Source of the DNA: Patescibacteria group bacterium | Lineage (GTDB): Bacteria; Patescibacteriota; Patescibacteriia; JAQUQO01 | DNA: 64,000 bases | Direction of reading: 5' to 3' | Assembly (NCBI GenBank): GCA_028716045.1 | Contig: JAQUQO010000001.1 | Span: 128,942 to 192,941 of the forward strand | Part shown: in pieces, positions 1-64,000 of the stretch | Numbering within the stretch: position 1 is the stretch's first letter | How the letters are laid out: each line of letters begins with the position of its first letter | The notes under the pieces: generated by a model | Seen by the model: the letters and a program-made list of their open reading frames with translations, nothing else | Database searches by the model: none | What the model was told of the DNA's origin: nothing | Made by a program: the position numbers and the translations under genes

Positions 1-120
1 TGTAAGTTTTTTTTCTAATCCTTCGCAGCATTGTTTTCCGGTGTTTTCATTATATTCCATGTTTTCTTCCACACAGTCCGCGGCATTAACTATTATTGGA
101 GATAGAAAAAGAAGTAACAT
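1..120 (-). CDS. partial CDS (N-terminus only; the gene runs off the window start). Hypothetical secreted protein with a signal-peptide-like N-terminus MLLLFLSPIIVNAAD.
   Basis: ATG at 120..118 on the minus strand, with an open frame continuing to position 1. Not in the ORF track because it is truncated. Confidence 0.3.
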   Translation of the reverse strand, partial: MLLLFLSPIIVNAADCVEENMEYNENTGKQCCEGLEKKLT

Positions 121-169
121 CAAAAATACTGTTTTTTTTATTAATAGAAATGAGAGATTATTTTTCATT

Positions 170-1423
170 TTATTCGCTTAGTTGTATTTTATGAAGATTG
201 CCGGTTTGGTAATCGGTAAAAAATAGAAATTTTTGGTCTTGGGAAACCATAATGTCTTTGACCGTGAAAGTTCCGCCATAGGTTTCCGCCAGGAGAGTTT
301 TTATGCCGGTAGCGACGTCAATTTTATAAAGAGTGTCTGCGGTTTGATTTTTGTAATCCGCCACTAAGGCCGCTCCCTTGGGCAGTGATTTGGGGACAGC
401 GCAATAAACAACGTTTTCCTCGGCAAAAACGCATTTATCAGCCCAAGTATTGATATTCAGGGGACGGCGGTTACTGCCGGTTTCATCCCCGCCGATATTG
501 CTGACCCAAAGCTCCGGCTTGGAATCCGAAAGCTGGTTATAGACGCTAAAAAGAAGTTGCTCTCCGGATGGCGCCCAGCGTTCGGCAAAACCGTAGCCCG
601 GAAGCGTCAGAAGTTTGTAATTTTCCTGATTGGGCCCGATGAAATATAATTTTTGTTTGTCAGCGCCGGCACCGTTGGCGTACATCGCCACCATTTGCCG
701 GTTAGGCGACCAATCCACAATGACCTTATCAGCTTCCGTTCCCAATTCTTGAATGGCCTTGGCCTCGGAGCCGTCGCCATTGGCAATTAAGAGCCAGCGG
801 TTGTTAACATCCTCGCCGATACTCTTAGAAGCGATTTCGTCTCCGGTTGGAGAAAAATTAAAATCTGTCCAGTGTTTTGGCAGAGTGATTTGCTGGCCGG
901 TTTTAAAATTAAAAATAACATTAGAGCCGTCGGGATATTCCAACACCGATTTTTCTCTTGTCGGAGACCAGGCGATATCGCTCACGTTATAAAAAGTTTT
1001 ATCGGTAAGCAGGGTTGGTTTTCCTTCCGGAGTGAGGCGATAAAATTTGCCTTCATTTCTATTGTAATAAAGCAAATTGCGGCCGTCAGTATCCAAAGTC
1101 ACTCCGGTAGTCGCATTGGCTACTAAAGTCGTCACTGCCGTCAATCCGCCTTTGGCGGTTTTGGAAACGCCTTCGGGTAATACTTCGGGGGCGGTCAGCG
1201 GCTCGGCGGTTTTTGGCGGGGTTACTTCTTCCGCCGGAACGGTAATCCCTCCCGGCCGTTCTTCTCCCGCCGGCAGCAACCCCGGAGTTACTGTTGGCGG
1301 AGTAGTGACTGGCGGGGGAGTAATTGCCGGCTTTAAAAAGGCCGTGTAAATCAAATATCCAGCCGCGATAACCACCGCGATAAATAAAATTATCAGCGCG
1401 ATTTTTTTCCAATTAAAATTCAT
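170..1423 (-). CDS. TolB-like periplasmic beta-propeller protein. N-terminal TM helix, then a Pro/Thr-rich linker, then a WD40/DPP-IV-like propeller.
   Basis: 417 aa ORF. TM helix at the N-terminus. PTVTPG-rich linker. Repeated beta-propeller-like blocks (DGRNLLYY, DWSPNRQ, WAPSGEQLLF) typical of the TolB C-terminal domain. Confidence 0.55.
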   Translation of the reverse strand: MNFNWKKIALIILFIAVVIAAGYLIYTAFLKPAITPPPVTTPPTVTPGLLPAGEERPGGITVPAEEVTPPKTAEPLTAPEVLPEGVSKTAKGGLTAVTTLVANATTGVTLDTDGRNLLYYNRNEGKFYRLTPEGKPTLLTDKTFYNVSDIAWSPTREKSVLEYPDGSNVIFNFKTGQQITLPKHWTDFNFSPTGDEIASKSIGEDVNNRWLLIANGDGSEAKAIQELGTEADKVIVDWSPNRQMVAMYANGAGADKQKLYFIGPNQENYKLLTLPGYGFAERWAPSGEQLLFSVYNQLSDSKPELWVSNIGGDETGSNRRPLNINTWADKCVFAEENVVYCAVPKSLPKGAALVADYKNQTADTLYKIDVATGIKTLLAETYGGTFTVKDIMVSQDQKFLFFTDYQTGNLHKIQLSE

Positions 1424-1441
1424 ATAATTTATTTTTATTTA

Positions 1442-2059
1442 TTAAAATAGCGTATCAGTTAGAAATTTCTGCATCTGGTCAGAATTACCGTAAAGATATT
1501 CTATGAAGCGGAATGTCAGGTTATTCTTTACTAGGGCGTAAATCAAAGAAAAAATTCCGCAGATTATGACAAGTAAAAAAATATCAATCACAAACATTAA
1601 GAGTATTTCAAAAATGCCGATAGACCCGCTGAACCATTCTTTTTTAAAATCCCCCTTATTTATAAACCATTCGGCCCCAAACGGGCAGAAATATCTTAAT
1701 TTAAAGACACTCACCATAAAAAAATGAAAATTGATGTAGATTGTTCCGACCAGCGTGCCCCAGCCGAGCGCCCCCAATGCCAGCCAGGCCTTAGTTAAAA
1801 GTTGGGCGGTTAATCTTTGGCTAGCCACTGCGGCAACTCCTTCTTTGGTTTTTAAAGATTCTTCAATCAGGCCTTTGTTTTTCTTTGCTTCTTGGCGTAA
1901 CCGAGCCAACATACTTTTCGTTTCTACTGGAGGTGTCGGTGCGTTATCCACGGTTTTTTCTTCCGGAGTTCTTTGACTTGGCGGGAGGTTAAGACCCGAT
2001 TTTCTTTGCCGTTTAAATTCTTTAGCCCAGTTTCTTTGTTCTTCATTGGCGATTGCCAT
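1442..2059 (-). CDS. hypothetical membrane protein
   Basis: 205 aa ORF with several hydrophobic helices in the C-terminal half. Same strand as htpX, immediately downstream of it. Confidence 0.45.
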   Translation of the reverse strand: MAIANEEQRNWAKEFKRQRKSGLNLPPSQRTPEEKTVDNAPTPPVETKSMLARLRQEAKKNKGLIEESLKTKEGVAAVASQRLTAQLLTKAWLALGALGWGTLVGTIYINFHFFMVSVFKLRYFCPFGAEWFINKGDFKKEWFSGSIGIFEILLMFVIDIFLLVIICGIFSLIYALVKNNLTFRFIEYLYGNSDQMQKFLTDTLF

Positions 2060-2066
2060 ATAAATT

Positions 2067-2978
2067 TTAAGCCATTTGTCGAAGGATACTTATCCGTTCT
2101 TCTGTCGGCGGATGGGTGGAAAAAAGTTTGGAAAAATAAGCGCGCGAAGAGCCGAAAGGATTGGCGATGTAAAGATGGGCGGTGGCGTTGTTAGCTCCTT
2201 GAAGCGGAGTTTTGTTCTGCGATATTTTTTCCAGCGCCCGGGCCAGTCCTTCAGGATAGCGGGTGAGAAGCGCTCCGTCGGCGTCCGCCAAAAATTCTCT
2301 TTTGCGCGAGATGGCGAGTTGGATTAGTTTGGCGATTAGAGGCGAGAGTATGGCAAGAATAATGCCGGCGATAAATAAAATGGCGCCGACTTGCCCGCCA
2401 CGGTCGTTATTGTTTTTATGTCCGGAAAATTGGAAACGCACCATCCAGTCAGCCAGTAGCGCGATAATTCCTACTAGCACGATAATAATAGTCATCAGGC
2501 GAATGTCATAATTTTTAATATGCGAGAGTTCATGGGCAATCACTCCTTCCAATTCTTCATTTTCTAATTTTTCTACGATTCCCGTGGTCAGGGCGATGGA
2601 AGCGTGTTCAGGGTCGCGGCCAGTGGCAAAGGCATTGGGAGCGGGGTCGGGGATTAAATATATTTTGGGCGTTTGCAGTCCCGCGGCAATACAAAGATTT
2701 TCCACCAGGCGATAAACGTAGGGATTATCCTGTTTGGCAATCGGCTTGGCGCCGGCGGTCCAAAGAGCCACTTTATCTCCGCCGTAATAGCTTGTTAAAC
2801 TCATCAGCACGGAGATAATAATGGCAATCACCAGCCCGAAATTTCCCAGTTCATAAAGTTGCCCGAAAAACCAGCCAAGGAATAAGATAAAAATTACAAA
2901 AATAATAATCAACAGAGCCGTTTTTCGTTTATTGGAGGTGATTTGGTCGTGCATAGAAACATTAAAGCATAAAAGCAA
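2067..2978 (-). CDS. htpX: M48-family zinc metalloprotease HtpX
   Basis: 303 aa. N-terminal TM helices. HEXXH motif in GVIAHELSHIKNYD. Overall HtpX architecture. Confidence 0.85.
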   Translation of the reverse strand: MLLCFNVSMHDQITSNKRKTALLIIIFVIFILFLGWFFGQLYELGNFGLVIAIIISVLMSLTSYYGGDKVALWTAGAKPIAKQDNPYVYRLVENLCIAAGLQTPKIYLIPDPAPNAFATGRDPEHASIALTTGIVEKLENEELEGVIAHELSHIKNYDIRLMTIIIVLVGIIALLADWMVRFQFSGHKNNNDRGGQVGAILFIAGIILAILSPLIAKLIQLAISRKREFLADADGALLTRYPEGLARALEKISQNKTPLQGANNATAHLYIANPFGSSRAYFSKLFSTHPPTEERISILRQMA

Positions 2979-3026
2979 AAAAACAAGAAAACAAGTTTGC
3001 TTTATTGCTTCTATTATACCAATATC

Positions 3027-3055
3027 TTGACATTTTGTCTAAAATATGCCATAAT
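3027..3055 (+). promoter_or_regulatory. sigma70-type promoter, TTGACA-17-CATAAT
   Basis: ttgaca at 3027-3032, a 17-nt spacer, then cataat at 3050-3055. It lies upstream of the hairpin cluster and the 3305 ORF. Confidence 0.45.
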
Positions 3056-3123
3056 TATTAGATATTGAAAAATGCTCTTTAAAATTAACATTCCTGGCTT
3101 TCTTTAGGTATTAGTTTTTCTAT

Positions 3124-3219
3124 TCTCCCCCTTAGGATAAGGGGGAATAAAAGGGGGTTACGATTCCTTCTTGTTTCTTTCATAACCCCTCCCACCCTCC
3201 CCTTATCTTAAGGGGAGGA
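3124..3219. repeat. cluster of three GC-rich hairpins, CCCCTTA..TAAGGGG type
   Basis: ctccccctta-gga-taagggggaa. gggggtta-N22-taaccccc. ctcccctta-tct-taaggggag. The same hairpin style recurs at eight or more other intergenic sites. Confidence 0.6.
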
Positions 3220-3304
3220 GAAGAATCATAATCAAAACAAGGCCGGGAATGGTTTCTGGCTTGCAAAACATGGTAAGCTCTAAGTCCGCGCATAGGGTGC
3301 GGAT

Positions 3305-4033
3305 ATGGAGTACGCCGAGGAGGTAATAAAGATGAGTAAAAGAGGAAGTGAATTTTTGAAAGGTTTTGGGACAGGTTATGAAATTTTAAAGGTGATTATT
3401 AATGCGGTTTTAGACCGCGGCGGCACGGATGACAACCTGCGGTGTATTATTGCCGAAGGGTCAACTCTCCCGCACCAAATCGCCGAGCTTGTTCTCGGCA
3501 CTGGCAAACAGGAAGTCAAAGAGCAAGGAACTCCACCGCCCAAAAAGTTCTCTATTTGGAAAACCATTAACCTTGGCGTTGGCCCTCGGACTGCTACCGA
3601 GATTATTAAAGATTTTAATAAGATGAGTCCGCGTATGGAGATCAGCGGTTTAGCATCTGCTTTAATTGGTAATCCGTCAGAGTTTTTTGTGGCCTTTAAA
3701 GAGTTAGAAGTGAATCTTGTGATTGTCACTGTTAAAGAGCTTGGTTTTGAAGATGGAGTATGCTCCTATCAAGATATTTGTACTCGCGGTATAAAGATGG
3801 GGTTAACACTTTGCCCTCCAGAAGTAGGACCACAGCTCCGTCGGCAGTATTTTGGTCGGGGATTTCTTTGGATTGCCATGAACCCTATTACTGTCTTCGG
3901 AGGGGATAGTTATATATTTGTAGTCGGCACCAGGGGTGGCGAGCTAGATATTTCTACTTCCGATGCGATTTCTCATAAAAAAGAAAGCTGGGGCCCTAAT
4001 TGTCCATTTGTTTTTATTTGTCTCCAACCGTAG
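3305..4033 (+). CDS. hypothetical protein (start may be the internal ATG at 3332, which has GGAGG upstream)
   Basis: 242 aa ORF with no recognisable motif. An intrinsic terminator follows it. Confidence 0.45.
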   Translation: MEYAEEVIKMSKRGSEFLKGFGTGYEILKVIINAVLDRGGTDDNLRCIIAEGSTLPHQIAELVLGTGKQEVKEQGTPPPKKFSIWKTINLGVGPRTATEIIKDFNKMSPRMEISGLASALIGNPSEFFVAFKELEVNLVIVTVKELGFEDGVCSYQDICTRGIKMGLTLCPPEVGPQLRRQYFGRGFLWIAMNPITVFGGDSYIFVVGTRGGELDISTSDAISHKKESWGPNCPFVFICLQP

Positions 4034-4056
4034 TTACAGTTTATTATCAAACTCAA

Positions 4057-4097
4057 ACCCCTCCGACATTTTATCGGAGGGGTCTTTTATTTTTTTA
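4057..4097 (+). terminator. rho-independent terminator
   Basis: aacccctccga-cattttat-cggaggggt followed by a T-run. Confidence 0.55.
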
Positions 4098-4126
4098 TAT
4101 TGTTTTAATGTTTTTGTGTTCTCGTG

Positions 4127-4678
4127 TTAAAATGCCACTCGCGGCAATTCCTTTTCTCCCTCAGCCGCTTCAAAAAATTCTTTGGCTTTGAAGCCGAGCA
4201 TTCCTGCTACCATGTTGGCGGGAAATTTTTGCAGTTTGGTGTTAAAGATGCGGACGTTGTTGTTATAGAATCTTCGCGCTGCCTGGATTTTATCTTCAGC
4301 GTCAGTCAGTTCATCTTGTAAACGCATAAAATTATTTGAGGCCTTAAGGTCAGGATAGGCCTCGGCCACGGCAAATAAAGATTTTAAAGTGTTGGAAAGC
4401 ATGTTTTCCGCCTGGGCGTGTTCTTCCATGGTTTTGGCCCCCATAGCCGCGGCGCGGGCGGTAGTCACTTTTTCAAAAACCGAGGACTCGTGCTTAGCAT
4501 AGGCCTTCACAGTTTCCACTAAATTTGGAATCAGGTTATAACGCCTTTTCAGCTGGACATCAATGTCTGACCAGGCCTCATCAGCTTGATTGCGGCGGCT
4601 GATAAGCCCGTTGTAGGTAAAAATGAGCCAAACGATTATTAGAGCCAAAAGCCCTAAAAGCGCGTAAATAATTTCCAT
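4127..4678 (-). CDS. lemA: LemA family membrane protein
   Basis: 183 aa. N-terminal TM helix. The LemA signature region NGLISRRNQADEAWSDIDVQLKRRYNLIPNLVETVK. Confidence 0.8.
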   Translation of the reverse strand: MEIIYALLGLLALIIVWLIFTYNGLISRRNQADEAWSDIDVQLKRRYNLIPNLVETVKAYAKHESSVFEKVTTARAAAMGAKTMEEHAQAENMLSNTLKSLFAVAEAYPDLKASNNFMRLQDELTDAEDKIQAARRFYNNNVRIFNTKLQKFPANMVAGMLGFKAKEFFEAAEGEKELPRVAF

Positions 4679-4805
4679 AAATTTTCTTTTTTAACCCTCA
4701 ATTTGGGGGATTATTTATATTGATTAAATTAGCGATTTAATATAAAATAAAAATAAGCATTTCTTATTTAAATTATAAGTAAAAATCGGTTAAAAGTCAA
4801 TTTAT

Positions 4806-6158
4806 ATGAGTAAGATTAGCAAGGCCATTTTTAAGGCCTATGACATCAGGGGGATTTGCCCGACAGAAATCAATCCGGAAGTGGCTAAAAGGGTCGGCCA
4901 GGCCGTGGTGGAGTTTACCAAAGCCAAAATCGTGGTGGTGGGCAGGGACGCTCGGGAAAGCAGTGAAGAACTTAGCCGCGCTGTGGTTGAAGGCGTAATT
5001 TCTATGGGCGCGGACGTGGTGGATATCGGACTTTGTTCCACCCCGATTTTTAATTTTGCGGTAGCCGAGAACATCGATTTTGAGGCCGGAATTATGGTGA
5101 CAGCTTCGCACAATCCCGCAGAATACAATGGGTTTAAAATGGATTTTAATGATGGATTGCCTGTGAGTAGGGGCGCGGGGATGGAAGAAATTAAAAATTT
5201 GGTATCGGTCGGCAATTTTAAGGAAGCTCCTAAAAAGGGGGCGGTAAAGGAGCGGGATTATCTTTTGGAATATCTGGAGAGAGTTTTTACCTTAGTTGAT
5301 AAAAATGAAATAAAAAAATTAAAAGTAGTGGTTGATACAGGAAACGGCATGGGAGGTTTAACAATGTCAAAAGTTTTTGAAAGAATACCGCCGGAGCTCG
5401 TGCCTCTTTATTTTGAACTTGATGGCACTTTCCCTAATCACGAAGCCAATCCTTTGAAAGAGGAAAATTTAGTCGCTTTAAAAGAAAAAGTTTTAGCAGT
5501 TGGCGCTGATTTAGGAGTGGCTTTTGACGGCGATGCCGACCGGGTTGGTTTTATTGATGAAAAAGGAGAAACGATTTCCGGCGACCTTATCACCGCTCTT
5601 ATTGCCCAAGAATTACTAAGAATAAAGGGGAGCGGGAGAGTATTATATGATTTGCGTTCCAGTAATATTGTTTCCGAAGTAGTTAAAGCGGCGGGAGGAG
5701 AACCGGAGATGTGCGCCGTGGGGCATGCGACTATTAAAAAAATAATGGCAGAAAAAAAGGCGCTTTTTGCCGGCGAGCTTTCTTCTCATTTTTATTATCG
5801 CGATTTTTATAATGTGGAATCAGGGGACTTAACCCTACTTCTTGTTTTATCGCTTCTTTCGCGTTCCGGAGGAAAAATGTCAGCCCTGGCAGCCCCGCTT
5901 AAAAAGTATTTCCAGTCAGGAGAAATTAATTCCGAAGTGGAGAATAAAGAAGAGATAATGAAAAAATTGGAAGAAATTTACGGCCTAAAAGCAAAAAGTA
6001 TTTCCCATATTGACGGAATTAGGATTGATTTGGATGGCTGGTGGTTTAATGTCCGGCCCTCCAATACCGAACCGTTGCTACGCCTTAATTTAGAAGCGGA
6101 AACTAAGGAGATAATGGAAGAAAAAAGGGATGAAATCTTAAATGTCATAAAGGGGTAA
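4806..6158 (+). CDS. phosphoglucomutase/phosphomannomutase (alpha-D-phosphohexomutase family)
   Basis: 450 aa. Active-site TASHNPAEYNGFK. Mg-binding FDGDADR. Overall four-domain length. Confidence 0.85.
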   Translation: MSKISKAIFKAYDIRGICPTEINPEVAKRVGQAVVEFTKAKIVVVGRDARESSEELSRAVVEGVISMGADVVDIGLCSTPIFNFAVAENIDFEAGIMVTASHNPAEYNGFKMDFNDGLPVSRGAGMEEIKNLVSVGNFKEAPKKGAVKERDYLLEYLERVFTLVDKNEIKKLKVVVDTGNGMGGLTMSKVFERIPPELVPLYFELDGTFPNHEANPLKEENLVALKEKVLAVGADLGVAFDGDADRVGFIDEKGETISGDLITALIAQELLRIKGSGRVLYDLRSSNIVSEVVKAAGGEPEMCAVGHATIKKIMAEKKALFAGELSSHFYYRDFYNVESGDLTLLLVLSLLSRSGGKMSALAAPLKKYFQSGEINSEVENKEEIMKKLEEIYGLKAKSISHIDGIRIDLDGWWFNVRPSNTEPLLRLNLEAETKEIMEEKRDEILNVIKG

Positions 6159-6161
6159 TTT

Positions 6162-6950
6162 ATGGTCGGTATATTTGACTCTGGCATCGGCGGGCTTACA
6201 GTCGTCCGGGAACTGCAAAAAAAACTCCCCAAATACGATTTAATATATTTTGGCGATACAGCGCGCACTCCCTATGGCACCAAAAGTAAAGAAACCATTG
6301 TTAAATACGCTTTGGAGGATGCGCAAATTTTACTTAATAGGGGAGCGAAAGTGATAATTATTGCCTGTAATACTGCCTCGGCCGTGGCTTATGAGACCTT
6401 GAAAGAAAAATTCAAAGTACCGGTTTTTGAAGTGATTACGCCGGCAGTCAGGCGGGCCTTGGAATTAACGCAGAACAAGAGAATCGGCGTGATTGGCACG
6501 ACTGCCACTATCAATAGCAGTATTTACGAAAAGTTGCTTAAAGAGGGCAGAGAAAAAATAGAGGTTTTTTCCGCCGCTTGCCCGCTCCTTGTGCCTTTGG
6601 TTGAGGAAGGGTGGCTGGATACTCGCGAGACCAAAATGATAGTAAAAAAATATCTGCATCCTTTGCGGACGAAGAGCGTTGGTACCTTGATTCTGGGCTG
6701 TACGCATTACCCGTTGCTTAAAAAAATAATTCAGCCGCGGATTGGCAAGCGGGTTAATCTCGTGGATTCAGCCGAAGAGGTGGTTAAAGAATTCCAGCAA
6801 TTTTTAAAAGATAATCCTAAAATAGACGCTGAATTAAGTAAAACCAGCCAAGCGAAGTATTTAGCTTCAGATGTTTCGGCTCGTTTTCAAAATATCGCCG
6901 AAAAGTGGCTTAGTAAAAAAGTGGAGTTGGAGCGGGTTGATGTTCTTTGA
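6162..6950 (+). CDS. murI: glutamate racemase
   Basis: 262 aa. The motifs FDSGIGGLTV, IACNTAS and LGCTHYP are characteristic of MurI. Confidence 0.85.
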   Translation: MVGIFDSGIGGLTVVRELQKKLPKYDLIYFGDTARTPYGTKSKETIVKYALEDAQILLNRGAKVIIIACNTASAVAYETLKEKFKVPVFEVITPAVRRALELTQNKRIGVIGTTATINSSIYEKLLKEGREKIEVFSAACPLLVPLVEEGWLDTRETKMIVKKYLHPLRTKSVGTLILGCTHYPLLKKIIQPRIGKRVNLVDSAEEVVKEFQQFLKDNPKIDAELSKTSQAKYLASDVSARFQNIAEKWLSKKVELERVDVL

Positions 6951-7007
6951 TTAAAAAAGAAAAGCGCCCGATGAGTCGAGCGCTGGGAGATATTGAAAAA
7001 AAGAGTT

Positions 7008-7247
7008 TTACGAACGTTTGATGAAGTGGTGACTGTTGGCGGGATACTCCGTATCTTTTTCATATCCTTCATTCTTTAAGAACCATTCCATAATTTTCAA
7101 TGCTGCGTCGGCATCTTTCTCGTTAAAAAATATTTCCTCGACGGCATCCTCGCCATTACCCTCACCATTTTTATATACTTTAAACATCCATATTACTAAA
7201 AGGCCAATATCCATTTCGGAAATTACGAGATGTAACCTTTTTTCCAT
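7008..7247 (-). CDS. hypothetical small acidic protein
   Basis: 79 aa ORF directly downstream of a near-consensus promoter. Confidence 0.4.
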   Translation of the reverse strand: MEKRLHLVISEMDIGLLVIWMFKVYKNGEGNGEDAVEEIFFNEKDADAALKIMEWFLKNEGYEKDTEYPANSHHFIKRS

Positions 7248-7306
7248 TGTTTTTCCTCCTTTTTATGGTTTAAAAGTTAAATTTTATTATTCTAAATTAA
7301 TATAAT

Positions 7307-7335
7307 ATAATACCATATTTTAACAATTTTGTCAA
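7307..7335 (-). promoter_or_regulatory. sigma70 promoter, TTGACA-17-TATTAT. The -35 box and spacer are identical to the promoter at 20079-20107.
   Basis: Minus-strand read: cttgacaaaattgttaaaatatggtattat. It shares the 22-mer atattttaacaattttgtcaag with the locus at 20085. Confidence 0.55.
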
Positions 7336-7363
7336 GTAGAGACGCGATTAATCGCGTCTCTAC
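7336..7363. promoter_or_regulatory. perfect 28-bp palindrome directly abutting the -35 box
   Basis: gtagagacgcgattaatcgcgtctctac is its own reverse complement. It may be a regulator site or an insulator hairpin. Confidence 0.4.
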
Positions 7364-7381
7364 GCAAATTAAAATTTTTAC

Positions 7382-8491
7382 ATGTTTTACACCATTATCA
7401 TCTTTATCGCGGTTTTAAGCATCTTAGTTTTAGCCCATGAATTTGGGCATTTTATTGTTGCCAAAAAACGAGGCGTGAAAGTGGAAGAATTTGGCGTCGG
7501 TTTCCCGCCGCGCTTATGGGGCATTAAAAGAGGCGAGACGATTTATTCTATCAATTGGGTGCCGCTCGGCGGATTTGTGAAATTAAAAGGCGAAGGCGGT
7601 GAGGACACGGAAGATTTGGATAGTTTTGCTCATAAGAAAATTTGGGAACGCAGTTTAATTATCAGCGCCGGAGTTATAATGAACATCTTGCTTGCCGCTC
7701 TGCTTTTGGGTATCGGGTTCATTTTTGGCATCCCGCAGGCGATTGATGAAAATTTGCCGTCTTACGCCAAAGTCAGTGACCAAAAAATTAACATTATGGA
7801 AGTTATTGACGGTTATCCGGCTAAGGCGGCGGAGATAGAACTCGGAGATGTAGTTTCATCTATTGATGGCAATGAATACAAAAAAATCACGGAGATGCAA
7901 AATTATTTGGCTGATAAAAACGGTCAGCCGGTTATTTTTAAAATTCAACGGGGCGAAGAAGTGATGGAAAAAGAAATTGCGCCAGTAATATTGGAAGAGG
8001 GTTACGCGGGAATCGGAGTGGGGCTGGTGGAAAGCGGCAAAATTTCTTATCCTTGGCATTTGGCCTTTTGGGAAGGCCTGAAGGCGACCATTATATTGTT
8101 GAAGGCGATAATCTTAGCTTTTTACGAATTGTTTAAAAATTTAATTTTAGGTTACGGTTTAACGGCGGAATTATCCGGACCCGTGGGGATAGCGGTGGTG
8201 ACCGGCAAAGTGGCGCGGATGGGCATTTTACATTTATTGCAGTTTACTGCCATTCTTTCCGTGAATTTAGCGATTATTAATTTTTTACCGTTTCCCGCGT
8301 TGGACGGCGGCAGATTTTTATTTTTAATCATAGAAAAAATCCGCCGCAAACCAGTTAATCAAAAAATAGAAAATTTTGTGCATAACACCGGCTTTCTCCT
8401 CTTGATGCTTCTTGTGATAATTGTCACTTATCAGGACATCGTCAGATTCGGCGGAAAATTCTTGGAAATTTGGCAGAAGATTATTAATTAG
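7382..8491 (+). CDS. rseP: RIP metalloprotease RseP (site-2 protease, M50 family) with a PDZ domain
   Basis: 369 aa. HEFGHFIVAKKRG (HExxH). A PDZ-like central region. NFLPFPALDGGR (LDG motif). Confidence 0.85.
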   Translation: MFYTIIIFIAVLSILVLAHEFGHFIVAKKRGVKVEEFGVGFPPRLWGIKRGETIYSINWVPLGGFVKLKGEGGEDTEDLDSFAHKKIWERSLIISAGVIMNILLAALLLGIGFIFGIPQAIDENLPSYAKVSDQKINIMEVIDGYPAKAAEIELGDVVSSIDGNEYKKITEMQNYLADKNGQPVIFKIQRGEEVMEKEIAPVILEEGYAGIGVGLVESGKISYPWHLAFWEGLKATIILLKAIILAFYELFKNLILGYGLTAELSGPVGIAVVTGKVARMGILHLLQFTAILSVNLAIINFLPFPALDGGRFLFLIIEKIRRKPVNQKIENFVHNTGFLLLMLLVIIVTYQDIVRFGGKFLEIWQKIIN

Positions 8492-8555
8492 TTTTAGCCC
8501 CTTTCATTAGAGCGTTAAATTTGTTAAAATATTAGCGGTTAACTCCTATTACCTT

Positions 8556-9581
8556 ATGAAGGAAAAATTACAAAATCTTAAAGATTCGGCGAACAAAGAA
8601 ATCCTTGGTTGCAGGAATTTGGATTCTTTGCGCGAGCTGGAAATAAAATATCTTGGACGGAAAGGCGAACTCACGCAAGTCCTGCGCGGCTTGGGAGGGT
8701 TATCTATTGAAGAAAAAAAAGAAACAGGGCCTTTGGCTAATGAGGTTAAGATATTTATTACCAAGCTATTGGCGGAAAAAGAGCGGGGGCTTCAAGATGA
8801 AAGTTTTAAGGAGGAGTTGGGGAAAGAAGCCGTGGATATCACGGAACCCGGACGAGGGAGAGAATTTGGGCATTTGCATCCCAACACCACTATTCAATAC
8901 GGTCTGGAAGATTTTTTTAAATCTTTGGGGTTTATGGTTTTAGACGGGCCGGAGTTGGAATCGGATTTCTATAATTTTACCGCTGTCAATATCCCGCCCG
9001 GACATCCGGCGAGAGATATGCAGGATACTTTTTATATCAATGGTCACCCCGATTGGGTAATGAGAACTCATACTTCCCCGGTTCAGGTGCGGGCAATGGA
9101 GAAATACGGCGCGCCCCTGCGGATGATTGTGCCGGGGAAATGCTTTCGCAACGAGAATACTGACGTGCGCCATGAGCACACTTTTTACCAGCTGGAAGGA
9201 GTGATGATAGATAAAAATATAAGCTTTAATCATTTGAAGGGGATGGTGGAGGCAGTGGCAAGATATTTATACGGCGATGACACCAAGGTTCGTTTGCGTC
9301 CGAAATTTTATCCTTTTGTGGAGCCGGGAGTGAACGGCGAAGTGAGTTGTTTCTTGTGCAAAGGCAAGGGTTGCCGTTTATGCAAAAATACCGGCTGGCT
9401 GGAGATTTTTGGCGCCGGCATGATTCACCCCAATGTTTTAAAGGCCGGCAAAATAGATTATAAAAAATATCGGGGATTTGCTTTTGGTTTTGGTTTGACG
9501 CGCCTGGTGATGCTTAAATACGACATTGAAGACGTGCGACTTTTGGAAAGCGGCGATTTAAGATTCTTAAGACAATTTTAA
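8556..9581 (+). CDS. pheS: phenylalanine--tRNA ligase alpha subunit
   Basis: 341 aa. Class II motifs (FRNE, GAGMIHPNVL) and the C-terminal GFAFGFGLTRL. Confidence 0.9.
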   Translation: MKEKLQNLKDSANKEILGCRNLDSLRELEIKYLGRKGELTQVLRGLGGLSIEEKKETGPLANEVKIFITKLLAEKERGLQDESFKEELGKEAVDITEPGRGREFGHLHPNTTIQYGLEDFFKSLGFMVLDGPELESDFYNFTAVNIPPGHPARDMQDTFYINGHPDWVMRTHTSPVQVRAMEKYGAPLRMIVPGKCFRNENTDVRHEHTFYQLEGVMIDKNISFNHLKGMVEAVARYLYGDDTKVRLRPKFYPFVEPGVNGEVSCFLCKGKGCRLCKNTGWLEIFGAGMIHPNVLKAGKIDYKKYRGFAFGFGLTRLVMLKYDIEDVRLLESGDLRFLRQF

Positions 9582-9585
9582 TATT

Positions 9586-12138
9586 ATGAAAATATCATAT
9601 AACTGGCTCAAAGATTTTGTTGCCATCAAGGGTTCTCCCGAAGAAATTGGAAAAAAATTTACCGCCCATACGGTTGAAGTGGAGGGTATAGAAAATTTAC
9701 GCGAGAGTTTTAAAAATATCGTTGTCGGAAAAATTTTAGAAATCAGCAATCATCCCAATGCCGACAAGTTAAAGATTGTTAAAGTAGATATTGGTCAGAA
9801 AGATATTGAACTGGTTTGCGGCGGGACAAATTTAAAATTGGGTCAGCTCGTGGCCGTGGCTTTGCCGGGGGCGAAAGTCCGCTGGCACGGGGAGGGCGAT
9901 TTGGTCGAGCTTCAACCGGCTAAGGTGCGCGGGGTGGAGAGTGCAGGCATGATTTGCGGCGCGAGCGAAATAGGTCTGGAAAAAATTTATCCCCATGACG
10001 ACCATGAGATTTTGGATTTAAGTGATTTGAAATTAAAAATTGGAGAAAATTTAGCAACGGCGCTTGGTTATGACGATGTCATTTATGATATTGATAATAA
10101 ATCATTAACTAATCGTCCGGACCTTTTTGGGCATTATGGGCTGGCTCGCGAAGTGGCGGCTTTTACCGGCGGTCAGTTTAAAGGATACAAAGTTCCGCCA
10201 ATCAAGCCGGGCGGGTCCCTTAATTTAGAAGCCAGGGTTGAAGAGCCAAAACTTTGCCCGCGTTATATGGCCGTCGCGATGGAAAATATAAAAATCGGAC
10301 CTTCTCCGGAATGGTTGAGTAAACGTCTTTCGGCCTGCGGTTTTCGTCCCGTCAACAATATCGTCGATATAACTAATTATGTTCTTTTGGAATTGGGTCA
10401 GCCGATGCACGCGTTTGATACCCGCCGTCTTAATTTAAGATTTAAAAATCAATCCTTCGACAGGCTCAGGATTGACTCTGAGCCTATCAACTCGCTTCGC
10501 TCGCTCGGGGCGAATGCTGAGCCTGTCGAAGCAGAGCAAAGCCGAATGGGTCAAAAGTCAACATCAATCGTAGTTCGTCGGGCCAAAGCCGGGGAGATGT
10601 TTGTCACTTTAGACGGCGCCAGCCGCGGTTTGGATAGCTCCATGCTTGTTATTACTGACGAAGAGCACCCGGTAGCGCTAGCGGGGATTATGGGCGGCGA
10701 AGAGAGCGAAATTAAAGAAGAGACGACATCAATCATTTTTGAGTCAGCTTCTTTTGACGCGGCCAATATCCGCCAAACTTCAAGCAAGCTCGGATTGCGC
10801 ACGGAGTCCTCCATGCGCTTTGAAAAATCATTGGACCCGAATTTAGCGGAAGTCGCTTTGGCGCGCGCTGTGGAGCTTGTCAAAAAATTAATACCCGGAG
10901 CGCGTGAGGCCAGTAAAGTAGCAGATATTAGAAAGTTTAAATTAAATCAAGGGCCGATTAAGACCGATATTGATTTTTTCCAAGAACAAATCGGGGAGAG
11001 TATCAAACCGCCGGTTATCGTTAAAATCTTAAAAGATTTGGGTTTTGGAGTGAAAATTTCCGGTAAAAAATTGTCGGTCAGAATTCCTTCTTGGCGGGCC
11101 GCTAAGGACGTTTCAATACCCGAAGATTTAGTGGAAGAAGTTATACGGATTTATGGTTTTGATAATATCAAAGGAGAAATGCCGTCGGTGATGCTGGAAG
11201 TTCCGGAAGTAAACAAAGAGAGGGAAGGGGAAAGAAAAATAAAGACGATTTTATCTTTGGGAGAAGGGATGGATGAAGTTTATAATTATTCTTTTTTAAG
11301 CGAGAAAGATTTACAAAAAAGCGGATTTTCCTCTGCCTCGGCTATCGGGCTAGCCAACTCTTTATCCGAAGAATTAAATGTTTTGCGTCCAAGTTTAATC
11401 CCGGGATTACTAAAAAATGCGGTGGAGAATTTAAAATATTTTGATCATTTTGGTATTTTTGAGTTCGGCAGAATTTTTGAGCCGCCCGACGGAGAATTTT
11501 TAGTCGGCGGAGAAAACCGAGCATTTTTGCCCCGCGAACCATATCATGTGGCGGGATTAATGGTCGGCGAAGAGAAAGATTTTTTCTTTAAAATTAAAAA
11601 GGTAGTGGAGAATTTATTCTCTGAATTGGGTGTTGCCGCGGAATTCGCTAAAGCGGGGGACATTGCCGTTTTTGCTCATCCGGCGCGTTTCGCTGAAATT
11701 ATAATTAACGGTAAAATTGTCGGGGCGCTCGGCGAGATAAATCCGTTGACGGCCAATAATTTTGACATTAAAAAGAAAATAGCTTTTTTTGAAATTGATC
11801 TATCCTTTGTCCTGGCCGCTGGCCGAGGAAAGAAAAAGTATTCCCCGTTGCTGAAATATCCGGAGATTAAGAGAGATTTAGCCATAGTCGTTAGCGAGAG
11901 TGTGGCGTGGGGAGAAGTGGCCAAGGCCATATTTGACCTTGATAAACACATTATTAAAGATGTGCTATTATTCGACGTATATCGCGGGGAAAATTTAGGC
12001 GCGGGCAAGAAGAGCTTAGCTTTTCATATCGTTTACCGCGCGGACGATCGCACGCTTGAAACCAAAGAAGTTGAGGAAGTCCAAAAACAGATTATCAAAA
12101 AGCTGGAAGAAAAATTCAGCGCGGAAACTAGAAAATAA
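9586..12138 (+). CDS. pheT: phenylalanine--tRNA ligase beta subunit. It carries an in-frame ~40 aa insertion encoded by a GC-rich palindromic element.
   Basis: 850 aa. tRNA-binding N-terminus, B3/4 domain (HAFD...IVVRRAKAGE), B5 and FDX-ACB domains. It immediately follows pheS. Confidence 0.9.
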   Translation: MKISYNWLKDFVAIKGSPEEIGKKFTAHTVEVEGIENLRESFKNIVVGKILEISNHPNADKLKIVKVDIGQKDIELVCGGTNLKLGQLVAVALPGAKVRWHGEGDLVELQPAKVRGVESAGMICGASEIGLEKIYPHDDHEILDLSDLKLKIGENLATALGYDDVIYDIDNKSLTNRPDLFGHYGLAREVAAFTGGQFKGYKVPPIKPGGSLNLEARVEEPKLCPRYMAVAMENIKIGPSPEWLSKRLSACGFRPVNNIVDITNYVLLELGQPMHAFDTRRLNLRFKNQSFDRLRIDSEPINSLRSLGANAEPVEAEQSRMGQKSTSIVVRRAKAGEMFVTLDGASRGLDSSMLVITDEEHPVALAGIMGGEESEIKEETTSIIFESASFDAANIRQTSSKLGLRTESSMRFEKSLDPNLAEVALARAVELVKKLIPGAREASKVADIRKFKLNQGPIKTDIDFFQEQIGESIKPPVIVKILKDLGFGVKISGKKLSVRIPSWRAAKDVSIPEDLVEEVIRIYGFDNIKGEMPSVMLEVPEVNKEREGERKIKTILSLGEGMDEVYNYSFLSEKDLQKSGFSSASAIGLANSLSEELNVLRPSLIPGLLKNAVENLKYFDHFGIFEFGRIFEPPDGEFLVGGENRAFLPREPYHVAGLMVGEEKDFFFKIKKVVENLFSELGVAAEFAKAGDIAVFAHPARFAEIIINGKIVGALGEINPLTANNFDIKKKIAFFEIDLSFVLAAGRGKKKYSPLLKYPEIKRDLAIVVSESVAWGEVAKAIFDLDKHIIKDVLLFDVYRGENLGAGKKSLAFHIVYRADDRTLETKEVEEVQKQIIKKLEEKFSAETRK
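10455..10531. repeat. GC-rich inverted-repeat element lying in-frame inside pheT
   Basis: Perfect 15-bp arms: cttcgacaggctcag at 10455-10469 and ctgagcctgtcgaag at 10517-10531. Local GC is far above the rest of the gene. It falls between the conserved HAFD and IVVRRAKAGE blocks, where homologs have about 5 residues. Confidence 0.5.
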
Positions 12139-12150
12139 AATAATATAATT

Positions 12151-12444
12151 ATGTTTGAAACAAGCAAAGACCTGCTCTATGTTATTTTGGCGTTTTGTAT
12201 TTTATGGTTCACAATTTTTATTTGTTGGGCCATATATTACTTCGCCATGATTTTAAAGCAGTTTAATAAGACCCTACACAGCGTTTCCAATGTTGTGGAA
12301 AAATTCAGCGGCCTGGTTGATTTTGCCAAAGAAAAACTTGACCTCACCTCTAATGTTTTAGCGTTGATTTTTACGGGCATCAAGGAGGGGATTGGTTATT
12401 TACAAGAAAAGAAAAGCGCGAAAAGCAGGGGGAAGAAAAAATAA
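12151..12444 (+). CDS. hypothetical small membrane protein
   Basis: 97 aa. One or two TM helices and a Lys-rich C-terminus. Starts 12 nt after the pheT stop. Confidence 0.35.
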   Translation: MFETSKDLLYVILAFCILWFTIFICWAIYYFAMILKQFNKTLHSVSNVVEKFSGLVDFAKEKLDLTSNVLALIFTGIKEGIGYLQEKKSAKSRGKKK

Positions 12445-12521
12445 AAAATAAAATAAAAAATGAAAAAATAATTCTCGTCGGGGGGATTGTATTTTCATTT
12501 TTTATTTTGTTTTAATGATTT

Positions 12522-15500
12522 ATGGAGTTTGTTCATCTTCATCTTCATAGCCATTATTCTTTGCTTGACGGGTTGTCTAAAATAGACGACCTTGTTTTGC
12601 GCGCCAAAGATTATAATATGAAATCCTTGGCCCTGACTGACCATGGCGTGCTTTATGGCGCTGTGGAGTTTTATCAAAAGGCAAAAAAGGCGGGAATTAA
12701 GCCGATTATAGGAGTGGAAACTTACATGGCGCCCAATGGGCGTCATAGTAAAAATATAAAAACTGACGAGCGTCCTTACCACCTTGTTCTTTTGGCTTAC
12801 AATAATCAGGGATATAAAAATCTTCTTAAAATAGTGACTATCGCTCATCTGGAGGGTTTTTATTACAAACCGCGTATTGATTGGGAAGTTTTGGAACAGT
12901 ATCACGAAGGCCTTATTGCCACTTCCGCCTGTCTTGCCGGAGAAATCCCACGTTCAATTTTAAACGGCGACTTAAATAAAACCAGAGAAATTATCAAAAG
13001 GTATAAAAATATTCTCGGTCCGGAAAATTTTTATCTGGAAGTCCATTATCATCCGTCTATGCCCGAACAGGAGGAAGTGAATAAAGCGATTTTTTCTTTA
13101 AGCAAGGAATTGGACGTGCCGGTAATTGCGGCCGTGGACAGTCATTATTTATATCCAGAGGACAATATTGCCCAAGATATTTTACTTTGTCTGCAGAATA
13201 AGACCACTTTAAACGATGAAGATCGCCGACTTTGCATGATGGGCGAAGATTATTCTTTCAGCGCCTTTGAAAAAGCGCTGCAACACTTTAGTGATCATCC
13301 GGAAATTTTTGCCAATACTTTAAAGATAGCTGAAAGATGCAATGTGGAATTAGAACTTAAAAAAGTTCATTTGCCTTTTTTTGAAGTTCCCGGCGGCAAG
13401 ACCCCGGAAGAATACTTAAGAGAACTTTGCGAGGGTGGTCTTGAAAAGAGATATGGCATAACGCCGGAAAATAGAAAAAATTATCCGGAGATTATTGAGC
13501 GTTTAAATTATGAATTGTCGGTAATCGGCAAAACCGGTTTTGCTTCTTATTTTTTGATTGTGCAGGATTTTGTAAATTGGGCAAAAAATAACGGCATTGT
13601 CGTGGGGCCGGGGAGAGGCAGCGCCGCCGGCAGTATTGTTTCATATCTCGCCAATATCACTAATATTGACCCACTGAAATATGATTTGCTTTTTGAAAGA
13701 TTTTTGAACCCCGAAAGAATTTCCATGCCTGATATTGATTTGGATTTTGCCGATACTCGCCGCGATGAGGTTATCCGCTATGTTGAGGGCAAGTATGGCA
13801 AAGACCATGTGGCGCAAATTATTACCTTTGGAACAATGGCGGCGCGGGCGGCGGTGCGCGATGTCGGCCGCGTGCTCGGGTTAAGTTACAGTTATTGTGA
13901 TAAAATCGCCAAGATGATTCCCATGATGATGGATTTAAGCGATGCCTTGGAGAAAATTTCTGAACTCAAGGACGCTTACAATAAAGAAGCCGATGCCAAG
14001 AAATTATTAGATTTAGCAAAACGTTTGGAGGGTTCCGCTAGGCACGCTTCCACTCATGCCTGCGGAGTTTTGATTACCAAAGACCCGCTGACGGAATACG
14101 TGCCGCTCCAATATGCCAGCAGTGGAGATAAAACTATTGTTTCGCAGTATTCTCTTCATCCCATAGAAGATTTAGGCCTTTTAAAAATGGATTTTTTGGG
14201 GTTGAAAAATCTCACCATTTTGGAAAATACACTGGAGATTTTAAAAAAGGGTAGAAACATAGAGTTGGATGTTGATAAACTCCCCTTGGAAGATAAAAAG
14301 ACCTTCAAGCTTTTGCAGGCCGGGCTGACTACCGGAGTTTTTCAGTTGGAAAGTTCGGGGATGAAACGTTATTTAAAACAGTTAAAACCGACTAATTTTG
14401 AAGATATTATCGCCATGGTGGCGCTTTATCGTCCGGGACCGATGGAGTGGATTCCGGATTATATCGCCGGTAAGAATGGCAAAAAAGAGATTAGATATCT
14501 GCATCCCAAATTAAAACCGATTTTAAGCAAGACATTTGGCGTGGCTATTTATCAGGAGCAGGTGTTGCAGATTGCCCGCGATTTAGCCGGGTTCACTTTG
14601 GGCGAGGCCGATGTTTTACGCAAGGCGGTAGGTAAAAAAATCGCCGAGCTTCTTCAAGAACAAAAAACCAAATTTATCAACGGCTGTGTTAAAAACGGTA
14701 TTGATGAAAGTACTGCCCGAACGGTTTTTGAATTTATTGAGCCATTCGCCGGCTATGGTTTCAATCGCGCTCACGCCACTTGCTATGCCATGATTGCTTA
14801 TGAAACCGCTTTTATGAAAGCCAACTATCCCAAAGAGTTTATGGCCTCGCTCCTTACCGCCGAGCAGAATGATATTGACCGCATCGCTATTTTGGTTGAG
14901 GAATGCAATCAAATGGGGATTGAAGTTTTGCCACCGGATATCAATGAGAGCTATAAACAATTTACGGCCGTTATGGCCTCGGACAAGTCGCGCATTCGTT
15001 TCGGGCTTTTGGCTATAAAAAATGTCGGGGAGAATGTGGTGCAAACCATTATTACCGAAAGGAAAACCAATGGGCCGTATAAAGATTTAGAGGATTTTTT
15101 AACCAGAGTGAAGACCAAGGATTTAAACAAGAAATCTCTGGAAAGTTTGGTTAAATGCGGGGCGCTGGATAAATTTGGGGAGCGCAATCAAATGCTCCAA
15201 AATACGGAGAGAATTTTGGCTTTTATAAAAGAAACACACGAAGAAATAAATAATAATCAGGGTAATCTTTTCGGTCTCGCTCCGGCTTTTTCCATGGCCC
15301 CTTCTCTAAAATTAGATTTTGCCGAACCAGCTACTGATAAGCAGAAACTGGCCTGGGAGAGAGAGTTACTCGGTCTTTACGTGAGCGAGCATCCCGCCAA
15401 TGAATTTGCGGCTTCTTTTAAAAATTTAGTTTTACCGATTGGGAGTTTAGAAAGGTCTTTAACGAATAAATTTGTCAACATTCTGGGTGTTGTCGGAAAC

Positions 15501-16061
15501 ATCAAAAAAGTTCTGACCCGCAGCGGCGAGCAGATGCTTTTTGCTAAAATAGAGGATGGCGGTGGTAGCACCGAGGCCATTGTTTTCCCAAAACTTTTGC
15601 AGAATACTTACGCGTTATGGCAAGACGGGAAAATGGTTATTTTGAACGGCAGAATTTCCGACAAGGATGGGGAAGTAAAAATTTTAGTGGAGCGGGCGGA
15701 AGAATTAACTTCGGAAAATAAAGAAGTTGTTTATCAAAAATTTTATAGCCAATATCCCTCCATTGATATTTCTCATCGTCCCGATTTTTCCCCTAAGACA
15801 TCCGTCGCCGATTTAACGGCAAGAAATATCCCGCAATTTTCCATAATTATAAATCTTCCCGCTTCGGCGAACGGCCAGGTTATCAAAAAATTAAAAGAAT
15901 TTTGTTTCCGTTATCCCGGAGAAAGAAAAGTGTTTTTAAAAATAACCGGAAATTCGGAATCAGTCAAAACGATTGAAACCAATTTTAAAATCAGCTTTAA
16001 TGACGAGATAAAATCCGGCTTGGAGGAAATCGCCGGCCCGGGGACGGTTTTTAGTGGTTAA
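12522..16061 (+). CDS. dnaE: DNA polymerase III alpha subunit
   Basis: 1179 aa. N-terminal PHP domain (HLHLHSHYSLLDG). Conserved polymerase core and a C-terminal OB fold. Confidence 0.9.
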   Translation: MEFVHLHLHSHYSLLDGLSKIDDLVLRAKDYNMKSLALTDHGVLYGAVEFYQKAKKAGIKPIIGVETYMAPNGRHSKNIKTDERPYHLVLLAYNNQGYKNLLKIVTIAHLEGFYYKPRIDWEVLEQYHEGLIATSACLAGEIPRSILNGDLNKTREIIKRYKNILGPENFYLEVHYHPSMPEQEEVNKAIFSLSKELDVPVIAAVDSHYLYPEDNIAQDILLCLQNKTTLNDEDRRLCMMGEDYSFSAFEKALQHFSDHPEIFANTLKIAERCNVELELKKVHLPFFEVPGGKTPEEYLRELCEGGLEKRYGITPENRKNYPEIIERLNYELSVIGKTGFASYFLIVQDFVNWAKNNGIVVGPGRGSAAGSIVSYLANITNIDPLKYDLLFERFLNPERISMPDIDLDFADTRRDEVIRYVEGKYGKDHVAQIITFGTMAARAAVRDVGRVLGLSYSYCDKIAKMIPMMMDLSDALEKISELKDAYNKEADAKKLLDLAKRLEGSARHASTHACGVLITKDPLTEYVPLQYASSGDKTIVSQYSLHPIEDLGLLKMDFLGLKNLTILENTLEILKKGRNIELDVDKLPLEDKKTFKLLQAGLTTGVFQLESSGMKRYLKQLKPTNFEDIIAMVALYRPGPMEWIPDYIAGKNGKKEIRYLHPKLKPILSKTFGVAIYQEQVLQIARDLAGFTLGEADVLRKAVGKKIAELLQEQKTKFINGCVKNGIDESTARTVFEFIEPFAGYGFNRAHATCYAMIAYETAFMKANYPKEFMASLLTAEQNDIDRIAILVEECNQMGIEVLPPDINESYKQFTAVMASDKSRIRFGLLAIKNVGENVVQTIITERKTNGPYKDLEDFLTRVKTKDLNKKSLESLVKCGALDKFGERNQMLQNTERILAFIKETHEEINNNQGNLFGLAPAFSMAPSLKLDFAEPATDKQKLAWERELLGLYVSEHPANEFAASFKNLVLPIGSLERSLTNKFVNILGVVGNIKKVLTRSGEQMLFAKIEDGGGSTEAIVFPKLLQNTYALWQDGKMVILNGRISDKDGEVKILVERAEELTSENKEVVYQKFYSQYPSIDISHRPDFSPKTSVADLTARNIPQFSIIINLPASANGQVIKKLKEFCFRYPGERKVFLKITGNSESVKTIETNFKISFNDEIKSGLEEIAGPGTVFSG

Positions 16062-16117
16062 TTTTTTCGAAATATGCTATAATTTCCTTAGAGATAAGTA
16101 ATCTTAAGTATATTTTT

Positions 16118-17248
16118 ATGGTTACAAAAACATCATCCAAAAGCTTTTCGGTCAGTCTTTACAAAAAGATTGCCGTGAGTTTTATCACCCTTACCCTGAT
16201 TTTAGTGATATTGATTTTATATCTTTCTTTTTCGCAGGCGAAGATAAGCATCTGGCCGGTTAAAAAGATGACCAGTGCTGATTTATTGGTTGATATTATT
16301 AGAAATTCGGAAATAGAAGGTGTATTGGCGGGGGATACGTTTGAAATTACCGTAGAAGGAGAAGGAAATTTTTCTCCTACCGGAGGCAAAGAAGTGGAAG
16401 GGGTGGCTGAGGGCAAGGTAACCATTTTTAATAATTACAACAGAAACCAGCCGCTCGTGACCACTACGAGATTTTTAACCAAAGACGGATTATTATTTCG
16501 TTTGAAAAAGGGGACGTTAGTGCCGGCTGGCGGCAAAGTAGAAGCCGAAGTGTATGCCGACAAGGCGGGCAAAGCTTATGAAGTTGGCCCGTCAAAATTT
16601 ACTATCCCCGGACTTTGGGAGGGCCTGCAGGATAAAATTTTCGCCGAAAGTTTTGAAAAAATGTCGGGAGGCGTTAAAGCGGTGAAGATTATTAACGAAG
16701 ATGATATTGCGAAGGGCAAGGAAGAATTGGAGAAGAAATTTTTTGAAGAAGGAGTAAGTAAATTAAATGAATTAGCGGGCAAAAATTTAAACAATAATTT
16801 AATTTTTAAAGAAATTTTAGAAAGTTCTACTGATGTGATGCCGGGCGATGAAGTGGGAGAATTTACCATGGCGATAAAATTGAAATTAGTGGCCGTTGAC
16901 GTAGATGAGGATAAATTATTGTCTTTGGCTGAAACAAAAATGAAAAATAGTCTTTCTTCCGACCGAAGATTGGTGGAAATAAATAAGGACAGCGCCCGGT
17001 ATTCTTTAGGGAAATATGATTTGGAAAACGGAACGGCCACGCTCAACGTTTATTTGGAGGGCGAAACCGTTTTAAGAGAAACGAGTTTGATTTTTAATAA
17101 GGATAACCTTACGGGTAGAAGCAGGGCCGAAGCCGAGGCCTATTTGAAGGGTTTTGATTCCATAGATAAAGTAGAAGTTCATTTTTCCCCTTTTTGGGTG
17201 ACGAAAGTGCCAAAACTGAAGGACCATATTAAAATGGAGATAAAGTAA
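16118..17248 (+). CDS. hypothetical secreted or membrane-anchored protein
   Basis: 376 aa. A single N-terminal TM helix or signal anchor. No recognisable motif. Confidence 0.45.
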   Translation: MVTKTSSKSFSVSLYKKIAVSFITLTLILVILILYLSFSQAKISIWPVKKMTSADLLVDIIRNSEIEGVLAGDTFEITVEGEGNFSPTGGKEVEGVAEGKVTIFNNYNRNQPLVTTTRFLTKDGLLFRLKKGTLVPAGGKVEAEVYADKAGKAYEVGPSKFTIPGLWEGLQDKIFAESFEKMSGGVKAVKIINEDDIAKGKEELEKKFFEEGVSKLNELAGKNLNNNLIFKEILESSTDVMPGDEVGEFTMAIKLKLVAVDVDEDKLLSLAETKMKNSLSSDRRLVEINKDSARYSLGKYDLENGTATLNVYLEGETVLRETSLIFNKDNLTGRSRAEAEAYLKGFDSIDKVEVHFSPFWVTKVPKLKDHIKMEIK

Positions 17249-17288
17249 TTTAGCTTTAATATTTTATACCGGGGATTATTTAAAGAGT

Positions 17289-17316
17289 TTGACAAGTTTT
17301 TGTAAAGTGATACTAT
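17289..17316 (+). promoter_or_regulatory. sigma70 promoter, TTGACA-16-TACTAT, upstream of the thrS leader
   Basis: ttgaca at 17289-17294. tactat at 17311-17316. Confidence 0.5.
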
Positions 17317-17319
17317 ACT

Positions 17320-17497
17320 AAATAGTTAAAGGGTGATTGAAGTAGTTACCAACTATTTTCCGTTTATAGGACCCCGACTCCGCCTTTGCGGGGCGAGGCT
17401 AAACCCTTAATTAAGCGCCCTAAAAGGGAAGTTGGGTGGAACCGCCCCGATATAGCGTCGGGGTCCCAAGCAGTCGTTAGGATTGGTTGGGTTTTTT
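17320..17497 (+). ncRNA. probable T-box riboswitch leader (Thr-specific, ACC specifier) ending in an intrinsic terminator
   Basis: Stem I is aaatagtt...aactattt, with acc-a at 17348-17351 on the 3' side of the internal loop. T-box-like GGGTGGAACCGCC at 17434-17446. An antiterminator can form from ttggg / 7-nt bulge tggaacc / gccccga..tcggggt / cccaa. The cccaagcagtc (17465-17475) stretch, whose first five nt are the cccaa 3' strand of the antiterminator, can instead pair with gattggttggg (17481-17491) followed by T6, giving a terminator. Confidence 0.55.
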
Positions 17498-17552
17498 GTT
17501 TATAAAATATGAATAGCAGATAAAAGAATTTAAATAATTAAATCATTTTAAT

Positions 17553-19352
17553 ATGAATAAAGACACAGAAATTTTACGCCATTCATTAGCGCATTTGATG
17601 GCCGCGGCCGTGCAGGAACTTTATCCCGAAGCCAAATTTGGTATTGGGCCGGTGATTGAAAACGGCTTTTATTACGATTTTGATTTGCCGGAAAAGCTGA
17701 CTCCCGAAGATTTATTAAAAATAGAAAAAAGGGTGGGAGAACTTATAAAAAAAGATGTAGTTTTTACAAGGGAAGAAATGGATGTGGCTTCGGCTATTAA
17801 ACTTTTTAAAAAACTCGGTCAGGATTACAAGGTGGAACTTTTAAAAGATATTAAAGAAAAAGGCACTACCAAGATAAAAGGAGATGAATTTGAGGAAATA
17901 AGCGGTTTTAAGCCGGAAGCAGTGTCCGTTTACAGTACGGGGAATTTTATTGACCTTTGCCGCGGCCCGCACGTTGCTTCGGCCAAGGAGTTGTCAAAAA
18001 TGGGCTTTAAACTTCTCAAGCTGGCCGGAGCTTATTGGCGGGGCAGTGAGAAAAATAAGATGCTACAACGTATTTACGGATTAGCCTTCGCCTCGAAGAA
18101 AGATTTGGAGGAGCATCTAAAGATGCTGGAAGAAGCGGAAAAACGGGACCATCGTAAAATCGGCGCTGAGCAGGAACTGTTTTTTATAGACGATTTAGTA
18201 GGTAAGGGTCTCGTGATGTGGCAACCAAATGGTGTAATTATCAGAAACGAGATAGAAAAATTGGTGGTGGAGATGGAACGTCGGGCGGGTTATGTGCGTG
18301 TGGTGACACCCCATATGGCCAAAGAAGAACTGTATCTTACTTCCGGACATTTACCGTATTATAAAGAAAGTATGTATCCGGCTATGGTGATGGATGATGG
18401 CACGTATTATCTCAAAGCCATGAATTGTCCGCATCATCATTTAATTTTCCGTCACAAAAGCAGAAGCTACCGCGACCTGCCAATGCGTCTCGCGGAATAT
18501 GGCACCTGCTATCGCAATGAGCTCTCCGGTACTTTGGCGGGACTTTTACGCGTGAGGGGGTTAGCCATGAATGATGCGCATATTTATTGCCGCAGAGACC
18601 AGATAAAAGAGGAGTTCAAAAACGTGATGGAGCTAACCATGGGATATTTTAAAATTTTTAACCATAAGGATTATTGGTTTAGGTTGTCAAAATGGAGTCC
18701 GGAACATTTGGATAAATACATCAATGAACCGGACAATTGGGGATATAGCCAGAACGTTATTCGCGAGGTGTTGGAAGAGATGGGCGTCAAATATGTGGAA
18801 GCGGAAAATGAGGCGGCGTTTTATGGGCCCAAGGTTGATGTCCAATTTAAATCCATAATTGGCCGCGAGGAAACAATGTCCACTATTCAGCTTGATTTTG
18901 TGGCTAAAACGAGGTTCAATTTGAATTATATTGACGAAACTGGCAGAGAAAATAATGAAGTGTTCGTTATCCATCGCGCGCCCCTATCCACTCACGAGCG
19001 TTTTTTGGCTTTTCTCATTGAACATTACGGCGGAGTTTGGCCAGTGTGGCTTTCTCCGGCGCAGGTGGTAATTTTAACTGTCGGGGAGAAACATGCGGAT
19101 TTTGCCGGTAAATTAGTTGAAGGATTAAGAGCGGAAAATATCAGGGCAGAGCTTGATGTTTCCGATGAAACCGTGGGCAATAAAATCCGCAAAGCCGAGA
19201 AGCAAAAAATACCTTACATGCTGGTTATCGGCGATAAGGAAATGTCTTCGCCCAACCTTCAGGTGCGCGTGCGCGGTGAAAAGGAAGTGGTGGAAATGCC
19301 CAAAAAGGAATTTATTGAGAAAATCAAAAAAGAGATAGCTGAAAGAAAATAA
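17553..19352 (+). CDS. thrS: threonine--tRNA ligase
   Basis: 599 aa. N2 editing-domain motifs (HSLAHLMAAAVQ). Class II catalytic core. C-terminal anticodon-binding domain. Confidence 0.9.
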   Translation: MNKDTEILRHSLAHLMAAAVQELYPEAKFGIGPVIENGFYYDFDLPEKLTPEDLLKIEKRVGELIKKDVVFTREEMDVASAIKLFKKLGQDYKVELLKDIKEKGTTKIKGDEFEEISGFKPEAVSVYSTGNFIDLCRGPHVASAKELSKMGFKLLKLAGAYWRGSEKNKMLQRIYGLAFASKKDLEEHLKMLEEAEKRDHRKIGAEQELFFIDDLVGKGLVMWQPNGVIIRNEIEKLVVEMERRAGYVRVVTPHMAKEELYLTSGHLPYYKESMYPAMVMDDGTYYLKAMNCPHHHLIFRHKSRSYRDLPMRLAEYGTCYRNELSGTLAGLLRVRGLAMNDAHIYCRRDQIKEEFKNVMELTMGYFKIFNHKDYWFRLSKWSPEHLDKYINEPDNWGYSQNVIREVLEEMGVKYVEAENEAAFYGPKVDVQFKSIIGREETMSTIQLDFVAKTRFNLNYIDETGRENNEVFVIHRAPLSTHERFLAFLIEHYGGVWPVWLSPAQVVILTVGEKHADFAGKLVEGLRAENIRAELDVSDETVGNKIRKAEKQKIPYMLVIGDKEMSSPNLQVRVRGEKEVVEMPKKEFIEKIKKEIAERK

Positions 19353-19371
19353 TCTGGCGTAGTAAATAAAA

Positions 19372-19405
19372 AACAGTTCCGAGTGCTCGGGACTGTTTTG
19401 ATTTT
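19372..19405 (+). terminator. rho-independent terminator after thrS
   Basis: cagttccgag-tg-ctcgggactg followed by ttttgatttt. Confidence 0.5.
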
Positions 19406-19427
19406 GTCCGGCGTTATTTGTTGATTT

Positions 19428-19598
19428 TTAGTATCGCCGCCGGCAGTTAAGAAAGTCCGAAATTTTTCGGAAAAAGTCAATTTGCCGTTCCGCGGGGATG
19501 ATAGCAGTAATAAGGATAATAATTATTCCCATAACTATCAACGCCGTGGTTCCGGGTAAAACTTTCTTAATGCAATCCAAAATAAAAAATTTGTCCAT
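19428..19598 (-). CDS. small hydrophobic membrane peptide (56 aa), not in the ORF track
   Basis: ATG at 19598. A strong SD (caaaggaggaaaaATG). Hand translation MDKFFILDCIKKVLPGTTALIVMGIIIILITAIIPAERQIDFFRKISDFLNCRRRY. Preceded by a TTGACC-17-TAAAAT promoter. Confidence 0.4.
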   Translation of the reverse strand: MDKFFILDCIKKVLPGTTALIVMGIIIILITAIIPAERQIDFFRKISDFLNCRRRY

Positions 19599-19627
19599 TT
19601 TTCCTCCTTTGTAAAGTGCTTTTTATA

Positions 19628-19656
19628 ATTTTATCTGAAAATTCAAAGTAGGTCAA
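19628..19656 (-). promoter_or_regulatory. sigma70 promoter, TTGACC-17-TAAAAT, for the 56-aa peptide gene
   Basis: Minus-strand read: cttgacctactttgaattttcagataaaat. Confidence 0.45.
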
Positions 19657-19739
19657 GAGCGCGGTCGCAGTATCTGATTTCAAGGCGGGAGAAATTTAAA
19701 AGCCACCGGTTTTCCCAGCGGCTTTTATTTTTTCGTTTC

Positions 19740-20033
19740 CTATTCCAGATAACTGAAAGCTTTCAGTTGCTCCGGAGTGAATTTTTTGCTCATCTTGGCG
19801 AGCCCATAAGCGCGCCGCCGTTTTTCAATTGACTTTGTGTCTTTGAAACCGTGGAGCATAGATGCGGCCGTAAGGGGGTTTTGCTTCTTAAAATAATCAA
19901 AAGCTTCATTTGCCTCTTCACCCCATTCCCCGCTCATCGTGGCTTTGACAATAATATCAAACAAGCGATTTTCCTTGGCAGAGGTTGCGGCTGCAGCGCC
20001 CTTGGCCTTTTCTTTTCTTTTTAGTTTAGTCAT
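19740..20033 (-). CDS. hypothetical small protein
   Basis: 97 aa ORF under the duplicated consensus promoter. Confidence 0.45.
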   Translation of the reverse strand: MTKLKRKEKAKGAAAATSAKENRLFDIIVKATMSGEWGEEANEAFDYFKKQNPLTAASMLHGFKDTKSIEKRRRAYGLAKMSKKFTPEQLKAFSYLE

Positions 20034-20078
20034 TTTTACTCCTCCCTTTATTCAATTTTCAATTATATTTAACTAAAA

Positions 20079-20107
20079 ATTATAGCATATTTTAACAATT
20101 TTGTCAA
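20079..20107 (-). promoter_or_regulatory. sigma70 promoter, TTGACA-17-TATAAT (perfect consensus). The -35 box and spacer are identical to the promoter at 7307-7335.
   Basis: Minus-strand read: cttgacaaaattgttaaaatatgctataat. Confidence 0.6.
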
Positions 20108-20133
20108 GACCCGTCAGTCGCGACTGACGGGTC
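20108..20133. promoter_or_regulatory. perfect 26-bp palindrome GACCCGTCAGTCGCGACTGACGGGTC abutting the -35 box. Member of a three-copy family.
   Basis: It is its own reverse complement. The variant at 51730-51755 (gacccgtcggtcgcgaccgacgggtc) differs only at symmetric positions, i.e. compensatory changes. A degenerate copy sits at 52168-52193. Confidence 0.5.
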
Positions 20134-20397
20134 AAGCGGTTATAGCCGAAATTTGGCTAAGATTAAGGATATTTTTGCCATTAGTTTGTTTAAAAATAAA
20201 AAGACGGGCCTGTCGTTTTGGAAACAGGCCCGAGGGAAATAACGCCGGGAGAGGAGGAAAACCGGCGAATAAGGGGTTTTTGATGAGATTTTTTATCTCT
20301 TATTTGGGAGTATAACACAGATGTTAAATATAGTCAAGCGCTCGTTCGCAAGAGAGCATTGAAGGAAAAGCTTGATTATGTTAGAATATCTCTAACT

Positions 20398-21729
20398 ATG
20401 TTTTCAGCGCGATATTATTACAAAATCATAACCTTAGGTTGTCAGATGAATAAAAGCGATTCAGAGAGAATCGCCTCGCTGGTGGAGGCTCTCGGTTATA
20501 AAGAAGCGGAAGATATAGATTCCGCTGATTTAATAATTTTCAATACTTGCTCTGTGCGCCAAACGGCGGAGGACAGAGTACTTGGCAGGAACAGGGATTT
20601 TCGTCGGTTAAAAGAGAAAAATCCGCGATTGGTAATTGCCGTGACTGGTTGTATGGCTGGGCGAGATGGGGACGGGCAAATCAAAAAAAGATTGCCGGAA
20701 GTGGATTTATTTTTCCCGACCAAAGATTTAATTTATTTACCGAAATGGCTTCGCGAATTTCATCCGGAACTTTGCAACACCGGCGATAAACTAGTTGATT
20801 ATCTAAAAATAGAGTCGCGTTACAATTCATCGTTTCAAGCGTTTGTGCCGATTAGTAACGGGTGTAATAATTTTTGTACTTATTGCGTGGTGCCGTATAG
20901 TCGGGGCAGGGAAGTATATCGGCCAGTTAAGGATATTTTGAGTGAAATCAAAGATTTAGATTCCCGGGGCTATAAAGAAATAACTCTATTGGGACAAGTG
21001 GTTAATCGTTATTTGCCAGCAGATGAGGAAAATTTTTCAAAAAATAATCCTTACCAAGACAATTTTGCGCGTTTGCTTTGGGAGATAAATCAATTTCCAA
21101 ACATCAAAAGAATCCATTTTACCGCCGCTGACCCGCGCGATATGAACGACGAGATTATTGACGCCCTGACTTTGCCTAAACAAGTCAATTATCTTCATTT
21201 GCCCGTGCAATCCGGCGATAATGAAATATTAAGGCGCATGAATCGTAATTATACCCGCGAGGATTATTTAAGCGTTGTTAAAAAGTTGCGGGAGAAAAAA
21301 CCGGAAATTGCCCTAGGCACTGATATTATTGTCGGATTTTGCGGCGAAAACGAGGGGGCCTTTCAAAATACAGTGGATTTATACAAACAAGCGGATTTTG
21401 ATATTTCCTATACGGCGATGTATTCGGAGAGGACAGGAACAGTGGCTGCTAAGACGTTAAAAGATGATGTTTCTCGCGAGGAGAAGAAGCGTCGTTGGGA
21501 AATTTTACAGAAGTTGATGGAAGAAACAGTTTTAAGAAAAAATCAAAAATATGTTGGCAGAAAAGTGTCAGTTTTGGTTGATAAATATGAAAACGGATTT
21601 TGCTACGGCAATTCCAGCGAAATGAAATTAGTGGAATTTCCGAGCGGTGAGGATTTAACTTCTAAGATAGTTGGTGTTAAGATAGAAAAAGCGGAGGAGT
21701 GGATTTTGCGGGGAGAGTTAGACAAATAA
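20398..21729 (+). CDS. miaB: radical-SAM methylthiotransferase, MiaB-like (tRNA i6A37 methylthiolation). Start chosen at the internal MFSARYYYK.
   Basis: MTTase N-domain cysteines (LGCQMN..FNTCSVR..TGCMAG). Radical SAM SNGCNNFCTYCVVP. C-terminal TRAM domain. Adjacent miaA supports the assignment over RimO. Confidence 0.7.
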   Translation: MFSARYYYKIITLGCQMNKSDSERIASLVEALGYKEAEDIDSADLIIFNTCSVRQTAEDRVLGRNRDFRRLKEKNPRLVIAVTGCMAGRDGDGQIKKRLPEVDLFFPTKDLIYLPKWLREFHPELCNTGDKLVDYLKIESRYNSSFQAFVPISNGCNNFCTYCVVPYSRGREVYRPVKDILSEIKDLDSRGYKEITLLGQVVNRYLPADEENFSKNNPYQDNFARLLWEINQFPNIKRIHFTAADPRDMNDEIIDALTLPKQVNYLHLPVQSGDNEILRRMNRNYTREDYLSVVKKLREKKPEIALGTDIIVGFCGENEGAFQNTVDLYKQADFDISYTAMYSERTGTVAAKTLKDDVSREEKKRRWEILQKLMEETVLRKNQKYVGRKVSVLVDKYENGFCYGNSSEMKLVEFPSGEDLTSKIVGVKIEKAEEWILRGELDK

Positions 21730-21912
21730 AAAGCCCAACAAGTGATCGTTCCGCGAAAAGGAGGTTAACGCGAAAGTAATCAGGGGAACTCCGCATGGCG
21801 GAATTACTTGGCTTGTCGGGCTAGATTTATAGGTTACCCTAAGAATTTAGGGTTTTGGGTATTAAAAAATGTGCTTTTAGATTACCTCATAGCATAGCAG
21901 ATATCTTAAATT

Positions 21913-22842
21913 ATGTCAATCCTGCCTAAAATTATCGTCATTTTGGGTCCAACTGCTTCGGGCAAAACCGGGCTGTCTTTGAAATTGGCCAAAAAGTTTA
22001 AAGGCGAAATTATTTCCGCCGATTCCCGGCAGGTTTATAAATATATGAATATCGGCACGGCCAAAGAGCCGGGAAAATGGGAAAAGATTGGCGGTAAAAA
22101 AGTGTACGTGGCCGGAGGAATCCGGCATTATGTTATTGATTTTTTAGAGCCGGATAAAATCTTTAGCGCCGGGTCTTTTAAGAAAGAAGCGTTAAAAAAT
22201 ATTTACGATATTTTAAAAAGAGGCAAGATGCCGTTTATCGCCGGCGGCACGGGGCTTTATATTTCTGCTATTGCGGATAATTTATCTTTTGCCGAGACAG
22301 AATCATTGCCGGAATTGCGGCAGGATTTAGAGAAAAAAACTTTGGGAGAATTAGTTAAACTTTTAAAAAAGTTTGACCTTAAGGCCTACAAAAAAATTGA
22401 CCTGAAAAATAAGAGGAGAGTGGTGCGGGCGTTGGAAGTGGCAATGGTTACCGGCAAATCCTTCGTGGAGCAGAGAAATAAAGGTAAGAAACTTTTTAAT
22501 GTTTTAAAAATCGGCATTAAGATGCCGCGAGAGAAGTTATACGATAGAATCAATAAACGCGTGGACGAGCAGATAAAAGCGGGGTTGCTTCAAGAAACAA
22601 AAAAGTTGGTTAAAAAAGGTTTCGGTTGGGGATTGCCGGCCATGAGCGGGATTGGTTATAAACAAATGGGAATGTATTTGCGCGGGGAAGTTTCATGGGA
22701 CGAAGCCGTGAGAATTTTGAAGCGCGATACCCGCCACTATGCCCGCCGGCAGATGATTTGGTGGAGGAAGGACAAAAGGATAAAATGGGCAAAGGATTAT
22801 AAAAAAGCCGAGAGATTAGTAAAAAGGTTTTTAGCGAGATAG
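21913..22842 (+). CDS. miaA: tRNA dimethylallyltransferase
   Basis: 309 aa. P-loop GPTASGKT. SADSRQVYKYMNIGTAK is the MiaA signature. Confidence 0.85.
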   Translation: MSILPKIIVILGPTASGKTGLSLKLAKKFKGEIISADSRQVYKYMNIGTAKEPGKWEKIGGKKVYVAGGIRHYVIDFLEPDKIFSAGSFKKEALKNIYDILKRGKMPFIAGGTGLYISAIADNLSFAETESLPELRQDLEKKTLGELVKLLKKFDLKAYKKIDLKNKRRVVRALEVAMVTGKSFVEQRNKGKKLFNVLKIGIKMPREKLYDRINKRVDEQIKAGLLQETKKLVKKGFGWGLPAMSGIGYKQMGMYLRGEVSWDEAVRILKRDTRHYARRQMIWWRKDKRIKWAKDYKKAERLVKRFLAR

Positions 22843-22919
22843 CCATTGCTTGATTTTTAGAAATTTGTTATTATAAAAGCAGAACATTGAAATTTAAAAA
22901 AATGTGAAAGGAGACACAA

Positions 22920-23075
22920 ATGAGTGGCAGATATAAGACAGTGGAAGAAATAAAAAAGGAAATAAGGAAGAGATCAGGAGGGAAGGTGGGTCCGGAGGCG
23001 GAAAAGTTTTTGGAGCAGCGTGGAACTGTTCCCCATTTTCATTCTAGTTTTAATTATACGGAGGAGGAATTTTAG
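22920..23075 (+). CDS. small hypothetical protein (51 aa), not in the ORF track
   Basis: SD aaaggagacacaaATG. Hand translation MSGRYKTVEEIKKEIRKRSGGKVGPEAEKFLEQRGTVPHFHSSFNYTEEEF. An acidic 28-aa TTG-start ORF with its own GAGGAGG SD may follow at ~23080-23165. Confidence 0.3.
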   Translation: MSGRYKTVEEIKKEIRKRSGGKVGPEAEKFLEQRGTVPHFHSSFNYTEEEF

Positions 23076-23184
23076 GAAATTGAACAAAATTTATGAAGAG
23101 CAGAAAGAGAAGGTGTATCAAGAGCTTCTTAATGAAACCGGCGAGGATGAGAAGGATGAAAATTAAGCAGCGCAGCCTTATTTA

Positions 23185-23224
23185 ACAGTCCGGGTAAATA
23201 TCCGGGCTGTTTTTATTTTTTTAA
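23185..23224 (+). terminator. rho-independent terminator (bidirectional context)
   Basis: acagtccgg-gtaaatat-ccgggctgt followed by ttttatttttttaatt. Confidence 0.5.
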
Positions 23225-23255
23225 TTGAAATTCATGGTAGTACCGGTAAGCCATT

Positions 23256-24251
23256 TTATATTAATATCTCTCTATTGGAAGGGAAAACTATGCAGTTGCG
23301 GATATCCGATTCTCCCAAAATCCACTGCGACACTCTGGCCAGCCCGATGCCGCAGCCGGCATGCGGCACATTGCCATGTTTTTCCAGCTGTTCTATATAC
23401 CAGGCAAAATCGTTGATGCTTCCGCCCTTTTCCAATAATCTTCTGAACATCCGCGAATTTTTTAATCTTTTTTGCAGGGTGTCCGCATCATAAATTCTCG
23501 CCGCAGCGCCAACCGATTCGCCGCCGTAAGGTAGTATCAGGTCAGTGGAAAGCACCCGCCCGGGATTTTCTTTGTCCGGTATCATATTGAAGAATTTTTC
23601 CACCTCAATATTTTTTTTGAAATCATACATCGGGTCGGGGAAGCGGGTGATAAACAGTGGCTGGTCGCCGAAATATTCCACGAGTTTTTGCTCTTCTAAA
23701 CTCGAAATGTCGTCGCCCCATTCTTTTTTAAATCCAAGTTTGATGAGCAGTTTTATCGCTTCGTCGTAAGTGATTTCGTTAAAAATTTCCGGGCACTTAT
23801 TTAATCTTTCCGTGGTCGGGCCATCCAGCCCGATTTTTTCTTTATGTTTTGCCACGCCCACGGCGATGTTATGGATTATCCCCGCTATTTCTTTAAGCAA
23901 GCCATGGAAGTCGGTTTCCAGTTCAATTTCCAGCATTTGGAATTCGGTTAAGTGGCGCGCGTCGGCTTTGGGTTCGGCGCGGAAGCTTGGGCCGGCGCAA
24001 AAGACCTTTTTAAATTTCGGCACCATGGCTTCAAGGTAGAGCTGGCCGGTTTGAGCGAGATATCCTTTTTGGCCGCAAAACCAGCGGTCGTCATCTTCAA
24101 CCTTGACTTCAAAAAGCGTATTGATATTTTCGCAGGCGCCGCTCGCCCGCACAATGCGCGGCACCATGATTTCCGTGTAGCCGTTTTGTTCCAAATACTC
24201 GCGTCCGGATTTGATGATTTGATGGTTGAGTTTGACTAAGGTTTGGTTCAT
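23256..24251 (-). CDS. asnA: class II aaRS catalytic-core paralog, AsnA-like (aspartate--ammonia ligase / archaeal-type asparagine synthetase)
   Basis: 331 aa with no anticodon-binding domain. Motif 2 FRAE...TEFQMLE. Motif 3-like GCGIGLARV. Length matches AsnA. Confidence 0.55.
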   Translation of the reverse strand: MNQTLVKLNHQIIKSGREYLEQNGYTEIMVPRIVRASGACENINTLFEVKVEDDDRWFCGQKGYLAQTGQLYLEAMVPKFKKVFCAGPSFRAEPKADARHLTEFQMLEIELETDFHGLLKEIAGIIHNIAVGVAKHKEKIGLDGPTTERLNKCPEIFNEITYDEAIKLLIKLGFKKEWGDDISSLEEQKLVEYFGDQPLFITRFPDPMYDFKKNIEVEKFFNMIPDKENPGRVLSTDLILPYGGESVGAAARIYDADTLQKRLKNSRMFRRLLEKGGSINDFAWYIEQLEKHGNVPHAGCGIGLARVSQWILGESDIRNCIVFPSNREILI

Positions 24252-24275
24252 AGCGTTTTATTATTATTTATAAAA

Positions 24276-24518
24276 AATCCCCTCCATTTTACGGAGGGGA
24301 ATGGGAATTCGCGGGAATTAATTTTAGATATTTTCCCCCTTTGAAAAAGGGGGAAGTAAAGGGGGATTTAAAAATCTTAAATCCCTCCCCCCAATCTCGA
24401 GTACTCGAGATTGGGGTACTCCCCTTATTAAGGGGAGAGAAATATTTTTTATAAAGTCGGGAGATTGGCTGAGAATTTAACCTATAAAAAAAATCTCCCC
24501 GCTCGGGGGAGATTTTTC
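24276..24518. repeat. cluster of six GC-rich hairpins (CCCC..GGGG family)
   Basis: cccctcc-atttta-cggagggg. ttccccctt-tgaaa-aagggggaa. gggatttaa-aaatc-ttaaatccc. ccccaatctcgag-tac-tcgagattgggg. ctcccctta-t-taaggggag. aaatctcccc-gctc-ggggagattt. The 89-aa minus ORF overlapping this region is probably spurious. Confidence 0.6.
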
Positions 24519-24770
24519 CTCGGTATGTAAATATCTTTTTTGGATAATAGATAATCATATTCTAAGAATTAAGGATATCACGTTGGTACAGATTGTCAAA
24601 ATTTGCTAAGGTTAGCTAATTTTTAAAGAGTTATCCACAAAGTGCTGAGTATTAATTAATATCGTCAGAAACGGTAGTTTATGAAAGTTTAAGTTAACTT
24701 GTTGACAAAGTTTACCGCTTTTGTTAAATTATAAGACAGCTTTTATTGTTTAAATAGTCAGGAGGTAAAA

Positions 24771-24989
24771 ATGGGTAGTGTTCTTTGGGAATTTGCTGAA
24801 AATGTCGCTTTGTTAATTTGCGGTGAAAACACTGAAGAAGTTGAGAAAGCGAGAATAAATCAAAGAAAATTGATTGCCGGAGCAACCGACGGGGAGTTGA
24901 AAAACATCGCCATGATGTTTAGCTACGGGCGACCAATTGAAGCGGTTTTTGAAAATTTAAAGAAAACTCGCGAAAAGTTCAAAAAATAA
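24771..24989 (+). CDS. hypothetical small protein
   Basis: 72 aa. SD aggaggtaaaaATG. A TTGACA-containing promoter at ~24696. A terminator follows. Confidence 0.4.
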   Translation: MGSVLWEFAENVALLICGENTEEVEKARINQRKLIAGATDGELKNIAMMFSYGRPIEAVFENLKKTREKFKK

Positions 24990-25008
24990 TTTAATATGTA
25001 GCCGCCTT

Positions 25009-25040
25009 AAAAGAGGAGCAAAATTACTCCTCTTTTTTAA
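25009..25040 (+). terminator. rho-independent terminator (also serves the convergent gatB)
   Basis: aagaggag-caaaatta-ctcctctt followed by a T-run. Confidence 0.55.
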
Positions 25041-25047
25041 TATGGTT

Positions 25048-26589
25048 TTAATTCAGTTTTATCTTTATCATCTCCGCCACTTTTTGCGCGTTGGCGCGGC
25101 CCTTGGTTTCGCGCATCACCATACCGACAAGAAATTGTAAAATAGGTTCTTTGCCGTTTTTAAACTCGGCAACTTGTTGAGGATTATTTTTTATCACTTT
25201 ATCAATAATTTTTTCCAATTCATCGCTATTATCAATCTGCTCCAATCCTTTTTCTTCAATGGCGTGCGAAGGGTCGATGCCGGTTTTGAACATCATCTCT
25301 AAAACAGTCTGGGCGGTGGTAGTATTTAATTTGTTTTGATAAATCAAAGTGATAAATTCCGCAAAATTTTCCGGAGTGATTTTCGACTCTCGGGCGGTAA
25401 TTTTAGAGTCATCAAGAAGTTTTACAAAACGGTTGACGAGCCAGCCGCTTAAAATTTTTATCAACCTCTTTTTATTTTTATTCCAGATTTCTTCCGCCGT
25501 CCCTTCTATCTCCGGCAAATTATCCAGCCAATCCTTTAGTTCCGAGATTACCTCTTCAGTGTATTCTGACAGTTCTTTATCATTGACGATAATTCGCGCG
25601 TCGGCGGAAGTAAAACCGTATTCCTCGGCAAATCGTTCCCGCTTGGCCGCCGGCAATTCAGGCAGGCTATTTTTTACTTCTTTCAAAAGTTTTTTTAAAT
25701 TAAGCGGCGGCAGGTCCGTCTCGGGCATATAACGATAGTCGTGAGCCTCTTCCTTACCCCGTTGTTCTTCGGTCATTTGTCTTTCATCATTCCAGCCGCG
25801 TGTGGTTTGAAATTTTGGTGGTTGCCCCTTTTTCCAAAGTTCGGTCTGCCGTTTGATTTCGTAATCCAAAGCGCGTTCCACTGAACGGAAGGAGTTCATG
25901 TTTTTTATTTCCGTTTTAGCGGAAAGAGGGGAAAGCGTCGGCCGTTCTTTCTTATCAATTTTTATTTCCCGCAAAGAGATATTGGCATCGCAACGAAGCT
26001 GGCCTTTTTCCATATCGGCGTCGGAAACATCCAAATAACGCATTAGCAGGCGCAATTCTTGGAGGAAAATCTTGGCTTCTTCCGGTGAGCGAAAATCCGG
26101 CTCAGTGACTATTTCCAAAAGCGGGGTTCCGGAACGGTTGAAATCAACGAGCGACGATTCATTTTTTTGGTCGTGTACCAGCTTGGCAGCGTCTTCTTCC
26201 AAATGAATGCGCGTTAAATTTATTTTTATTTCGCGCGGTTCTTTTTCCTCGCGGTCGAAAATTCTAAAAGTCAGATATCCGCCGGCGGCAATGGGCTGGT
26301 CAAATTGAGAAATCTGATAACCCTTGGGCAGGTCCGGATAAAAATAATTTTTGCGGTCAAATTTAGAAAATTCAGCAATCTGACAATTTAAAGCCAGCCC
26401 GGCCAAGAGGCCGAATTTCAAAGCTCCCAAATTAAGCACCGGCAAAGCTCCGGGCTGACCAGTGCAGACGGGGCAGATATTGGTGTTAGGAGGGGCGCTG
26501 TCTCCCGCGTTCGGGCAGGAGCAGAACATTTTGCTTTTAGTTTTGAGCTGGACGTGAATTTCCAGCCCAATAACCGGTTGGAGATTCAT
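25048..26589 (-). CDS. gatB: Asp/Glu-tRNA(Asn/Gln) amidotransferase subunit B
   Basis: 513 aa. N-terminal MNLQPVIGLEIHVQLKTKSKMFC motif, conserved Cys/His cradle and a C-terminal GatB/YqeY tail. About 30 aa longer than typical. Confidence 0.9.
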   Translation of the reverse strand: MNLQPVIGLEIHVQLKTKSKMFCSCPNAGDSAPPNTNICPVCTGQPGALPVLNLGALKFGLLAGLALNCQIAEFSKFDRKNYFYPDLPKGYQISQFDQPIAAGGYLTFRIFDREEKEPREIKINLTRIHLEEDAAKLVHDQKNESSLVDFNRSGTPLLEIVTEPDFRSPEEAKIFLQELRLLMRYLDVSDADMEKGQLRCDANISLREIKIDKKERPTLSPLSAKTEIKNMNSFRSVERALDYEIKRQTELWKKGQPPKFQTTRGWNDERQMTEEQRGKEEAHDYRYMPETDLPPLNLKKLLKEVKNSLPELPAAKRERFAEEYGFTSADARIIVNDKELSEYTEEVISELKDWLDNLPEIEGTAEEIWNKNKKRLIKILSGWLVNRFVKLLDDSKITARESKITPENFAEFITLIYQNKLNTTTAQTVLEMMFKTGIDPSHAIEEKGLEQIDNSDELEKIIDKVIKNNPQQVAEFKNGKEPILQFLVGMVMRETKGRANAQKVAEMIKIKLN

Positions 26590-26647
26590 AACTTATGAAT
26601 TGACTTCGGCTGACGGATTATCGCTTTCAGTTTTGCCCATTTATTAA

Positions 26648-27388
26648 TTATATATTTGGTGTACTTGTTTCCGAAACAGCGGGGGCGGAAGCTTTATATT
26701 TTTTAACCTCCATAAAAAGAATTACTCCGGCGGCAGCCAAAAGCGGAGTGGCTATGACAGAGAGGATGTTATTTATTACCATGCCGATAACAGTGGTTAG
26801 CTCGTTCGTTCCGGCAAAGAAATAAATAAGCTCCATGGCCGCTCCGCCCACTATCATGCCGATAACAATATAAAAAAGTCCGGGGAGCACCCATCTCCAA
26901 AATATTTTCCACCAGTTGCCTTTCACTAAATCTTTGCTTGATTTTAATGATTCCAAAATGGTTTTATTTTCCAAAATGATAAAATAAAGGCAAAAAGAAA
27001 ACCAAACGTAAAAAATTATAGCGGGTATAACTAATAAAATCACACCGCCCAAAGTCAGCCAAGAAACCACCATAGAGCCGGCAAATACAACCCAAAATTT
27101 CCCCCAAGATTTTTGAAAATCCTCTTTCAGATTAACCGTTTCGTTTTTATAAAAGCCGACCAGTGATTTCATCAGAACGATGTTTGTCAAAATGCTTACC
27201 ACCCCGATTAAAATCCCCAAGATAGCCAAAATAACAGAGGCCCAGACGCTAACCCCCAAAAGAGGAGAAAAGGAAAGAAGCAGAGTGGCGATAAGCAGAT
27301 AGACGACGATTTTTGAGATGTTTTTAAGATTCTTGGTGACTAATTGCCACGCCGCGACAATCAATGACCAAATGCCGATTAATTCCAT
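26648..27388 (-). CDS. hypothetical polytopic membrane protein
   Basis: 246 aa with about 6 TM helices. Confidence 0.45.
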   Translation of the reverse strand: MELIGIWSLIVAAWQLVTKNLKNISKIVVYLLIATLLLSFSPLLGVSVWASVILAILGILIGVVSILTNIVLMKSLVGFYKNETVNLKEDFQKSWGKFWVVFAGSMVVSWLTLGGVILLVIPAIIFYVWFSFCLYFIILENKTILESLKSSKDLVKGNWWKIFWRWVLPGLFYIVIGMIVGGAAMELIYFFAGTNELTTVIGMVINNILSVIATPLLAAAGVILFMEVKKYKASAPAVSETSTPNI

Positions 27389-27394
27389 AATTTT

Positions 27395-28123
27395 TTATTT
27401 ATTTATAAATTGTTCCCAAAGTTTCAGGGTTTGTTCCCTTGTTTCTTCCAAAGTCGTTTCAGTATCAAGATAAACCACTTGGCTGCCGTGTTTTTCCAAT
27501 AAATCTTTAAGTTCTGCCGAGCGGTAAACTTTGTCTATCTTAGTGAGAAAAGGTAGTTTTTCAAACAGAGAATTATCCTGTTTCTCCGTCCGTTTGCCAA
27601 GCCGTTCTATGGCGGTCTCTGGTTTCAAAATCGGAATAATAAGAAGATTGGGGGAATGCTCTAAAGCCAGCTTGTTTCCCGGCAATTCCATTATTTTTTC
27701 TAAGGGATAGCCATTTTCCTGCGCCGGCTGGTAAACAAAAGAAGAAACAAAACTTCTTTCCTGCAGAATTATTTTTCCGGACTCAAGGAGCGGTAGGTGG
27801 ATTCTTTTGTAAAGTATTTCGCGGTCCAAGGCAAAGGCCTGGGCAATGGTTTCCGCCGAATAACTTCGGCCGTTCTTTTTGACCAGTTCTTCGCGGATGG
27901 CGGCGCCGGCCAGGGCGAAAGTCGGTTCAGCGGAAATAATGACGTGATAATTTTTCAAATCCTCAGCTTCGGGGAAATTTTTCTTTTCCTGCCAGTATCT
28001 TTTGAGGTCAAAAATACTGCATTCGTGCTTGGCGCACCAGTCGGCGATGGTATTAATGATTGTCCCTTTGCCGCAGCCGTCAATGCCATCGGCAACGATG
28101 AATTTACCTTTCATATTTTTCAT
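27395..28123 (-). CDS. tmk: thymidylate kinase-like P-loop kinase
   Basis: 242 aa. P-loop ADGIDGCGKGT, similar to the Tmk xGxDGxGKxT. Adjacent to thyX. Confidence 0.55.
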   Translation of the reverse strand: MKNMKGKFIVADGIDGCGKGTIINTIADWCAKHECSIFDLKRYWQEKKNFPEAEDLKNYHVIISAEPTFALAGAAIREELVKKNGRSYSAETIAQAFALDREILYKRIHLPLLESGKIILQERSFVSSFVYQPAQENGYPLEKIMELPGNKLALEHSPNLLIIPILKPETAIERLGKRTEKQDNSLFEKLPFLTKIDKVYRSAELKDLLEKHGSQVVYLDTETTLEETREQTLKLWEQFINK

Positions 28124-28155
28124 TTTATCACTTTATATTTTGTCCGCCCAACAAT

Positions 28156-29631
28156 TTATCCCGAAGAGTCGGTTTTTGGTCGGTAATTAAATTCCGGTTT
28201 GAAGAGAGTTGAGGCCCAAGAAGCTGAACCGCTTTCCATATTAACATTGATATATTTGGCCAAGAGCGGCTGAATTTCATTTAATTTTTGCCAGCAGGCC
28301 TGGGCAATGCGGCGGTAAGAAATATGGCCCTTGAGTCCGCTGCGCAGAGAAATAAAATGATGGAGTTCCCGCAAGTTCCAGGTGATGAGCGTTCGTTTTC
28401 TGAAAGCCAAGGGCACGGCATACTGCGCTTCATGAGGGAAGAGCGGATAAATTTTATTATAAAGTTCGGCGGCGCGGTCCATCACTTCTTGATAATCTTT
28501 TTCTAACCCCGCCTCCGTTATTTCTTCCGGCGTGGCATAGCCGTGTAAAACAGTCACGGCCTGATTAGTTTGCGTGCAGATGCGGTGGCGCTGGATATCG
28601 CGGAACGCACCGTAGTCCATCAAAATATCAAAAGTGTAATAAATATGTTCAAGCTCCCGGATTGGCTGGTCAAAGGCGGCGCGGCGCTTTAAGGATTCGT
28701 CAATTATATCCACTTTCCGTTCCGGGTTCATCTTTTTTACTTCAGCGTAAATTTGTTTATAGGGCAAGACGGAATGTTTATATAGAATGGCGGCCACTAA
28801 TTTGTCTTCCGCCTCGGCATCATAATCAACAATCACCACCGGTTCGGTCGCTTCCGGATTTTGCGACAAAGTTTTTTGGTCAAGGGCGGCCAGCGCAGCG
28901 TCGGTTTCCTTCAGATACTGATTGACATCAGCGAATTTTATGAGCGTGGGAGTAATTTTCAACGCCTCAATTTTAATGGCCTTGCCGATGGCGCGCATTT
29001 CATCCAGCGGATGCGAAAGCAGTTTGGCAATAGCGTGTTCCCAGGCGCGCGCGTTGGCGGTCATGCCAAGGTTGGTTAAAGTGGCTGTCGGCAGGAGATA
29101 GCGGATATTGTCGCAGGTACGGGCCTTAATGTTGGCTTGGTAAACTTTTTCATTTTCCTCCGGATTTTGAGGATATTTTTTACAAATATACGACTTCATT
29201 GGTTCGTTCAGCCGGGTGTAGGTGTCGAAAATATAATTCAGGGTTTCCTCATATTCTTTGCCCAGAGGCGAGTTCATAATTTTTTCCGGTTTGTAATAGC
29301 GGTTGCGGTCGAAAACCTGATAACGCGTTGATTTTTCCGTAAAAGAAGCCAGGCGATTATCTTCAATAACTTTGGTGGCCAAAATAGAAACATTTTCAAT
29401 GGCTAAATGAAGATTGGCGTGTTCAGCCACACTGCTGTGTCCATATCCCACCACCCACTTTTCATGGAAATCGGCGGATTTTTCATCAGTCAGCTCCGCG
29501 GCGATATCTTTGAATGATTCCGGGGAACGGGAACATTTGGCAAAAGCCACGGCCAATACTTCGGGTTTGAGGTGGTCCAAGGAGTAAACGGAAAGTTGGT
29601 TATTTTTTTCGCTCATAAAATCGGGAGCCAA
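28156..29631 (-). CDS. thyX: FAD-dependent thymidylate synthase ThyX (long form)
   Basis: 491 aa. ThyX RHR motif in FRDIQRHRICTQTNQ. A conserved ARTCDNIRYLLP...NARAWEHAI block. Long ThyX forms are known in some lineages. Confidence 0.7.
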   Translation of the reverse strand: MAPDFMSEKNNQLSVYSLDHLKPEVLAVAFAKCSRSPESFKDIAAELTDEKSADFHEKWVVGYGHSSVAEHANLHLAIENVSILATKVIEDNRLASFTEKSTRYQVFDRNRYYKPEKIMNSPLGKEYEETLNYIFDTYTRLNEPMKSYICKKYPQNPEENEKVYQANIKARTCDNIRYLLPTATLTNLGMTANARAWEHAIAKLLSHPLDEMRAIGKAIKIEALKITPTLIKFADVNQYLKETDAALAALDQKTLSQNPEATEPVVIVDYDAEAEDKLVAAILYKHSVLPYKQIYAEVKKMNPERKVDIIDESLKRRAAFDQPIRELEHIYYTFDILMDYGAFRDIQRHRICTQTNQAVTVLHGYATPEEITEAGLEKDYQEVMDRAAELYNKIYPLFPHEAQYAVPLAFRKRTLITWNLRELHHFISLRSGLKGHISYRRIAQACWQKLNEIQPLLAKYINVNMESGSASWASTLFKPEFNYRPKTDSSG

Positions 29632-29735
29632 ATTATTAAATTAATTGTGGATAAGTCAATTTGCTTATCCATTTTCGTTGGAGTAAGGTTATCTAATTAG
29701 CGTTCTTTAAAAACATAAAAATTTAGGAGAAAAAA

Positions 29736-30407
29736 ATGGATAAAACTTTGGCGGATATATTTTTCAACATTATCAGGCGCTTGTCTCGTGTACAGCGGTG
29801 GAACAAAGAAGAATTCGAAAACCGTTCTTATATAGAATCGTCGCTCAACCATTCTTTTGAATCGACACTTCTTGTTATTTGTGCCGTTGCTCTTGAAAAA
29901 AAATTCGGGAGGAAAGATTTTGATGCTTTTAAGGTTCTCGCCTGTGGCGCGTTACATGATATTGGCGAGGGGATACTTTTTGATGTCCCCTTAGAGGTCA
30001 AAGATGACGCGCGGGTGAAGAAAGCGTTAGAGGAGATGGAGGAAGAAGCAACTCAAGAATTAATAAAAAGGTTTCACCCGGCTATTAAAGAAGGTATTGA
30101 AGATGCTTATAATCTGCAGAAAGATAGAGAATCTTTTGAGGGAAAGCTTTGGTATGCCTTGGAGCTTTTGGGATACATAATGTATGCTTGGCGGGAGTAT
30201 CATCTTGGCCATGAAAATTTCAGTAAAGTATTCAAAAATAGTTTCCCGAAGCTATTGACATTAAGTAAAGAAATAAAGAGCGTGGAAATTCTTCTTAATG
30301 AATTCCGGCCGGTTATTGAGAGAATCCTTAAGGAGGAAAGTAACTCGCAAAAGGTATTACCCTTTTCTCTATTTGAGGTTAAGGGTGCTAAGGGAGGGGC
30401 CGGTTAG
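29736..30407 (+). CDS. HD-domain phosphohydrolase (YfbR-like 5'-deoxynucleotidase)
   Basis: 223 aa. H...HD metal-binding motifs (NHSFESTLL, ALHDIGEG, LFDVP). Confidence 0.6.
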   Translation: MDKTLADIFFNIIRRLSRVQRWNKEEFENRSYIESSLNHSFESTLLVICAVALEKKFGRKDFDAFKVLACGALHDIGEGILFDVPLEVKDDARVKKALEEMEEEATQELIKRFHPAIKEGIEDAYNLQKDRESFEGKLWYALELLGYIMYAWREYHLGHENFSKVFKNSFPKLLTLSKEIKSVEILLNEFRPVIERILKEESNSQKVLPFSLFEVKGAKGGAG

Positions 30408-30446
30408 AAACATCAGCCGTATAAGAGAGCAAATTAGCTCTCTTTT

Positions 30447-31031
30447 TTATTTCTTTATTTTTTCCAAAATTTTATCAATTTGTTTGTAAAGGTCGTCAAA
30501 ATCGTCGTCGTTGTCAATTATAAAATCAGCTTCTTTTTCCAAAGATTCTATCTGCTCTTCGGTTTCAGCCCCGTCTCTGTTTTTAAATTGCTCATAGGTC
30601 ATTTCCGCTTCGCCGACATTTTCCCCCCGGGTAATATATCTCTTGTAGCGTTTGGCCGCGTCGGTTTTAATATAAATCAGGTAAAAGTTATTAAGTTCTT
30701 TTAATTTTTTAATATCCGCCAGCCGGCGCACACCGTCAACGATAACCAGCGGGGCGGGGGAGTTGGTGGTCAATTTATACATAGCTTCCGCCAGAATTTC
30801 TTCTCCGAATTTTCCCCGCAAAATCGTGGAAACATCCTGTAAATTTTCCCGCGTTTTAGGTATGTTAAAAATATCCAGAGCTTGCCGCAGAGGGTCGGAG
30901 AATTTGATTTTAGTTCCGGCAGGATTTTTTTGGAGAATATATTTCCCCACCGTTTCTTTCCCGCAGGCGATTTTACCGGCCAGCCCGATAATGATATTAT
31001 TGCTTGTCATATTTCTCCACTGATTCGTCAA
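30447..31031 (-). CDS. P-loop nucleoside/nucleotide kinase (dNK/CoaE-like)
   Basis: 194 aa. Walker A GLAGKIACGKET. Overlaps the dCMP deaminase gene by 35 nt, suggesting coupling. Confidence 0.5.
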   Translation of the reverse strand: MTNQWRNMTSNNIIIGLAGKIACGKETVGKYILQKNPAGTKIKFSDPLRQALDIFNIPKTRENLQDVSTILRGKFGEEILAEAMYKLTTNSPAPLVIVDGVRRLADIKKLKELNNFYLIYIKTDAAKRYKRYITRGENVGEAEMTYEQFKNRDGAETEEQIESLEKEADFIIDNDDDFDDLYKQIDKILEKIKK

Positions 31032-31488
31032 AGTAATCCAATTCTATGCCCACTTGGCGGAACATCTCTTCCGTTTCCGCTCCGGCGTGATAGCGCTTTT
31101 CGCAGACCACCCTTTTGATGCCGGCGTTGATAATCATTTTGGCACAGGTGGAGCAGGGGGTCATTTTACAATATAAAGTCGCTCCGTCTATGGCCACTCC
31201 GAGTTTGGCCGCCTGCACAATGGCGTTTTGTTCGGCGTGAGTGGTGCGGACGCAGTGCTGGCTTTGGTGGCCGTCTTCGTGAACCATAGTTTTCATCTGA
31301 TGGCCGACTTCGTCGCAATGCGGCATGCCTTTGGGTGAGCCCACATATCCCGTGACTAATATCATTTTATCTCGGGCAATGACACAGCCGCTCCGCCCGC
31401 GGTCGCAGGTGGCGCGTTTAGCCACGGCCCGGGCTACCTCCATAAAGTATTCGTCCCACGAGGGCCTTTTATACGTTTCTTCCGCCAT
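30997..31488 (-). CDS. comEB: dCMP deaminase
   Basis: 163 aa. Zinc-binding HAEQNAI and PCSTCAKMI motifs of the CMP/dCMP deaminase family. Confidence 0.8.
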   Translation of the reverse strand: MAEETYKRPSWDEYFMEVARAVAKRATCDRGRSGCVIARDKMILVTGYVGSPKGMPHCDEVGHQMKTMVHEDGHQSQHCVRTTHAEQNAIVQAAKLGVAIDGATLYCKMTPCSTCAKMIINAGIKRVVCEKRYHAGAETEEMFRQVGIELDYFDESVEKYDKQ

Positions 31489-31569
31489 ATTTTGGTAGTT
31501 TAAAATGTTTTATTAGACCTCATTATTTTACTATTTTAACAAAGTTTTAGCAACAGATTTAACCCGGCC

Positions 31570-32211
31570 TTATTTTGCCGCAATGATTATCTGATTTATC
31601 CAGTTGGCTTTTTCTTTCACCAACGTTTCCTGCACGTCAAAAGCTAAATTTTTCAGCAACTGCCGGATTTTCCCCGGGGAATGATAGAACGACTGTATTT
31701 TTACGTTTCCTTTTTTAGTTTTTATTTTCGGCGGTTCTTTTTGATTGATATTAGTGATAACGAGCCGTCCGTCGTTTTTGAGCACGCGATAGGCCTCGTC
31801 AAAAAATCGTTCCGGATTTTTAAGATGGACAATCAGAAAAGCGGCGGTGATGATGTCAAAAGTTTCGTCGGGGAAAGGCAGTTGTTCCGCGTCGCCCCCC
31901 ACCGTTTTGATTTGTTTATTTTTGCGCCGGAGAATTTTCAACATTTCCGGAGAAATATCCAAGGCGGTGACTTCGGCTCCGGCCCGGGCGAGTTTAAGCG
32001 CCAACCGGCCGGTACCCGCTCCGACATCCAGAATTTTTTTATCCTTAATATCACCCAACGCCGCCGGCAGTTTTTCTTTTTCAAAACTGTCCAGATATTT
32101 CCCTTTTTTGTCATAGTCGGCGGCGGCTAAATCATAACCCCGCCGCGAGTCCAGAATTTTTATTTTATTTTTTGACATTATTGTGAGACAAGACAAATCC
32201 CACTCCGACAA
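31570..32211 (-). CDS. class I SAM-dependent methyltransferase
   Basis: 213 aa. Motif [14 protein letters not shown]. Methyltransf_11-like. Confidence 0.7.
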
Positions 32212-32235
32212 AATAGTAGAGTGGGATTTGTTATA

Positions 32236-32916
32236 TTAGACGGTTAATTTTATTGCCGGACCCATGGTGGAGGTGAGAACGGCGTTTCGGATGTAAATTC
32301 CCTTGGAAGTCGCCGGTTTGGCTTTTTGGATGGCTTCCATAGCCGTTTTGCAGTTCTCTATCAAATTCTTCGTGTCAAAAGAGATTTTGCCGACTAAGAG
32401 ATGAACATTGCCGGTGTCATCGTTTTTAAAACTCACTTTGCCCTTTTTTAATTCTCCGATAGTTTTGCCGATGTCCGCTGTCACCGTGCCGTCTTTAGGA
32501 GAAGGCATTAAACCTTTGGGGCCGAGAATCTTGGCCACAGCCGCGAGTTTTTTCATCATCGGCGGCGTGGCAATGGCGATTTCAAAATCTATTTTTTCGG
32601 TCTTTTTAAGTTCCGCGATGTATTCGTCATCGGCGACGATATCCGCGCCGGCCTCCTTGGCTTCTTTGATTTTATCACCGTCAACGAAGGCGGCGATTTT
32701 TTGGGTTTTGCCCGTGCCGTGCGGCAGGGCGATAGAACCGCGAACTTGCTGTTCTCCCTTTTTAGGGTCAATTCCCAGGCGGATGTGTAATTCCACGCTG
32801 GCATCAAATTTGACGTTGGAAGTTTTTTTGACCAATTCCAGAGCTTCTTCTATTGAATAGGTTTTTTTAGAGTCAATTTGCCCTTTGACTTCTTGGTACC
32901 TTTTAGAACGTGACAT
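32236..32916 (-). CDS. rplA: 50S ribosomal protein L1 (start trimmed to MSRSKRY)
   Basis: Conserved L1 sequence throughout. The ORF-track N-extension to 32985 covers the structured leader and is not coding. Confidence 0.9.
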
Positions 32917-33003
32917 ATTTTTCCTCGTGGTGCGAGTGTCCCCTTCGGCAAGCTCAGGGCTAGGCCGAGCGTAGAACTCCCACAATTATTTATAATTTTA
33001 CTT

Positions 33004-33426
33004 TTAGACGACGTCCAGCCCCATTTGTCTGGCAGTTCCTTCAATAATTTTCATTGCCGCTTCAATGTCATTGGCGTTCAGGTCGGACATTTTGGCTTCG
33101 GCGATTTGGCGGATTTGCGCCTTGGTGACCTTACCGACTTTTTCCTTATTCGGTTTGCCCGAACCCTTGGTAATGCCGGCGGCTTTTTTCAGTAATTCCG
33201 CGGCCGGAGGGGTTTTTAAGATAAAAGTGAAACTGCGGTCTTCGTAAATAGTAATTTCCACCGGAGTGATGTCTCCGCCCTTATCTTTGGTGGCATTGTT
33301 AAATTTTGCGCAGAAATCGGCGATATTGACTCCATGCTGGCCCAAAGCCGGTCCAATCGGAGGCGCCGGATTGGCTTTGCCCGCGGGGATTTGGAGCTTG
33401 ACCATGGTCATTACTTTTTTAGCCAT
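33004..33426 (-). CDS. rplK: 50S ribosomal protein L11
   Basis: 140 aa. [34 protein letters not shown]. Confidence 0.9.
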
Positions 33427-33505
33427 ATCTTATGATTAATTTATTATTAAATTTTTCACCGGCGAGAAGCCCCCGAAAATTCGGAGCGCCGATTCCATTC
33501 GCTAG

Positions 33506-34048
33506 CTATATTTTTTTGATTTGCAAAAAGTCCAATTCCACCGGTGTCTCGCGGCCGAACATAGAAACCAGTACTTTGATTTTGCCGCGCGATTCATCAA
33601 TACTGGAAACTTTGCCCTCAAATTCCTTGAAAGGTCCATCCACAATGCGCACCGGAGTTCCTTCCTCAACGTCAATTCTATATTTCGGTTCTTCCACGCC
33701 CATTCTGGTTTGAAGATTTTTAATCTCTTGTTCGGAAAGGGGAGTGGGGATGGTGCCGCTGCCGATAAATCCGGTGACGTTCGGCGTATTGCGCACCACA
33801 TACCAGGAATCGTCAGTCACCAGCATTTCCACCAGCACGTAGCCCGGAAAAATTTTTTCGGTGACAGTGTGGCGTTTGCCGTTTTTTATTTTAATCTTTT
33901 TCTCCGTCGGAATCAGGATATTAAAAATCCGGTCTTCCATTCCCATGGATTCTATTCTTTGTTTTAAATTTTCGGCGACATTTTCTTCATATCCGGAGTA
34001 GGTGTGAATGGCGTACCAGCGTCGCCCGCGTTCTATTTGTTTTGGCAT
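33506..34048 (-). CDS. nusG: transcription termination/antitermination factor NusG
   Basis: 180 aa. NGN domain (RWYAIHTYSGYE). C-terminal KOW. Confidence 0.9.
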   Translation of the reverse strand: MPKQIERGRRWYAIHTYSGYEENVAENLKQRIESMGMEDRIFNILIPTEKKIKIKNGKRHTVTEKIFPGYVLVEMLVTDDSWYVVRNTPNVTGFIGSGTIPTPLSEQEIKNLQTRMGVEEPKYRIDVEEGTPVRIVDGPFKEFEGKVSSIDESRGKIKVLVSMFGRETPVELDFLQIKKI

Positions 34049-34068
34049 ATTTTTCCCCCTGACGATTT

Positions 34069-34254
34069 TTATTTAATTAAAATTTCCACGCCCAAAGTGA
34101 AAAGATAATCCAAGGCGCCAAGAAAGATGGCCACGCCCAAGCTGATGCCGATAACCAGCATCGTGTAGTTGGTGGTTTCTTTTTTGGTCGGCCAAATAAC
34201 TTTTTTTAATTCCGTTTTGGCGCTTTTCACGTACTCAACAACTTTGTTACCCAT
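34069..34254 (-). CDS. secE: preprotein translocase subunit SecE
   Basis: 61 aa. Single C-terminal TM helix. Conserved position upstream of nusG. Confidence 0.8.
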   Translation of the reverse strand: MGNKVVEYVKSAKTELKKVIWPTKKETTNYTMLVIGISLGVAIFLGALDYLFTLGVEILIK

Positions 34255-34321
34255 AGAACGAGTTATTTTTTTAAGCTTATTTTAGCCAAGAAATCGGCTA
34301 AAATGACTTTTTTAAGGTCTT

Positions 34322-34380
34322 TAAAAAGGCCCGCGGGCCTTTATTAAATCTATTATAATGGGAGAGCGGGGAGAAGTCAA
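34322..34380 (-). promoter_or_regulatory. near-consensus promoter (TTGACT-17-TATAAT) followed immediately by a perfect GC hairpin plus a U-run (5' leader stem-loop or attenuator) upstream of secE-nusG-rplKA
   Basis: Minus-strand read: cttgacttctccccgctctcccattataat (plus 34352-34380). Then ggcccgcgggcc (34329-34340) followed by ttttt. Confidence 0.45.
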
Positions 34381-34443
34381 GGGGAGAAAAGAAGGCTGGA
34401 ATTATGAGATGGCATTAAGTATTTAGACATTTAATATCAAGGA

Positions 34444-34488
34444 AAATAAAAAACCGCCCTGTTACGCATTTGCGAGATTGGGGCGGTT
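34444..34488 (-). terminator. rho-independent terminator of the 34505-35116 gene
   Basis: Minus-strand read: aaccgcccc...gggcggtt followed by ttttttatttt. Confidence 0.5.
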
Positions 34489-34504
34489 ATTATGTTTGGC
34501 GATT

Positions 34505-35116
34505 TTAGAAAGAGAAGTGTAAACGGCCGACGGGTACGAAGGCATTTGGTGAATCGGGGAAGCGGCGATAGTGGATAGCTAAATTAAGCTCTACTTGTCC
34601 ATAGCTTAGAGTCATATTTGGCCCTCCGCCGATGGATTGTTTATCCCAGTCAATTTCTCCCCAGCCCTCTCCTTCCAGCCCGACCATCAGCGATTTGTTG
34701 AAGAGTCTATAGTCAATCATACCGAAGTAATAGAGCTCGTCAATCGGCCAGTGATTATATTCCACGTCTCCCCAGAAAAAAATATAGTCGTCAGTATAGC
34801 AGGGCATCAATGAAATTATCGGGGCGGCGTCATCTCCGGGACGAAAATTCCAGCCCACGGACGGTTCCAAAGCGAAGCCGTGGCCAAGATTGAATTTCGC
34901 GCCGGCGTAAAGATATGGGCTTAGCTCGCCGATGAGATTTCCCGCGGGGATAAAGTGCAGAGTGAGGGCGGAGAAATCATTTAATCTTTTTTCCGCATGC
35001 ACGAGCAATCGGAAACTCGCGTCAGACCAGTTGTCAGTTTCTTCTTTGGCCTCGGCGTAAGCGAAGAGTGTAGATATTAAGGTTAGTAAGGCAAAAATCA
35101 AACAAATTTTTTTCAT
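34505..35116 (-). CDS. putative small outer-membrane beta-barrel-like protein (signal peptide, C-terminal aromatic residue)
   Basis: 203 aa. Signal peptide MKKICLIFALLTLISTLFAYA. Alternating hydrophobic beta-strand pattern. The protein ends ...GRLHFSF, an OMP-type C-terminal Phe. Confidence 0.45.
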   Translation of the reverse strand: MKKICLIFALLTLISTLFAYAEAKEETDNWSDASFRLLVHAEKRLNDFSALTLHFIPAGNLIGELSPYLYAGAKFNLGHGFALEPSVGWNFRPGDDAAPIISLMPCYTDDYIFFWGDVEYNHWPIDELYYFGMIDYRLFNKSLMVGLEGEGWGEIDWDKQSIGGGPNMTLSYGQVELNLAIHYRRFPDSPNAFVPVGRLHFSF

Positions 35117-35211
35117 TTTCTTCTCTCCTTTGTTGTTGGGTTTTTAAGAAACAAGGTTGATGTGTCAGCTTAGCAGATTCGGTAAATTTTGTCAAGACCG
35201 CCTGGACGGGG

Positions 35212-35239
35212 TTGACAAAATTTGCGTATATGATAATAT
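35212..35239 (+). promoter_or_regulatory. sigma70 promoter (TTGACA-16-TAATAT) for the tRNA. Its -35 box forms a palindrome with the divergent -35 box of the 34505 gene.
   Basis: ttgtcaag-N16-ttgacaa spans 35189-35218. On the minus strand it reads TTGACA-17-TAAGCT. Confidence 0.5.
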
Positions 35240-35257
35240 CTTTTAAAGTTTGTTAAC

Positions 35258-35340
35258 GTCGTTGTAGCTCAAAGGCAGAGCACCCCGACAGCGCTAATGC
35301 TTAAACGGGGAGGTCGGGGGTTCAAGTCCCTCCAACGACC
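35258..35340 (+). tRNA. tRNA gene (83 nt, CCA not encoded) with a non-canonical 18-nt anticodon loop, consistent with an 11-nt insertion or intron. Anticodon undetermined.
   Basis: Acceptor gtcgttg/caacgac. U8, A14, GG18-19, A21. D-arm gctc/gagc. Anticodon stem ccccg/cgggg enclosing acagcgctaatgcttaaa. Variable loop aggtc. T-arm ggggg-ttcaagt-ccctc. Discriminator C. An intrinsic terminator follows. Confidence 0.6.
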
Positions 35341-35355
35341 TTAATTTAAATAACT

Positions 35356-35388
35356 AACGCCCTTCAAAAGAAAGGCGTTTTTTAAATA
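35356..35388 (+). terminator. rho-independent terminator after the tRNA
   Basis: aacgccctt-caaaag-aaaggcgtt followed by tttttt. Confidence 0.55.
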
Positions 35389-35419
35389 TAGATATCCCAA
35401 AGTTCAGCGATGTTCATTT

Positions 35420-35761
35420 TCATAAATATTTCACGAACTTGTTATTTTTATCCACCAAAATATTTTTAGCTTTGATTGGTTTGTCGGTTAATTCAAAGCC
35501 CATGATGATTATTTCCTCTCCTTTTTTAATCAAATGGGCGGCGGCGCCGTTCATACAAATAATTCCTGAATTTTTTTTGCCCACAATGACATAAGTTTCC
35601 AATCTTGCGCCAGAGGTATTACTAACTACTAAAACTTTTTCACCGGGCCAAAAACCGACCCTTTCAACCAAATCTTCGTCAATTGTAATACTGCCGATAT
35701 AATTTAAATCGGCTTCGGTAACCGTAGCCTTATGAATTTTGGAACGTAATATCCATCTCAT
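35420..35761 (-). CDS. panD: aspartate 1-decarboxylase (pyruvoyl-dependent)
   Basis: 113 aa. MRWILRSKIHKATVTEADLNYIGSITID, including the self-processing Gly-Ser site. Confidence 0.85.
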   Translation of the reverse strand: MRWILRSKIHKATVTEADLNYIGSITIDEDLVERVGFWPGEKVLVVSNTSGARLETYVIVGKKNSGIICMNGAAAHLIKKGEEIIIMGFELTDKPIKAKNILVDKNNKFVKYL

Positions 35762-35835
35762 AGTATTGATAAATAAAGGTGATTTGACTTACTTTAATTT
35801 TTTAGTTCTTTTTTATTTTTGGAACAGCACAGGGC

Positions 35836-35864
35836 TTGACTTTTATATTATTTTATGCTATACT
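35836..35864 (+). promoter_or_regulatory. sigma70 promoter, TTGACT-17-TATACT
   Basis: ttgact at 35836-35841. tatact at 35859-35864. Confidence 0.5.
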
Positions 35865-35919
35865 AATTTGATGTCAATTTTGGCGTTTAATTACATCAAA
35901 ATATAAAAGGAGGAGAAGT

Positions 35920-36234
35920 ATGGGTAAATGTTGGAGAAAAGACCATTTTAGGTCAAGGAGGGAGGAAAAACGTAATACGGAACGTTCTGAGTCATTAGAT
36001 GCCCTAGATAAGTGTGAAGTATGTGGGCAGGATTACGGGAAAAAACATTCCGGACCGGGTAAAGGGTCAAAGCACGAGGTGACATTCACAGCGTGTTGCT
36101 GGTCACCGTACAAATCTCATCCGAAAGGCCAACCCTGTTGCGAGTATGTCGAGGATGCCCTGGACCAAGGGTTGTCTTTAAAAAAGGCGATTGAAAAGGC
36201 CCGTGCCTTGCGCAAGAGAGATGACGCAAGATAA
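35920..36234 (+). CDS. hypothetical basic Cys-rich small protein (possible zinc-ribbon)
   Basis: 104 aa with CxxC pairs (CEVCGQ, ACCWSP, PCCEY). SD aaaggaggagaagtATG. A terminator lies at 36259-36290. Confidence 0.45.
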   Translation: MGKCWRKDHFRSRREEKRNTERSESLDALDKCEVCGQDYGKKHSGPGKGSKHEVTFTACCWSPYKSHPKGQPCCEYVEDALDQGLSLKKAIEKARALRKRDDAR

Positions 36235-36258
36235 GAAGCGTATTCCACTCAACAATTT

Positions 36259-36290
36259 GAAGCCGCATAGTTTATCTAGCGGCTTTTTTC
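36259..36290 (+). terminator. rho-independent terminator
   Basis: gaagccgc-atagtttatcta-gcggcttt followed by ttttc. Confidence 0.5.
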
Positions 36291-36363
36291 TTTCTATAAT
36301 TAACAAACATACAAAATGCTTTTGGGAAAAAAGGGCGCAGATTTTTATTGCGCCCGAGAGAGG

Positions 36364-36699
36364 TCAAAAATCCATACGGAATTCTTTGCCTTGGTCGTGG
36401 AATCCCAGTTTGGTATAGAGGTCGTGGACTTTTGTTCGAGAATACCGGCTGGTGGCAATTAGTTTGTAGCAACCCTTTTCTCTGGCTATTTTAATGACTT
36501 GTATAACAAGCTCTGTCCCCAGCCCTTTCCCACGCATTTTCCCCATGACATACACGTCCTCCATGAGACCAAACGGCTTTTTGTGTAGACCATTGTACAT
36601 TATGAACAAAAATGTCCTGCCGACCTCTTTACCTTTTTTGTTTCGCATTGAAATTTTAATGCCGTAGCACTTAGCTTTAACCTCAACAATTTTCATCAC
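36364..36699 (-). CDS. GNAT family N-acetyltransferase
   Basis: 111 aa. Acetyl-CoA-binding motif MGKMRGKGLGTELV. A minus-strand terminator lies at 36327-36355. Confidence 0.75.
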   Translation of the reverse strand: MMKIVEVKAKCYGIKISMRNKKGKEVGRTFLFIMYNGLHKKPFGLMEDVYVMGKMRGKGLGTELVIQVIKIAREKGCYKLIATSRYSRTKVHDLYTKLGFHDQGKEFRMDF

Positions 36700-36784
36700 T
36701 ATCCTCCTTCTTGCTGGTTTTGTATTTTTAACTTCTTTCCTAAAAGCATTTTATAAAAGAGCGATATTGCTGAACAAAATAGAG

Positions 36785-37018
36785 TTATTCTTTCCCTTTG
36801 TTTGGATTTTCGTTTGGATAACAACAAAGCACGTTATCTAAATATTCTACGCCGCAAAAATATTTGCAGATAGACGTGTTTTTGACTGCGCACTTATGTT
36901 CGTTGGTTTTTTCTGCGACATTCCACGGACACTTCATTTGCTTCCAGGACACATTTTTCTCAGAGGTTAAATCAATATCCATGTTTGCCCCGTCAAATTT
37001 ATTGATATGTTCGTCCAT
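36785..37018 (-). CDS. hypothetical Cys-rich small protein
   Basis: 77 aa with 8 Cys. No recognisable family. Confidence 0.3.
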   Translation of the reverse strand: MDEHINKFDGANMDIDLTSEKNVSWKQMKCPWNVAEKTNEHKCAVKNTSICKYFCGVEYLDNVLCCYPNENPNKGKE

Positions 37019-37045
37019 AATAATAATTTTATATCCCTCCGAGTT

Positions 37046-37068
37046 GGTTCAATCTTGCAGATTGAACC
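37046..37068. repeat. REP-like hairpin (copy 1): ggttcaatct-tgc-agattgaacc
   Basis: 10-bp stem with a 3-nt loop, directly 3' of the RAYT gene. Near-identical copies at 37605 and 38483. Confidence 0.65.
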
Positions 37069-37073
37069 TTTTC

Positions 37074-37574
37074 TTAATTTCTCTTATCCGCCAATTCCAG
37101 CAAATTTTCCGGATTAGCCGAAGACCAAATCCAATCTTCGGGACGTTTGACGTATTGTTTTCTGACCGGGTTTTGTTCTATATAATTTACTTTCTGCAGA
37201 TAGAATTTTTCGTTTTCAATAAGTTCCGGCCAATTTTTCGGTTGCCAGAATTGATAAGTATCATTTTCTTTAAAAAGTTCAAGGACGCGAGGCTCGGTTT
37301 CTGATAGATTCTTCTTTAATTCTTTTGAAGTAAAAGTTTTAAAATCTCTTGTAAAACCCGCAAGATCACTATTCTCAGCTATAAGATGGATGTGATTAAG
37401 CATGAAGACCCAGGCGTATATTTTTAAACTTTTATTATTCTGGCAGTATTGCAGAGAATTAAGCAGGATATTCCAGCGGTCATATCTGTCAAAAAGGTAG
37501 TACCAACGTTTAACTGTAAAAGTTAGAAAATGTATTTTGTTTTTTAATTCTTTGCTGATGCGAGGCGATGGCAT
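37074..37574 (-). mobile_element. REP-associated tyrosine transposase (RAYT / IS200-IS605 TnpA-like HUH endonuclease)
   Basis: 166 aa. HUH motif in FMLNHIHLIAE. Conserved C-terminal Tyr region. Flanked on both sides by REP hairpins. Confidence 0.7.
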
Positions 37575-37604
37575 TTTAGAAAGTTAAAATGAAAAGAAAG
37601 TTAT

Positions 37605-37678
37605 GGTTCAATCTGTAAGATTGAACCAACGGAAGGCTCTGCAAGAGCCGTAACTAGATATACGCTGTTATGTGCTGT
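37605..37678. repeat. REP copy 2 (ggttcaatct-gta-agattgaacc) followed by a second hairpin module, ggctctgcaagagcc-gtaacYagatatacgcYgttat
   Basis: The module at 37633-37678 recurs at 54995-55040 with about 90% identity. Confidence 0.6.
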
Positions 37679-37735
37679 AGTGAAAAGCAATAGCCGTCCC
37701 GAAGGGCGGCTATTATATTTTTGGTAATTTACTTT

Positions 37736-38293
37736 TTATAACTCTAAATAACCCTTTGCAACCCATTCAGCCAGCCATCCTGCACGATATTCATCATAAT
37801 TTTCAGGCAATTCGAATTTTCCTTCAGATGCTTGTTTTTGAATAATCCCGTCAAGTTTTTTTACTTCTTCAGGTGTCATCTTCTTTGCTAATTCGTCGAC
37901 GGCAACATCTCTTTTTGTTGAAGCTGCCATAAGATCTGGTTGTGATACGTCGTCACTTTCGCCCATTCTCTCACGAATTAAGTTGGCAACAGCCGAAGCC
38001 GTTTCAGCTATCTGCGGAAACTTTGCATCTGGGTAGACATCCCTTAATTGTTCCTGTATAGAAAATGGGTGAAATCTTTGCGCAGTTTCCCTTTTCCTTA
38101 TGATTTCGCTGTAATTATTTTGGAATTTTATTGCGGCTTCAAGAATTTCACCTTTTGGTAAATCTTTTAAAGCACCAATTGCTTCTTGTCTAGCTTTATC
38201 CATTGCTATTGTGATTTTCTCGGTTTCAGACGTTGCTTTGCTTTCATGCCCTTGAGATGGCGTTTCACCTTTAAATTTAAATTTTTCTGACAT
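37736..38293 (-). CDS. hypothetical protein (cargo between REP copies)
   Basis: 185 aa, hydrophilic, no recognisable motifs. Confidence 0.45.
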   Translation of the reverse strand: MSEKFKFKGETPSQGHESKATSETEKITIAMDKARQEAIGALKDLPKGEILEAAIKFQNNYSEIIRKRETAQRFHPFSIQEQLRDVYPDAKFPQIAETASAVANLIRERMGESDDVSQPDLMAASTKRDVAVDELAKKMTPEEVKKLDGIIQKQASEGKFELPENYDEYRAGWLAEWVAKGYLEL

Positions 38294-38482
38294 AATATTT
38301 TCGTTAGTTAATAAATTATTTGATAAGTTATGGCGACCTTGCCTAAAAGTAAATTACCAAAGATATTAAAAATTGTCAAACAATTTTTGGCTTTTCACTA
38401 TGGCACATAACTCGTCCTTATGTGTAAACAATGCGTATTAAGTACATAGTTTGGTATTAAAAATGAATTCGGAGTAGGTTCA

Positions 38483-38505
38483 GGTTCAATCTTGCAGATT
38501 AAACC
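38483..38505. repeat. REP copy 3: ggttcaatct-tgc-agattaaacc
   Basis: Same orientation and flank (ttt(c/t)c) as copy 1. Lies 8 nt from the gyrB stop. Confidence 0.6.
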
Positions 38506-38513
38506 TTTCCATT

Positions 38514-40613
<2,100 letters not shown>

Positions 40614-40737
40614 CTATTTACTTGTCGTTGATATTTATTAAAATTGTTATATTATCTTAGCATAAAAACAGGTAGGGCGCAAGGGGTTTTAAAGCGTTTA
40701 TTGCTTTTTTTTGCAGGGGATAAATTAGTTTATAGAT

Positions 40738-40806
40738 GCCCTCCCACCACCCTGTCCCTATCCCAAGTCCTCGGGACGGGACGCCCCTCCTCAGGCAGGA
40801 GGGGAA
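40738..40806. repeat. ~65-bp GC-rich two-hairpin element (direct-repeat copy A)
   Basis: caccaccctgtccctatcccaagtcctcgggacgggacgcccctcctcaggcaggagggg. About 85% identical to 42417-42480, in the same orientation. Confidence 0.6.
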
Positions 40807-40883
40807 GTTTGGTTTTTTATTATACTGGTTTGACAAAACGGCAAAAATATGGTATATTTTACTAATAAAAATAACCATTTTTT

Positions 40884-42404
40884 ATGGGTAATTTAGAAGA
40901 AAATAAAAGGTCTATTAAAGGGTCTAAAGAATATGGGGAATTTTTAAAAGAATTGGATAAATCTCCCGCTCCGGAGGTGAGTGCGGAAGAAATCGGAAGG
41001 TTCAAAGAAGAAATTGATAAAGAAATTGAATTTGACAAATTCAGAGAAGAACTGGATAAAATCCCCGCCAAAAAAGTTGAACGGCGTTTAGGGAAGAAGA
41101 GTGATTATTATCGCCGCTTTTATAGTAGAGTTTATGAGTTATCAGGCAGAAATAGGGAAGCGGAATTGGATAAAATAGAAAAAGAACTGGACGACCAGCA
41201 GATTTTTCTTGATGCGGAAGAGAAAAAATTAGCGGCGGAAGCGATGGGCAGCAGAAAAATTTCCAAAGAACTTAAGTCCAGGATTCTTAATTATAATAGA
41301 ACCGCTGATGAGATTAAAATCAAAAGGACGGCTTATAACGCCTTGGTTAAGAATTTTCAGGATTTGAAATTTACCGCAGATGAAAGGGATGTTGTTGAAA
41401 AACCATGGAAAGTTCACGGGGTGACCGAGGCCGATTTTCTTCCGGAAGAACCGGTTGAGGAGAGCGAAATTCCTCCCGAACTTACTCCGGCGGAAGAACA
41501 ACGGCTAGAAAAAGAAGCGGAGATAAAAGAGCGCGCCAGACGTTTGCGTTCGCCGGAAAAGACAGTGGAAATTGCGCCGGATTACGAAGCGGAAATTAAA
41601 AAGATGGAGGCGGCCGACGCAGAAGCTATAAAAAAATTAGAGGCCCAGATTAAGAGCGTTAAAAAATCCCCGCACCTCGCCGGAATAGTCCAGGGTTTCA
41701 AACCCAAAGAATTTGTAGCCAAAAGCAACCGTTTGTTTGACCTTGAAGAAGAACTTGTTTCCCAGGGATTTGTGCCGGGCCACCCGATTAAAAATTTTTT
41801 CAACAAACCGTTTGATAAAAACTACAGAAAATCAGTAAAAGAATTTAATGTTTTAAATAAGGACGTGGCGGCCCAGACGGATATCGTGGAAAATTATCTG
41901 GAGCTGGCTGATTCAGTTTCACCGGTGGAAGAGAGAGAAATGTTCGCCAGCAGAGAGAGGCCGATGGAAGAGGAACTGGCGTTCTATAAAAAAGAAATAA
42001 ATGCGCTGGAGAGCAAAATAAGGGAAGCGATAAGGAGAGACAAAGAAAATGCCGAGAGGATTGATTTTTCGGCCAAGGATTATTTTATTGATTTTATCTC
42101 CGTGACGAAATTGCAGGATAAGCTGATAAATAATTTTGGTTTTTTTATCGGTCAGGGCGGGGGTAGAAATTTGTGGGAGGCGATAAAAAGGGGCAATGTC
42201 AATGTTTATAGAAAATTTAAAAAAGACCACGATGGATTTTTAAGCGATTTAAATCAAAAAGATAGAATCTTAAAGTTATGCCTGGGCGCTGAGGCCCTGG
42301 AGAAAACGCGCCGGGCGATTAAGCATTTCCCTCAGCCAGAACTAATTGACCGTTTAGAGATGGCCTTAAAGAGAACGAATTTGGATAAAGAAAAAGCAGC
42401 TTGA
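40884..42404 (+). CDS. hypothetical coiled-coil, E/K-rich protein flanked by direct repeats
   Basis: 506 aa. Highly charged heptad-like sequence. No catalytic motifs. Confidence 0.45.
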   Translation: MGNLEENKRSIKGSKEYGEFLKELDKSPAPEVSAEEIGRFKEEIDKEIEFDKFREELDKIPAKKVERRLGKKSDYYRRFYSRVYELSGRNREAELDKIEKELDDQQIFLDAEEKKLAAEAMGSRKISKELKSRILNYNRTADEIKIKRTAYNALVKNFQDLKFTADERDVVEKPWKVHGVTEADFLPEEPVEESEIPPELTPAEEQRLEKEAEIKERARRLRSPEKTVEIAPDYEAEIKKMEAADAEAIKKLEAQIKSVKKSPHLAGIVQGFKPKEFVAKSNRLFDLEEELVSQGFVPGHPIKNFFNKPFDKNYRKSVKEFNVLNKDVAAQTDIVENYLELADSVSPVEEREMFASRERPMEEELAFYKKEINALESKIREAIRRDKENAERIDFSAKDYFIDFISVTKLQDKLINNFGFFIGQGGGRNLWEAIKRGNVNVYRKFKKDHDGFLSDLNQKDRILKLCLGAEALEKTRRAIKHFPQPELIDRLEMALKRTNLDKEKAA

Positions 42405-42416
42405 TTTTAAAATTTT

Positions 42417-42480
42417 CACCACCCCGTCCCGATACCGAGTCCTCGGGACGGGACGCCCTTCCTCAACAAGGAAGGGAATG
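42417..42480. repeat. ~65-bp GC-rich two-hairpin element (direct-repeat copy B)
   Basis: caccaccccgtcccgataccgagtcctcgggacgggacgcccttcctcaacaaggaaggg. Confidence 0.6.
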
Positions 42481-42512
42481 GTTAAGCGTATTTTTAAAAA
42501 CCGTTTAAAATA

Positions 42513-42541
42513 AAAAAGCCCTGGTTTTAGCCGGGGCTTTT
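42513..42541. terminator. bidirectional intrinsic terminator
   Basis: aaaagccctgg-ttttag-ccggggctttt flanked by A-runs and T-runs. Confidence 0.45.
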
Positions 42542-43159
42542 GAATACAAGGATTTTATCCAGTTTTTGGGAGTTGGTAATTGGCCTTTTGCCGTTTTTGC
42601 CGTTTTTTGTCCGATAGCCGTTTATTTTTTCTTCCTCCGGCGGGTAGACAAATTTAAATTCCGGGCCGTCTTCTCCCCATTGCAGGGTTATGGCTTTTAT
42701 GAAGTTTGAATCAAAAAGCCATTTAAATGCGTCTCGGTTGGCGGCGATATTCTGCGGCACAAGCGTCAGGCGGCTTTTGCAGGTTTTACCTTCGTTTTTT
42801 TCATCAATAACCGCGTTAATTTTGAAAAAGGACGCCTTGCCATCGCTGCCATGGAGCAGGAATCTGATTTTCGCCCACCAATCGTTGAAGAAGCGACTGC
42901 GGGTGCTAAATTCCACTTCCACTTTTTTCCTGCGGCTTTTCCGCCAAGGAGCGCCGCCCGGTGTCACGCTAAGCACTCTAATCCCGCACCCATTTTTAGC
43001 AAAGTATTCTTTCAGACCTTCTTCGCCGAGGTTTACGAGATTTTTATCGCCAGGTTCTTCTTTAAGGGGTTTCCGGTAAAGCCAAAGCGCAGTCACAAAT
43101 TTTTTAATTAACACCAAATATTCCCAAATATACCAAAGAATATCTTGAATGAGAGTCAT
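42527..43159 (-). CDS. hypothetical protein with an N-terminal TM helix
   Basis: 210 aa. Driven by a TTGACA-16-TAAAAT promoter at 43205-43232 (minus). Confidence 0.45.
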   Translation of the reverse strand: MTLIQDILWYIWEYLVLIKKFVTALWLYRKPLKEEPGDKNLVNLGEEGLKEYFAKNGCGIRVLSVTPGGAPWRKSRRKKVEVEFSTRSRFFNDWWAKIRFLLHGSDGKASFFKINAVIDEKNEGKTCKSRLTLVPQNIAANRDAFKWLFDSNFIKAITLQWGEDGPEFKFVYPPEEEKINGYRTKNGKNGKRPITNSQKLDKILVFKSPG

Positions 43160-43474
43160 TTTATACTCCCTCCTTCTTGTTGTTAAAGTTCCTAGTAACT
43201 TTGTATTTTACACCAATTGGGTTTTTTGTCAAGTGAAATTTATAAGAAAAGCCGTACCTACACATAGAAGTACGGCTTTTTAGATATCCATCTTGGCTTG
43301 CTCTCCGGGTATTCCCAAAGTATCCCTCAAGATACAGGCTACCGTAACGGAATCGCCAGGACTACCCTTAAGGAGAAGCGAAGTAAGATGGTGTTTTAAG
43401 AATACTAAATCATTAAACTTTTTACAAGATAGTAATTTGTCCCCAGCGTTATTTTATGCTATAATGCGAATAAT

Positions 43475-44380
43475 ATGGAAGAGAAGAATTCTATTTCGCC
43501 CATAAGCGACAAAGAGTTAAAATTCGGCTATTGGTTTTTAACCAAAAAACAGTTTTTTAAAAACCTGCTGGTGGCGTTTTTGATTTTATTAAATGTTATG
43601 GTGTGGGGTTATTCGTTTTGGAAGGTTATGCAGGATTTTATCATCAATCTGCCGGAGCGGGAACGCCTGTTGAGTATTTTGCCGCAGGACCTGGCTAATT
43701 TCAAAGGTTTAAGGGCGCAGAATGAACCGTCAGCGCCGGAAATTTCTTCAGTAGAGGTGATTTCCACGGGGCAGGGGAGATATGATTTCGTAGCCAGAAT
43801 TAAAAATCCCAATAGCGCTTGGGCGGTGTCTTCTTTTAATTATCAATTCAGAAGCCCGGGTTTTAATTCGGAAAAACTCAAAGGATTTATTCTGCCCGGT
43901 GAAGAAAAATTTATTATGAAACTCGGGGCGATAAGTTCCAGCCGCCCATCGGGTGTGATTGTTGATATTTCCGATGTCAGATGGCAAAGAGTAAACGCTC
44001 ACGAGATAACGAATTATCAAGATTTTTATAACAGCCGTTTGGGTTTGAAAATTGAGAATATCAAATTTAATTATTCAAGCGCCCTTGGCTTGGGCGAGAA
44101 ATTGCCGGTGAGTTCCGCGACTTTTGATGTTTATAACAATACCGCTTATAATTATTGGCAGGTCGGTTTTTACGTGTCGTTATACCGCGGGGGGACACTG
44201 GCCGCTGTTAATTATGTGACCGCTAAAGAGTTTAAATCCGGAGACCGGGTGTCGCTGGAGGCGCGCTGGTTTGAACCGCTGTCTTCGGTTTCAGAAGTGA
44301 GGATAGAGCCGGAAGTGAACATTCTGGCGCCGGAAGTTTACATGGAATTTAAGGGAACGTCGGAGGGGTGGAGGAGATAA
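43475..44380 (+). CDS. hypothetical membrane-anchored extracytoplasmic protein
   Basis: 301 aa with an N-terminal TM helix. Promoter TTGTCC-17-TATAAT at ~43431-43460. Upstream of ftsW/rodA. Confidence 0.45.
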   Translation: MEEKNSISPISDKELKFGYWFLTKKQFFKNLLVAFLILLNVMVWGYSFWKVMQDFIINLPERERLLSILPQDLANFKGLRAQNEPSAPEISSVEVISTGQGRYDFVARIKNPNSAWAVSSFNYQFRSPGFNSEKLKGFILPGEEKFIMKLGAISSSRPSGVIVDISDVRWQRVNAHEITNYQDFYNSRLGLKIENIKFNYSSALGLGEKLPVSSATFDVYNNTAYNYWQVGFYVSLYRGGTLAAVNYVTAKEFKSGDRVSLEARWFEPLSSVSEVRIEPEVNILAPEVYMEFKGTSEGWRR

Positions 44381-44386
44381 ATTCAA

Positions 44387-45481
44387 ATGCTTAGAAATTT
44401 TTTTTCTTATTTCAGGAGGTTTGACTGGCTTTTAATTTTAGCTGTTTTTCTCTTGGTTTGCTTCGGGCTGGCGGCCATTTACAGTATTGCCCTTAGTCAA
44501 GAGACGGCTAATTTTTTTAATTTTAAAAAACAGATAGCCGGAGCGATTATCGGTTTTGGGTTTCTTTTTCTGGCACCGCTCATTGATTATAAAATTTTCA
44601 GGATTTACAACCGATTTTTTTACGCCGCCGCCTTTCTTCTGCTGGCGGCCGTTCTTGTTTTTGGTAAAACTATCCGCGGCACCACCGGCTGGTTTGATTT
44701 TGGTGGTTTAAGTTTTCAGCCGGTGGAGCTGGCCAAATTGTTTTTAATTATTTTTTTAGCCGCTTATTTTGCTTTACAGTCGCGCGGGGAAAAATCTTTT
44801 CGCCAAATCGCGGTCAGCGGAGTGGCGACGGCGGCGCTTTGCGCCCTCGTCCTTCGCCAGCCGGATTTGGGTTCCGCCGCCCTGCTCTTTATTATTTGGT
44901 TTGGGTTGCTCTTATTACGAGGCATCAGCCGCCGGCACTTATTCATTCTGCTGACAATTTTTTTGATTATTTTTTTAGTCGGGTGGTTTTTTATTTTGCA
45001 AGATTACCAAAAAGACCGCCTCCTCACTTTTATTTACCCGGAACGCGACCCGCTGCAGAGCGGTTATAATGTCAGTCAGTCAATCATCGCCGTCGGTTCG
45101 GGGCAGCTGCTGGGGCGGGGGCTGGGTTTTGGTTCGCAAAGCCAGCTTAAATTTTTACCCGCCAGTCAGACCGATTTTATTTTTGCCGTTTTAGCGGAAG
45201 AGCTGGGCCTGCTCGGCGTAATTTTTATTTTTATTTTTTGGGCGTTGCTTTTTTGGCGGTTGATTTTAGCGGCTAAAAAAGCCCGTGACGATTTCCCCTT
45301 ATTTTTTATTTTGGGCGCGGGCCTGATTTTTTTAAGCCAGTTTTTAATTAATGTCGGCATGAATCTGGGGGTAATGCCCGTGACGGGCGTCACCTTGCCA
45401 TTTATGAGCTTAGGCAGCAGTTCTCTTGTTGCCAGTCTTTTGACCATCGGGATTGTTGAGGGGATAAGAATGAGAAGTTAA
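44387..45481 (+). CDS. ftsW: SEDS family peptidoglycan glycosyltransferase (FtsW/RodA)
   Basis: 364 aa, about 10 TM helices. Conserved SEDS blocks. Confidence 0.8.
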   Translation: MLRNFFSYFRRFDWLLILAVFLLVCFGLAAIYSIALSQETANFFNFKKQIAGAIIGFGFLFLAPLIDYKIFRIYNRFFYAAAFLLLAAVLVFGKTIRGTTGWFDFGGLSFQPVELAKLFLIIFLAAYFALQSRGEKSFRQIAVSGVATAALCALVLRQPDLGSAALLFIIWFGLLLLRGISRRHLFILLTIFLIIFLVGWFFILQDYQKDRLLTFIYPERDPLQSGYNVSQSIIAVGSGQLLGRGLGFGSQSQLKFLPASQTDFIFAVLAEELGLLGVIFIFIFWALLFWRLILAAKKARDDFPLFFILGAGLIFLSQFLINVGMNLGVMPVTGVTLPFMSLGSSSLVASLLTIGIVEGIRMRS

Positions 45482-45525
45482 AATATAATTTAAGCGGTCA
45501 TCGGGCGCCGATATTTTAGATGTCC

Positions 45526-45554
45526 TTGACATCTTTGACGGATTATTTTAGAAT
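45526..45554 (+). promoter_or_regulatory. sigma70 promoter, TTGACA-17-TAGAAT, for rplY
   Basis: ttgaca at 45526-45531. tagaat at 45549-45554. Confidence 0.5.
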
Positions 45555-45585
45555 AAAAACTACACAATAAAAATAAGAAATTTTT

Positions 45586-46278
45586 ATGAAATCATACTTG
45601 TTGGCAGCTGAAGTTAGAAATGCCGGTAAATCTTACAAGATTCGCGAAAAGGGTAAAATCCCGGTGGTTATTTATGGCAAAGGGATTGAGTCGCGGAATT
45701 TAACGGTTGATTATCCTCTTTTTAATAAAATTTACAAAGAAGCCGGAGAAAGTTCGCTGATTGATTTAAAAATTGGCGATGCCGAACCGATTAAGACCCT
45801 GATTCAGGATGTGCAATTTGACCCGGTAAAAAATACGATTCTTCATGCCGATTTCCGGCAGATTAATATGAAGGAGAAAATTACCGCTTCCATTCCTCTT
45901 AAATTTGTCGGCGTGGCTCCGGCGATTAAAGATTTTCAGGGTGTTTTTGTGACCAACCTGCATGAATTGGAAGTGGAATGTTTGCCGGGAGATTTGATAC
46001 ACGAGATTGAGGTTGATATTTCTCCTTTAAAAACTTTTGACGAGATTATTCGCGTTAAGGATTTAGTCGTTCCCAGTTCACTTACTATTAAAAATGGTTT
46101 AGAGGATGTGGTGGCCTTAGTCGCTCCTCCGAGAGAAGAAGAAAAAGAAGTGGCTCCGGTTGAAGAAATGAAAGAGCCGGAACTGGTGGGTAAGGAGAAG
46201 AAAGAAGGCGAGGCAGGGGAAGCGGTTGAAGCGCCTTCCAAAGAAACAGGCAAAGAAGCGCCAGCCGCCAAGAAATAA
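45586..46278 (+). CDS. rplY: 50S ribosomal protein L25 / general stress protein Ctc (long form)
   Basis: 230 aa. N-terminal L25 5S-rRNA-binding domain. A Ctc C-domain and an acidic/Lys tail. Confidence 0.8.
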   Translation: MKSYLLAAEVRNAGKSYKIREKGKIPVVIYGKGIESRNLTVDYPLFNKIYKEAGESSLIDLKIGDAEPIKTLIQDVQFDPVKNTILHADFRQINMKEKITASIPLKFVGVAPAIKDFQGVFVTNLHELEVECLPGDLIHEIEVDISPLKTFDEIIRVKDLVVPSSLTIKNGLEDVVALVAPPREEEKEVAPVEEMKEPELVGKEKKEGEAGEAVEAPSKETGKEAPAAKK

Positions 46279-46288
46279 AAATTTTTCT

Positions 46289-47431
46289 ATGCTGGAGGGA
46301 GATAAGGTGAAAAAAATAAAACGTCTTAAAAAAGTTTTTATCTATATTAAAGAACGGCCGTGGGTATTTTTAATACCGGTTTTAGCGGTGGCCGTTCTTT
46401 TGTTGTCTTATTTTATTTATCGTTTTTGGCTGACCCAACCGGCGCCGGAACCGGCGGGGCCAACGGAAGAAATCGTTGAGCCGCAGAAGAATTTAACGCC
46501 GCGGCGTCTTGACGGCACGCTCGTGGAGGCGGGTAAGGAGAATGTTTACCCGGTGGGGGTGATGATAGAAAATCATTGGGAAGCTCGTCCGCCGTCCGGA
46601 CTCGCCAAAGCCAATCTGGTTTATGAAGTGATGACCGAAGGGGGGATTACCAGATTTCTCGCGGTCTTCGCCAGCGGCGATGAGGTGGAGAAAATCGGTC
46701 CGGTGCGCTCAGCGCGTCCGTATTATCTTGACTGGGTAAGCGAGTTTGACGCTTTGTATATGCATTGCGGCGGCAGTGACGAATCTTTGATTGATATCAA
46801 AAAATACGACATTAATGATTTGAACGAATTTTATTACGGCAAATATTATTGGCGCTCCGGCCGTCCACGTCCGCACAATATCTATACTTCCTCGGATTTT
46901 ATCCGTAGGGCCTTGGAGGCGAGAGAATTAGATAAAGAAATTCCGGCCTACGATTCCTGGATTTATAAAGATGAGGGCGGGGAAGAATGGCATTCGCGGG
47001 CGGATAAGATAACCGTGGATTATGGCAAGCCGGAATTTTTAGTGGAGTGGAGCTATAACCCAGAAACTAATGATTACGCGAGGTTTGTGGCTGAAGAAAA
47101 ACACGCGGATGAAGACAATTCGGAGATTAAAGCGAAAAACGTGGTTGTCCAATATGTCAAAATGTGGACAATTGACGATTATGGCCGCAAAAAGATTGAG
47201 ACGACAGGGGAGGGCAGGGCAATTATTTTTAGAGACGGAGTGGTTATTGACGGCACTTGGAAAAAAGAGAAGCGCACCAGCCGCACTAAGTTTTACGATT
47301 CTACCGGCGACCCCGCGACTTCGTCCCTCAACGAGCGCGGGACTTCGCTCGGGGCAGGGGAAATACAGTTTAACCGCGGCACTACTTGGGTGGAGGTGGT
47401 GTCTAAAGTGCACGAGGTGAAGTGGGAGTAG
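46289..47431 (+). CDS. hypothetical secreted protein (DUF3048-like). Start chosen at MLEGDKVKK, downstream of the rplY stop.
   Basis: Signal-anchor helix followed by a large extracytoplasmic domain. The upstream part of the ORF-track frame (from 46226) overlaps rplY. Confidence 0.4.
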   Translation: MLEGDKVKKIKRLKKVFIYIKERPWVFLIPVLAVAVLLLSYFIYRFWLTQPAPEPAGPTEEIVEPQKNLTPRRLDGTLVEAGKENVYPVGVMIENHWEARPPSGLAKANLVYEVMTEGGITRFLAVFASGDEVEKIGPVRSARPYYLDWVSEFDALYMHCGGSDESLIDIKKYDINDLNEFYYGKYYWRSGRPRPHNIYTSSDFIRRALEARELDKEIPAYDSWIYKDEGGEEWHSRADKITVDYGKPEFLVEWSYNPETNDYARFVAEEKHADEDNSEIKAKNVVVQYVKMWTIDDYGRKKIETTGEGRAIIFRDGVVIDGTWKKEKRTSRTKFYDSTGDPATSSLNERGTSLGAGEIQFNRGTTWVEVVSKVHEVKWE

Positions 47432-47495
47432 CGGAGCTAATTTTTAATTTTAAAAAAGCCGGCATTGTGATGTCGGCTTTAATTTGTTTTTTAAT

Positions 47496-48299
47496 TTAGT
47501 CAGTCGTCAGCCACCCTTTAACTGTTGGCAGCAATTTTTTAATACTAAGGGATATGGCGAAGGCAACTATTTCACTGGCAACAATAAGCATAATGTAAGG
47601 GGCGATTATACCACGGACTGCATATATACCTACAAATCCGCCTACGAGCATACCCGCTATTAGTCCTGCGATTGAGGAGTTTAGGGTGATTTCGGTCGCG
47701 AATGAACCTGCAAATCCGCACCCGACCGCACCCGCGGATAGACCCACTAACGCACTCAAAAACATAGCATCTTTTTTATCCATCAGGCAGCCCTTATCCG
47801 CGAACCAACCTACTCCCGCGGCTAAGGCGGCAGATATAAGTATAGCAGCGTAGAAAACAAAAAGTCTTCTACCCCCCTTGGCCTTTAGCTGGTTTACTAA
47901 ACTGACTATTAAAATACACAGGGCAGGTATTATAAACATAAAAAAGGTGAGTACCCACTCCGCCTTTCTTTCCGTTCGGGTATCCCAAATTTCAACCCAG
48001 TGTTCTTGGCTATAGCCTACTGTCCGATTTGAGAAAACAGCCATCTCTTGCATAGGGAAAGAAAAACGATAGATGTTTTCCCTCCTTACATCTTTAATGA
48101 CAAATTCTTTTTGTTCACCCGTTACGAGTTTGTAGGCCATTTCGGCGGAAATGCCTTCAGGCACGTCGGGAATGCGTTGCTCAACTGTGGACACAATAAG
48201 AGTCCTTTCTTCCAGATAAACTTTTTTCTCCGTTTCAGCTTTCGCCAGCGGATTCGCAAAAGCAATAAAAAAAATCGTCGCAACTAAAATTTTTTTCAT
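47496..48299 (-). CDS. hypothetical membrane protein with a signal peptide
   Basis: 267 aa. Promoter TTGACA-17-TAAGCT at 48378-48406 (minus). That -35 box belongs to a ttgtcaag-N16-ttgacaa palindrome. Confidence 0.45.
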   Translation of the reverse strand: MKKILVATIFFIAFANPLAKAETEKKVYLEERTLIVSTVEQRIPDVPEGISAEMAYKLVTGEQKEFVIKDVRRENIYRFSFPMQEMAVFSNRTVGYSQEHWVEIWDTRTERKAEWVLTFFMFIIPALCILIVSLVNQLKAKGGRRLFVFYAAILISAALAAGVGWFADKGCLMDKKDAMFLSALVGLSAGAVGCGFAGSFATEITLNSSIAGLIAGMLVGGFVGIYAVRGIIAPYIMLIVASEIVAFAISLSIKKLLPTVKGWLTTD

Positions 48300-48412
48300 G
48301 GTTCTAATTCTCCCTGTGGTTTTTTATGGTTTTTAAAACAATTCCTTTATGTTATTTCAAAAAACAAACTTCTCCATAGCTTATCGTATTATCACTATTT
48401 TGTCAAGAGATA

Positions 48413-49294
48413 TTATTTTTTTTGACAATACTTCAAAACCATCACCCGCTCGCGGCCGCAGAGGTCTTTTTTTATTTGGACACGGTAATTTTTAGGGACA
48501 AGTTTTTTCAATCTCGCCGCTTGTTTCCAGCCGATTTCCAAGATAATAATTTGGGGCTGGCATTTGAGCAATTTTAATTGCGCGAAGAATTCACGGAATT
48601 TATCCAAGCCGTCCGGGCCGCCGTCAAGCGCTCCGCGCGGTTCGTATTTTAATCCAGGAAAGGCCATTTCTTTTTTGTTGAGATAGGGGAGATTGGCAAC
48701 GATAATAAAATTAGAATTAGGAATTAGGAATTTCCCTCGACCTGAGCTCGGGACGAAGGTTGAATTATGAATTAGTTCTAGTAAATCTCCTTGGAGAAAA
48801 GTAATTTGTTTTTCTAAGCCGTGGCGACCAGCGTTTTGGCGGGCAATTTTCAGAGTGCTGGCGGAAATGTCCGTGGCGTAATAATTTTTAAGGTCAGTAT
48901 TTTTGGCAATAGACACAATAATGGCGCCGGAGCCGGTGCCGATGTCAGCAATGGATTTTAATTTATATTTTTTAATATAGTTGATTGCTTCTTCAACTAA
49001 AGTTTCGGTTTCGGGGCGGGGGATGAGGACGTCTTTATTAACTTTAAAGTTTAATTTATAGAATTCTTGTTCCCCGACAAGATAAGCGATGGGTTCGTGT
49101 TTTTTCGCTCGCGCTGCCAGTTTTTTAAGTTTTTTTGCTTGCGAGACGGAAAGTTTTATTTCCGGATGCGCGTAAAGAAAAACGCGGTCTTTTTTCAGAA
49201 TGAATTGTAAAAGGACTTCCGTATCTAAAACGGGGGAGTAGGAGAATTTTTTCAGTTCAGTCGCGTATTTCTTAAGCGCTTGTTTGATAGTCAT
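48413..49294 (-). CDS. prmC: release factor glutamine N5-methyltransferase PrmC (HemK)
   Basis: 293 aa. SAM motif DIGTGSGAI. Substrate motif IVANLPY (NPPY-type). Adjacent to prfA. Confidence 0.8.
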   Translation of the reverse strand: MTIKQALKKYATELKKFSYSPVLDTEVLLQFILKKDRVFLYAHPEIKLSVSQAKKLKKLAARAKKHEPIAYLVGEQEFYKLNFKVNKDVLIPRPETETLVEEAINYIKKYKLKSIADIGTGSGAIIVSIAKNTDLKNYYATDISASTLKIARQNAGRHGLEKQITFLQGDLLELIHNSTFVPSSGRGKFLIPNSNFIIVANLPYLNKKEMAFPGLKYEPRGALDGGPDGLDKFREFFAQLKLLKCQPQIIILEIGWKQAARLKKLVPKNYRVQIKKDLCGRERVMVLKYCQKK

Positions 49295-49404
49295 GACCTA
49301 AGTATAACATGGAAGCATGGGAACATAAAAACATAAAAACAAAAACATTCCAACTAAAGGATAGTCCACTTTGCTTGCCGGTGGGGCGTAAAAAGTATTT
49401 TAAA

Positions 49405-49593
49405 TTGTCATTGCGAACCCCGCTTTAGCGGGGTGAAGCAATCTCTAATACATATAGATTATTTACTCCCTCGACGGCTTGATTGAGTTCATTAAAACCA
49501 AATTTTGGACTCTTACAATAGTATAAACATAAAATAAAAAAGAGCGAATTTTGCGGGGAGGGGAGGTTCAGTTCCCGCCCTTTAAAATTCGCT
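49405..49593. repeat. intergenic block of palindromic elements between prfA and prmC
   Basis: attgcgaa-ccccgctttagcgggg-tgaagcaat (49405-49445). A 57-bp palindrome, agagcgaatttt-gcggggaggggaggttcagttcccgccc-tttaaaattcgctc, at ~49540-49593. The ccccgcNNagcgggg hairpin recurs at 54972. Confidence 0.5.
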
Positions 49594-49680
49594 CGCCCTC
49601 CTTTAACCCTTAAAATAAGGGCAAAAGAATGGGGACAAGTTGTATTTATAGATTATCAAGATATTGAAAATTTGTCAATT

Positions 49681-50733
49681 TTAAACTTCCTGTGCTTTTA
49701 GCGCCTCAATTATCTGGTCCAATCCGCCGTCTAGAATAGTTTGGATATTGTGCCAGCTTTGTTTGAGGCGGTGGTCGGTAATTCTGTCTTGCGGGAAGTT
49801 GTAAGTGCGGATTTTGTCTCCGCGTTCGCCGCTACCGCCCTCTTTCCTTTGAGCGGCCAGTTCTTTCTGTCTTTTTTCTTCAGCCATAGCCAAAAGGCGC
49901 GAGCGCAAGATTTGCATGGCCCGTTCTCTGTTTTGCGATTGCGAACGCTCGTCTTGGCAGGAAGCGACGGTATTAGTCGGCAGGTGAGTGATGCGTACTG
50001 CCGAGTAAGTGGTATTAACGCTTTGGCCGCCGTGGCCGCCGGCGCAGAAAGTGTCTACACGCAAATCTTTCGGTTCAATTTTAAAATCAATTTCCTCGGC
50101 TTCGGGCAGGACGGCGACGGTGGCGGCGGAAGTGTGAATGCGGCCGCTTTTTTCGGTTTCCGGAACGCGCTGGACGCGATGTCCGCCCATTTCGTATTTC
50201 AGGTTGCCGTAAACGTCTTTGCCGCTGATGCTGAAAATAACTTCTTTAAATCCACCGATGCCGATGTTATTAGAAGAGAGTAGTTTGGTTTTCCAGCCCC
50301 TCTTTTCGGCATAGCGGGAGTACATGCGGAAAAGGTCGGCGGCGAAAAGCGCGGATTCGTCTCCGCCGGTGCCGGCGCGGATTTCCATAATGACATTCTT
50401 TTTATCCAAAGGATTTTTGGGTTTAAACGCCGTTTTTATTTCCGCTTCTATTTTTTCTTCATCTTTATTTAAAATTTCCAATTCTTCTTCGGCCAGCTTT
50501 TTCATTTCCGGTTCCTCGGATTCTTTGATTGTTTCCTCGGCGTCTTTAATTCCTTTTTTTATTTTATCCAATTTTTTTTTGAGCTCCGCGAATTCTCGGT
50601 ATTCGTCAAACTCTTGCGAGGCGGCTTTTAATTTTTTTGGGTCATTAATAACCAAGGGGTCGGTAAGGTCCTTTTCTAGTTGGCGGAATTTAACTACCGC
50701 TTCGTCTAATTTTTTTAGTATTTTTTCGTCCAT
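49681..50733 (-). CDS. prfA: peptide chain release factor 1
   Basis: 350 aa. GGQ motif. PxT-type tripeptide (QRVPETE). Adjacent to prmC. Confidence 0.9.
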
Positions 50734-50751
50734 AAATAAAATATTTTTTTA

Positions 50752-50878
50752 GGGGGTTGGTCTTAAATCCCTCCCCCCTCCGGGGTACTCCCTTTGAGAA
50801 AGGGAGATAGAATGTCCTCCTCCTTTGTAAAAGGAGGTGCCCTGTCCTGAGCTTGTCGAAGGGGCGGGGTGGAGGATT
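50752..50878. repeat. ~130-bp modular GC-hairpin repeat, copy E (direct orientation), upstream flank of the DUF559 gene
   Basis: ttggtcttaaatccct...tttgagaaagggagata...cctcctttgtaaaaggagg...gtcgaaggggcggggtggaggatt. Shares its ends and 3' module with the copy at 59190-59326 (inverted), and its 5' end with the copy at 51237-51325. Confidence 0.65.
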
Positions 50879-51235
50879 TTAGCCCTCTTCTGTTTCCCGC
50901 ATTATTTTTCCAATCACACCCTCCATATTGTAAAAAATATCCAAGTTAGTAAATCGCAGAATTTTTAAGCCGGACTGTTTTAGATATTTTTCTCTCTCGG
51001 CATCTTTGATGATATTATCTTTGTCAAAATGTTGTCCCCCGTCAATTTCTATAATCAGTTTCTTTGTCGGGCAGTAAAAATCCACGATGTATTTTCCAAG
51101 GGGCTTTTGTCTGTAAAATTGTAAACCGTTTATTTGTTTATTTTTGATTTTACTCCACAAAATTATTTCCGTTTTAGTCATGTTGCCTCGCAGGGCCTTA
51201 GATGCGTTTTTAAGTTTAGGGCTATAATAGCGCAT
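50879..51235 (-). CDS. DUF559 / Vsr-like endonuclease-domain protein
   Basis: 118 aa. Conserved DUF559 core (LRGNMTKTEIILWSKIKNKQINGLQFYRQKPLGKYIVDFYCP...IEIDGGQH). Confidence 0.7.
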   Translation of the reverse strand: MRYYSPKLKNASKALRGNMTKTEIILWSKIKNKQINGLQFYRQKPLGKYIVDFYCPTKKLIIEIDGGQHFDKDNIIKDAEREKYLKQSGLKILRFTNLDIFYNMEGVIGKIMRETEEG

Positions 51236-51236
51236 G

Positions 51237-51325
51237 GGGTTGGTCTTAAATCCTCCCCTGCCTACCGGACTTCGGTGAGCTCAGTCGAACCGCAGACAGG
51301 CTTTTGAGAAAGGGAGAGGGGATTT
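51237..51325. repeat. modular repeat copy G (direct orientation), other flank of the DUF559 gene
   Basis: ttggtcttaaatcctcccctgcct...caggcttttgagaaagggagaggggattt. Terminal inverted similarity: taaatcctcccct versus agaggggattta. Confidence 0.6.
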
Positions 51326-51390
51326 AGTTTATTTTATCATACAAAAACCGTCCCGACTACGCGGAACGGTTTGGTGTATTTTAAAATCAG

Positions 51391-51675
51391 CTACTTTTCG
51401 TTTTTAGCGGCTCTTTTGGCGGAACGGGCGGCGTGTTTGGCCTTTTTGCCTTTTCTGGTTTTGGAGGCGATTTCTTTCTTACCAGCTTTTTCTTTGAATT
51501 TTTCCACGCGCCTGGCAGTGTCAACAAGTTTCTGTTTGCCGGTGTAAAAAGGATGGCACGCCGAACAAAGCTCAACGTTAATTTCTTTTTGCGTGGAGCC
51601 GGTAATAAAAGAATGGCCGCAGGCGCAAGTCACCTTGGCGTCATTGAAATATTCAGGATGAATTCCTTTTTTCAT
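51391..51675 (-). CDS. rpmE: 50S ribosomal protein L31 (start trimmed to MKKGIHPEY)
   Basis: Zinc-ribbon CxxH/CxxC motifs (VTCACGHSF...[10 protein letters not shown]). Lys-rich C-terminal extension. The ORF-track 52-aa N-extension is rejected. Confidence 0.85.
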
Positions 51676-51729
51676 ATTGGCATTTAAAATTTTATAGTAT
51701 TCCCAGTGTATCACAGCCCGATTTTTTTG

Positions 51730-51755
51730 GCAAGACCCGTCGGTCGCGACCGACG
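51730..51755. promoter_or_regulatory. perfect 26-bp palindrome GACCCGTCGGTCGCGACCGACGGGTC (family copy 2), in the rpmE upstream region
   Basis: It is its own reverse complement. It sits between an rpmE-proximal ttgcca -35 box and a plus-strand TTGACC. Confidence 0.45.
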
Positions 51756-51840
51756 GGTCAGGGGCTTGACCTTTAATTAAATACATGTTAAGGTTAAAAG
51801 CGATGAGGATTTTACTTGTAGTACATTTCAAAATTTTAAA

Positions 51841-52113
51841 ATGAAAGAGGTGACACTAATGCCAAACAAAAATAAGGAAGAAGTTAACATTAATATCGAA
51901 TGTTGGGTAGACAGAGGGTTGATGTCAGATCAAGTCGATCAATTAAAGAAAAAATTGGTAGATGCAGCAGTAAGGGCTATTGGGCTCACCCCCAAACTTG
52001 ATCCAGGTGGAGACGTTAAAATCACTGTTCACTATGAAATTTATAGTGGCAGAGAGAAGCGGGAAAGAGTTTCGGGAGCAACATTTTTGGGGCTACAAGA
52101 AAAGCCAATATAA
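51841..52113 (+). CDS. hypothetical small protein
   Basis: 90 aa. SD gaaagaggtgacactaATG. Weak promoter TTGACC at ~51764. Confidence 0.4.
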
Positions 52114-52207
52114 CTAACCATATTTAAGCCGAAAGACAATTATGTCAAGTAGGCTTTTTTTGTCAAGACAAGCCAGTCGCGACCGACGGGTCTTGACAAG
52201 CCGAGGG

Positions 52208-52236
52208 TTGACAGAATACTCATGATTTGTTATATT
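52208..52236 (+). promoter_or_regulatory. sigma70 promoter, TTGACA-17-TATATT. Immediately upstream at 52135-52200 is a ttgtcaagac...gtcttgacaag palindrome array.
   Basis: ttgaca at 52208-52213. tatatt at 52231-52236. Upstream, ttgtcaagac-aagccagtcgcgaccgacgg-gtcttgacaag is a 10-bp perfect IR around the degenerate family palindrome. Confidence 0.5.
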
Positions 52237-52275
52237 ATTATGATGTAAATTAATAACAAGCAGGAGGATAAAGTA

Positions 52276-52593
52276 ATGGCCGAAACAGAGACCTTTAGAG
52301 TTATAAGTGCGTCTTCTTCTTATGGAGTCGTTGTGGTTGTTAGCCCCGAAGATGCTAAACCCGGAGATAAAGAAGCCAAATTTTTTCTTCGCAACCTTAA
52401 TGTGGGTATTAAAGATTTTGAACCAGTAACCGAAGATGTAGCCCTTGGCTATTTTAGCGGAATCGCGGATGGTCTGGGCCGTGGAAAGAAACCGGCAAAT
52501 CACTTCAATTCACTCAAAGAAGTAGCGGAGTGGGCTGATAAAGCCAACGAGCAAGCAATGAAGGAATTGATTCGGCGAGTAAAGGAAAGTTAA
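52276..52593 (+). CDS. hypothetical small protein
   Basis: 105 aa. SD caggaggataaagtaATG. Confidence 0.4.
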   Translation: MAETETFRVISASSSYGVVVVVSPEDAKPGDKEAKFFLRNLNVGIKDFEPVTEDVALGYFSGIADGLGRGKKPANHFNSLKEVAEWADKANEQAMKELIRRVKES

Positions 52594-52703
52594 AAGCAGC
52601 GGGCAAAAGAGGAGATGGCAAAGAAGTAAATTTCTCAAAAAATCCGTGGTTCAAAGAGCTACGGATTTTTTTTATTAATCTAAGTTGGATATTATTCAGA
52701 CCC

Positions 52704-52732
52704 TTGACTTATTTTATATGATGTGCTATAGT
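52704..52732 (+). promoter_or_regulatory. sigma70 promoter, TTGACT-17-TATAGT
   Basis: ttgact at 52704-52709. tatagt at 52727-52732. Confidence 0.5.
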
Positions 52733-52783
52733 ATTATACTATAAATTAAGTATAACCAATCAACTATTTAAGGAGAGCAGACA

Positions 52784-52972
52784 ATGGAGGACAATAAGAA
52801 GCCCTTTGTAACCGACAAGATTGCAGCTGGCTACATGATTCAGCGGGGCGGTAAAAATCATGATGGCGAATGGCTGACGCCTGAAGGCGAGTGGAGCGAA
52901 AGTGTTTTCGATGCGGCTACCTGGCCGACCAAGAAGGCAGCAAGGAAAGCCTTGAAAACTTTGTTCGGATGA
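52784..52972 (+). CDS. hypothetical small protein
   Basis: 62 aa. SD aaggagagcagacaATG. Terminator at 53005-53040 (gacgaccc-accaacgc-ggggtcgtc followed by T-run). Confidence 0.4.
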   Translation: MEDNKKPFVTDKIAAGYMIQRGGKNHDGEWLTPEGEWSESVFDAATWPTKKAARKALKTLFG

Positions 52973-53082
52973 ATCTCGTAAAAGATTTGCTTCTACGGAA
53001 GCTATGACGACCCACCAACGCGGGGTCGTCTTTTTCTTTTCAAAAAATAACAATATTACGACTTGTTATTTTTTGGGCGTAT

Positions 53083-53793
53083 TTATTTTTGAGCCCGCAG
53101 AAGGCTAAGCTTTAATTCTTTTTTGTAATCAGAAGAACACTTTTTTAAAACAGAATCCAAGATATTTTCAAATACATTATCTAAACCGTATAGTCTAATT
53201 AATTTTTTCTTTAACTTATCTAAATTTTGCTTGATATGATTATTTTTGTCAAACAAAATATCGCAGCAAATCAAATTTGAAAAGAAGGGTCTCGCTACCA
53301 ATACATTATTGATGTAATTTTTGTATGTCCGTATGAAGATTTTTTTGTATTCTTTAACATTTATAGCCTCGTCAACAAGTAAGCCGTTGATTGTTTTTAT
53401 TTTCAAAGGTTTAATATCTCCATGGTGGCTAGAACCTTTCCAAAGTTTAGCATTCAGATTACAAAATTTTTCAAAATAATCCCAAGTACAAAAACCCATG
53501 TTAATTTTTACATTATTTATCTTCTGATCGCACCAAAAAAGAACGCCCTTTTTTAAAAGTTCTAATTTAGCGTCAACAAAATATTTTGAATTGTTAAAGA
53601 AACTTTCTTTTTTAATCAGACCGACGTTTTTCTTTTTAATAATAAAAATTACATCAATATCAGATTTTGCCGTGACAGAAAAGAATTTTCCGTGAACCAT
53701 TGAGCCGGTAAGTAAAATGCCCTCAAAAATATGTTTATCAAAGTAGAAAAATAATTTTTTAATAATCCCTAATCTTTTTCCGGTTTCGTTCAT
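53083..53793 (-). CDS. minimal Pol-beta-superfamily nucleotidyltransferase (ANT/Lnu-like or TA-type NTase), within an AT-rich island
   Basis: 236 aa. NTase signature LTGSMVHGKFFSVTAKSDIDVIFI, i.e. GS-x(9-13)-D-x-D. Very AT-rich codon usage, local GC about 20-28% against ~42% elsewhere. Confidence 0.6.
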   Translation of the reverse strand: MNETGKRLGIIKKLFFYFDKHIFEGILLTGSMVHGKFFSVTAKSDIDVIFIIKKKNVGLIKKESFFNNSKYFVDAKLELLKKGVLFWCDQKINNVKINMGFCTWDYFEKFCNLNAKLWKGSSHHGDIKPLKIKTINGLLVDEAINVKEYKKIFIRTYKNYINNVLVARPFFSNLICCDILFDKNNHIKQNLDKLKKKLIRLYGLDNVFENILDSVLKKCSSDYKKELKLSLLRAQK

Positions 53794-53805
53794 AATGATA
53801 GCTTA

Positions 53806-54234
53806 CTAAAATTTAGCCATTTCTTTTGATAAGAGTTGCTCAAAGCTTTTCATCTCGTTAGAAAATTTGTGCAAATTCCCATAGTTATCCGAAATGATTC
53901 TTGAATAATTAAGCAACTTTTTTGATAGTTCGTCTGAAATGAGTTGTTCTTTCACGGTTTCCCAAATTTCATCATTGCACCAATCTTGTTTGCCCATATT
54001 TATCCATTTAACATGATATTTTTGTATAAATTTTCCGTCTTTCAAAACTAATGCGTCCCATTCAGAAGATATCGGCCGGTCAGCAGGGAATGGTTTTTTA
54101 TCAATTAACACTTGTTTGACTACGCGATGGGCTTTGGTTGTATAGTCAAAAGAAATAGCCTCCTTTTCATTCACGGAAACTGATATAAAAAACATCGTGC
54201 TGGGCGTGGGGTTGTAATCTACTTCAATATCCAT
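53806..54234 (-). CDS. hypothetical protein cotranscribed upstream of the NTase (candidate partner/antitoxin)
   Basis: 142 aa with a 12-nt gap to the NTase gene. No HEPN Rx4-6H motif and no obvious HTH. Confidence 0.45.
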   Translation of the reverse strand: MDIEVDYNPTPSTMFFISVSVNEKEAISFDYTTKAHRVVKQVLIDKKPFPADRPISSEWDALVLKDGKFIQKYHVKWINMGKQDWCNDEIWETVKEQLISDELSKKLLNYSRIISDNYGNLHKFSNEMKSFEQLLSKEMAKF

Positions 54235-54347
54235 AATTTTTGGTTAAAATTTTTTATTTTTGGCGTCAGTATTGACATTTTTGGAATAATGTGCTACACT
54301 GTGATGGTATCCAGTAAGTATACTAGTATAAAAAGGAGGATTAAAAA

Positions 54348-54530
54348 ATGAAGCAAAGAATGTTCGTTTTTATCTTAGGCGTATTTTTATGTGGGGTGTC
54401 TGGTTATATGCCGGAACAATTTTCTGGGTTTTTGTGCTTTCTCGGTTTCACGGCCGTTTTGACGGCTGTATTACCAAGGAGGGTAAACAGGGCCCATGAA
54501 GACTGGCGTGCCAACTACCGACCGGGGTAA
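54348..54530 (+). CDS. small hydrophobic membrane protein
   Basis: 60 aa. SD aaaaggaggattaaaaaATG. Promoter TTGACA-17-TACACT at 54270-54298. Terminator at 54559-54595. Confidence 0.35.
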   Translation: MKQRMFVFILGVFLCGVSGYMPEQFSGFLCFLGFTAVLTAVLPRRVNRAHEDWRANYRPG

Positions 54531-54588
54531 AACCCTTGTCTGAAAGTGCGTAAACTACGAAGCTGGGTCGATTCTTGACCCAGCTTTT

Positions 54589-54924
54589 TTATTTTAGTAC
54601 ATCTAACATCTCTAATAATTCTTGCTTGATTTTGTCTGGCGGAGTTGTGCTTTTGTCGGGATATTGCCGTTTTAAAGCGTAAAGTTTTTGTTTTAAAGTT
54701 TCCAATTTTTCCATAACGGCATTATATTTTTCAGAACCGAGTTCATCTTCGGCCTTTTTGCCAGACAGATATGTTTCTATGACAAAAACACGACTGCCAA
54801 AACACGCCAGCCAAGAATTTGCCGTTTCTTGAAATTCCTTTTCAATTTTTTCTGGAGACCCGGAAATCATATCTTTGGCTTCGTCAACTCGACTTTTGGG
54901 ATGTTCCTTTTCAAATTTTTCCAT
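54589..54924 (-). CDS. hypothetical protein
   Basis: 111 aa, helical, charged. Confidence 0.4.
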   Translation of the reverse strand: MEKFEKEHPKSRVDEAKDMISGSPEKIEKEFQETANSWLACFGSRVFVIETYLSGKKAEDELGSEKYNAVMEKLETLKQKLYALKRQYPDKSTTPPDKIKQELLEMLDVLK

Positions 54925-54971
54925 ATTTTTTAATTTTTATTATTCCACATAACGTTTGCGTGTATCTGATG

Positions 54972-55040
54972 CCCCGCTAAGCGGGGTATGGGTGGAGGCT
55001 CTGCAAGAGCCGTAACCAGATATACGCCGTTATATGATGT
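54972..55040. repeat. hairpin ccccgctaagcgggg plus the second copy of the ggctctgcaagagcc-gtaaccagatatacgccgttat module
   Basis: 54995-55040 matches 37633-37678. The ccccgc..gcgggg hairpin matches 49418-49433. Confidence 0.55.
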
Positions 55041-55070
55041 ATGTTTTTCTTTTTCGGCCCGTTAGGGTTT

Positions 55071-55103
55071 GTTTTTGTATAACAAACGAATTCGATTTTT
55101 CAA
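55071..55103. repeat. left 33-bp terminal inverted repeat (TIR-L) of a ~2.1 kb cassette
   Basis: tttttgtataacaaacgaattcgatttttcaat matches the reverse complement of 57116-57148 at 32 of 33 positions. Contains the palindromic core cgaattcg. Confidence 0.7.
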
Positions 55104-55164
55104 TTTTAGCGAAGGGGCAGAGGGGATAGGGGTGAATGCCCCATAGCTAAATTTGTTGATTAGT

Positions 55165-55902
55165 TTATTTCGCCTTCATCCACAAAGCATTAAAAAATTT
55201 TATCAATATAGCTGAATCTTTGCTATTTAATTTTGCTACTAATGCTGGACTGTTGGATGCGGCATCTTTGATAGAAGGACCGAGAATATAACCTATATCA
55301 TCAATAATTATACAGCGATCATGTAAGTCGCTATACTTTTTATCGTTAAATTTTTTATATTCTTTTTTAAAACGGACAACGCGGCTGTCGAAGGATCCTC
55401 TTTTTTGGCCATAAATTAGTTTAATTTCTAGATTTTTTGGTATACTATCTAATACATTATCAAAGATTGTTTCATCAACCCACGAATCCGCCACCATGAC
55501 CCTTAGCTTTGTATTAGCGAATATGCTACGCAAGAATTTATCAAAAGTATGCGTACTTTTTTTGTCAAAAATATAAAGCTGGCTAGAGGTTGATAATATA
55601 CTATTTTGTTCAAAAATAGTTATATCGGTGAGGTGTTGGATACCAGATTCATTTACGAGACATATTCCAGGTCTGACTGGGTCTACCCAGCCCTGCTGTT
55701 GGGCGCGGTTGTAAAAAACCGGATTGTAAGATTTTTTTGTTAGCACTTTCGGCCAGTGACTGCGAATATCTGAAATAGTGATTTCATGTGATACCCGGCC
55801 TTTTGCACAGTGCGCAGCAATTATCAAAAACATCTGCTGCCCGCTCAAATCTTTAAGCGGGAATGTTTTTAAGAATGCTTTTAGGTTTTTAGAGAAGTTC
55901 AT
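55165..55902 (-). CDS. winged-helix-like DNA-binding domain fused to a PLD-like (H-x-R-x4-D-x6-G) putative nuclease domain
   Basis: 245 aa. The N-terminal ~80 aa are homologous to the C-terminal domain of the 160-aa neighbour (L-S/T-G...F-L/V-I/L-x-A-H/Y...W.K...Y..RA...GW-V/L-D...G.Y.LT). The C-terminus has KLRVMVAD...LHDRCIIIDDIGYILGPS, which matches PLD HKD-motif spacing with Arg in place of Lys. Confidence 0.5.
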   Translation of the reverse strand: MNFSKNLKAFLKTFPLKDLSGQQMFLIIAAHCAKGRVSHEITISDIRSHWPKVLTKKSYNPVFYNRAQQQGWVDPVRPGICLVNESGIQHLTDITIFEQNSILSTSSQLYIFDKKSTHTFDKFLRSIFANTKLRVMVADSWVDETIFDNVLDSIPKNLEIKLIYGQKRGSFDSRVVRFKKEYKKFNDKKYSDLHDRCIIIDDIGYILGPSIKDAASNSPALVAKLNSKDSAILIKFFNALWMKAK

Positions 55903-55911
55903 AGGTCGTGT

Positions 55912-56346
55912 TTAGAAAATTTCATCCCAGCGTGCAGTGAGGTGATAAGAACCATTTTTTGTGGCATCAAGCCAGCCATTCTCTTTTGCCCTGGTGCCAT
56001 ATATACCAGTTGTCAGTTTCCCCCCCAACAGTCTACTGTGTTTGTTCCAGCAGGTTTTTACATCTTCGCTCGTCACATCCAACTTCTTTTTACTTTTTGA
56101 AAGATATGCCACAACCAGTACAAATCTTTTAGGGCCAGTTAATCCTTTTCCGTATTCTTTAAAAAATGCCCTCGAATTTTGGTTGAAATTTATTTTTGAT
56201 TTTTGAGTATTGGCTAAAGCTGGTTTGTGTGGTTGGCGTGTCGTGGTATTATTTTTATAATTTAATTTTTCTAAATTAGAACGACATTCTTCGGCGAGTG
56301 TAATAATTTGTGTAAGCTTGTTACATATGTTTTGTATTTTCATACA
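55912..56346 (-). CDS. stand-alone paralog of the winged-helix-like DNA-binding domain (start trimmed to MKIQNICNKL)
   Basis: C-terminal domain LTGPKRFVLVVAYLSKSKKKLDVTSEDVKTCWNKHSRLLGGKLTTGIYGTRAKENGWLDATKNGSYHLTARW aligns with the N-terminus of the 245-aa protein. The untrimmed ORF overlaps the upstream gene by 38 nt. Confidence 0.5.
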   Translation of the reverse strand, partial: CMKIQNICNKLTQIITLAEECRSNLEKLNYKNNTTTRQPHKPALANTQKSKINFNQNSRAFFKEYGKGLTGPKRFVLVVAYLSKSKKKLDVTSEDVKTCWNKHSRLLGGKLTTGIYGTRAKENGWLDATKNGSYHLTARWDEIF

Positions 56347-56356
56347 GGTTGCGAAG

Positions 56357-56572
56357 TTAAATATGATATTTATAAATAGTGTCATCTTTTTCACGTTTAA
56401 TTTTTTCCCTTCTGAGCAAATAGAGTAAATTTACTCTGATGTCTTCGGGTTTTTCTTTATAACCAAACTTATCCTTAAGCTCTTTTTGGATTTCTTCGGC
56501 AGCTTTTGAATGTTTGCTAATCACCTTCAATATTTTTTCGGCAAGACTGACTTTTTGTTGTTTCTTTTTCAT
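56357..56572 (-). CDS. small winged-helix / HTH protein
   Basis: 71 aa. Pattern SLAEKILKVISKH..AEEIQKEL...RVNLLYLLRREKIKRE..DTIYKYHI is typical of a small wHTH regulator. Confidence 0.45.
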   Translation of the reverse strand: MKKKQQKVSLAEKILKVISKHSKAAEEIQKELKDKFGYKEKPEDIRVNLLYLLRREKIKREKDDTIYKYHI

Positions 56573-56590
56573 AATATATAATATTTAAAA

Positions 56591-56962
56591 TTATCTACCA
56601 TAAACCCACTTCCCGTCGTTTTTTTTGCGACCCAAAAGTTTTTTTTGTACAAGCCCTATCACTACACCTGATAATGTAGTAGTGGGATAAATATAGCCCA
56701 TTTGTTCAAGTTTAGATGCGATTTCTCCAAGAGTTTTAGGTTTAGAAAAAAAGTTTTCTTCTCGTAGCTCAACAATAAGATCTGAAGCCGCGCGTCTTTT
56801 ATTTTCATCCCGTTTCTTTACGATAGACTTGGTTGCCTTTGTTCTTATTTCTCGTACTACAGATGAACGTTCAAAGTCGGATAGTATGGCGGCCAACTCT
56901 TCTTTTGTTCCTTCTATTGTTATAGATGATCCCGTCTTAGATTTAATGATTGCTTTTGGCAT
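56591..56962 (-). CDS. hypothetical protein with a C-terminal winged-helix-like domain (first gene of the operon)
   Basis: 123 aa. C-terminal KTLGEIASKLEQMGYIYPTTTLSGVVIGLVQKKLLGRKKNDGKWVYG. Confidence 0.45.
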   Translation of the reverse strand: MPKAIIKSKTGSSITIEGTKEELAAILSDFERSSVVREIRTKATKSIVKKRDENKRRAASDLIVELREENFFSKPKTLGEIASKLEQMGYIYPTTTLSGVVIGLVQKKLLGRKKNDGKWVYGR

Positions 56963-56999
56963 AGATTTTAAGTTTTAGTTACTTATTATTAATAATCTT

Positions 57000-57055
57000 A
57001 TTGTATATTATTGCTAAAATTTTGTCAAGTGTCCGCAATATATTTAGCAATAATA
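57000..57055 (-). promoter_or_regulatory. sigma70 promoter (TTGACA-17-TACAAT) overlapped by a perfect 13-bp inverted-repeat operator
   Basis: Minus-strand read: TTGACA (plus 57023-57028), 17 nt, TACAAT (plus 57000-57005). IR arms tattattgctaaa (57006-57018) and tttagcaataata (57043-57055). One arm lies in the -35/-10 spacer, a classic autorepressor layout. Confidence 0.6.
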
Positions 57056-57115
57056 GTAGTATTTAAAAAATGTCTGCCAATATTTTATTGGTAGACATTT
57101 TTATCCCCCTATTAA

Positions 57116-57148
57116 ATTGAAAAATCGAATTCGTTTGTTATATAAAAA
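57116..57148. repeat. right 33-bp terminal inverted repeat (TIR-R)
   Basis: attgaaaaatcgaattcgtttgttatataaaaa. Its reverse complement equals 55071-55103 with one mismatch. Confidence 0.7.
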
Positions 57149-57349
57149 TGTCGCCGTCTGGCGAAAAGGAAAAGTATATTTCATATAACTACCTATATCC
57201 CAACTTGTTGTTTTTTGCGCTAAGATATGATAAAATTTTTAGTAAATTGAGGTTATACCCCCAAGGGGTATAACCTCCCGTATTTTATTTACAGTAATAC
57301 TTTCACGAACATATTTATTTTATCCCATTCACCTCAAAAATTCAACCCA

Positions 57350-57378
57350 TTGCCAAGATTTTTGCCCTATGTTATAAT
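57350..57378 (+). promoter_or_regulatory. sigma70 promoter, TTGCCA-17-TATAAT, for rpsB-tsf. Followed by a ~120-nt leader with hairpin atcccga-gca-ttcgggat.
   Basis: ttgcca at 57350-57355. tataat at 57373-57378. Leader hairpin at 57443-57460. Confidence 0.5.
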
Positions 57379-57502
57379 CGGTATTACTTATTAAATCTCT
57401 CACATTTTAGGATTATTTGGCGGCCTTGTCTCATCCCGAGCATTCGGGATTGGGATTTGCCAAATAAGATGACTAAAATGGAGGCCTAAAAGGAAAAAAT
57501 TT

Positions 57503-58237
57503 ATGACCAAGATTCCATCTCTTTTAGAGATGCTCAAAGCGGGCGTGCATTTCGGACACCAAGCGTCGCGCTGGCATCCTAAAATGGGCCAATACATTTT
57601 TGGCCAAAGAAACGGTGTCAATATTATTGATTTGGAGAAGACCCAGGTTAAACTTGAGGAAGCTCTGAATTTTCTCAAAGAAACTGCCCAAAAAGGCGGT
57701 GTCATTTTATTTTTAGGCACCAAAAAGCAGGCGCAGGCCCTGGTGAAAAAAGCCGCCGAGGATTGCGGTATGCCTTATGTGACCGAGCGCTGGCTGGGTG
57801 GAACAATTACCAATTTCAGCGTTATTTCCCGTTTGCTCAAAAAATTGAAAAAGGTGGAAGCCGAGCGCGTTTCCGGCGAGTTGGGAAAATACACCAAGAA
57901 AGAGCAGTTGGTTATTAATCGCGAAGCGGAAAAAATGGATAAGGTTGTTGGTGGTATTAAAAATTTAGAAAAAATTCCCACGGCTTTATTTATAGTTGAC
58001 GTCAGAAAGGAAGAAACCGCCATCAGGGAAGCCAGAGCTAAAAATATCCCGATAGTCGCGGTTTGCGACACTAATGTCAATCCGGAAATGGCTGATTATC
58101 CGATTCCGGCCAATGATGATGCCAGCAAGTCAATTGAACTTATTTTAAATTTAGCGTCGGCGGCGGTCAAAGAAGGCAAAGGAGCTGTTGTCAAAGAAGA
58201 AAAGAAGGAAGAAAAAGTCAAAAAAGAAAAAAAGTAA
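57503..58237 (+). CDS. rpsB: 30S ribosomal protein S2
   Basis: 244 aa. MLKAGVHFGHQASRWHPKM. Lys/Glu-rich C-terminal tail. Confidence 0.9.
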   Translation: MTKIPSLLEMLKAGVHFGHQASRWHPKMGQYIFGQRNGVNIIDLEKTQVKLEEALNFLKETAQKGGVILFLGTKKQAQALVKKAAEDCGMPYVTERWLGGTITNFSVISRLLKKLKKVEAERVSGELGKYTKKEQLVINREAEKMDKVVGGIKNLEKIPTALFIVDVRKEETAIREARAKNIPIVAVCDTNVNPEMADYPIPANDDASKSIELILNLASAAVKEGKGAVVKEEKKEEKVKKEKK

Positions 58238-58326
58238 CAGGGGTTCTCCCCTGACAAGGGGAGTTAGAGGGGTTTAAAACCGTAGAAAAAGCGTAACCCC
58301 CCCTTCCCCCCTTATCAGGGGGCTGA
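58238..58326. repeat. GC-rich hairpin cluster between rpsB and tsf
   Basis: agggg-ttct-cccct. ctcccct-gaca-aggggag. cccccc-ttatca-gggggg. Confidence 0.5.
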
Positions 58327-58357
58327 ATAGTTATCAATTACTAATAGTTATATTTAT

Positions 58358-59173
58358 ATGTCCGTTGACCAAAATATTGTCAAACTTCGCGAATTAACCG
58401 GCGCGGGAATTTTGGATTGTAAAAAGGCGCTGGAAGAATCCGGCGGGGACGTGGATAAGGCACAGGAAATTTTAAGAAAGAAAGGAATCGCCAAAGCCGC
58501 CAAAAGAGCCGAGAGAGAAGCCAAAGAAGGCATTGTCAAAGTCGGAACTAATGGCGATAAGACCACGGGGTATATGGTGGAATTTAATTCCGAAACCGAT
58601 TTTGTCGCCCGCAACGAAAAATTTTTGGGATTTACCGAAGAAGTTTTTAATCTTTTTAAAAATAAAGAGCCGCAAGATTTAGATTCTTTATTTAACTTGC
58701 CGCTGGCTGACGGCAATACGGTAAAGGATTCTCTCGGCAGTTTGAGCGGTGTTATCGGCGAAAAATTGGACATCAAAAGATGCGCTCTTGTCTCCGGCGG
58801 CACAGTCGCCGCTTATTCCCATCTGGGCGGGAGAATCGGCGTGCTCGTGGCGCTGGATAAATCCGGAGAGGATGAGCTGGCTTATGACGTGGCTATGCAT
58901 ATTGCCGCTTCCAATCCTAAATATCTAAGCCCGGAGAATGTTCCAGCCGAGGAAGTTGCCAAAGAAAAAGAAATTTATCGCGAGCAATTGAAAAATGAAG
59001 GCAAGCCGGAGAATATCATTGATAAAATTTTGGCGGGGAAGATGGAAAAATATTACGGAGAAATTTGTCTGCTCAATCAAGTATTTATCAAAAATGAAGA
59101 TTTGACTGTCGGCCAGCTGCTTGACGGCCGGGGAGTCAAAATTAAGGATTTTTTCCGTTTTAGTTTAAATTAA
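58358..59173 (+). CDS. tsf: elongation factor Ts
   Basis: 271 aa. N-terminal UBA-like LRELTGAGILDCKKAL. Conserved EF-Ts core. Confidence 0.9.
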   Translation: MSVDQNIVKLRELTGAGILDCKKALEESGGDVDKAQEILRKKGIAKAAKRAEREAKEGIVKVGTNGDKTTGYMVEFNSETDFVARNEKFLGFTEEVFNLFKNKEPQDLDSLFNLPLADGNTVKDSLGSLSGVIGEKLDIKRCALVSGGTVAAYSHLGGRIGVLVALDKSGEDELAYDVAMHIAASNPKYLSPENVPAEEVAKEKEIYREQLKNEGKPENIIDKILAGKMEKYYGEICLLNQVFIKNEDLTVGQLLDGRGVKIKDFFRFSLN

Positions 59174-59189
59174 AAAAGCATAAAGGTTT

Positions 59190-59326
59190 AAAATCCTCCG
59201 CCCCGCCCCTTCGACAAGCTTAGGACAGGGCACCTCCTTTTACAAAGGAGGAGGACATTCTTATCTCCCTTTCTCAAAAGCCTGCCTGCCGGCAGGCAGG
59301 GGAGGTAAAGAGGGATTTAAGACCAA
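59190..59326. repeat. modular ~135-bp repeat, copy F, inverted relative to the copies flanking the DUF559 gene
   Basis: Its reverse complement matches copy E (50752-50878) along ttggtcttaaatccct and ttgagaaagggagataagaatgtcctcctcctttgtaaaaggaggtgccctgtcct-agcttgtcgaaggggcgggg-ggaggatt. Its central module is cccctgcctgccggcaggcagg, as in copy G. Confidence 0.65.
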
Positions 59327-59356
59327 TTTCTCACTCCTAAATTAAAATTTATTTTT

Positions 59357-60193
59357 ATGCGCGTGCTCAAGGTACAATTCACCCATTGGCATAAAGTTTA
59401 TTATTTTACGACCGACGATGAAACTCTCAATGTCGGCGATTATGTTATTGTGGAAACGGAACTGGGAATGGAACTGGGGAAAGTAGATGGTTTCACTACC
59501 ATGGAAAGAGTAAAGGAGCTCTTGAAAGAGCCGTCGGAAGAAGAGAAACAGGCCGGTTCGCCGGAGGAAATCAAGCCGATTGTCCGCCGCGCCACTTCCG
59601 GAGATTTGGACAAAGCGCGGGAGAACGAGTCGCGTCATGACGAAGCCATGGAGGTTTGTCGTCAGCTCATCAAAAAACACAGTTTGCCGATGAAACTCGT
59701 GGACGTTCATTTTTCTTATGACGGCGGGCGGATAACTTTCGCTTTTATCGCCGACGGGCGCATTGATTTCAGAAATTTAGTCAAAGATTTAACTCGCCGT
59801 TTTCAGAAATCCATCCGGATGCACCAAATCGGCGTGCGCGATGAAGCCAAAATATCCGGCGATGTCGGCCCTTGCGGCCGGACGCTTTGCTGTAAAAAAA
59901 TTCTTAGAGAAAATTACGGCGGCGTTAATACGGAAATGGCTTATGAACAACAGGTGGCGCATCGCGGGCTGGAAAGATTATCCGGGCAATGTGGGCGACT
60001 GAAATGCTGTTTGCGCTACGAATTGCCGATTTACGAGGAATTAAAAAAGAAATTGCCGGCTATTGATAGCACCGTCAAGACATCCAAAGGCAAGGGCAAG
60101 GTGATTGGCCATGAGATTTTAAAGCAAGCGGTAAAAGTTCAGTTGGACGAGGATACGATTATAACAGTGCCGGCGAACGAGATAAAAAAATAG
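59357..60193 (+). CDS. PSP1 C-terminal domain protein (RicT/YaaT-like)
   Basis: 278 aa. N-terminal VKVQFTHWHKVYYFTTDDETLNVGDYVIVETELG. C-terminal Cys-rich CGRTLCCKK...CGRLKCCL, as in RicT. Confidence 0.6.
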   Translation: MRVLKVQFTHWHKVYYFTTDDETLNVGDYVIVETELGMELGKVDGFTTMERVKELLKEPSEEEKQAGSPEEIKPIVRRATSGDLDKARENESRHDEAMEVCRQLIKKHSLPMKLVDVHFSYDGGRITFAFIADGRIDFRNLVKDLTRRFQKSIRMHQIGVRDEAKISGDVGPCGRTLCCKKILRENYGGVNTEMAYEQQVAHRGLERLSGQCGRLKCCLRYELPIYEELKKKLPAIDSTVKTSKGKGKVIGHEILKQAVKVQLDEDTIITVPANEIKK

Positions 60194-60225
60194 ATTTATT
60201 GATATAGCGGTATAGTAAATACAAT

Positions 60226-60254
60226 TTGACTTGACTGGCAATTTGAGTTATATT
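60226..60254 (+). promoter_or_regulatory. sigma70 promoter, TTGACT-17-TATATT
   Basis: ttgact at 60226-60231. tatatt at 60249-60254. Confidence 0.5.
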
Positions 60255-60297
60255 GAAGACATATGGATTGTTTCTTGATAATAAATGATTTTTTAAT

Positions 60298-60630
60298 TTG
60301 GGAAAATTTTTAAAGATAGAGAAGGAGGGAGTAGTAATGGATGAGTTAGAATTCAAAAAAATACTTGAATCCATGCAAAAGGAGCAACGCGAGAGGTTTG
60401 AAAAAATTGAATCCGCACTGACGGCGCGAAACAAAAGGTTTGAGAGGATTGAAGCCGTTTTAGATGCCCAAAACGTCAAACTTAGGGAAGTTGAATTACG
60501 TTTAAGTGAGCATGATTTCGTTTTTGAGCTTGGAGGAGGCGCGGCAAACTTAAAAATTCCCGTCCGGAAAAAGATGATACTCCACCGCACTATTGATGAC
60601 ACAGAAATTGTTCAAGATTACGATGCTTAA
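60298..60630 (+). CDS. hypothetical coiled-coil protein
   Basis: 110 aa. SD gaaggagggagtagtaATG. Terminator at 60653-60686 (aaaccgc-ttataaatatgg-gcggtttt followed by T-run). Confidence 0.4.
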   Translation: MGKFLKIEKEGVVMDELEFKKILESMQKEQRERFEKIESALTARNKRFERIEAVLDAQNVKLREVELRLSEHDFVFELGGGAANLKIPVRKKMILHRTIDDTEIVQDYDA

Positions 60631-60720
60631 TTTTTAACCATTTGTTCTTTCAAAACCGCTTATAAATATGGGCGGTTTTTTATTTTAACGCAGTTTAAAA
60701 TTGAACCAATCATTATTTTT

Positions 60721-60806
60721 TCCCTCCTTAGACAAGGAGGGGAAGGGGGTGGTTGGATTTTAAAATAACAAACTCCCTCTTCGCTCCCCCTTAGCTAAGG
60801 GGGAGA
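60721..60806. repeat. GC-rich hairpin pair upstream of gap
   Basis: ccctcctt-agac-aaggaggg. ctccccctta-gc-taagggggag. Confidence 0.5.
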
Positions 60807-60916
60807 ATTTTTATTATTATCCAATTTTCTCTCTTCTTTATTGGTGTTTGGAGTTTGGTTATTTTCTCTAAAATTTGCTATAATAAATATAAGTTAAAAA
60901 CTAATCACAATATCTT

Positions 60917-61930
60917 ATGTCTAAAAAAATACGCGTGGCTATCAATGGCTTTGGCCGTATTGGCCGCACTACTTTTAAAGCCGGATTTGGCAAAGAGGGG
61001 ATTGAGTGGGTAGCGGTTAATGATTTGACCGATGCTAAAACCTTGGCTTATCTTTTAAAGTATGATTCAGTTTATCATGAGTATCACCGTAAGGTTAGAG
61101 CTACCAAAAACGAGATTATTGTTGATGGCCAGAGAATCAAAGTTTTTGCCGAACGCGACCCCAAGAATTTGCCGTGGAAAGAATTGAACATTGATGTGGT
61201 TTTGGAATGCACCGGCATTTTTACTAATGAAGAAGGAGCCAGCCAACATCTCACCGCCGGCGCCAAGAGAGTGATTATTTCCGCTCCGGCCAAAGGCGGC
61301 CATGTGCCGACTTATGTTTTGGGAGTGAACAGCCATAAATACAAGAAAAGCGAAAAGGTGATAAACAATGCTTCTTGCACCACCAATTGTATTGCTCCGG
61401 TGGCGGCGATTATCCAAAGCCATTTTGGAATTAAAAAAGCGTTGATGACCACCATTCACGCCTATACCGCCGACCAAAATTTAGTGGACGGGCCGCACAA
61501 GGATTTGCGCCGCGCCCGCTCGGCCGCCATCAATATTATTCCCACCACTACCGGCGCTGCCATTTCTACCGGCGAAATTATTCCGGCTATCAGGGGCAAA
61601 TTTGACGGCCTCGCTATCCGCGTGCCAGTGGCCGTGGGTTCGCTGTCTGATTTCACTTTTTTGACAAAAAAGAAGACGACCGTGGAGAGAGTAAATAACA
61701 TTTTTAGAAAGATGGCCAAGCACCCGTTTTACAAAAATATACTCGCGGTCACCGACAGGCCGATTGTTTCATCTGATATTATCGGCAATGAATATTCGGC
61801 TGTTGTTGATTTATCTTTAACAAAAGTGGTTGATGGCGATTTGGTAAAAGTCATCGCTTGGTATGATAATGAATTAGGTTATTCGCACCGCTTGGCGGAA
61901 TTGGCAAGGGAAGTCGGCAGAAAAATTTAA
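60917..61930 (+). CDS. gap: glyceraldehyde-3-phosphate dehydrogenase (type I)
   Basis: 337 aa. NAD-binding INGFGRIGR. Active site ASCTTNCIAP. Confidence 0.9.
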   Translation: MSKKIRVAINGFGRIGRTTFKAGFGKEGIEWVAVNDLTDAKTLAYLLKYDSVYHEYHRKVRATKNEIIVDGQRIKVFAERDPKNLPWKELNIDVVLECTGIFTNEEGASQHLTAGAKRVIISAPAKGGHVPTYVLGVNSHKYKKSEKVINNASCTTNCIAPVAAIIQSHFGIKKALMTTIHAYTADQNLVDGPHKDLRRARSAAINIIPTTTGAAISTGEIIPAIRGKFDGLAIRVPVAVGSLSDFTFLTKKKTTVERVNNIFRKMAKHPFYKNILAVTDRPIVSSDIIGNEYSAVVDLSLTKVVDGDLVKVIAWYDNELGYSHRLAELAREVGRKI

Positions 61931-61942
61931 TAACATTTAAAT

Positions 61943-63130
61943 ATGCGTTCCATAAAAAACCTTCAGGATTTATCCGGTCAGCGAGTTTTATTGCGGGTGG
62001 ATTTTAACGCGCCGCTGGCCAAAGATAATAAGGGTAAAATTATTGTTGCCGATGACAGTAAAATAAAAGCGTCTTTGCCGACCATTGAGTTTTTATTAAA
62101 ACAAGGCGCGAAAATTATTTTACTATCTCATCTCGGCCGTCCCGAAGGAAAGTTTGCGAAGGGGTTAAGAATGGCGCCGGCAGTAGAGAGTTTGAAGCGG
62201 CTTTTGCCAAAAGATAAGAAGAAAATCGGTTATATGGAGAGCTGGAATTTTTCCGCCGTCAGAAAAGTCGTTGATTTGATGGGTAAGGGCGAAATTTTGT
62301 TTTTAGAAAATTTACGTTTTCATCCGGGGGAGGATAAAAATGGCGTCCAATTCGCGCGCTCTTTATCGGGTTTAGGCAGATTGTATATAGATGACGCTTT
62401 TGGCGTTTCCCACCGCGCCGAGGCGTCCACGGTGGCTATTACCAAGTATCTGCCGAGCTACGCCGGATTTTTAATGGAGAAAGAAGTGGAGGCGTTGAAC
62501 CGCGTAGTGAAAAATCCTCGTCGTCCCCTGCTGGTAATGATGGGCGGCGCGAAGGTTTCCACGAAAATCGGCATGATAAAATTTTTATTATCCAAAGCCG
62601 ATTATATTTTACTCGGTGGGGGCTTAGCCAACACTTTTTTAAAAGCCAAGGGATATGAAGTCGGGAAATCTTTAGTAGAACCAGAGGGCGTCAGATTGGC
62701 TAAAAAGTTTTTGGCCAATAGAAAAATAGTTTTGCCGGTTGATGTGGTAGTGGCTAAAAATAAGAACGGCAAGCCAATTGTCCGCCAGATAAAAGCCGTT
62801 AAGGAAAACGAAATGATTTTAGATATCGGTCCGGAGACCATTAAGCTTTTTGCTAAGTTAATTCGTAAAGCCAACACGCTTGTCTGGAATGGTCCCATGG
62901 GGTTTTACGAGAATAAAACATACAGCCACGGCAGTATCGCCTTGGGCCGGTTGGTGGCCGCGCGTTCATCGGGTCGGGCTTTTGGCGTAGTCGGCGGGGG
63001 AGAGACATTGGACGTTTTAGCCGCGACCAAGATGGCTAAATACATTGACCACGTTTCCACCGGCGGGGGAGCGATGCTGGAATTCTTGGAAGGAAAAAAA
63101 TTACCAGGGATTAAAGCGTTGGGTTTTTAA
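61943..63130 (+). CDS. pgk: phosphoglycerate kinase
   Basis: 395 aa. Conserved Pgk N- and C-domains (RVDFNAP, GGGA...L). Confidence 0.9.
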   Translation: MRSIKNLQDLSGQRVLLRVDFNAPLAKDNKGKIIVADDSKIKASLPTIEFLLKQGAKIILLSHLGRPEGKFAKGLRMAPAVESLKRLLPKDKKKIGYMESWNFSAVRKVVDLMGKGEILFLENLRFHPGEDKNGVQFARSLSGLGRLYIDDAFGVSHRAEASTVAITKYLPSYAGFLMEKEVEALNRVVKNPRRPLLVMMGGAKVSTKIGMIKFLLSKADYILLGGGLANTFLKAKGYEVGKSLVEPEGVRLAKKFLANRKIVLPVDVVVAKNKNGKPIVRQIKAVKENEMILDIGPETIKLFAKLIRKANTLVWNGPMGFYENKTYSHGSIALGRLVAARSSGRAFGVVGGGETLDVLAATKMAKYIDHVSTGGGAMLEFLEGKKLPGIKALGF

Positions 63131-63135
63131 TTTTA

Positions 63136-63209
63136 TCCCCCTGATAAGAGGGACTATGGGGGTTTGAGAATTGATTAACCCCCCCCAACCCCCCTTGTCA
63201 GGGGGGGGT
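63136..63209. repeat. GC-rich hairpin pair after pgk
   Basis: ccccct-gataagag-gg.. and ccccccttgtcagggggggg, the same family as the cluster at 58238. Confidence 0.45.
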
Positions 63210-63258
63210 ATAGTAAACAATTTTTGTTTCATAATTCTTAATTCATAATTCAAAACTT

Positions 63259-64000
63259 ATGTTAGACAAAATTTGTCCAAAGTGTAAATGGTTTGGCGCA
63301 GTCGGTACCATTTTAATTGTGTTAGTTTTTTTAGGAGTAATTGGCTGGTTGGGGGTGACCATTGTTTCCAAAATTAAATCTTATTCCTACATCGGCCGTC
63401 CCGAAGCTATGCGTGATACCATTACCATTTCCGGCGAAGGCAAAGTCACCGCCATTCCCGATATCGCCATGGTACGCATTGGTTTGACCACGGAGAAGAA
63501 ACAAGTGGCCGATGCTCAAAAAGAAAATACCGAGAAAGTCAATACTATTATCAAAGCGTTTAAGGATTTAAAAATAGAGGCCAAAGATATGGAGACCTCT
63601 AGTTATAATATCTATCCCAAATATGATTATACCGAAAGCGGTACCAAACTTTTGGGGTATGAGGTTAGCCAGCAATTGACGATTAAAATACGCGATTTAG
63701 ATAATGTCGGAGCAATTCTCGCTAAGGCCGGGGAACTCGGCGCTAACCAAATAGGCGGGCTGGAATTTACTATTGATGAGCCAGAGTCTTTGCGTCAGGA
63801 AGCGAGAGAAAAGGCCCTGGAAAACGCCAAAGAAAAAGCTGAAGCGCTGGCAGATATATCGGGAGTTAAGTTGGGGAAAATCGTTTCTTTTTCGGAGAGC
63901 AGTGGTGGTGTCGAGCCGCCTTATTATCGTTATGACAGTATGAAGGCCATCAGCGCTGAATCCGCCGGAGGCATGCCGTCTCCGGATATTCAAAGCGGCA
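63259..64000 (+). CDS. SIMPL-domain (DUF541 / YggE-like) protein, partial because it runs off the window end
   Basis: ATG at 63259. N-terminal TM helix. Conserved SIMPL blocks (ISGEGKV...PD.A.V..G, LGYEVSQ.LTIKIRD). Absent from the ORF track because it is truncated. Confidence 0.55.
   Translation, partial: MLDKICPKCKWFGAVGTILIVLVFLGVIGWLGVTIVSKIKSYSYIGRPEAMRDTITISGEGKVTAIPDIAMVRIGLTTEKKQVADAQKENTEKVNTIIKAFKDLKIEAKDMETSSYNIYPKYDYTESGTKLLGYEVSQQLTIKIRDLDNVGAILAKAGELGANQIGGLEFTIDEPESLRQEAREKALENAKEKAEALADISGVKLGKIVSFSESSGGVEPPYYRYDSMKAISAESAGGMPSPDIQSG

Follow-up and report, generated by a model that had tools for sequence, protein, structure and literature searches.

Hairpin clusters in the intergenic DNA of the window

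The window, a stretch of 64,000 nucleotides of Patescibacteria DNA that was analyzed as a whole, holds clusters of C/G-run hairpins between its genes, a RAYT gene (37074-37574) and, on the minus strand, a DUF559 gene (50879-51235; PF04480, E = 4e-34) encoding a Vsr-like PD-(D/E)xK endonuclease of 118 amino acids. All ten clusters named in the original prediction were present. When hairpins were required to have a perfect stem of 7 bp or more, with pyrimidines in the 5' arm and purines in the 3' arm (CCCCTT..AAGGGG), 12 were detected in 9.6 kb of intergenic DNA and none in 63 kb of coding DNA, against a chance expectation of 0.16 (mean of 200 dinucleotide shuffles). The scan of the window returned no short-loop hairpins of the opposite polarity (GGGG..CCCC). 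CCCCC runs were about 8 times denser in intergenic DNA than in genes, and just 8 hairpins of the CCCCTT..AAGGGG kind were found when 80 tsf loci of other bacteria, 1.3 Mb in total, were compared.

The clusters had been predicted to occur at both 5' and 3' gene ends and to be more than simple terminators, and both statements agree with what was found: they lie between divergent genes (3124 and 40738), convergent genes (42417) and tandem genes, and their flanks are rich in T upstream of the 5' arm and in A beyond the 3' arm, which is the reverse of a terminator. Most C/G hairpins have no T-tract, and a terminator scan clearly flagged only 60784-60805. The possibility that the repeats are unique sequences, raised in the same prediction, was checked, and repeat families were found within the window, with identities of 97% (50793-50878 and 59192-59278, over 87 nt), 85% (40745-40806 and 42417-42478) and 84% (3121-3157 and 24329-24365). 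Two hairpins within or close to the predicted spans, at 24494-24513 and 4057-4083, are of an ordinary, terminator-like kind with A/T tracts and lie outside the module system described below.

Anatomy, mirror covariation and enrichment of the module

Judged by their sequence, the clusters are copies of a module composed of a hairpin and a mirror purine arm, of the BoxC/PIT/TM intrastrand-triplex class. This module, M, measures about 33 nt and consists of a pyrimidine arm, a loop of 2-5 nt, the complementary purine arm, a spacer of 2-5 nt and a second purine arm, which is the mirror (reverse, not complement) of the 3' arm of the hairpin and usually ends in ATT(T). Such a mirror third arm after a hairpin is characteristic of intrastrand purine-motif triplexes; a single DNA strand with this symmetry could fold back twice to form a purine-motif triple helix (C-G.G, T-A.A, T-A.T). 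The plain hairpin of the original prediction is not the full unit. The third purine segment, the inverted-pair layout and the DUF559 gene inside one pair had gone unmentioned.

The arms of the window modules follow the ITxF class II purine motif (Y, R and mirror R'), and their layout is that of BoxC/PIT/TM repeats, being intergenic, multicopy, on both strands and often in inverted pairs. An ITxF-like scan (stem of at least 8, at most 1 mismatch) identified 7 motifs with 8-11 triads in the window, for which shuffles gave 0.01. Control loci yielded 6 motifs over 1.38 Mb, and DUF559 loci yielded 240 over 190 kb. The mirror relation was assessed on the flanks of DUF559 genes at other loci, which gave 160 unique modules, 60 of them with asymmetric purine cores. 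In 42 of these 60 the third arm was closer to the mirror than to a direct copy, and in 2 it was worse, with at least 8 distinct covarying core types (for example GAGGGG to GGGGAG, GGGAGAG to GAGAGGG and GGAGGG to GGGAGG), and a permutation test gave an observed value of 0.832 versus 0.706 +/- 0.009. The third base facing an A of the purine arm was A in 287 cases, T in 290, G in 54 and C in 4. Left and right third arms differed in 10 of 21 loci, yet each mirrored its own hairpin.

Arrangement of the modules

A covariance model trained solely on foreign DUF559 flanks (R1) gave full-length matches with E < 0.05 at ten sites in the reported clusters, laid out as +/- pairs, and one further match in coding DNA (11842-11878) that is likely due to chance. 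The commonest arrangement is the inward pair, M(+) followed by M(-) with the third arms face to face. The window contains five +/- pairs, A1 to A5, whose halves are 7-25 nt apart, as well as back-to-back pairs and copies in which extra palindromes are nested.

Pair A1 comprises 3125-3159 (+), of the form CTCCCCCTT-AGGAT-AAGGGGGAA-TAA-AAGGGGGTT (9 triads; R1 23.2 bits, E = 5e-5), and 3184-3219 (-) (10 triads; 19.4 bits), an informative mirror case in which the third arm, GGGAGGGG, is the mirror of GGGGAGG(G) in the hairpin. The left half of A2, 24333-24369 (+), is a canonical module, TTCCCCCTTT-GAA-AAAGGGGGAA-GT(A)-AAGGGGGATTT, with 11 triads and the best R1 match (35.6 bits, E = 7e-9). The right half, 24378-24437 (-), has the C-arm TTAAATCCCTCCCC, then a perfect 28-nt palindrome (24389-24416) nested in the spacer, and then the hairpin CTCCCCTT-ATT-AAGGGGAG; it shares TCTTAAATCCCTCCCCCC..GGGGTACTCCC with 50761-50800. 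A degenerate solo module nearby, 24278-24309 (+), of the form TCCCCTCC-ATTTTAC-GGAGGGGA-AT-GGGAATT, keeps the mirror rule only in part and matches R1 weakly (7.9 bits). In A3, 58246-58274 (+) directly follows the rpsB stop codon (R1 18.3 bits; also in the triplex scan), with a third arm GAGGGG that is the mirror of GGGGAG, and is paired with 58295-58322 (-) (23.4 bits, E = 5e-5). A4 is formed by 60721-60754 (+) (9 triads; 14.2 bits) and 60771-60805 (-), which was detected by R1 and the triplex scan and is the sole hairpin with a terminator-like T tail. A5 starts 6 nt after the pgk stop codon with 63136-63164 (+) (15.5 bits), followed by 63177-63207 (-) (26.4 bits, E = 5e-6; also in the triplex scan).

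Types B and C may be members of the same family, in which they were placed partly by architecture. B1 (50752-50878) is a back-to-back arrangement of M(-) at 50765-50806 and M(+) at 50817-50878; within M(+), the spacer contains a further hairpin, and the third arm, TGGAGGATTT, lies directly next to the stop codon of DUF559. B3 (51237-51325, minus strand), on the upstream side of the gene, has a GC palindrome nested in its hairpin arm, weak R1 matches and a third arm, GGGGAGGATTT, that ends 12 nt ahead of the DUF559 ATG. The DUF559 gene is thus bracketed by B1 and B3. B2 (59190-59326, minus strand; R1 matches at 59233 and 59268) is an ORF-less pair of the B1 type in the tsf/PSP1 interval and is the copy that shares 97% identity with B1. 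The type C element at 40738-40806 (-), with the hairpin CCCCTCCT-CAGGC-AGGAGGGG, a spacer that contains a second hairpin, and a third arm that is degenerate, may be assigned to the M family by architecture only; its second copy is at 42417-42480 (-).

Turnover at orthologous sites and association with DUF559

The elements turn over at orthologous sites. Between prfA and rpmE, the element is absent in locus L088, present as an ORF-less cluster in L089, and represented by modules plus DUF559 in the window. At the rpsB/tsf and PSP1/gap sites it is present, different or absent among relatives with 65-70% EF-Ts identity.

The DUF559 protein of the window has all residues of the invariant columns of the family alignment, and its gene was the only DUF559 gene in the 73 kb of this genome that the analysis covered. 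In a comparison with PDB, the DUF559 profile matched 3HRL (E = 7e-29) and, weakly, the homing endonuclease I-Bth0305I (3R3P; E = 0.0018). Its association with modules was analyzed with a strict module detector in 72 metagenome DUF559 loci that had been picked by protein, not by module pairs. A module was found at either border of the DUF559 ORF in 52 of the 72 loci, versus 1 of 1303 control ORFs; about 20 loci had no module that the strict detector recognized. The association is polar: upstream, 42 loci have M(+) and 1 has M(-), and downstream, 31 have M(-) and 5 have M(+), the same polarity as in the window. The junctions are tight, with medians of 8 nt from third arm to ATG and 2.5 nt at the other end; since the third arm occupies the Shine-Dalgarno position, part of the conservation near the ORF could be translational. 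The gaps of inward pairs are bimodal: ten measure 6-30 nt, and 34 of the 35 long ones, of about 340-390 nt, correspond to the DUF559 ORF. The spacing is thus of an "empty or DUF559" kind, and modules bracket DUF559 genes on dozens of unrelated metagenome contigs spanning 32-64% GC. In the searchable literature, no description of a link between DUF559 and triplex-type modules was found.

Interpretation and alternative explanations

Given that an inward pair also encloses the DUF559 gene at 50879-51235, the clusters are read as ORF-less forms at the level of DNA, either MITE-like derivatives or empty sites, of a DUF559-associated selfish element, a reading to which a probability of roughly 0.7 is assigned. 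Such an element would have triplex modules as its ends and a Vsr-like/REase-like nuclease as its sole gene. The cleavage site of DUF559 might be the palindromic junction (GGGGGATTT..AAATCCCCC), the folded module or a position close to either, and the element would be copied by break repair, in a homing-like manner, or by transposition. The relevant folded form would be single-stranded DNA and not RNA.

A different view, unlikely but of some weight, is that the modules are host or neutral non-B-DNA hotspots that spread and decay via replication stalling and recombination, with DUF559 inactive on them and its gene accumulating there or being kept as the flanks insulate a toxic gene. The variable loci around E. 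coli triplex motifs and their view as a source of genomic instability (PMC4666352) fit this idea, as do the same variability at orthologous sites of the window and the large excess of modules over DUF559 genes (about 20 modules to one gene in the window). However, it leaves unexplained the strict polarity (42:1 upstream, 31:5 downstream) and the tight, constant junctions, and it gives no account of one gene family in nearly all long inward pairs across contigs of such different GC content. That the modules are intercistronic RNA stem-loops, similar to REP/ERIC sequences, which stabilize or insulate mRNA and are selected for structure, with no mobility, is improbable. Many modules do begin 0-6 nt after a stop codon in apparent operons (rpsB-tsf-PSP1-gap-pgk), and RNA folding predicts highly stable structures (z as low as -6.7). 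But a plain RNA hairpin has no use for the mirror third arm, and purine-motif triplexes do not form in RNA, according to literature cited in PMC4666352. The single polarity of all 12 short-loop hairpins speaks for shared sequence and not for structure alone; clusters also lie between divergent genes, relatives have no clusters at the same sites, and PIT elements have neither terminator nor promoter activity (PMC4666352).

Mobilization of the modules as REP/REPIN sequences by the RAYT is very improbable. The RAYT is real (NF047646, 97.7 bits with the cut-off at 80) and the clusters are BIME-like in their alternating orientations, but the gene is flanked classically by its own hairpins, GGTTCAATCT..AGATTGAACC (37046, 37605 and 38483), which are unrelated to the C/G-run modules; REP/REPIN membership was rejected, as these modules have no GTAG/CGTC tag, and they adjoin DUF559 genes in dozens of contigs. 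The original prediction had foreseen that the cognate REP of the RAYT differs in sequence. Its suggestion that the clusters may be RAYT substrates was not upheld, since the RAYT has unrelated hairpins and the module-associated protein is DUF559; of the proposed REP/MITE-like dispersed system, the dispersed, MITE-like intergenic character stands and the REP/RAYT link falls. Equally hard to credit is a classification as ordinary intrinsic terminators or as TIGR-Tas stem-loop guide arrays, although GC-rich hairpins do follow genes and TIGR systems occur in Patescibacteria (PMC12045711). Terminators were rejected because T-tracts are missing except at 60784-60805, the flanks are reversed and two clusters separate divergent genes. 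A TIGR-Tas array lies beside a Nop-domain Tas gene and has two 8-12 nt spacers per unit and box C/D motifs (PMC12045711); in the window, the clusters are scattered, their loops are too short, and pairs of 8-12 nt spacers accompanied by box C/D motifs are missing, and the precomputed Pfam annotations of the genes called in the window and its flanks include no Nop-domain Tas gene.

Comparison with known systems

The DUF559-associated element proposed here shares features with several known systems. Like REP/BIME sequences with a RAYT, the modules are short intergenic palindromes in mosaic clusters of alternating orientation, but they have an extra mirror arm and no GTAG/CGTC tag, and they do not flank the RAYT of the window. 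MITEs such as Correia/NEMIS, ERIC and RUP resemble the clusters in their size (70-140 bp), terminal inverted repeats, intergenic location, long hairpin folds, nested or mosaic copies, presence or absence among relatives and a longer ORF-bearing relative. A1 to A5 measure 70-100 bp, below the 300 bp taken as the upper size of MITEs, are non-coding, and have halves that are inverted copies including the loops. In contrast to MITEs, the ends are of the triplex type, no consistent target-site duplication was found at the element ends in the window, and the ORF-bearing form carries the PD-(D/E)xK nuclease DUF559 and not a recognized transposase. The free-standing or intron-borne homing endonuclease genes of the I-Bth0305I family, with a Vsr-like fold, are likewise small nuclease ORFs of a related fold that occupy a defined, partly palindromic site in some cases and are missing from it in others; unlike them, the element involves no intron or intein, its "target" is itself a multicopy repeat, and its nuclease activity and homing are putative.

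The closest relatives are the BoxC/PIT/TM repeats, which first came to notice in E. coli during the 1990s, belong to a class known from E. coli and cyanobacteria, and were reportedly described as intrastrand triplex motifs by Hoyne and coworkers in 2000 (J Mol Biol 302:797); to our knowledge, neither their origin nor their function is known. It is conceivable, at somewhat less than even odds, that these repeats are the termini (in ORF-less form, homing sites or MITE derivatives) of a widespread selfish element in many phyla, whose sole gene would encode a DUF559 Vsr-like nuclease of about 118 amino acids that recognizes the palindromic junction or the folded triplex module. The E. coli motif folds as a triplex in vitro (Holder et al. 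2015, NAR 43:10126; PMC4666352), and DMS footprinting revealed no stable triplex in vivo. The same study found these motifs to be always intergenic, to occur in inverted pairs and to mark variable loci, with no link to mobile elements or to the functions of flanking genes. E. coli K-12 has a DUF559 gene, ycjD, which is followed by a TMECO/BoxC motif at a distance of 168 nt and has a degenerate motif at its stop codon; the gene is not enclosed by a canonical module pair. ycjD was found in 3378 of 5426 complete E. coli genomes and stands in place of the eefRABCD operon at the same site (PMC12817139).

BoxC/PIT/TMECO and window modules have in common the pyrimidine, complementary purine and mirror purine blocks on one strand, stems of 8-11 nt, short loops, a strictly intergenic location in either orientation, loci that vary between relatives and frequent inward inverted pairs about 16 nt apart. 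The subfamily differs: CCCCCTTT-N3-AAAGGGGG-TT-(G)AGGGGGATTT in the window versus CCCTCNCCC-N3-6-GGGNGAGGG-N3-GGGNGAGGG in TMECO, and membership in the TMECO subfamily was rejected by comparison of consensus sequences, the window modules reading CCCCCTT(T/A)..AAGGGGG..GGGGG(A)TT. The TMECO pattern scan covered E. coli loci only and matched there; by eye, one flank of a foreign DUF559 locus (L172) resembles the TMECO consensus. Unlike the BoxC/PIT/TMECO elements of the 2015 paper, the modules of the window reside in a Patescibacteria host, and they bracket a DUF559 gene, an association that was not described in that paper and that points to a possible mobilizing gene for a repeat class of unexplained origin.

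Distribution and anatomy of the hairpin clusters

Gene calls and Pfam matches covered the window plus some 9 kb past its right end, 73 kb of the source genome in all. All ten hairpin clusters of the original prediction were found at the places described for them. Perfect hairpins, counted when the 5' arm was pyrimidine, the 3' arm purine, the stem at least 7 bp, and the loop 2-9 nt long, were seen 12 times in 9.6 kb of intergenic DNA and not once in the 63 kb of coding sequence, and 200 dinucleotide shuffles contained a mean of 0.16. Short-loop hairpins of the opposite polarity were absent from the same scan, and this 12:0 asymmetry points to shared sequence rather than to selection for structure alone. 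The density of CCCCC runs in the window is about 8 times higher in intergenic regions than within genes, with GC contents of 35% and 43%, respectively. Only 8 such hairpins were present in a comparison set of 80 tsf loci of other bacteria (1.3 Mb). The view of the clusters as families of repeats was borne out, since copies share 97%, 85%, and 84% identity. It had also been proposed that simple terminators do not explain them, and this is supported by flanks rich in T 5' and in A 3', opposite to what a terminator has, by the position of two clusters between divergent genes, and by a terminator scan that gave a clear flag only at 60784-60805; intrinsic terminators thus failed this direct test. 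Rfam searches at gathering thresholds returned only a tRNA. The Rfam tRNA call at 35258-35340 (51.5 bits) was missed by ARAGORN; its 83 nt include an over-long anticodon region, and this tRNA is possibly intron-bearing or otherwise atypical.

The basic unit of the clusters is a module (M) of about 33 nt composed of a pyrimidine arm, a loop, a complementary purine arm, a spacer, and a third purine arm. Modules on the plus and minus strands, M(+) and M(-), form inward pairs in which the third arms face each other, and the empty form of such a pair reads GGGGGATTT-N7-25-AAATCCCCC. Five clusters (3124, 24330, 58238, 60721, and 63136) follow a common plan of a C-to-G hairpin, a G-run with TT, a short loop, AA with a C-run, and another C-to-G hairpin. 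The latter is an inverted copy of the first, loop included, as a result of which three of the five clusters fold as a single long hairpin in RNA predictions. A second type (type B; 50752, 51237, and 59190) and a third (type C; 40745 and 42417) contain the same pieces with nested extra GC palindromes, and they are assigned to the module family partly by this architecture. For example, 24364-24440 and 50752-50810 have TCTTAAATCCCTCCCCCC..GGGGTACTCCC in common and differ in a 20-nt palindrome in place of TCC. Target-site duplications were not detected. A DUF559 gene (50879-51235, minus strand, 118 amino acids) is adjoined at its stop codon by the element at 50752-50878 and at its start codon by that at 51237-51325.

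Modules bracket DUF559 genes in metagenomes

The large DUF559 family, which lacks an assigned function, has E. coli YcjD among its members. Two homologues of the window protein, with 66-67% identity and located on unrelated metagenome contigs, have the same bracketing architecture. A metagenome scan with a DUF559 alignment, by which loci were sampled via the protein and not via the repeat, retrieved 80 loci whose proteins are 42-60% identical to that of the window, on contigs with a GC content of 32-64%. Their flanks are strikingly uniform: upstream, the hairpin CCCCCCTTT-NNN-AAAGGGGGG is followed by a spacer of 2-3 nt, GAGGGGGGATTT, a few bases, and the ATG, and the stop codon is followed by AAATC(T)CCCC and, after a spacer, by a hairpin. 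Such a hairpin is located at most 70 nt from an ORF border in 64 of 72 loci, and an upstream hairpin with a G-arm was detected in 45 of 72 DUF559 loci versus 1 of 1303 control ORFs. The polarity is strict: upstream modules are M(+) in 42 loci and M(-) in 1, and downstream modules are M(-) in 31 loci and M(+) in 5. The modules lie a median of 8 nt before the ATG and 2.5 nt after the stop. The gaps of inward pairs are bimodal, ten being of 6-30 nt, whereas 34 of 35 long gaps measure about 340-390 nt and hold the DUF559 ORF. The five pairs of the window, with gaps of 7-25 nt, fall into the short class. Judged by sequence, the inverted module pairs are the ORF-less counterpart of the DUF559-bearing cassette.

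The window protein has kept all invariant residues of the family alignment, and its conserved acidic and histidine residues are E23, D52, E63, D65, and H69 (window numbering). The family profile matched PDB entry 3HRL with an E value of 7e-29; its match to the Vsr-like homing endonuclease I-Bth0305I (3R3P; E value of 0.0018) was weak. No DUF559 paralogue from the window genome was among the best 120 matches. Within the literature covered, searches on DUF559, YcjD, and COG2852 retrieved no description of the module association.

The third arm mirrors its own hairpin

The third arm of a module is the reverse of the purine arm of its own hairpin; it is neither a direct copy of this arm nor the complement of anything nearby. 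The hairpin purine arms GAGGGG, GGGAGAG, GGAGGG, GGGAGG, and GGGGGAGG are accompanied by the third arms GGGGAG, GAGAGGG, GGGAGG, GGAGGG, and GGAGGGGG, respectively. The third arm agrees better with the mirror in 42 of the 60 modules that are informative and with a direct copy in 2, and in a permutation test the mirror fit was about 14 standard deviations over random pairing. A or T makes up 91% of the third bases across from an A of the purine arm, and C is hardly ever found there. Left and right third arms are unlike in 10 of 21 loci, yet each mirrors its own hairpin, which argues for a constraint within the module and against end-to-end pairing. A "middle hairpin" of G-arm and C-arm was hence demoted as the key structure, because the arms follow the mirror of their own hairpin and not their partner. 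A purine tract with mirror symmetry beside its complementary pyrimidine tract is what an intrastrand purine-motif triple helix requires. An ITxF-like scan identified 7 motifs in the window versus 0.01 in shuffles. In DUF559 loci it yielded 240 in 190 kb, versus 6 in 1.38 Mb of control loci. Of the informative window modules, 3184-, 58246+, and 50765- keep the mirror rule, and the mirror is imperfect in 24278+ and 60771-.

A covariance model (R1) was built from 104 modules of foreign DUF559 loci only and used to search the window with filters off. Full-length matches with an E value below 0.05 were obtained at ten sites in the predicted clusters, arranged in the plus/minus pair layout (3126+/3184-, 24334+, 58246+/58295-, 60722+/60771-, 63136+/63177-, and 59268+), and at 11842-11878 in coding DNA, which is likely a chance match. 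Matches limited to the hairpin were also obtained in the type B elements. As far as sequence can tell, the window clusters are triplex-type modules of the BoxC/PIT/TM class and constitute a new sequence subfamily, hosted by a member of the Patescibacteria.

Turnover among relatives

EF-Ts homologues with 65-70% identity led to three contigs (L088, L089, and L090) in which the gene order prfA-rpmE-..-rpsB-tsf-PSP1-gap-pgk is kept. L089 contains a C/G-run cluster of different sequence at prfA/rpmE, rpsB/tsf, and PSP1/gap. L088 has one cluster at PSP1/gap and none at prfA/rpmE or rpsB/tsf, and L090, a contig that does not include prfA/rpmE, has none at rpsB/tsf or PSP1/gap. The prfA/rpmE site therefore exists in three states, namely, without an element (L088), with an ORF-less cluster (L089), and with modules and DUF559 (window). 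These site-by-site differences indicate that clusters are quickly gained, lost, and remodelled. Relatives at 55% identity had no clusters at the sites examined (rpsB/tsf, tsf/PSP1, and after PSP1). Three Logan contigs (L003, L005, and L007) match the window at 100% identity, which makes them uninformative on variation.

A conserved palindromic element of about 150 nt is located upstream of tsf in L088 (3139-3290), L089 (3651-3806), and L090 (1024-1171); the window lacks it and has a triplex-module pair in its place. A 5' leader before rpsB, ctcacattttaggattatttggc ... aaataagatgactaaaatggagg, is common to the window (57388-57484) and all relatives (L088 2197-2274, L089 2583-2657, and L090 57-96), has no Rfam match, and is likely an S2 autoregulatory leader. 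A 35-nt inverted repeat of 97% identity (55072-55106 and 57114-57148) surrounds about 2 kb of small ORFs between rpmE and rpsB, a region missing from the relatives.

RAYT and other repeats of the window

The gene at 37074-37574 encodes a genuine REP-associated tyrosine transposase (RAYT; NF047646, 97.7 bits). The idea that it mobilises the clusters was not upheld, as it has its own flanking hairpins of the form GGTTCAATCT-NNN-AGATTGAACC (37046-37068, 37605-37627, and 38483-38505), with a similar hairpin in L088 (10696-10717). A 46-nt repeat of 91% identity, which starts with the hairpin GGCTCTGCAAGAGCC followed by GTAAC, is present at 37634-37679, adjoining RAYT, and at 54996-55041. The perfect 26-bp palindrome GACCCGTCAGTCGCGACTGACGGGTC (20108-20133, 51734-51759, and 52158-52200) is located beside TTGACA-like -35 boxes in three promoter regions and looks like an operator. 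A GTAG-tagged 28-bp palindrome, GTAGAGACGCGATTAATCGCGTCTCTAC (7336-7363; L088 10402-10426), is 96% conserved in this relative of 65% EF-Ts identity. The gene of a 23S_rRNA_IVP four-helix-bundle protein (64079-64435 in window numbering; 12137-12493 of contig L001) has its own inverted repeats, gactaccgactacagc / gctgtagtcagtaagc, and has the look of a further small cassette of the selfish type, one whose ends are different. No paralogy was found among three 97-aa ORFs.

Possible origin of the module pairs

The analysis suggests as the most likely mechanism that DUF559, as a dimeric nuclease resembling restriction endonucleases, would recognise the palindromic junction of the third arms or the folded module, a candidate activity, and that break repair or transposition would then copy the cassette or its ends. 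The main rival holds that the modules are recombination-prone structures at which DUF559 genes merely accumulate; it accounts for the variability of the loci but leaves the polarity, the tight junctions, and the single-cargo pattern unexplained. RNA-level stabiliser hairpins and RAYT-dependent REPs each failed at least one direct test. Purine-motif triplexes are said not to form in RNA, as relayed by PMC4666352, which favours a role at the DNA level. TIGR-Tas arrays were rejected, as the Pfam matches of the called genes include no Tas gene and the unit anatomy is wrong.

The tight, polar, and phylogenetically broad association with DUF559 provides a testable candidate for the origin and spread of triplex repeats and a candidate substrate for the DUF559 family, including E. 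coli YcjD. The streamlined genomes of Patescibacteria would also carry this class of selfish DNA. For genome annotation, the modules would explain a common kind of intergenic GC-rich "hairpin cluster", one readily confused with terminators or REPs.

Comparison with known triplex repeats

This motif class was noted in E. coli in the 1990s as BoxC, and the name PIT elements was reportedly given to it by Hoyne et al. (2000). Enterobacteria and cyanobacteria carry from tens to hundreds of triplex-type repeats, which mark unstable loci; to our knowledge, the two dedicated studies found no function, mobility gene, or neighbour-gene pattern. Holder et al. 2015 introduced the name TM/TMECO and reported 23 copies in MG1655, always intergenic, five of them as inward inverted pairs (PMC4666352). 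Triplex folding was shown in vitro and not detected in vivo, and the motifs had neither promoter nor terminator activity (PMC4666352). They are abundant in enterobacteria and cyanobacteria at loci that are unusually variable among strains; no mobile-element association or flanking-gene pattern was found, and neither DUF559 nor any endonuclease is mentioned (PMC4666352).

YcjD of E. coli serves as the DUF559 reference protein (NF007294), and ycjD is carried by 3378 of 5426 complete E. coli genomes (62%). Genomes without it have the eefRABCD operon at that site (PMC12817139); ycjD-less strains thus hold an island and offer no clean empty allele for an empty-site test. In MG1655, ycjD and TMECO/BoxC share the sapF-fabI site (1351205-1351760; 7206-7761 of the comparison locus L175), where a TMECO motif on the strand of ycjD lies 168 nt downstream of it; a rough estimate, based on 23 motifs in 4.6 Mb, puts the chance of such proximity at about 0.4%. 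A degenerate CCCTCTCCC..GAGGGGG overlaps the ycjD stop codon, and the gene's 3' end is partially duplicated. Although not canonical, this arrangement is suggestive of a link between modules and DUF559 in E. coli.

Follow-up and report, generated by a model that had tools for sequence, protein, structure and literature searches.

An in-frame palindromic repeat in pheT of a Patescibacteria group bacterium resembles the protein-coding repeats of Rickettsia

The Rickettsia palindromic elements comprise the families RPE-1 to RPE-8 (Ogata et al., 2000, 2002; Claverie and Ogata, 2003); the review PMC2229807 places RPEs inside 19 protein genes and describes an RPE-containing guanylate kinase as translated and active. 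The element analyzed here, which lies in frame in the pheT gene, shares several properties with RPEs: it is a short palindromic repeat with a long-hairpin fold in a bacterium with a small genome, it occurs between genes and, fused in frame, in numerous conserved protein genes that it leaves unbroken, and it has no known transposase. It differs from RPEs in its host, which is a member of the Patescibacteria rather than Rickettsia or Wolbachia, and the two are likened by description, not by sequence. Its core is 51 nt compared to 105-146 bp for RPEs, and its repeat unit has a loop conserved far beyond one genus, heptamer-repeat flanks and, at this locus, a nested arrangement. We do not file the element as an RPE proper; its host is a Patescibacteria group bacterium.

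Other known repeats share part of this architecture. REP, BIME and REPIN sequences are small imperfect palindromes, often inverted doublets, that can fold each by itself or together into a single long hairpin (PMC2817692, PMC3733652), and the REP superfamilies are mostly extragenic, with "intragenic units +" given for both (PMC3733652). REPs combine a conserved stem with a short loop, whereas in the present family conservation falls on a 13-nt loop and the stem varies. The family consensus carries no terminal GTAG or CGTC tag, and in tag and stem it departs from the REP and REPIN-RAYT pattern. The MITEs Correia/NEMIS (107 bp), ERIC/RU-1, RU-3 and those of Coxiella are also small, non-autonomous and ORF-bearing, are fused in frame to host genes and give transcripts that form long stem-loops (PMC2229807, PMC2759123, PMC5896051). 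These MITEs end in defined terminal inverted repeats, with TA target duplications linked to IS families; the termini found here are instead TCAA-containing direct repeats or heptamer arrays. The CcrM-associated intergenic repeats (CIR) of Caulobacter (Chen and Shapiro, 2003) are, as described in PMC2229807, about 110 bp long with two hairpin arms and a linker, conserved between alphaproteobacterial species, marked by a GANTC site in the terminal loop and never intragenic. Caulobacter doublets of the TTCGACARGCTCA hairpin unit described below share the two-arm layout, a likeness drawn from the CIR description only, but the Caulobacter doublets listed contain no GANTC.

The features of the window, the 64-kb stretch of DNA that was analyzed, are as follows.

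9586-12138, + strand: pheT, phenylalanyl-tRNA synthetase beta subunit, 850 aa, intact reading frame (ORF)
10435-10557, + strand: insert of 41 codons, PheT residues 284-324, NLRFKNQSFDRLRIDSEPINSLRSLGANAEPVEAEQSRMGQ (MAFFT; PDB phmmer gap; pLDDT)
10443-10485, + strand: outer repeat copy, 5' part, family model positions 2-44 (R1 cmsearch, 46.7 bits, E = 1.3e-13)
10445-10454, + strand: 5' flanking direct repeat AAAATCAATC (direct-repeat search; flank analysis)
10449-10475, + strand: hairpin unit of the outer copy, stem TCAATCC/GGATTGA (7 bp), 13-nt loop TTCGACAGGCTCA at 10456-10468
10484-10537, - strand: nested, diverged second copy, inverted, 54 nt or 18 codons (R1 match and short-form comparison)
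10533-10560, + strand: outer copy, 3' part, model positions 38-65, with the end GGGTCAA at 10548-10554 (R1, 17.1 bits, E = 2.3e-4)
10560-10569, + strand: 3' flanking direct repeat AACATCAATC, partner of AAAATCAATC (direct-repeat search; flank analysis)
32942-32958, + strand: weak unit-like match CTTCGGCAAGCTCAG with 2 mismatches, 27 nt upstream of the rplA start, which is on the other strand (R1 E = 0.07)
50845-50862, - strand: isolated unit core CTTCGACAAGCTCAG in an intergenic GC-rich composite repeat upstream of prfA (R1 E = 7e-4)
59208-59225, + strand: isolated unit core in the inverted twin of the prfA-upstream composite repeat, between tsf and a PSP1-domain gene

The PheT protein contains five Pfam domains (tRNA_bind, B3_4, B5, tRNA_synthFbeta and FDX-ACB) and is 850 aa long compared to about 810 aa for its orthologues, the nearest of which has only 57-60% identity. 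The cluster representative of the source PheT is a 34-aa fragment, and for this reason the protein is absent from a clustering-based orthologue search. The first-pass annotation had proposed some 40 extra residues forming a loop in the synthetase subunit, and alignment with MAFFT placed the excess at 41 residues (284-324) that were found in 0 of 120 orthologues. The insert is in frame and stop-free and lies inside the B3/4 domain between HAFDxxxL and xIVVRxAK, about eight residues past the conserved HAFD motif, at a site where loop length differs among the aligned orthologues. The Pfam B3_4 match spans 212 residues while covering 171 profile positions, and residues 274 and 275 of the solved structure 2rhq_B are neighbors across the gap in a PDB phmmer alignment. 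The AlphaFold2 model of PheT matched solved bacterial PheRS beta chains at E ~1e-80 and had a mean pLDDT of 87.9; residues 288-321 were the sole segment below 50, with flanks at 94-97. The model thus predicts a disordered loop within an otherwise unaffected PheRS fold, in agreement with the loop insertion first proposed. Peptides from the insert include FKNQSFDR and SLGANAEPVEAEQSR. A protein-level search with the insert gave no candidates, with no matches among 1.84 billion representatives, and a family-peptide profile search returned only two tiny ORFs; protein searches are blind to short repeat-derived peptides, and therefore these outcomes are not evidence of absence.

The DNA of the insert contains the perfect 15-bp inverted repeat that had been noticed at first pass, CTTCGACAGGCTCAG (10455-10469) and CTGAGCCTGTCGAAG (10517-10531), whose arms are fully complementary and lengthen to 29 nt at 83% complementarity. 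By comparison, 300 codon shuffles of pheT gave perfect inverted repeats of at most 13 bp. The RNA fold of 10440-10560 had an energy of -47.5 kcal/mol (z = -3.8), and none of 200 shuffles was as stable. The strikingly higher GC content claimed for the segment proved to be modest: the inverted-repeat span had 58% GC compared to 47% for the whole insert and 44% for the gene, and 5.8% of 77-nt windows in pheT equaled or exceeded the span, with a maximum of 69%. An inverted repeat does occupy 10455-10531, the span first assigned to the element, but the insert is larger, at approximately 10435-10560, with the element itself extending from about 10443 to 10560. No empty site was found at the DNA level, so the insertion boundaries in pheT are approximate.

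Model R1, which was built from 22 metagenome copies with the pheT copy of the window left out, matched the window in three pieces (E = 1e-13, 1e-4 and 2e-4). These pieces are collinear or inverted and show that the pheT insert is one hairpin-doublet copy split by a diverged copy in the opposite orientation; pairing of the two nested copies accounts for the perfect 15-bp inverted repeat. The stem and loop of the outer-copy hairpin unit (10449-10475) were also present in family alignment A2. The nested copy, whose boundaries were taken from comparison of the window with short-form family copies, is bounded by CTGAGC (10478-10483) and CAGAGC (10532-10537) and includes the right arm of the inverted repeat; on the minus strand, R1 positions 14-48 matched 10499-10531 (E = 1e-4). 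The A/T-rich 10-nt direct repeats at 10445 and 10560 were considered as a plain target-site duplication, which was rejected because their 115-nt spacing is not a multiple of three; they were reread as the N3TCAA heptamer flanks of the family.

The insert belongs to a multi-copy family, as expected of an in-frame insertion of a palindromic repeat, the explanation first put forward. The family core is a 51-nt hairpin doublet of two adjacent units, TCAATCC-[TTCGACARGCTCA]-GGATTGA and TTGACCC-[TGAGCRAAGYCGAAY]-GGGTCAA, flanked by A/T-rich N3TCAA heptamers. The consensus folds as one hairpin with 15 pairs, and the forward and reverse units could act as imperfect terminal inverted repeats. An exact 23-mer covering a unit with its stem was found at 98 metagenome loci, and at least 33 distinct copies with a clear consensus were recovered from metagenome contigs that were characterized by GC content (mostly 33-47%), not by taxonomy. 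The flanks of 34 copies had a mean identity of 0.62 in heptamer phase compared to 0.17-0.37 out of phase. Other long variants with nested modules were present (L147, L184, L194, and L169); an exact 27-mer of the nested part of the pheT insert had no metagenome matches, and the family 23-mer had none in IMG/VR viral contigs. The majority of family copies are intergenic. Clustering of the proteins encoded near 33 family loci (192 kb) revealed no recurrent neighbor, transposase or RAYT-like gene, and no parent IS was found around these loci.

Family copies were also detected in frame within other genes, with an ORF of at least 50 codons on each side (L132, L138, L147, L166, L168, L169, L170, L180, and L191), and at least eight copies lie in real genes. 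At least seven unrelated hosts besides pheT were confirmed by Pfam, namely UvrB, GatB, LeuRS, a Mur ligase, OTCase, a TrxB-like pyridine-nucleotide-disulphide oxidoreductase and a GT4 glycosyltransferase, and the host domain matches were stretched by the insert. This distribution bears out the RPE-like behavior that had been suggested from pheT. The GatB copy encodes LNLKIQSFDKLRID...SRMGQNSKLKI compared to LNLRFKNQSFDRLRID...SRMGQKSTS in PheT. Of the three forward frames of the element, two have no stop codon, while the third contains TGA. All eight forward intragenic copies tested, as well as the pheT copy, use the stop-free phases and none uses the TGA phase, an outcome that holds when element-internal stops are masked and that has a chance of about 0.03, or (2/3)^9, for nine copies.

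Within the 64-kb window, a search for further copies of the inverted-repeat core detected two or three isolated unit cores but no composite copy other than that in pheT. The composite repeats upstream of prfA and near tsf are 95% complementary over 78 nt. The match at 32942-32958 was rejected as a family copy on account of its weak E-value (0.07), and its membership is doubtful.

The hairpin unit itself is widespread. Its 13-nt loop TTCGACARGCTCA hardly varies and sits on a covarying stem; the unit was found in many bacterial phyla and classes, including Alpha-, Beta- and Gammaproteobacteria, Bacteroidota, Actinobacteria, Chloroflexota, Acidobacteriota, Nitrospirota, Cyanobacteria and Patescibacteria. 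The covariation score of the stem was 0.428 compared to 0.192 in shuffles, of which 0 of 500 reached 0.428, and to 0.09-0.14 when the stem was slid. Covariation around a conserved loop across phyla suggests that something reads the hairpin. Rfam searches of the whole window at gathering thresholds, of the insert at E up to 10 and of 16 loci from other phyla returned only tRNA and chance, miRNA-level matches, and a literature search for the TTCGACARGCTCA hairpin, its DNA and peptide words and RPE-type elements in Patescibacteria found nothing relevant. It is conceivable, though we hold it to be rather improbable, that the hairpin unit is the recognition structure of a widespread machinery, such as HUH-type ssDNA mobilization or a host factor, and that the Patescibacteria element belongs to a pan-bacterial superfamily, as a lineage that has specialized in colonizing coding sequences.

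We consider it likely that selfish repeat DNA has colonized a coding sequence, pheT, and we class the element as an RPE-like protein-coding palindrome, with a family and a host phylum both new for this kind of repeat. In this reading, a palindromic repeat, small and non-autonomous, would have landed in a short, length-variable loop of the B3/4 (editing) domain of PheT, and a second copy, now diverged, would later have entered the first in the opposite orientation. The reading frame of pheT stays open because the added length is a multiple of three and the element is stop-free in two frames. The insert is presumably translated; the resulting loop of about 41 residues would be disordered and would leave the PheRS fold intact, and the effect of the insert on PheRS is probably near-neutral, tolerated rather than functional. 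Since no transposase or recurrent neighbor was present at the 33 loci, we infer from distribution and nesting only that the element is, or was, mobile.

Two alternatives would deny that the insert is part of the mature enzyme. Misassembly is a classic problem at repeats, and the source genome is a MAG, yet a repeat stitched into pheT by the metagenome assembler is scarcely credible. The gene with its insert is 100% identical in the 812-kb contig JAQTRY010000001.1 of the NCBI MAG GCA_028711565.1 and in the Logan assemblies of the separate runs SRR22315506 and SRR22315508, and a second NCBI MAG lists the identical PheT protein; agreement of independent assemblies argues that the insert is not an artefact. 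The frame is also kept, both flanks are collinear with orthologues, and the same family lies within other genes in independent assemblies. Removal of the insert before PheRS matures, by a small intron, an intein-like element or translational bypass, is very improbable, even if the strong terminal pairing could in principle join the insert ends. Group I and group II introns are much longer than 123 nt, and inteins are far larger than 41 aa. The insert, at 123 nt or 41 aa, is far under intein size, has no Rfam intron or ribozyme match and is in frame without stops. A spliced element would not be limited to open phases, which disfavors splicing, and membership among inteins or self-splicing introns was rejected on these grounds.

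Two further alternatives accept the insert and assign it a role, and we regard either as unlikely. The loop could have been co-opted, giving PheRS a new property (altered editing, tRNA handling or a partner interaction) that is kept by selection. Its proximity to the histidine motif of the editing site (HAFD) is consistent with co-option, as is an outer copy old enough to have received a second, now diverged copy, and at least two other Patescibacteria lineages have large inserts in the same loop. These inserts, in the PheTs P0042 and P0050, are repeat-derived but had no match to the family model and were rejected as family members; one PheT loop has thus been hit independently by three unrelated repeat families. 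Inserts that are unrelated and come from different repeat families argue for a site that tolerates insertions rather than for a common function. The predicted disorder of the insert and the occurrence of the same peptide at unrelated positions in unrelated enzymes also speak against co-option. Alternatively, the hairpin could act as RNA or DNA, modulating the stability or translation of the pheST mRNA or binding a host factor, with the peptide as a by-product. The very stable fold, the stem covariation across phyla and the predominance of intergenic copies favor such action, but the hairpin has no known tie to pheST regulation, orthologues do without it, and no Rfam family matches it. Counts of G-T and A-C mismatches in the unit stem were mixed, with no consistent strand bias, and intragenic copies occur in the stop-free phases alone, which shows a constraint at the level of translation.

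In-frame palindromes have been treated as peculiar to Rickettsia and a few other bacteria, and the Patescibacteria provide a second, distant case among reduced genomes. The presence of one repeat family in at least eight housekeeping enzymes and the hits by three repeat families in one PheT loop bear on the persistence of selfish DNA in streamlined genomes and on the origin of new protein loops. Such inserts inflate or distort protein families, create spurious ORFs and can hide proteins from clustering-based searches. If correct, the superfamily reading of the hairpin unit would explain the ubiquitous FDKLR, PELVEG and LSLSKG peptides in predicted proteomes, and conservation of the loop across phyla may point to an undescribed mobilization or binding system.

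The pheS-pheT pair of the window is flanked by a site-2 protease gene and dnaE, and its pheT gene carries both an in-frame insertion (residues 284-324 of PheT) and an inverted repeat.
8556-9581, pheS, head to tail with pheT
9586-12138, pheT
10455-10469, left arm of the inverted repeat in pheT, CTTCGACAGGCTCAG
10517-10531, right arm of the inverted repeat in pheT, CTGAGCCTGTCGAAG

The segment in pheT is an insertion relative to its orthologues. The 120 best PheT homologues found by BLASTP, which included Magasanikbacteria, Falkowbacteria, Buchananbacteria, other Patescibacteria and one sequence labelled Candidatus Udaeobacter, had lengths of about 810 aa and identities of 43-57%. The spacing between HAFDxxxL and xIVVRxAK was 3-12 residues in these homologues and 41 residues more in the window PheT, in agreement with the roughly 40 extra residues after HAFD proposed in the first-pass annotation. 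The Pfam B3_4 match covered 212 residues over 171 profile positions, and residues 274 and 275 of the solved S. haemolyticus enzyme were neighbours across the gap. The window PheT is recorded in a 15-billion-protein collection; the search gave nothing above 57% identity because the representative of its 90% cluster (P0128 / P0129) is P0129, a fragment of 34 aa, and the lack of closer matches is a clustering artefact.

The assembly of the insert was reproducible. The exact protein is present in NCBI as MDD5043503.1 and MDD5490286.1 (both 'Patescibacteria group bacterium'), and the pheT DNA was 100% identical in GCA_028711565.1, whose 812-kb contig JAQTRY010000001.1 overlaps the window for 22 kb with no mismatch, and in two Logan assemblies from separate sequencing runs. 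This identity across assemblies rules out an assembly artefact as the source of the insert.

The arms CTTCGACAGGCTCAG and CTGAGCCTGTCGAAG are perfect reverse complements, as had been noticed from the sequence, and lengthen to arms of 29 nt with 83% complementarity; no perfect inverted repeat longer than 13 bp arose when the codons of pheT were shuffled 300 times. The folding energy of the region as RNA is -47.5 kcal/mol (z = -3.8). The "strikingly higher GC" also claimed for it was overstated: the inverted-repeat span is 58% GC and pheT 44%, but the whole insert is only 47% and 5.8% of pheT windows of the span's length are equally or more GC-rich.

A metagenome search with the left unit plus its stem (CCTTCGACARGCTCAGGATTGAC) gave 98 loci, about one-third of which held one clear family, on contigs mostly of 33-47% GC (a few to 54%), several of them from groundwater. 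The family has the layout N3TCAA heptamers-TCAATCC TTCGACAAGCTCA GGATTGACCC TGAGCRAAGYCGAAY GGGTCAA-heptamers. Its core, which starts with CAATCC and ends with GGGTCAA, measures 51 nt (17 codons) and can form either a pair of adjacent hairpins or a single long one. R1, a sequence-only model of 22 family copies, matched pheT in three pieces.
10443-10485, plus strand, R1 positions 2-44, E = 1.3e-13
10499-10531, minus strand, R1 positions 14-48, E = 1e-4
10533-10560, plus strand, R1 positions 38-65, E = 2.3e-4

The pheT insert belongs to this family, and the three pieces identify it as an outer copy split at its CTGAGC by an inverted, diverged 54-nt copy (10484-10537). Pairing between the forward units of the two copies, outer and nested, is what makes up the inverted repeat. 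Further long variants with nested hairpin modules occurred at metagenome loci L147, L184, L194 and L169. The flanks 10445-10454 and 10560-10569 fit the heptamer flanks of the family. Comparison of the heptamer following the 3' TCAA with the one preceding the 5' TCAA in 34 copies gave a mean identity of 0.62 in phase and 0.17-0.37 out of phase; target duplication or target preference could explain this, or the flanks may belong to the element. One metagenome locus (L174:281-469) has three tandem copies repeating every 69 nt, a length made up of the 51-nt core and heptamer spacers; one frame stays open and encodes a repeated ...NLKTQSFDKLRIDPERSRTGQ... peptide.

The family recurs in coding sequences in open phases. 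Eight of the 33 distinct copies are in forward orientation with an open frame of 50 or more codons to either side, and a ninth intragenic copy lies in LeuRS (L168). Host genes assigned by Pfam were UvrB, a GT4 glycosyltransferase, GatB (within the catalytic domain), a pyridine-nucleotide-disulphide oxidoreductase, LeuRS (anticodon-binding domain), a Mur ligase whose N-terminal domain is stretched from 95 to 133 residues, and an ornithine/aspartate carbamoyltransferase (between its two domains). The element is open in two forward frames (QSFDKLRIDPEQSRTGQ and NPSTSSGLTLSEAERVK) and in one reverse frame (LTRSTLLRVNPELVEGL); its third forward frame has a TGA. The window copy and the eight forward copies put through the frame test all occupy open phases, and no gene split by the element in the closed phase was found after masking element-internal stops, which argues, with modest support ((2/3)^9 ~ 0.03), that intragenic inserts are translated rather than removed. 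The insert in pheT is probably translated as well. A family copy adjoins prfB (RF2), the only neighbour gene common to at least three family loci, in several related metagenome contigs (L131, L192, L207 and L212).

The PheRS editing site lies in the B3/4 domain, and the insert begins about eight residues past the conserved HAFD motif of that domain, whose histidine we take to be an editing-site residue. The AlphaFold2 model of PheT, built from a 77-sequence alignment, had a mean pLDDT of 87.9 and fits solved bacterial PheRS beta chains along its full length. Residues 288-321 were the sole segment below 50, with neighbours at 94-97, and the insert had no secondary structure in the model. The insert is thus predicted to form a disordered loop, consistent with the loop insertion originally suggested. 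It is probably near-neutral for PheRS; an RPE-containing guanylate kinase is a precedent for a tolerated insert (PMC2229807).

Two other patescibacterial PheTs have large inserts in the same B3/4 loop.
L121:871-1005 (NCBI GCA_900174565.1), insert of PheT P0042, peptide GLGNPPPTPPLEKGEGPSS..., DNA a CTCCCCCTTTGGAAAAGGGGGAG hairpin
L122:3817-3981, insert of PheT P0050, peptide ...PNNKFQITNP...SQIPNLKFQ...

The P0042 hairpin resembles GC-rich intergenic hairpins of the window (I6), and the P0050 DNA has a CCCCG...CGGGG hairpin set among short A/T-rich repeats. Neither insert matched R1, and therefore the B3/4 loop is a hot spot, colonised three times independently by different repeats. Repeat-like peptides were also seen in other PheT loops, after query residues 206 (P0119), 491 (P0093) and 152 (P0118).

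The pattern TTCGACARGCTCAG-N20-50-CTGAGCYTGTCGAA was found at 120 or more loci in species-representative genomes. Among the matches listed (L001-L120) were isolates of Caulobacter, Novosphingobium, Variovorax, Thalassotalea, Chryseobacterium, Plantibacter and Rathayibacter and MAGs of Acidobacteriota, Chloroflexota, Nitrospirota, Cyanobacteria and others; across these many phyla, the unit usually occurred in inverted doublets or arrays (e.g., L030:2684-2753, L012:4831-4900, L057:3335-3403 and L050:4058-4119). The unit has a conserved 13-nt loop, TTCGACARGCTCA, closed by C-G and a covarying stem, and is often followed by YGA(G/A/C)(G/C)GG. In 396 unique units, the core was flanked by complementary bases changing in concert. 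In 129 units, 65% of stem cells paired, vs. 31-38% with the partner slid, and the covariation score was 0.428, vs. 0.192 shuffled, with the observed score reached by none of 500 shuffles. Conservation of the core is partly by construction since the search pattern fixed it, but stem covariation is not. Unit translations included FDKLR, LRQAQ, PSTSSG, PELVEG and LSLSKG, which resemble the 'junk' peptides common in predicted proteomes. No Rfam family matched the unit and our literature search found no paper on it; this cross-phylum hairpin unit could be the part that is new.

The window contains other repeats. A composite GC-rich intergenic repeat is present in two oppositely oriented copies (50750-50886 and 59184-59330; 78 nt at 95% complementarity), one upstream of prfA and the second flanked by tsf and a PSP1-domain gene. 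It is composed of several small hairpins, among them CCTCCTTTGTAAAAGGAGG and CCCTTTGAGAAAGGG, and a single TTCGACAAGCTCA unit. Intergenic GC-rich hairpin families (e.g., CTCCCCCTTAG..AAGGGGGAG), all outside long ORFs and of the same type as the hairpin in the P0042 PheT, occur at 3122-3159 / 60771-60808, 40745-40806 / 42417-42478 and 58248-58327 / 63132-63204. A repeated 30-40-nt motif (7297-7336, 20069-20108, 35171-35199, 48378-48407 and 57000-57029) is a consensus sigma-70 promoter on the minus strand, with TTGACA-17-TATAAT and an extended TG at 20107-20079 (12/12 matches). The palindrome GACCCGTCRGTCGCGACYGACGGGTC adjoins a -35 box or TTGACAA at 20108-20133, 51734-51759 and 52167-52192. Three copies of a GGTTCAATCTTGCAGATTGAACC hairpin lie within 1.5 kb (37043-37080, 37593-37630 and 38483-38508), and a 46-nt direct repeat, 91% identical, recurs 17 kb apart (37634-37679 and 54996-55041). 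The unit-like CTTCGGCAAGCTCAG at 32942-32958, 27 nt upstream of the rplA start (32916, minus strand), may be a degenerate repeat or belong to an L1 leader structure.

Among known repeats, REPs were rejected: the element conserves its loop, not a tagged stem. It may or may not be a MITE: its forward and reverse units could act as imperfect terminal inverted repeats and its flanks share TCAA and in-phase heptamers, and no parent IS turned up near the family copies. The CIRs of Caulobacter, compared by description only, share the layout of two arms and a linker with the unit doublets; however, they are defined by a GANTC loop (PMC2229807), which was not seen in the unit. The pheT element behaved like RPEs in every functional respect tested; the likeness is one of function, and by its host the element is not an RPE. 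An RPE-like, in-frame palindromic insertion, as first proposed, is supported by the family, the in-frame copies, the open phases and the predicted disordered loop. No recurrent neighbour gene that could be a candidate mobilising enzyme was found in 192 kb around family copies, and no copies were found in viral contigs. The distribution of copies suggests that the element is or was mobile. We class the element with the protein-coding palindromic repeats, a known kind of repeat, of which our literature search found no report in Patescibacteria.

Follow-up and report, generated by a model that had tools for sequence, protein, structure and literature searches.

The gene at positions 35258-35340 on the + strand of the 64-kb window, the whole stretch of DNA analyzed here from a Patescibacteria group bacterium with a genome of roughly 0.8-0.9 Mb, raises the question of whether an RNA with the body of a tRNA, but with an anticodon loop of 18 nt, reads codons at all. 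The original prediction had offered three readings, namely a short intron, a non-canonical tRNA, and a tRNA-like regulatory RNA. A tRNA-like RNA or non-canonical tRNA fits the data best, whereas the short intron is disfavored by the geometry of the arm, the lack of a group I core, and the poor quality of the spliced product; the gene is most likely a tRNA look-alike rather than an intron-bearing tRNA. The reading favored here, to which we assign a probability of about one half, is that of a real, separately transcribed, tRNA-shaped small RNA that would not decode and would be used outside codon reading.

The canonical class I body that had been claimed for the gene was borne out by alignment and by a check of its stems. 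Read directly, the 83 nt are GTCGTTG-TA-GCTC-AAAGGCA-GAGC-A-CCCCG-ACAGCGCTAATGCTTAAA-CGGGG-AGGTC-GGGGG-TTCAAGT-CCCTC-CAACGAC-C. The Rfam tRNA model (RF00005) aligns with the gene from end to end (model positions 1-71; 51.5 bits; E=3.8e-8 in the 64-kb window), and the sole departure from the model is the presence of 18 nt at the place of the 7-nt anticodon loop; no other tRNA-like match was found in the window by the Rfam search. The cloverleaf, which is also the minimum free energy (MFE) fold, is composed of a 7-bp acceptor stem (35258-35264/35333-35339), a D arm with a 4-bp stem (35267-35281), A26 (35282), a 5-bp anticodon stem, a 5-nt variable loop AGGUC (35311-35315), and a T arm with a 5-bp stem and the loop UUCAAGU (35316-35332), all on the + strand. 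Each of the 21 stem pairs is formed, including one G-U, and the conserved residues U8, A14, G18, G19, A21, G53, T54, T55, C56, and A58 are present.

In its 7/4/5/5 cloverleaf, tertiary residues, 5-nt variable loop, and T-loop, the gene resembles a canonical bacterial class I elongator tRNA (RF00005), from which it differs in its 18-nt loop, in lacking U33 and an anticodon, in a C73 without G-1, and in the absence of CCA. The discriminator C73 is followed by TTA, such that CCA is not encoded, and position -1 is a C. With respect to the parent isotype, the fetched loci supplied 283 non-redundant class I tRNAs (ARAGORN calls) for comparison, of which Lys, His, and Thr came closest; C73 together with G1-C72/U2-A71 is a His-like trait, whereas C rather than G at position -1 is not. 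The identical 83 nt occur in the contig JAQTRY010000001.1 of an NCBI metagenome-assembled genome (MAG; GCA_028711565.1) and in two separate Logan assemblies, and are therefore no assembler artifact. The three assemblies with the gene are 100% identical over 4.8-6.3 kb, which leaves no population variation to be read.

The remodeled anticodon arm (28 nt; 35283-35310; + strand), as defined by the Rfam alignment, the MFE fold, and the stem check, keeps a 5-bp stem, CCCCG/CGGGG (35283-35287/35306-35310), which encloses the 18 nt ACAGCGCUAAUGCUUAAA (35288-35305). The loop starts with AC at positions 32-33, so that U33 is absent and the Y32/U33/R37 signature of a 7-nt loop is missing. Within it, the MFE fold places a 3-bp inner helix, AGC/GCU (35290-35292/35299-35301), closing a 6-nt loop, GCUAAU. 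The stability of this inner helix is at chance level, 29% of 5000 shuffled loops folding as well or better, and the helix was rejected as a selected structure. Neither a complementary (antisense) site for the 18-nt loop nor a second copy of it was found in the window.

That the identity of the gene cannot be read, as predicted, is reflected in the behavior of the gene finders. Default ARAGORN called neither a tRNA nor a tmRNA at the gene, and its relaxed modes contradict each other, giving either Leu with an intron or Ser(cga) in a poor fold. The latter, which appears at lowered thresholds, lacks U33 and has a D stem of 3 bp, and an ordinary tRNA in another register was rejected; no tool folds the gene as a tRNA of 72-76 nt. 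Among the Rfam families other than tRNA, none matched at the gene with a score reaching its family threshold. The history of the loop is not simple either: if one 11-nt insertion into a canonical loop is assumed, eight ancestral loops are possible and all lack U33, and therefore at least two changes are required in the loop, whereas the other 65 nt show no disruptive change. Tandem duplication was considered as the source of the insert and rejected, since the 6-mers GCTAAT and GCTTAA echo each other only imperfectly and an ancestor with U33 cannot be reconstructed.

A promoter and a terminator of its own had also been attributed to the gene, and both withstood inspection. The sigma-70-type promoter with an extended -10 (35212-35239; + strand; 10 of 12 matches) comprises TTGACA (35212-35217), a 16-nt spacer, TAATAT (35234-35239), and TG (35231-35232), and the -10 element ends 18 nt before the gene. 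Transcription would be expected to start near 35246, with a leader of ~12 nt. An intrinsic terminator (35356-35385; + strand), consisting of the hairpin AACGCCCUUCAAAAGAAAGGCGUU (35356-35379; -11 kcal/mol on the + strand) and a run of T (U in the RNA), begins 15 nt past the gene; it is bidirectional, as panD on the - strand ends there too. Based on the consensus promoter and the terminator, the tRNA-like gene is predicted to be expressed independently. In the MFE fold of 35246-35390, the leader segment GUUAA (35252-35256; + strand) pairs with the trailer segment UUAAU (35341-35345), which adds 5 bp to the acceptor helix beyond the C-1/C73 mismatch. The -35 box of the gene is located in the right arm of a palindrome, AAATTTTGTCAA-N16-TTGACAAAATTT (35184-35223), the left arm of which may provide the -35 box for a divergent gene of 203 aa. 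The palindrome belongs to a recurring promoter-type repeat, TTGACAAAATT, which is also found at 7307, 20079, 48378, and 57000 and precedes several protein genes in the window.

The divergent gene (34505-35116; - strand) encodes an orphan protein of 203 aa without a family match, and together with panD (aspartate 1-decarboxylase; 35420-35761; - strand; convergent with the tRNA-like gene) it flanks the locus within an interval that extends from gyrB to secE-nusG-rplK-rplA. A GNAT gene adjoins panD, and a 166-aa protein was identified as a RAYT (REP-associated tyrosine transposase), the gene of which lies ~1.7 kb from the tRNA-like gene and shares the interval with REP hairpins; the other neighbors are orphans. 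A defense or toxin system was rejected on this inventory of GNAT, panD, RAYT, and orphans, and no partner gene for the RNA was found among the neighboring genes. Among the proteins scanned, the window contains ordinary housekeeping genes. A T-box-like leader upstream of thrS, also in the window, was rejected as a partner because its bulge, UGGA, requires a tRNA with U73 and the RNA has C73.

In the closest relatives (NusG 87-88% identical), gyrB or secE-nusG-rplKA is kept and the interval between them differs; their syntenic loci (L157, L159, and L160) contain neither a tRNA nor a remnant of one. An ortholog by synteny was found neither at these loci nor via the homologs of the 203-aa orphan, of which there are only three, all distant, with at most 38% identity. 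The relatives are thus without any ortholog, rather than in possession of a damaged one such as a frameshifted pseudo-tRNA. Because the interval varies, no tRNA is present there in relatives, and a RAYT and REP hairpins occur in it, the gene is considered accessory and lineage-restricted, and not a core tRNA locus. It is unlike a decoding class I tRNA in this lack of an ortholog in relatives as well as in escaping a default ARAGORN call.

More distant counterparts were sought with a genome pattern that combined the D arm of the gene, 7-15 extra nt, AGGTY, and the T loop, and that was applied to 185,579 species genomes other than the window genome. It matched 32 loci, mostly tRNAs of DPANN archaea with short introns, and none of the 32 is like the window gene. 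A strict body pattern allowing any loop length gave 0 matches in JGI metagenomes, and loop-anchored patterns gave 0 matches and 1 chance match in viral contigs.

One other Patescibacteria locus recovered by the genome pattern (L134) has a tRNA-like gene between rplL and tgt. Its 20-nt "loop" consists of a 6-bp extension and a 6-nt loop, and the gene is accompanied by a promoter-like site and a terminator of its own. Loci of relatives were fetched via L10 homologs, and a tRNA-like gene was found at the same site (rplJ-rplL-X-tgt) in L134, L191 (72% L10 identity), L198 (77%), and L201/L202 (81%). L194 (64%) has a degenerate version and L196/L197 (55%) have none, and in the Kerfeldbacteria locus L203 rplL is followed by a gap of only 55 nt. 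In a covariation alignment of five sequences, the window gene included, both partners vary in 5 of the 7 acceptor pairs and pairing holds in 96% of cells, values that none of the shuffled or slid control alignments approached. The anticodon arms, with lengths of 18, 20, 28, and 30 nt and terminal loops of 5-6 nt, have no heptamer in common, and ARAGORN in intron mode returned Asn, Gly, Glu, and undetermined for the rplL-tgt orthologs. Because true orthologs among tRNAs would share a single anticodon, this disagreement means that the body, not the anticodon arm, is under selection. The rplL-tgt family is therefore a conserved tRNA-shaped RNA in which no anticodon has been selected for.

The rplL-tgt family and the window gene share an intact acceptor/D/T body, a GCUC/GAGC D stem, A26, a terminator of their own, and a hairpin of 18-30 nt with a 5-6-nt loop that replaces the anticodon arm. 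They differ at the 3' end, where the family has U73 followed by an encoded CCA (L134, L191, and L201/L202) or CTA (L198), in contrast to C73 without CCA in the window gene. The window gene is not located between rplL and tgt, neither of which is among the window ORFs scanned; its arm has no sequence similarity to the rplL-tgt arms, and its body is no closer to the family than to unrelated phage tRNAs. The family is therefore treated here as an analog rather than as proven kin, and in that capacity it shows that such RNAs are maintained in the phylum.

A model for the window gene as a non-decoding RNA can be drawn up from these features, and for processing, stability, and any cellular role of the RNA, we infer the following. 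Transcription would be driven by the gene's own extended -10 promoter, RNase P would cleave the 5' end, and 3' trimming would precede CCA addition, as for a tRNA gene that does not encode CCA. The product would be a stable RNA of ~83-86 nt working outside codon reading, in which the tRNA body would either support processing and stability as a scaffold or offer a handle to a tRNA-binding partner. Recognition would occur through the acceptor/T-arm half, whether the RNA were a scaffold, a handle that a tRNA-binding protein grips, or a carrier that an enzyme charges independently of an anticodon. What tRNA-handling enzymes recognize in the "top half" and elbow is kept, namely the 7-bp acceptor stem, the D arm, the T arm, G18 and G19, and T54-C56.

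Several lines of evidence argue for this non-decoding reading. An aberrant loop is set in an otherwise perfect tRNA body, and at least two events are needed in the loop, with the other 65 nt untouched. The promoter and terminator are intact, the promoter being of the strong type that is reused before protein genes. The rplL-tgt lineage keeps the same architecture under selection, and phage and metagenome contigs contain many genes with an intact tRNA body and a long, irregular, non-canonical anticodon arm, some of them within phage tRNA arrays and one immediately upstream of a 23S rRNA gene. Precedents for a tRNA-derived fold outside decoding are provided by the tRNA scaffold (PMC3753655) and by a Bacillus cereus pseudo-tRNA (PMC3399842). 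On the other side of the ledger are the lack of an ortholog in relatives and in the pattern scans, an inner helix at chance level, the absence of a partner nearby, and a locus, discriminator, and CCA status that differ from those of the rplL-tgt family.

The main rival to a non-decoding RNA is a young pseudogene, that is, a duplicated or horizontally acquired tRNA gene that was inactivated by changes in its anticodon loop and which, although still transcribed, would be functionless and not yet decayed or deleted. Its limitation to one lineage, its absence from the variable gyrB-secE interval of relatives, with RAYT and REP hairpins present, and an 18-nt loop without structure above chance are consistent with such an origin, and the degenerate L194 member and the L196/L197 loci without the gene indicate that genes of this kind can be lost. 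A pseudogene accords less well with 21 of 21 intact stem pairs and a complete set of conserved tertiary residues, with an undamaged promoter and terminator, and with at least two mutational events in the loop when none is seen elsewhere. The analogous rplL-tgt family, furthermore, has been retained across 72-81% L10 identity. Patescibacteria genomes are small and densely coded, and dead genes in them are expected to be short-lived. Taken together, a pseudogene is possible but doubtful.

A decoding tRNA with a short intron, in which a protein enzyme would remove 11-13 nt and the exons would be ligated, is considerably harder to reconcile with the arm. In agreement with the original prediction, a full enumeration of contiguous blocks yielded no 11-nt removal that restores a Y-U-NNN-R-N loop. 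The single solution combines the removal of 13 nt (GACAGCGCUAAUG) with a one-base register shift and leads to the loop CUUAAAC with the anticodon UAA. ARAGORN with an intron model, a check that the prediction had proposed, arrived at the same 13-nt rather than 11-nt excision and called a tRNA-Leu(taa) with the remaining arm ACCCC-CUUAAAC-GGGGA. This call, a body of full tRNA quality, and the 12-16-nt tRNA introns of DPANN archaea from the same kind of habitat are in favor of splicing. However, by our own estimate the odds of a Y-U-NNN-R-N match are 1/16 per candidate heptamer, so that over the many excisions available one solution is plausible by chance, and no more than one was found.

The predicted product is also poor. 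Excision of the 13 nt cuts into the 5-bp stem, leaving either a 4-bp anticodon stem (4 pairs plus A.A) or no N26, and shrinks the variable loop to 4 nt. A class I body and C73 are also at odds with bacterial tRNA-Leu, a class II tRNA with A73. Moreover, a bulge-helix-bulge, with two 3-nt bulges on opposite strands and a 4-bp helix between them, is absent from the arm fold. Instead, a 2x4 internal loop adjoins one end of an inner helix of 3-4 bp, where the unpaired AC and UAAA face each other rather than occupying opposite helix ends, and the proposed splice sites lie inside helices, the 5' site in the 5-bp stem and the 3' site in the inner helix. Bulge-helix-bulge and bulge-helix-loop introns were rejected on account of this mismatch in geometry. 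A group I intron was rejected as well, given an insert of 11-13 nt compared with a core of at least ~200 nt and no Rfam intron match in the window.

Comparison with the archaeal pre-tRNAs themselves (DPANN; L124-L154) leads in the same direction. They resemble the gene in their length of 80-90 nt and in the 12-16 extra nt of the anticodon arm, but in these RNAs C/U32-U33 and the anticodon follow directly on the 5-bp stem, and the intron either follows position 37 or sits within a bulge-helix-bulge. In the window gene, positions 32-33 are AC and a bulge-helix-bulge is lacking, and its host is a bacterium with sigma-70 promoters. The "spliced" anticodons of the rplL-tgt orthologs are mutually inconsistent. 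No splicing endonuclease or RNA ligase was found among the ~50 window proteins scanned, which represent 64 kb of ~0.8-0.9 Mb. The literature searched contained no short protein-spliced tRNA intron in Bacteria and, for Patescibacteria, described neither short tRNA introns nor unusual tRNAs. An intron-bearing tRNA is accordingly regarded as improbable.

Still less probable is a remnant of a tRNA gene that served as the integration site of a mobile element and now marks the edge of an island. The variable accessory interval and the RAYT gene ~1.7 kb away would suit such a history, and the B. cereus pseudo-tRNA likewise flanks an island (PMC3399842). Yet no integrase is present, and a scan of the 64-kb window that tolerated up to 3 mismatches gave no second copy of the tRNA 3' half (att site). 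The gene is also complete at its 5' and 3' ends, while integration normally alters the 3' end of a tRNA and not its anticodon loop. RAYTs, for their part, mobilize REP hairpins and not tRNA-targeting islands. Decoding with the expanded loop left unaltered, by frameshifting or codon hopping for instance, draws on the intact body and nothing more and is hardly credible, as expanded loops that decode, whether natural or engineered, have 8-9 nt and keep U33, compared with 18 nt and no U33 here.

Among known RNAs, the window gene shares with pseudo-tRNAs a tRNA-derived fold unable to decode. The tRNAOther of B. cereus is a pseudo-tRNA in an accessory region flanking an island, is expressed, and has regulatory effects outside translation; its anticodon loop is normal, with a Trp anticodon that is used on a T-box, and other conserved features are missing (PMC3399842). 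The window gene displays the reverse pattern, in that it keeps the conserved features and has no normal anticodon loop. In the tRNA scaffold, the anticodon stem-loop is swapped for other hairpins, and the resulting RNAs are recognized by bacterial factors and are stable in Escherichia coli (PMC3753655). Such engineered scaffolds are artificial, and they show that the architecture can mature and persist, not what role a natural RNA has. The Streptococcus small RNA SpF41 (RF02435) resembles the gene in having a tRNA-like acceptor/T-arm module followed by a terminator, with a partial match at 35253-35386; membership in this family was rejected at 23.6 bits compared with a gathering score of 52.

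To our knowledge, few tRNA-shaped RNAs without a decoding role have been described, examples being the Bacillus pseudo-tRNA, tmRNA, the cell-wall tRNAs, and viral 3' ends. If Patescibacteria, as reduced symbionts, retain and express tRNA look-alikes that have no anticodon, the tRNA body would have been reused as a natural scaffold or carrier despite little spare genome, and the window gene would be a clean stand-alone example for experiments, with the rplL-tgt family as a comparative set. Genes of this kind are missed by ARAGORN or would be labeled as undetermined or intron-containing, which distorts inferences about the tRNA complement and the genetic code of such MAGs. Should the gene be merely a young pseudogene, its value would be limited to that of an annotation warning.

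A more speculative extension, which we regard as rather unlikely, is that anticodon-less tRNA-like RNAs form an undescribed functional class in Patescibacteria that includes this gene and whose members are matured and CCA-tailed and act through the acceptor/T-arm half. The class would then have the conserved rplL-tgt family as its second member. For instance, such RNAs might carry an amino acid attached by an anticodon-independent enzyme, or they might engage a tRNA-binding protein as its handle or decoy. One conceivable candidate for the charging enzyme is a paralog of AsnRS, 11 kb away, that consists of the catalytic core only.

Another lineage of Patescibacteria carries, in the interval that separates rplL from tgt, a conserved, anticodon-less tRNA-like gene, which lies at L134 325-409 (reverse strand), at L191 ~3545-3625, at L198 3059-3155 and in intergenic sequence of L201/L202 (L-numbers denote comparison loci fetched from other genomes, viral contigs and metagenomes). 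The D loop of the L198 copy carries an extra insertion of ~22 nt. Because the rplL 3' hairpin in L191 and L201 is devoid of a T-run and directly precedes the tRNA-like gene, the sequence suggests that the gene would be co-transcribed and its RNA released by RNase P.

In tRNA-like genes of viral contigs (L032 and L081), a Limiplasma MAG (L155) and metagenomes (L181 and L186), a 7-8-bp stem of the "anticodon" arm closes the conserved 8-nt loop UAACCAAU. The stems vary among members while the loop is constant, a sequence pattern that suggests a distinct functional family. A tRNA-like sequence with a long arm (L163 70-152, forward strand) occupies the spacer tRNA position, immediately before the 23S rRNA gene of a bacterium.

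In a Planctomycetaceae MAG, three tandem tRNAs of 83-84 nt (Gly-UCC, Glu-UUC and Cys-GCA; L146 1260-1671, reverse strand) each present a 7-nt anticodon-type loop on an extended, bulged anticodon arm. The Gly (CUUCCAA) and Glu (CUUUCAA) loops are canonical, and the Cys loop is UUGCACA, with C37. All three share the 3' flank GTTGTCGGAC, and the Cys unit has the 10-mer UUGCACACCC in common with L191. Some 30 phage tRNAs, at viral loci including L015, L029, L042, L045, L083 and L089, combine a class II-like long variable arm with the anticodon loop CUUAUAC (anticodon UAU), an unusual pairing.

L156 was the sole contig in which the 203-aa orphan, the divergent neighbor of the tRNA-shaped gene in the window, has a distant homologue. 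The gene beside that homologue encodes a LigT-type 2',5' RNA ligase/phosphoesterase (L156 46-651, reverse strand).

Within the window, a module consisting of TTTTGTCAAGAC, a GC-rich palindrome and GTCTTGACAAAA is repeated at 20099-20141, 51725-51767 and 52158-52200, with a short form at 35184-35223, the palindrome whose right arm holds the -35 box of the tRNA-shaped gene. In sequence, the modules look like back-to-back -35 boxes on either side of a hairpin and could be promoter/terminator cassettes that work in both directions. Copies of a promoter repeat related to them, CTTGACAAAATTGTTAAAATATGNTATNAT, occur at 7307 and 20079, and more divergent ones (73% identity) at 48378 and 57000.

A T-box-like leader (17228-17471, forward strand) lies upstream of a ThrRS gene (17553-19352), whose product has a tRNA_SAD domain, a class II core and an HGTP anticodon domain. 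The leader scores 27.7 bits against Rfam RF00230, far below the gathering score of 93, and its stem I is very short; the T-box motif GGGUGGAACCGC is clear. Its bulge reads UGGA, which implies a U73 tRNA as the prospective partner.

An AsnRS/AspRS paralogue of 331 aa (23256-24251, reverse strand) comprises the catalytic core only, aligning with AsnRS residues 131-445 and lacking the anticodon-binding domain. Its function may be that of an A-type asparagine synthetase, and gatB (25048-26589) lies close by on the same strand. Any connection with the window's anticodon-less RNA is pure speculation.

The hairpin GGTTCAATCTTGCAGATTGAACC occurs in three copies (37046-37071, 37605-37630 and 38483-38508) that flank a REP-associated tyrosine transposase (37074-37574, reverse strand; NF047646, 97.7 bits) and are probably its REP elements. 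Farther along, G+C-rich direct repeats of 62 nt, 85% identical to each other (40745-40806 and 42417-42478), enclose an orphan 506-aa ORF (40884-42404) with no Pfam match. In the relative L159, a Y1 transposase fragment adjoins secE.
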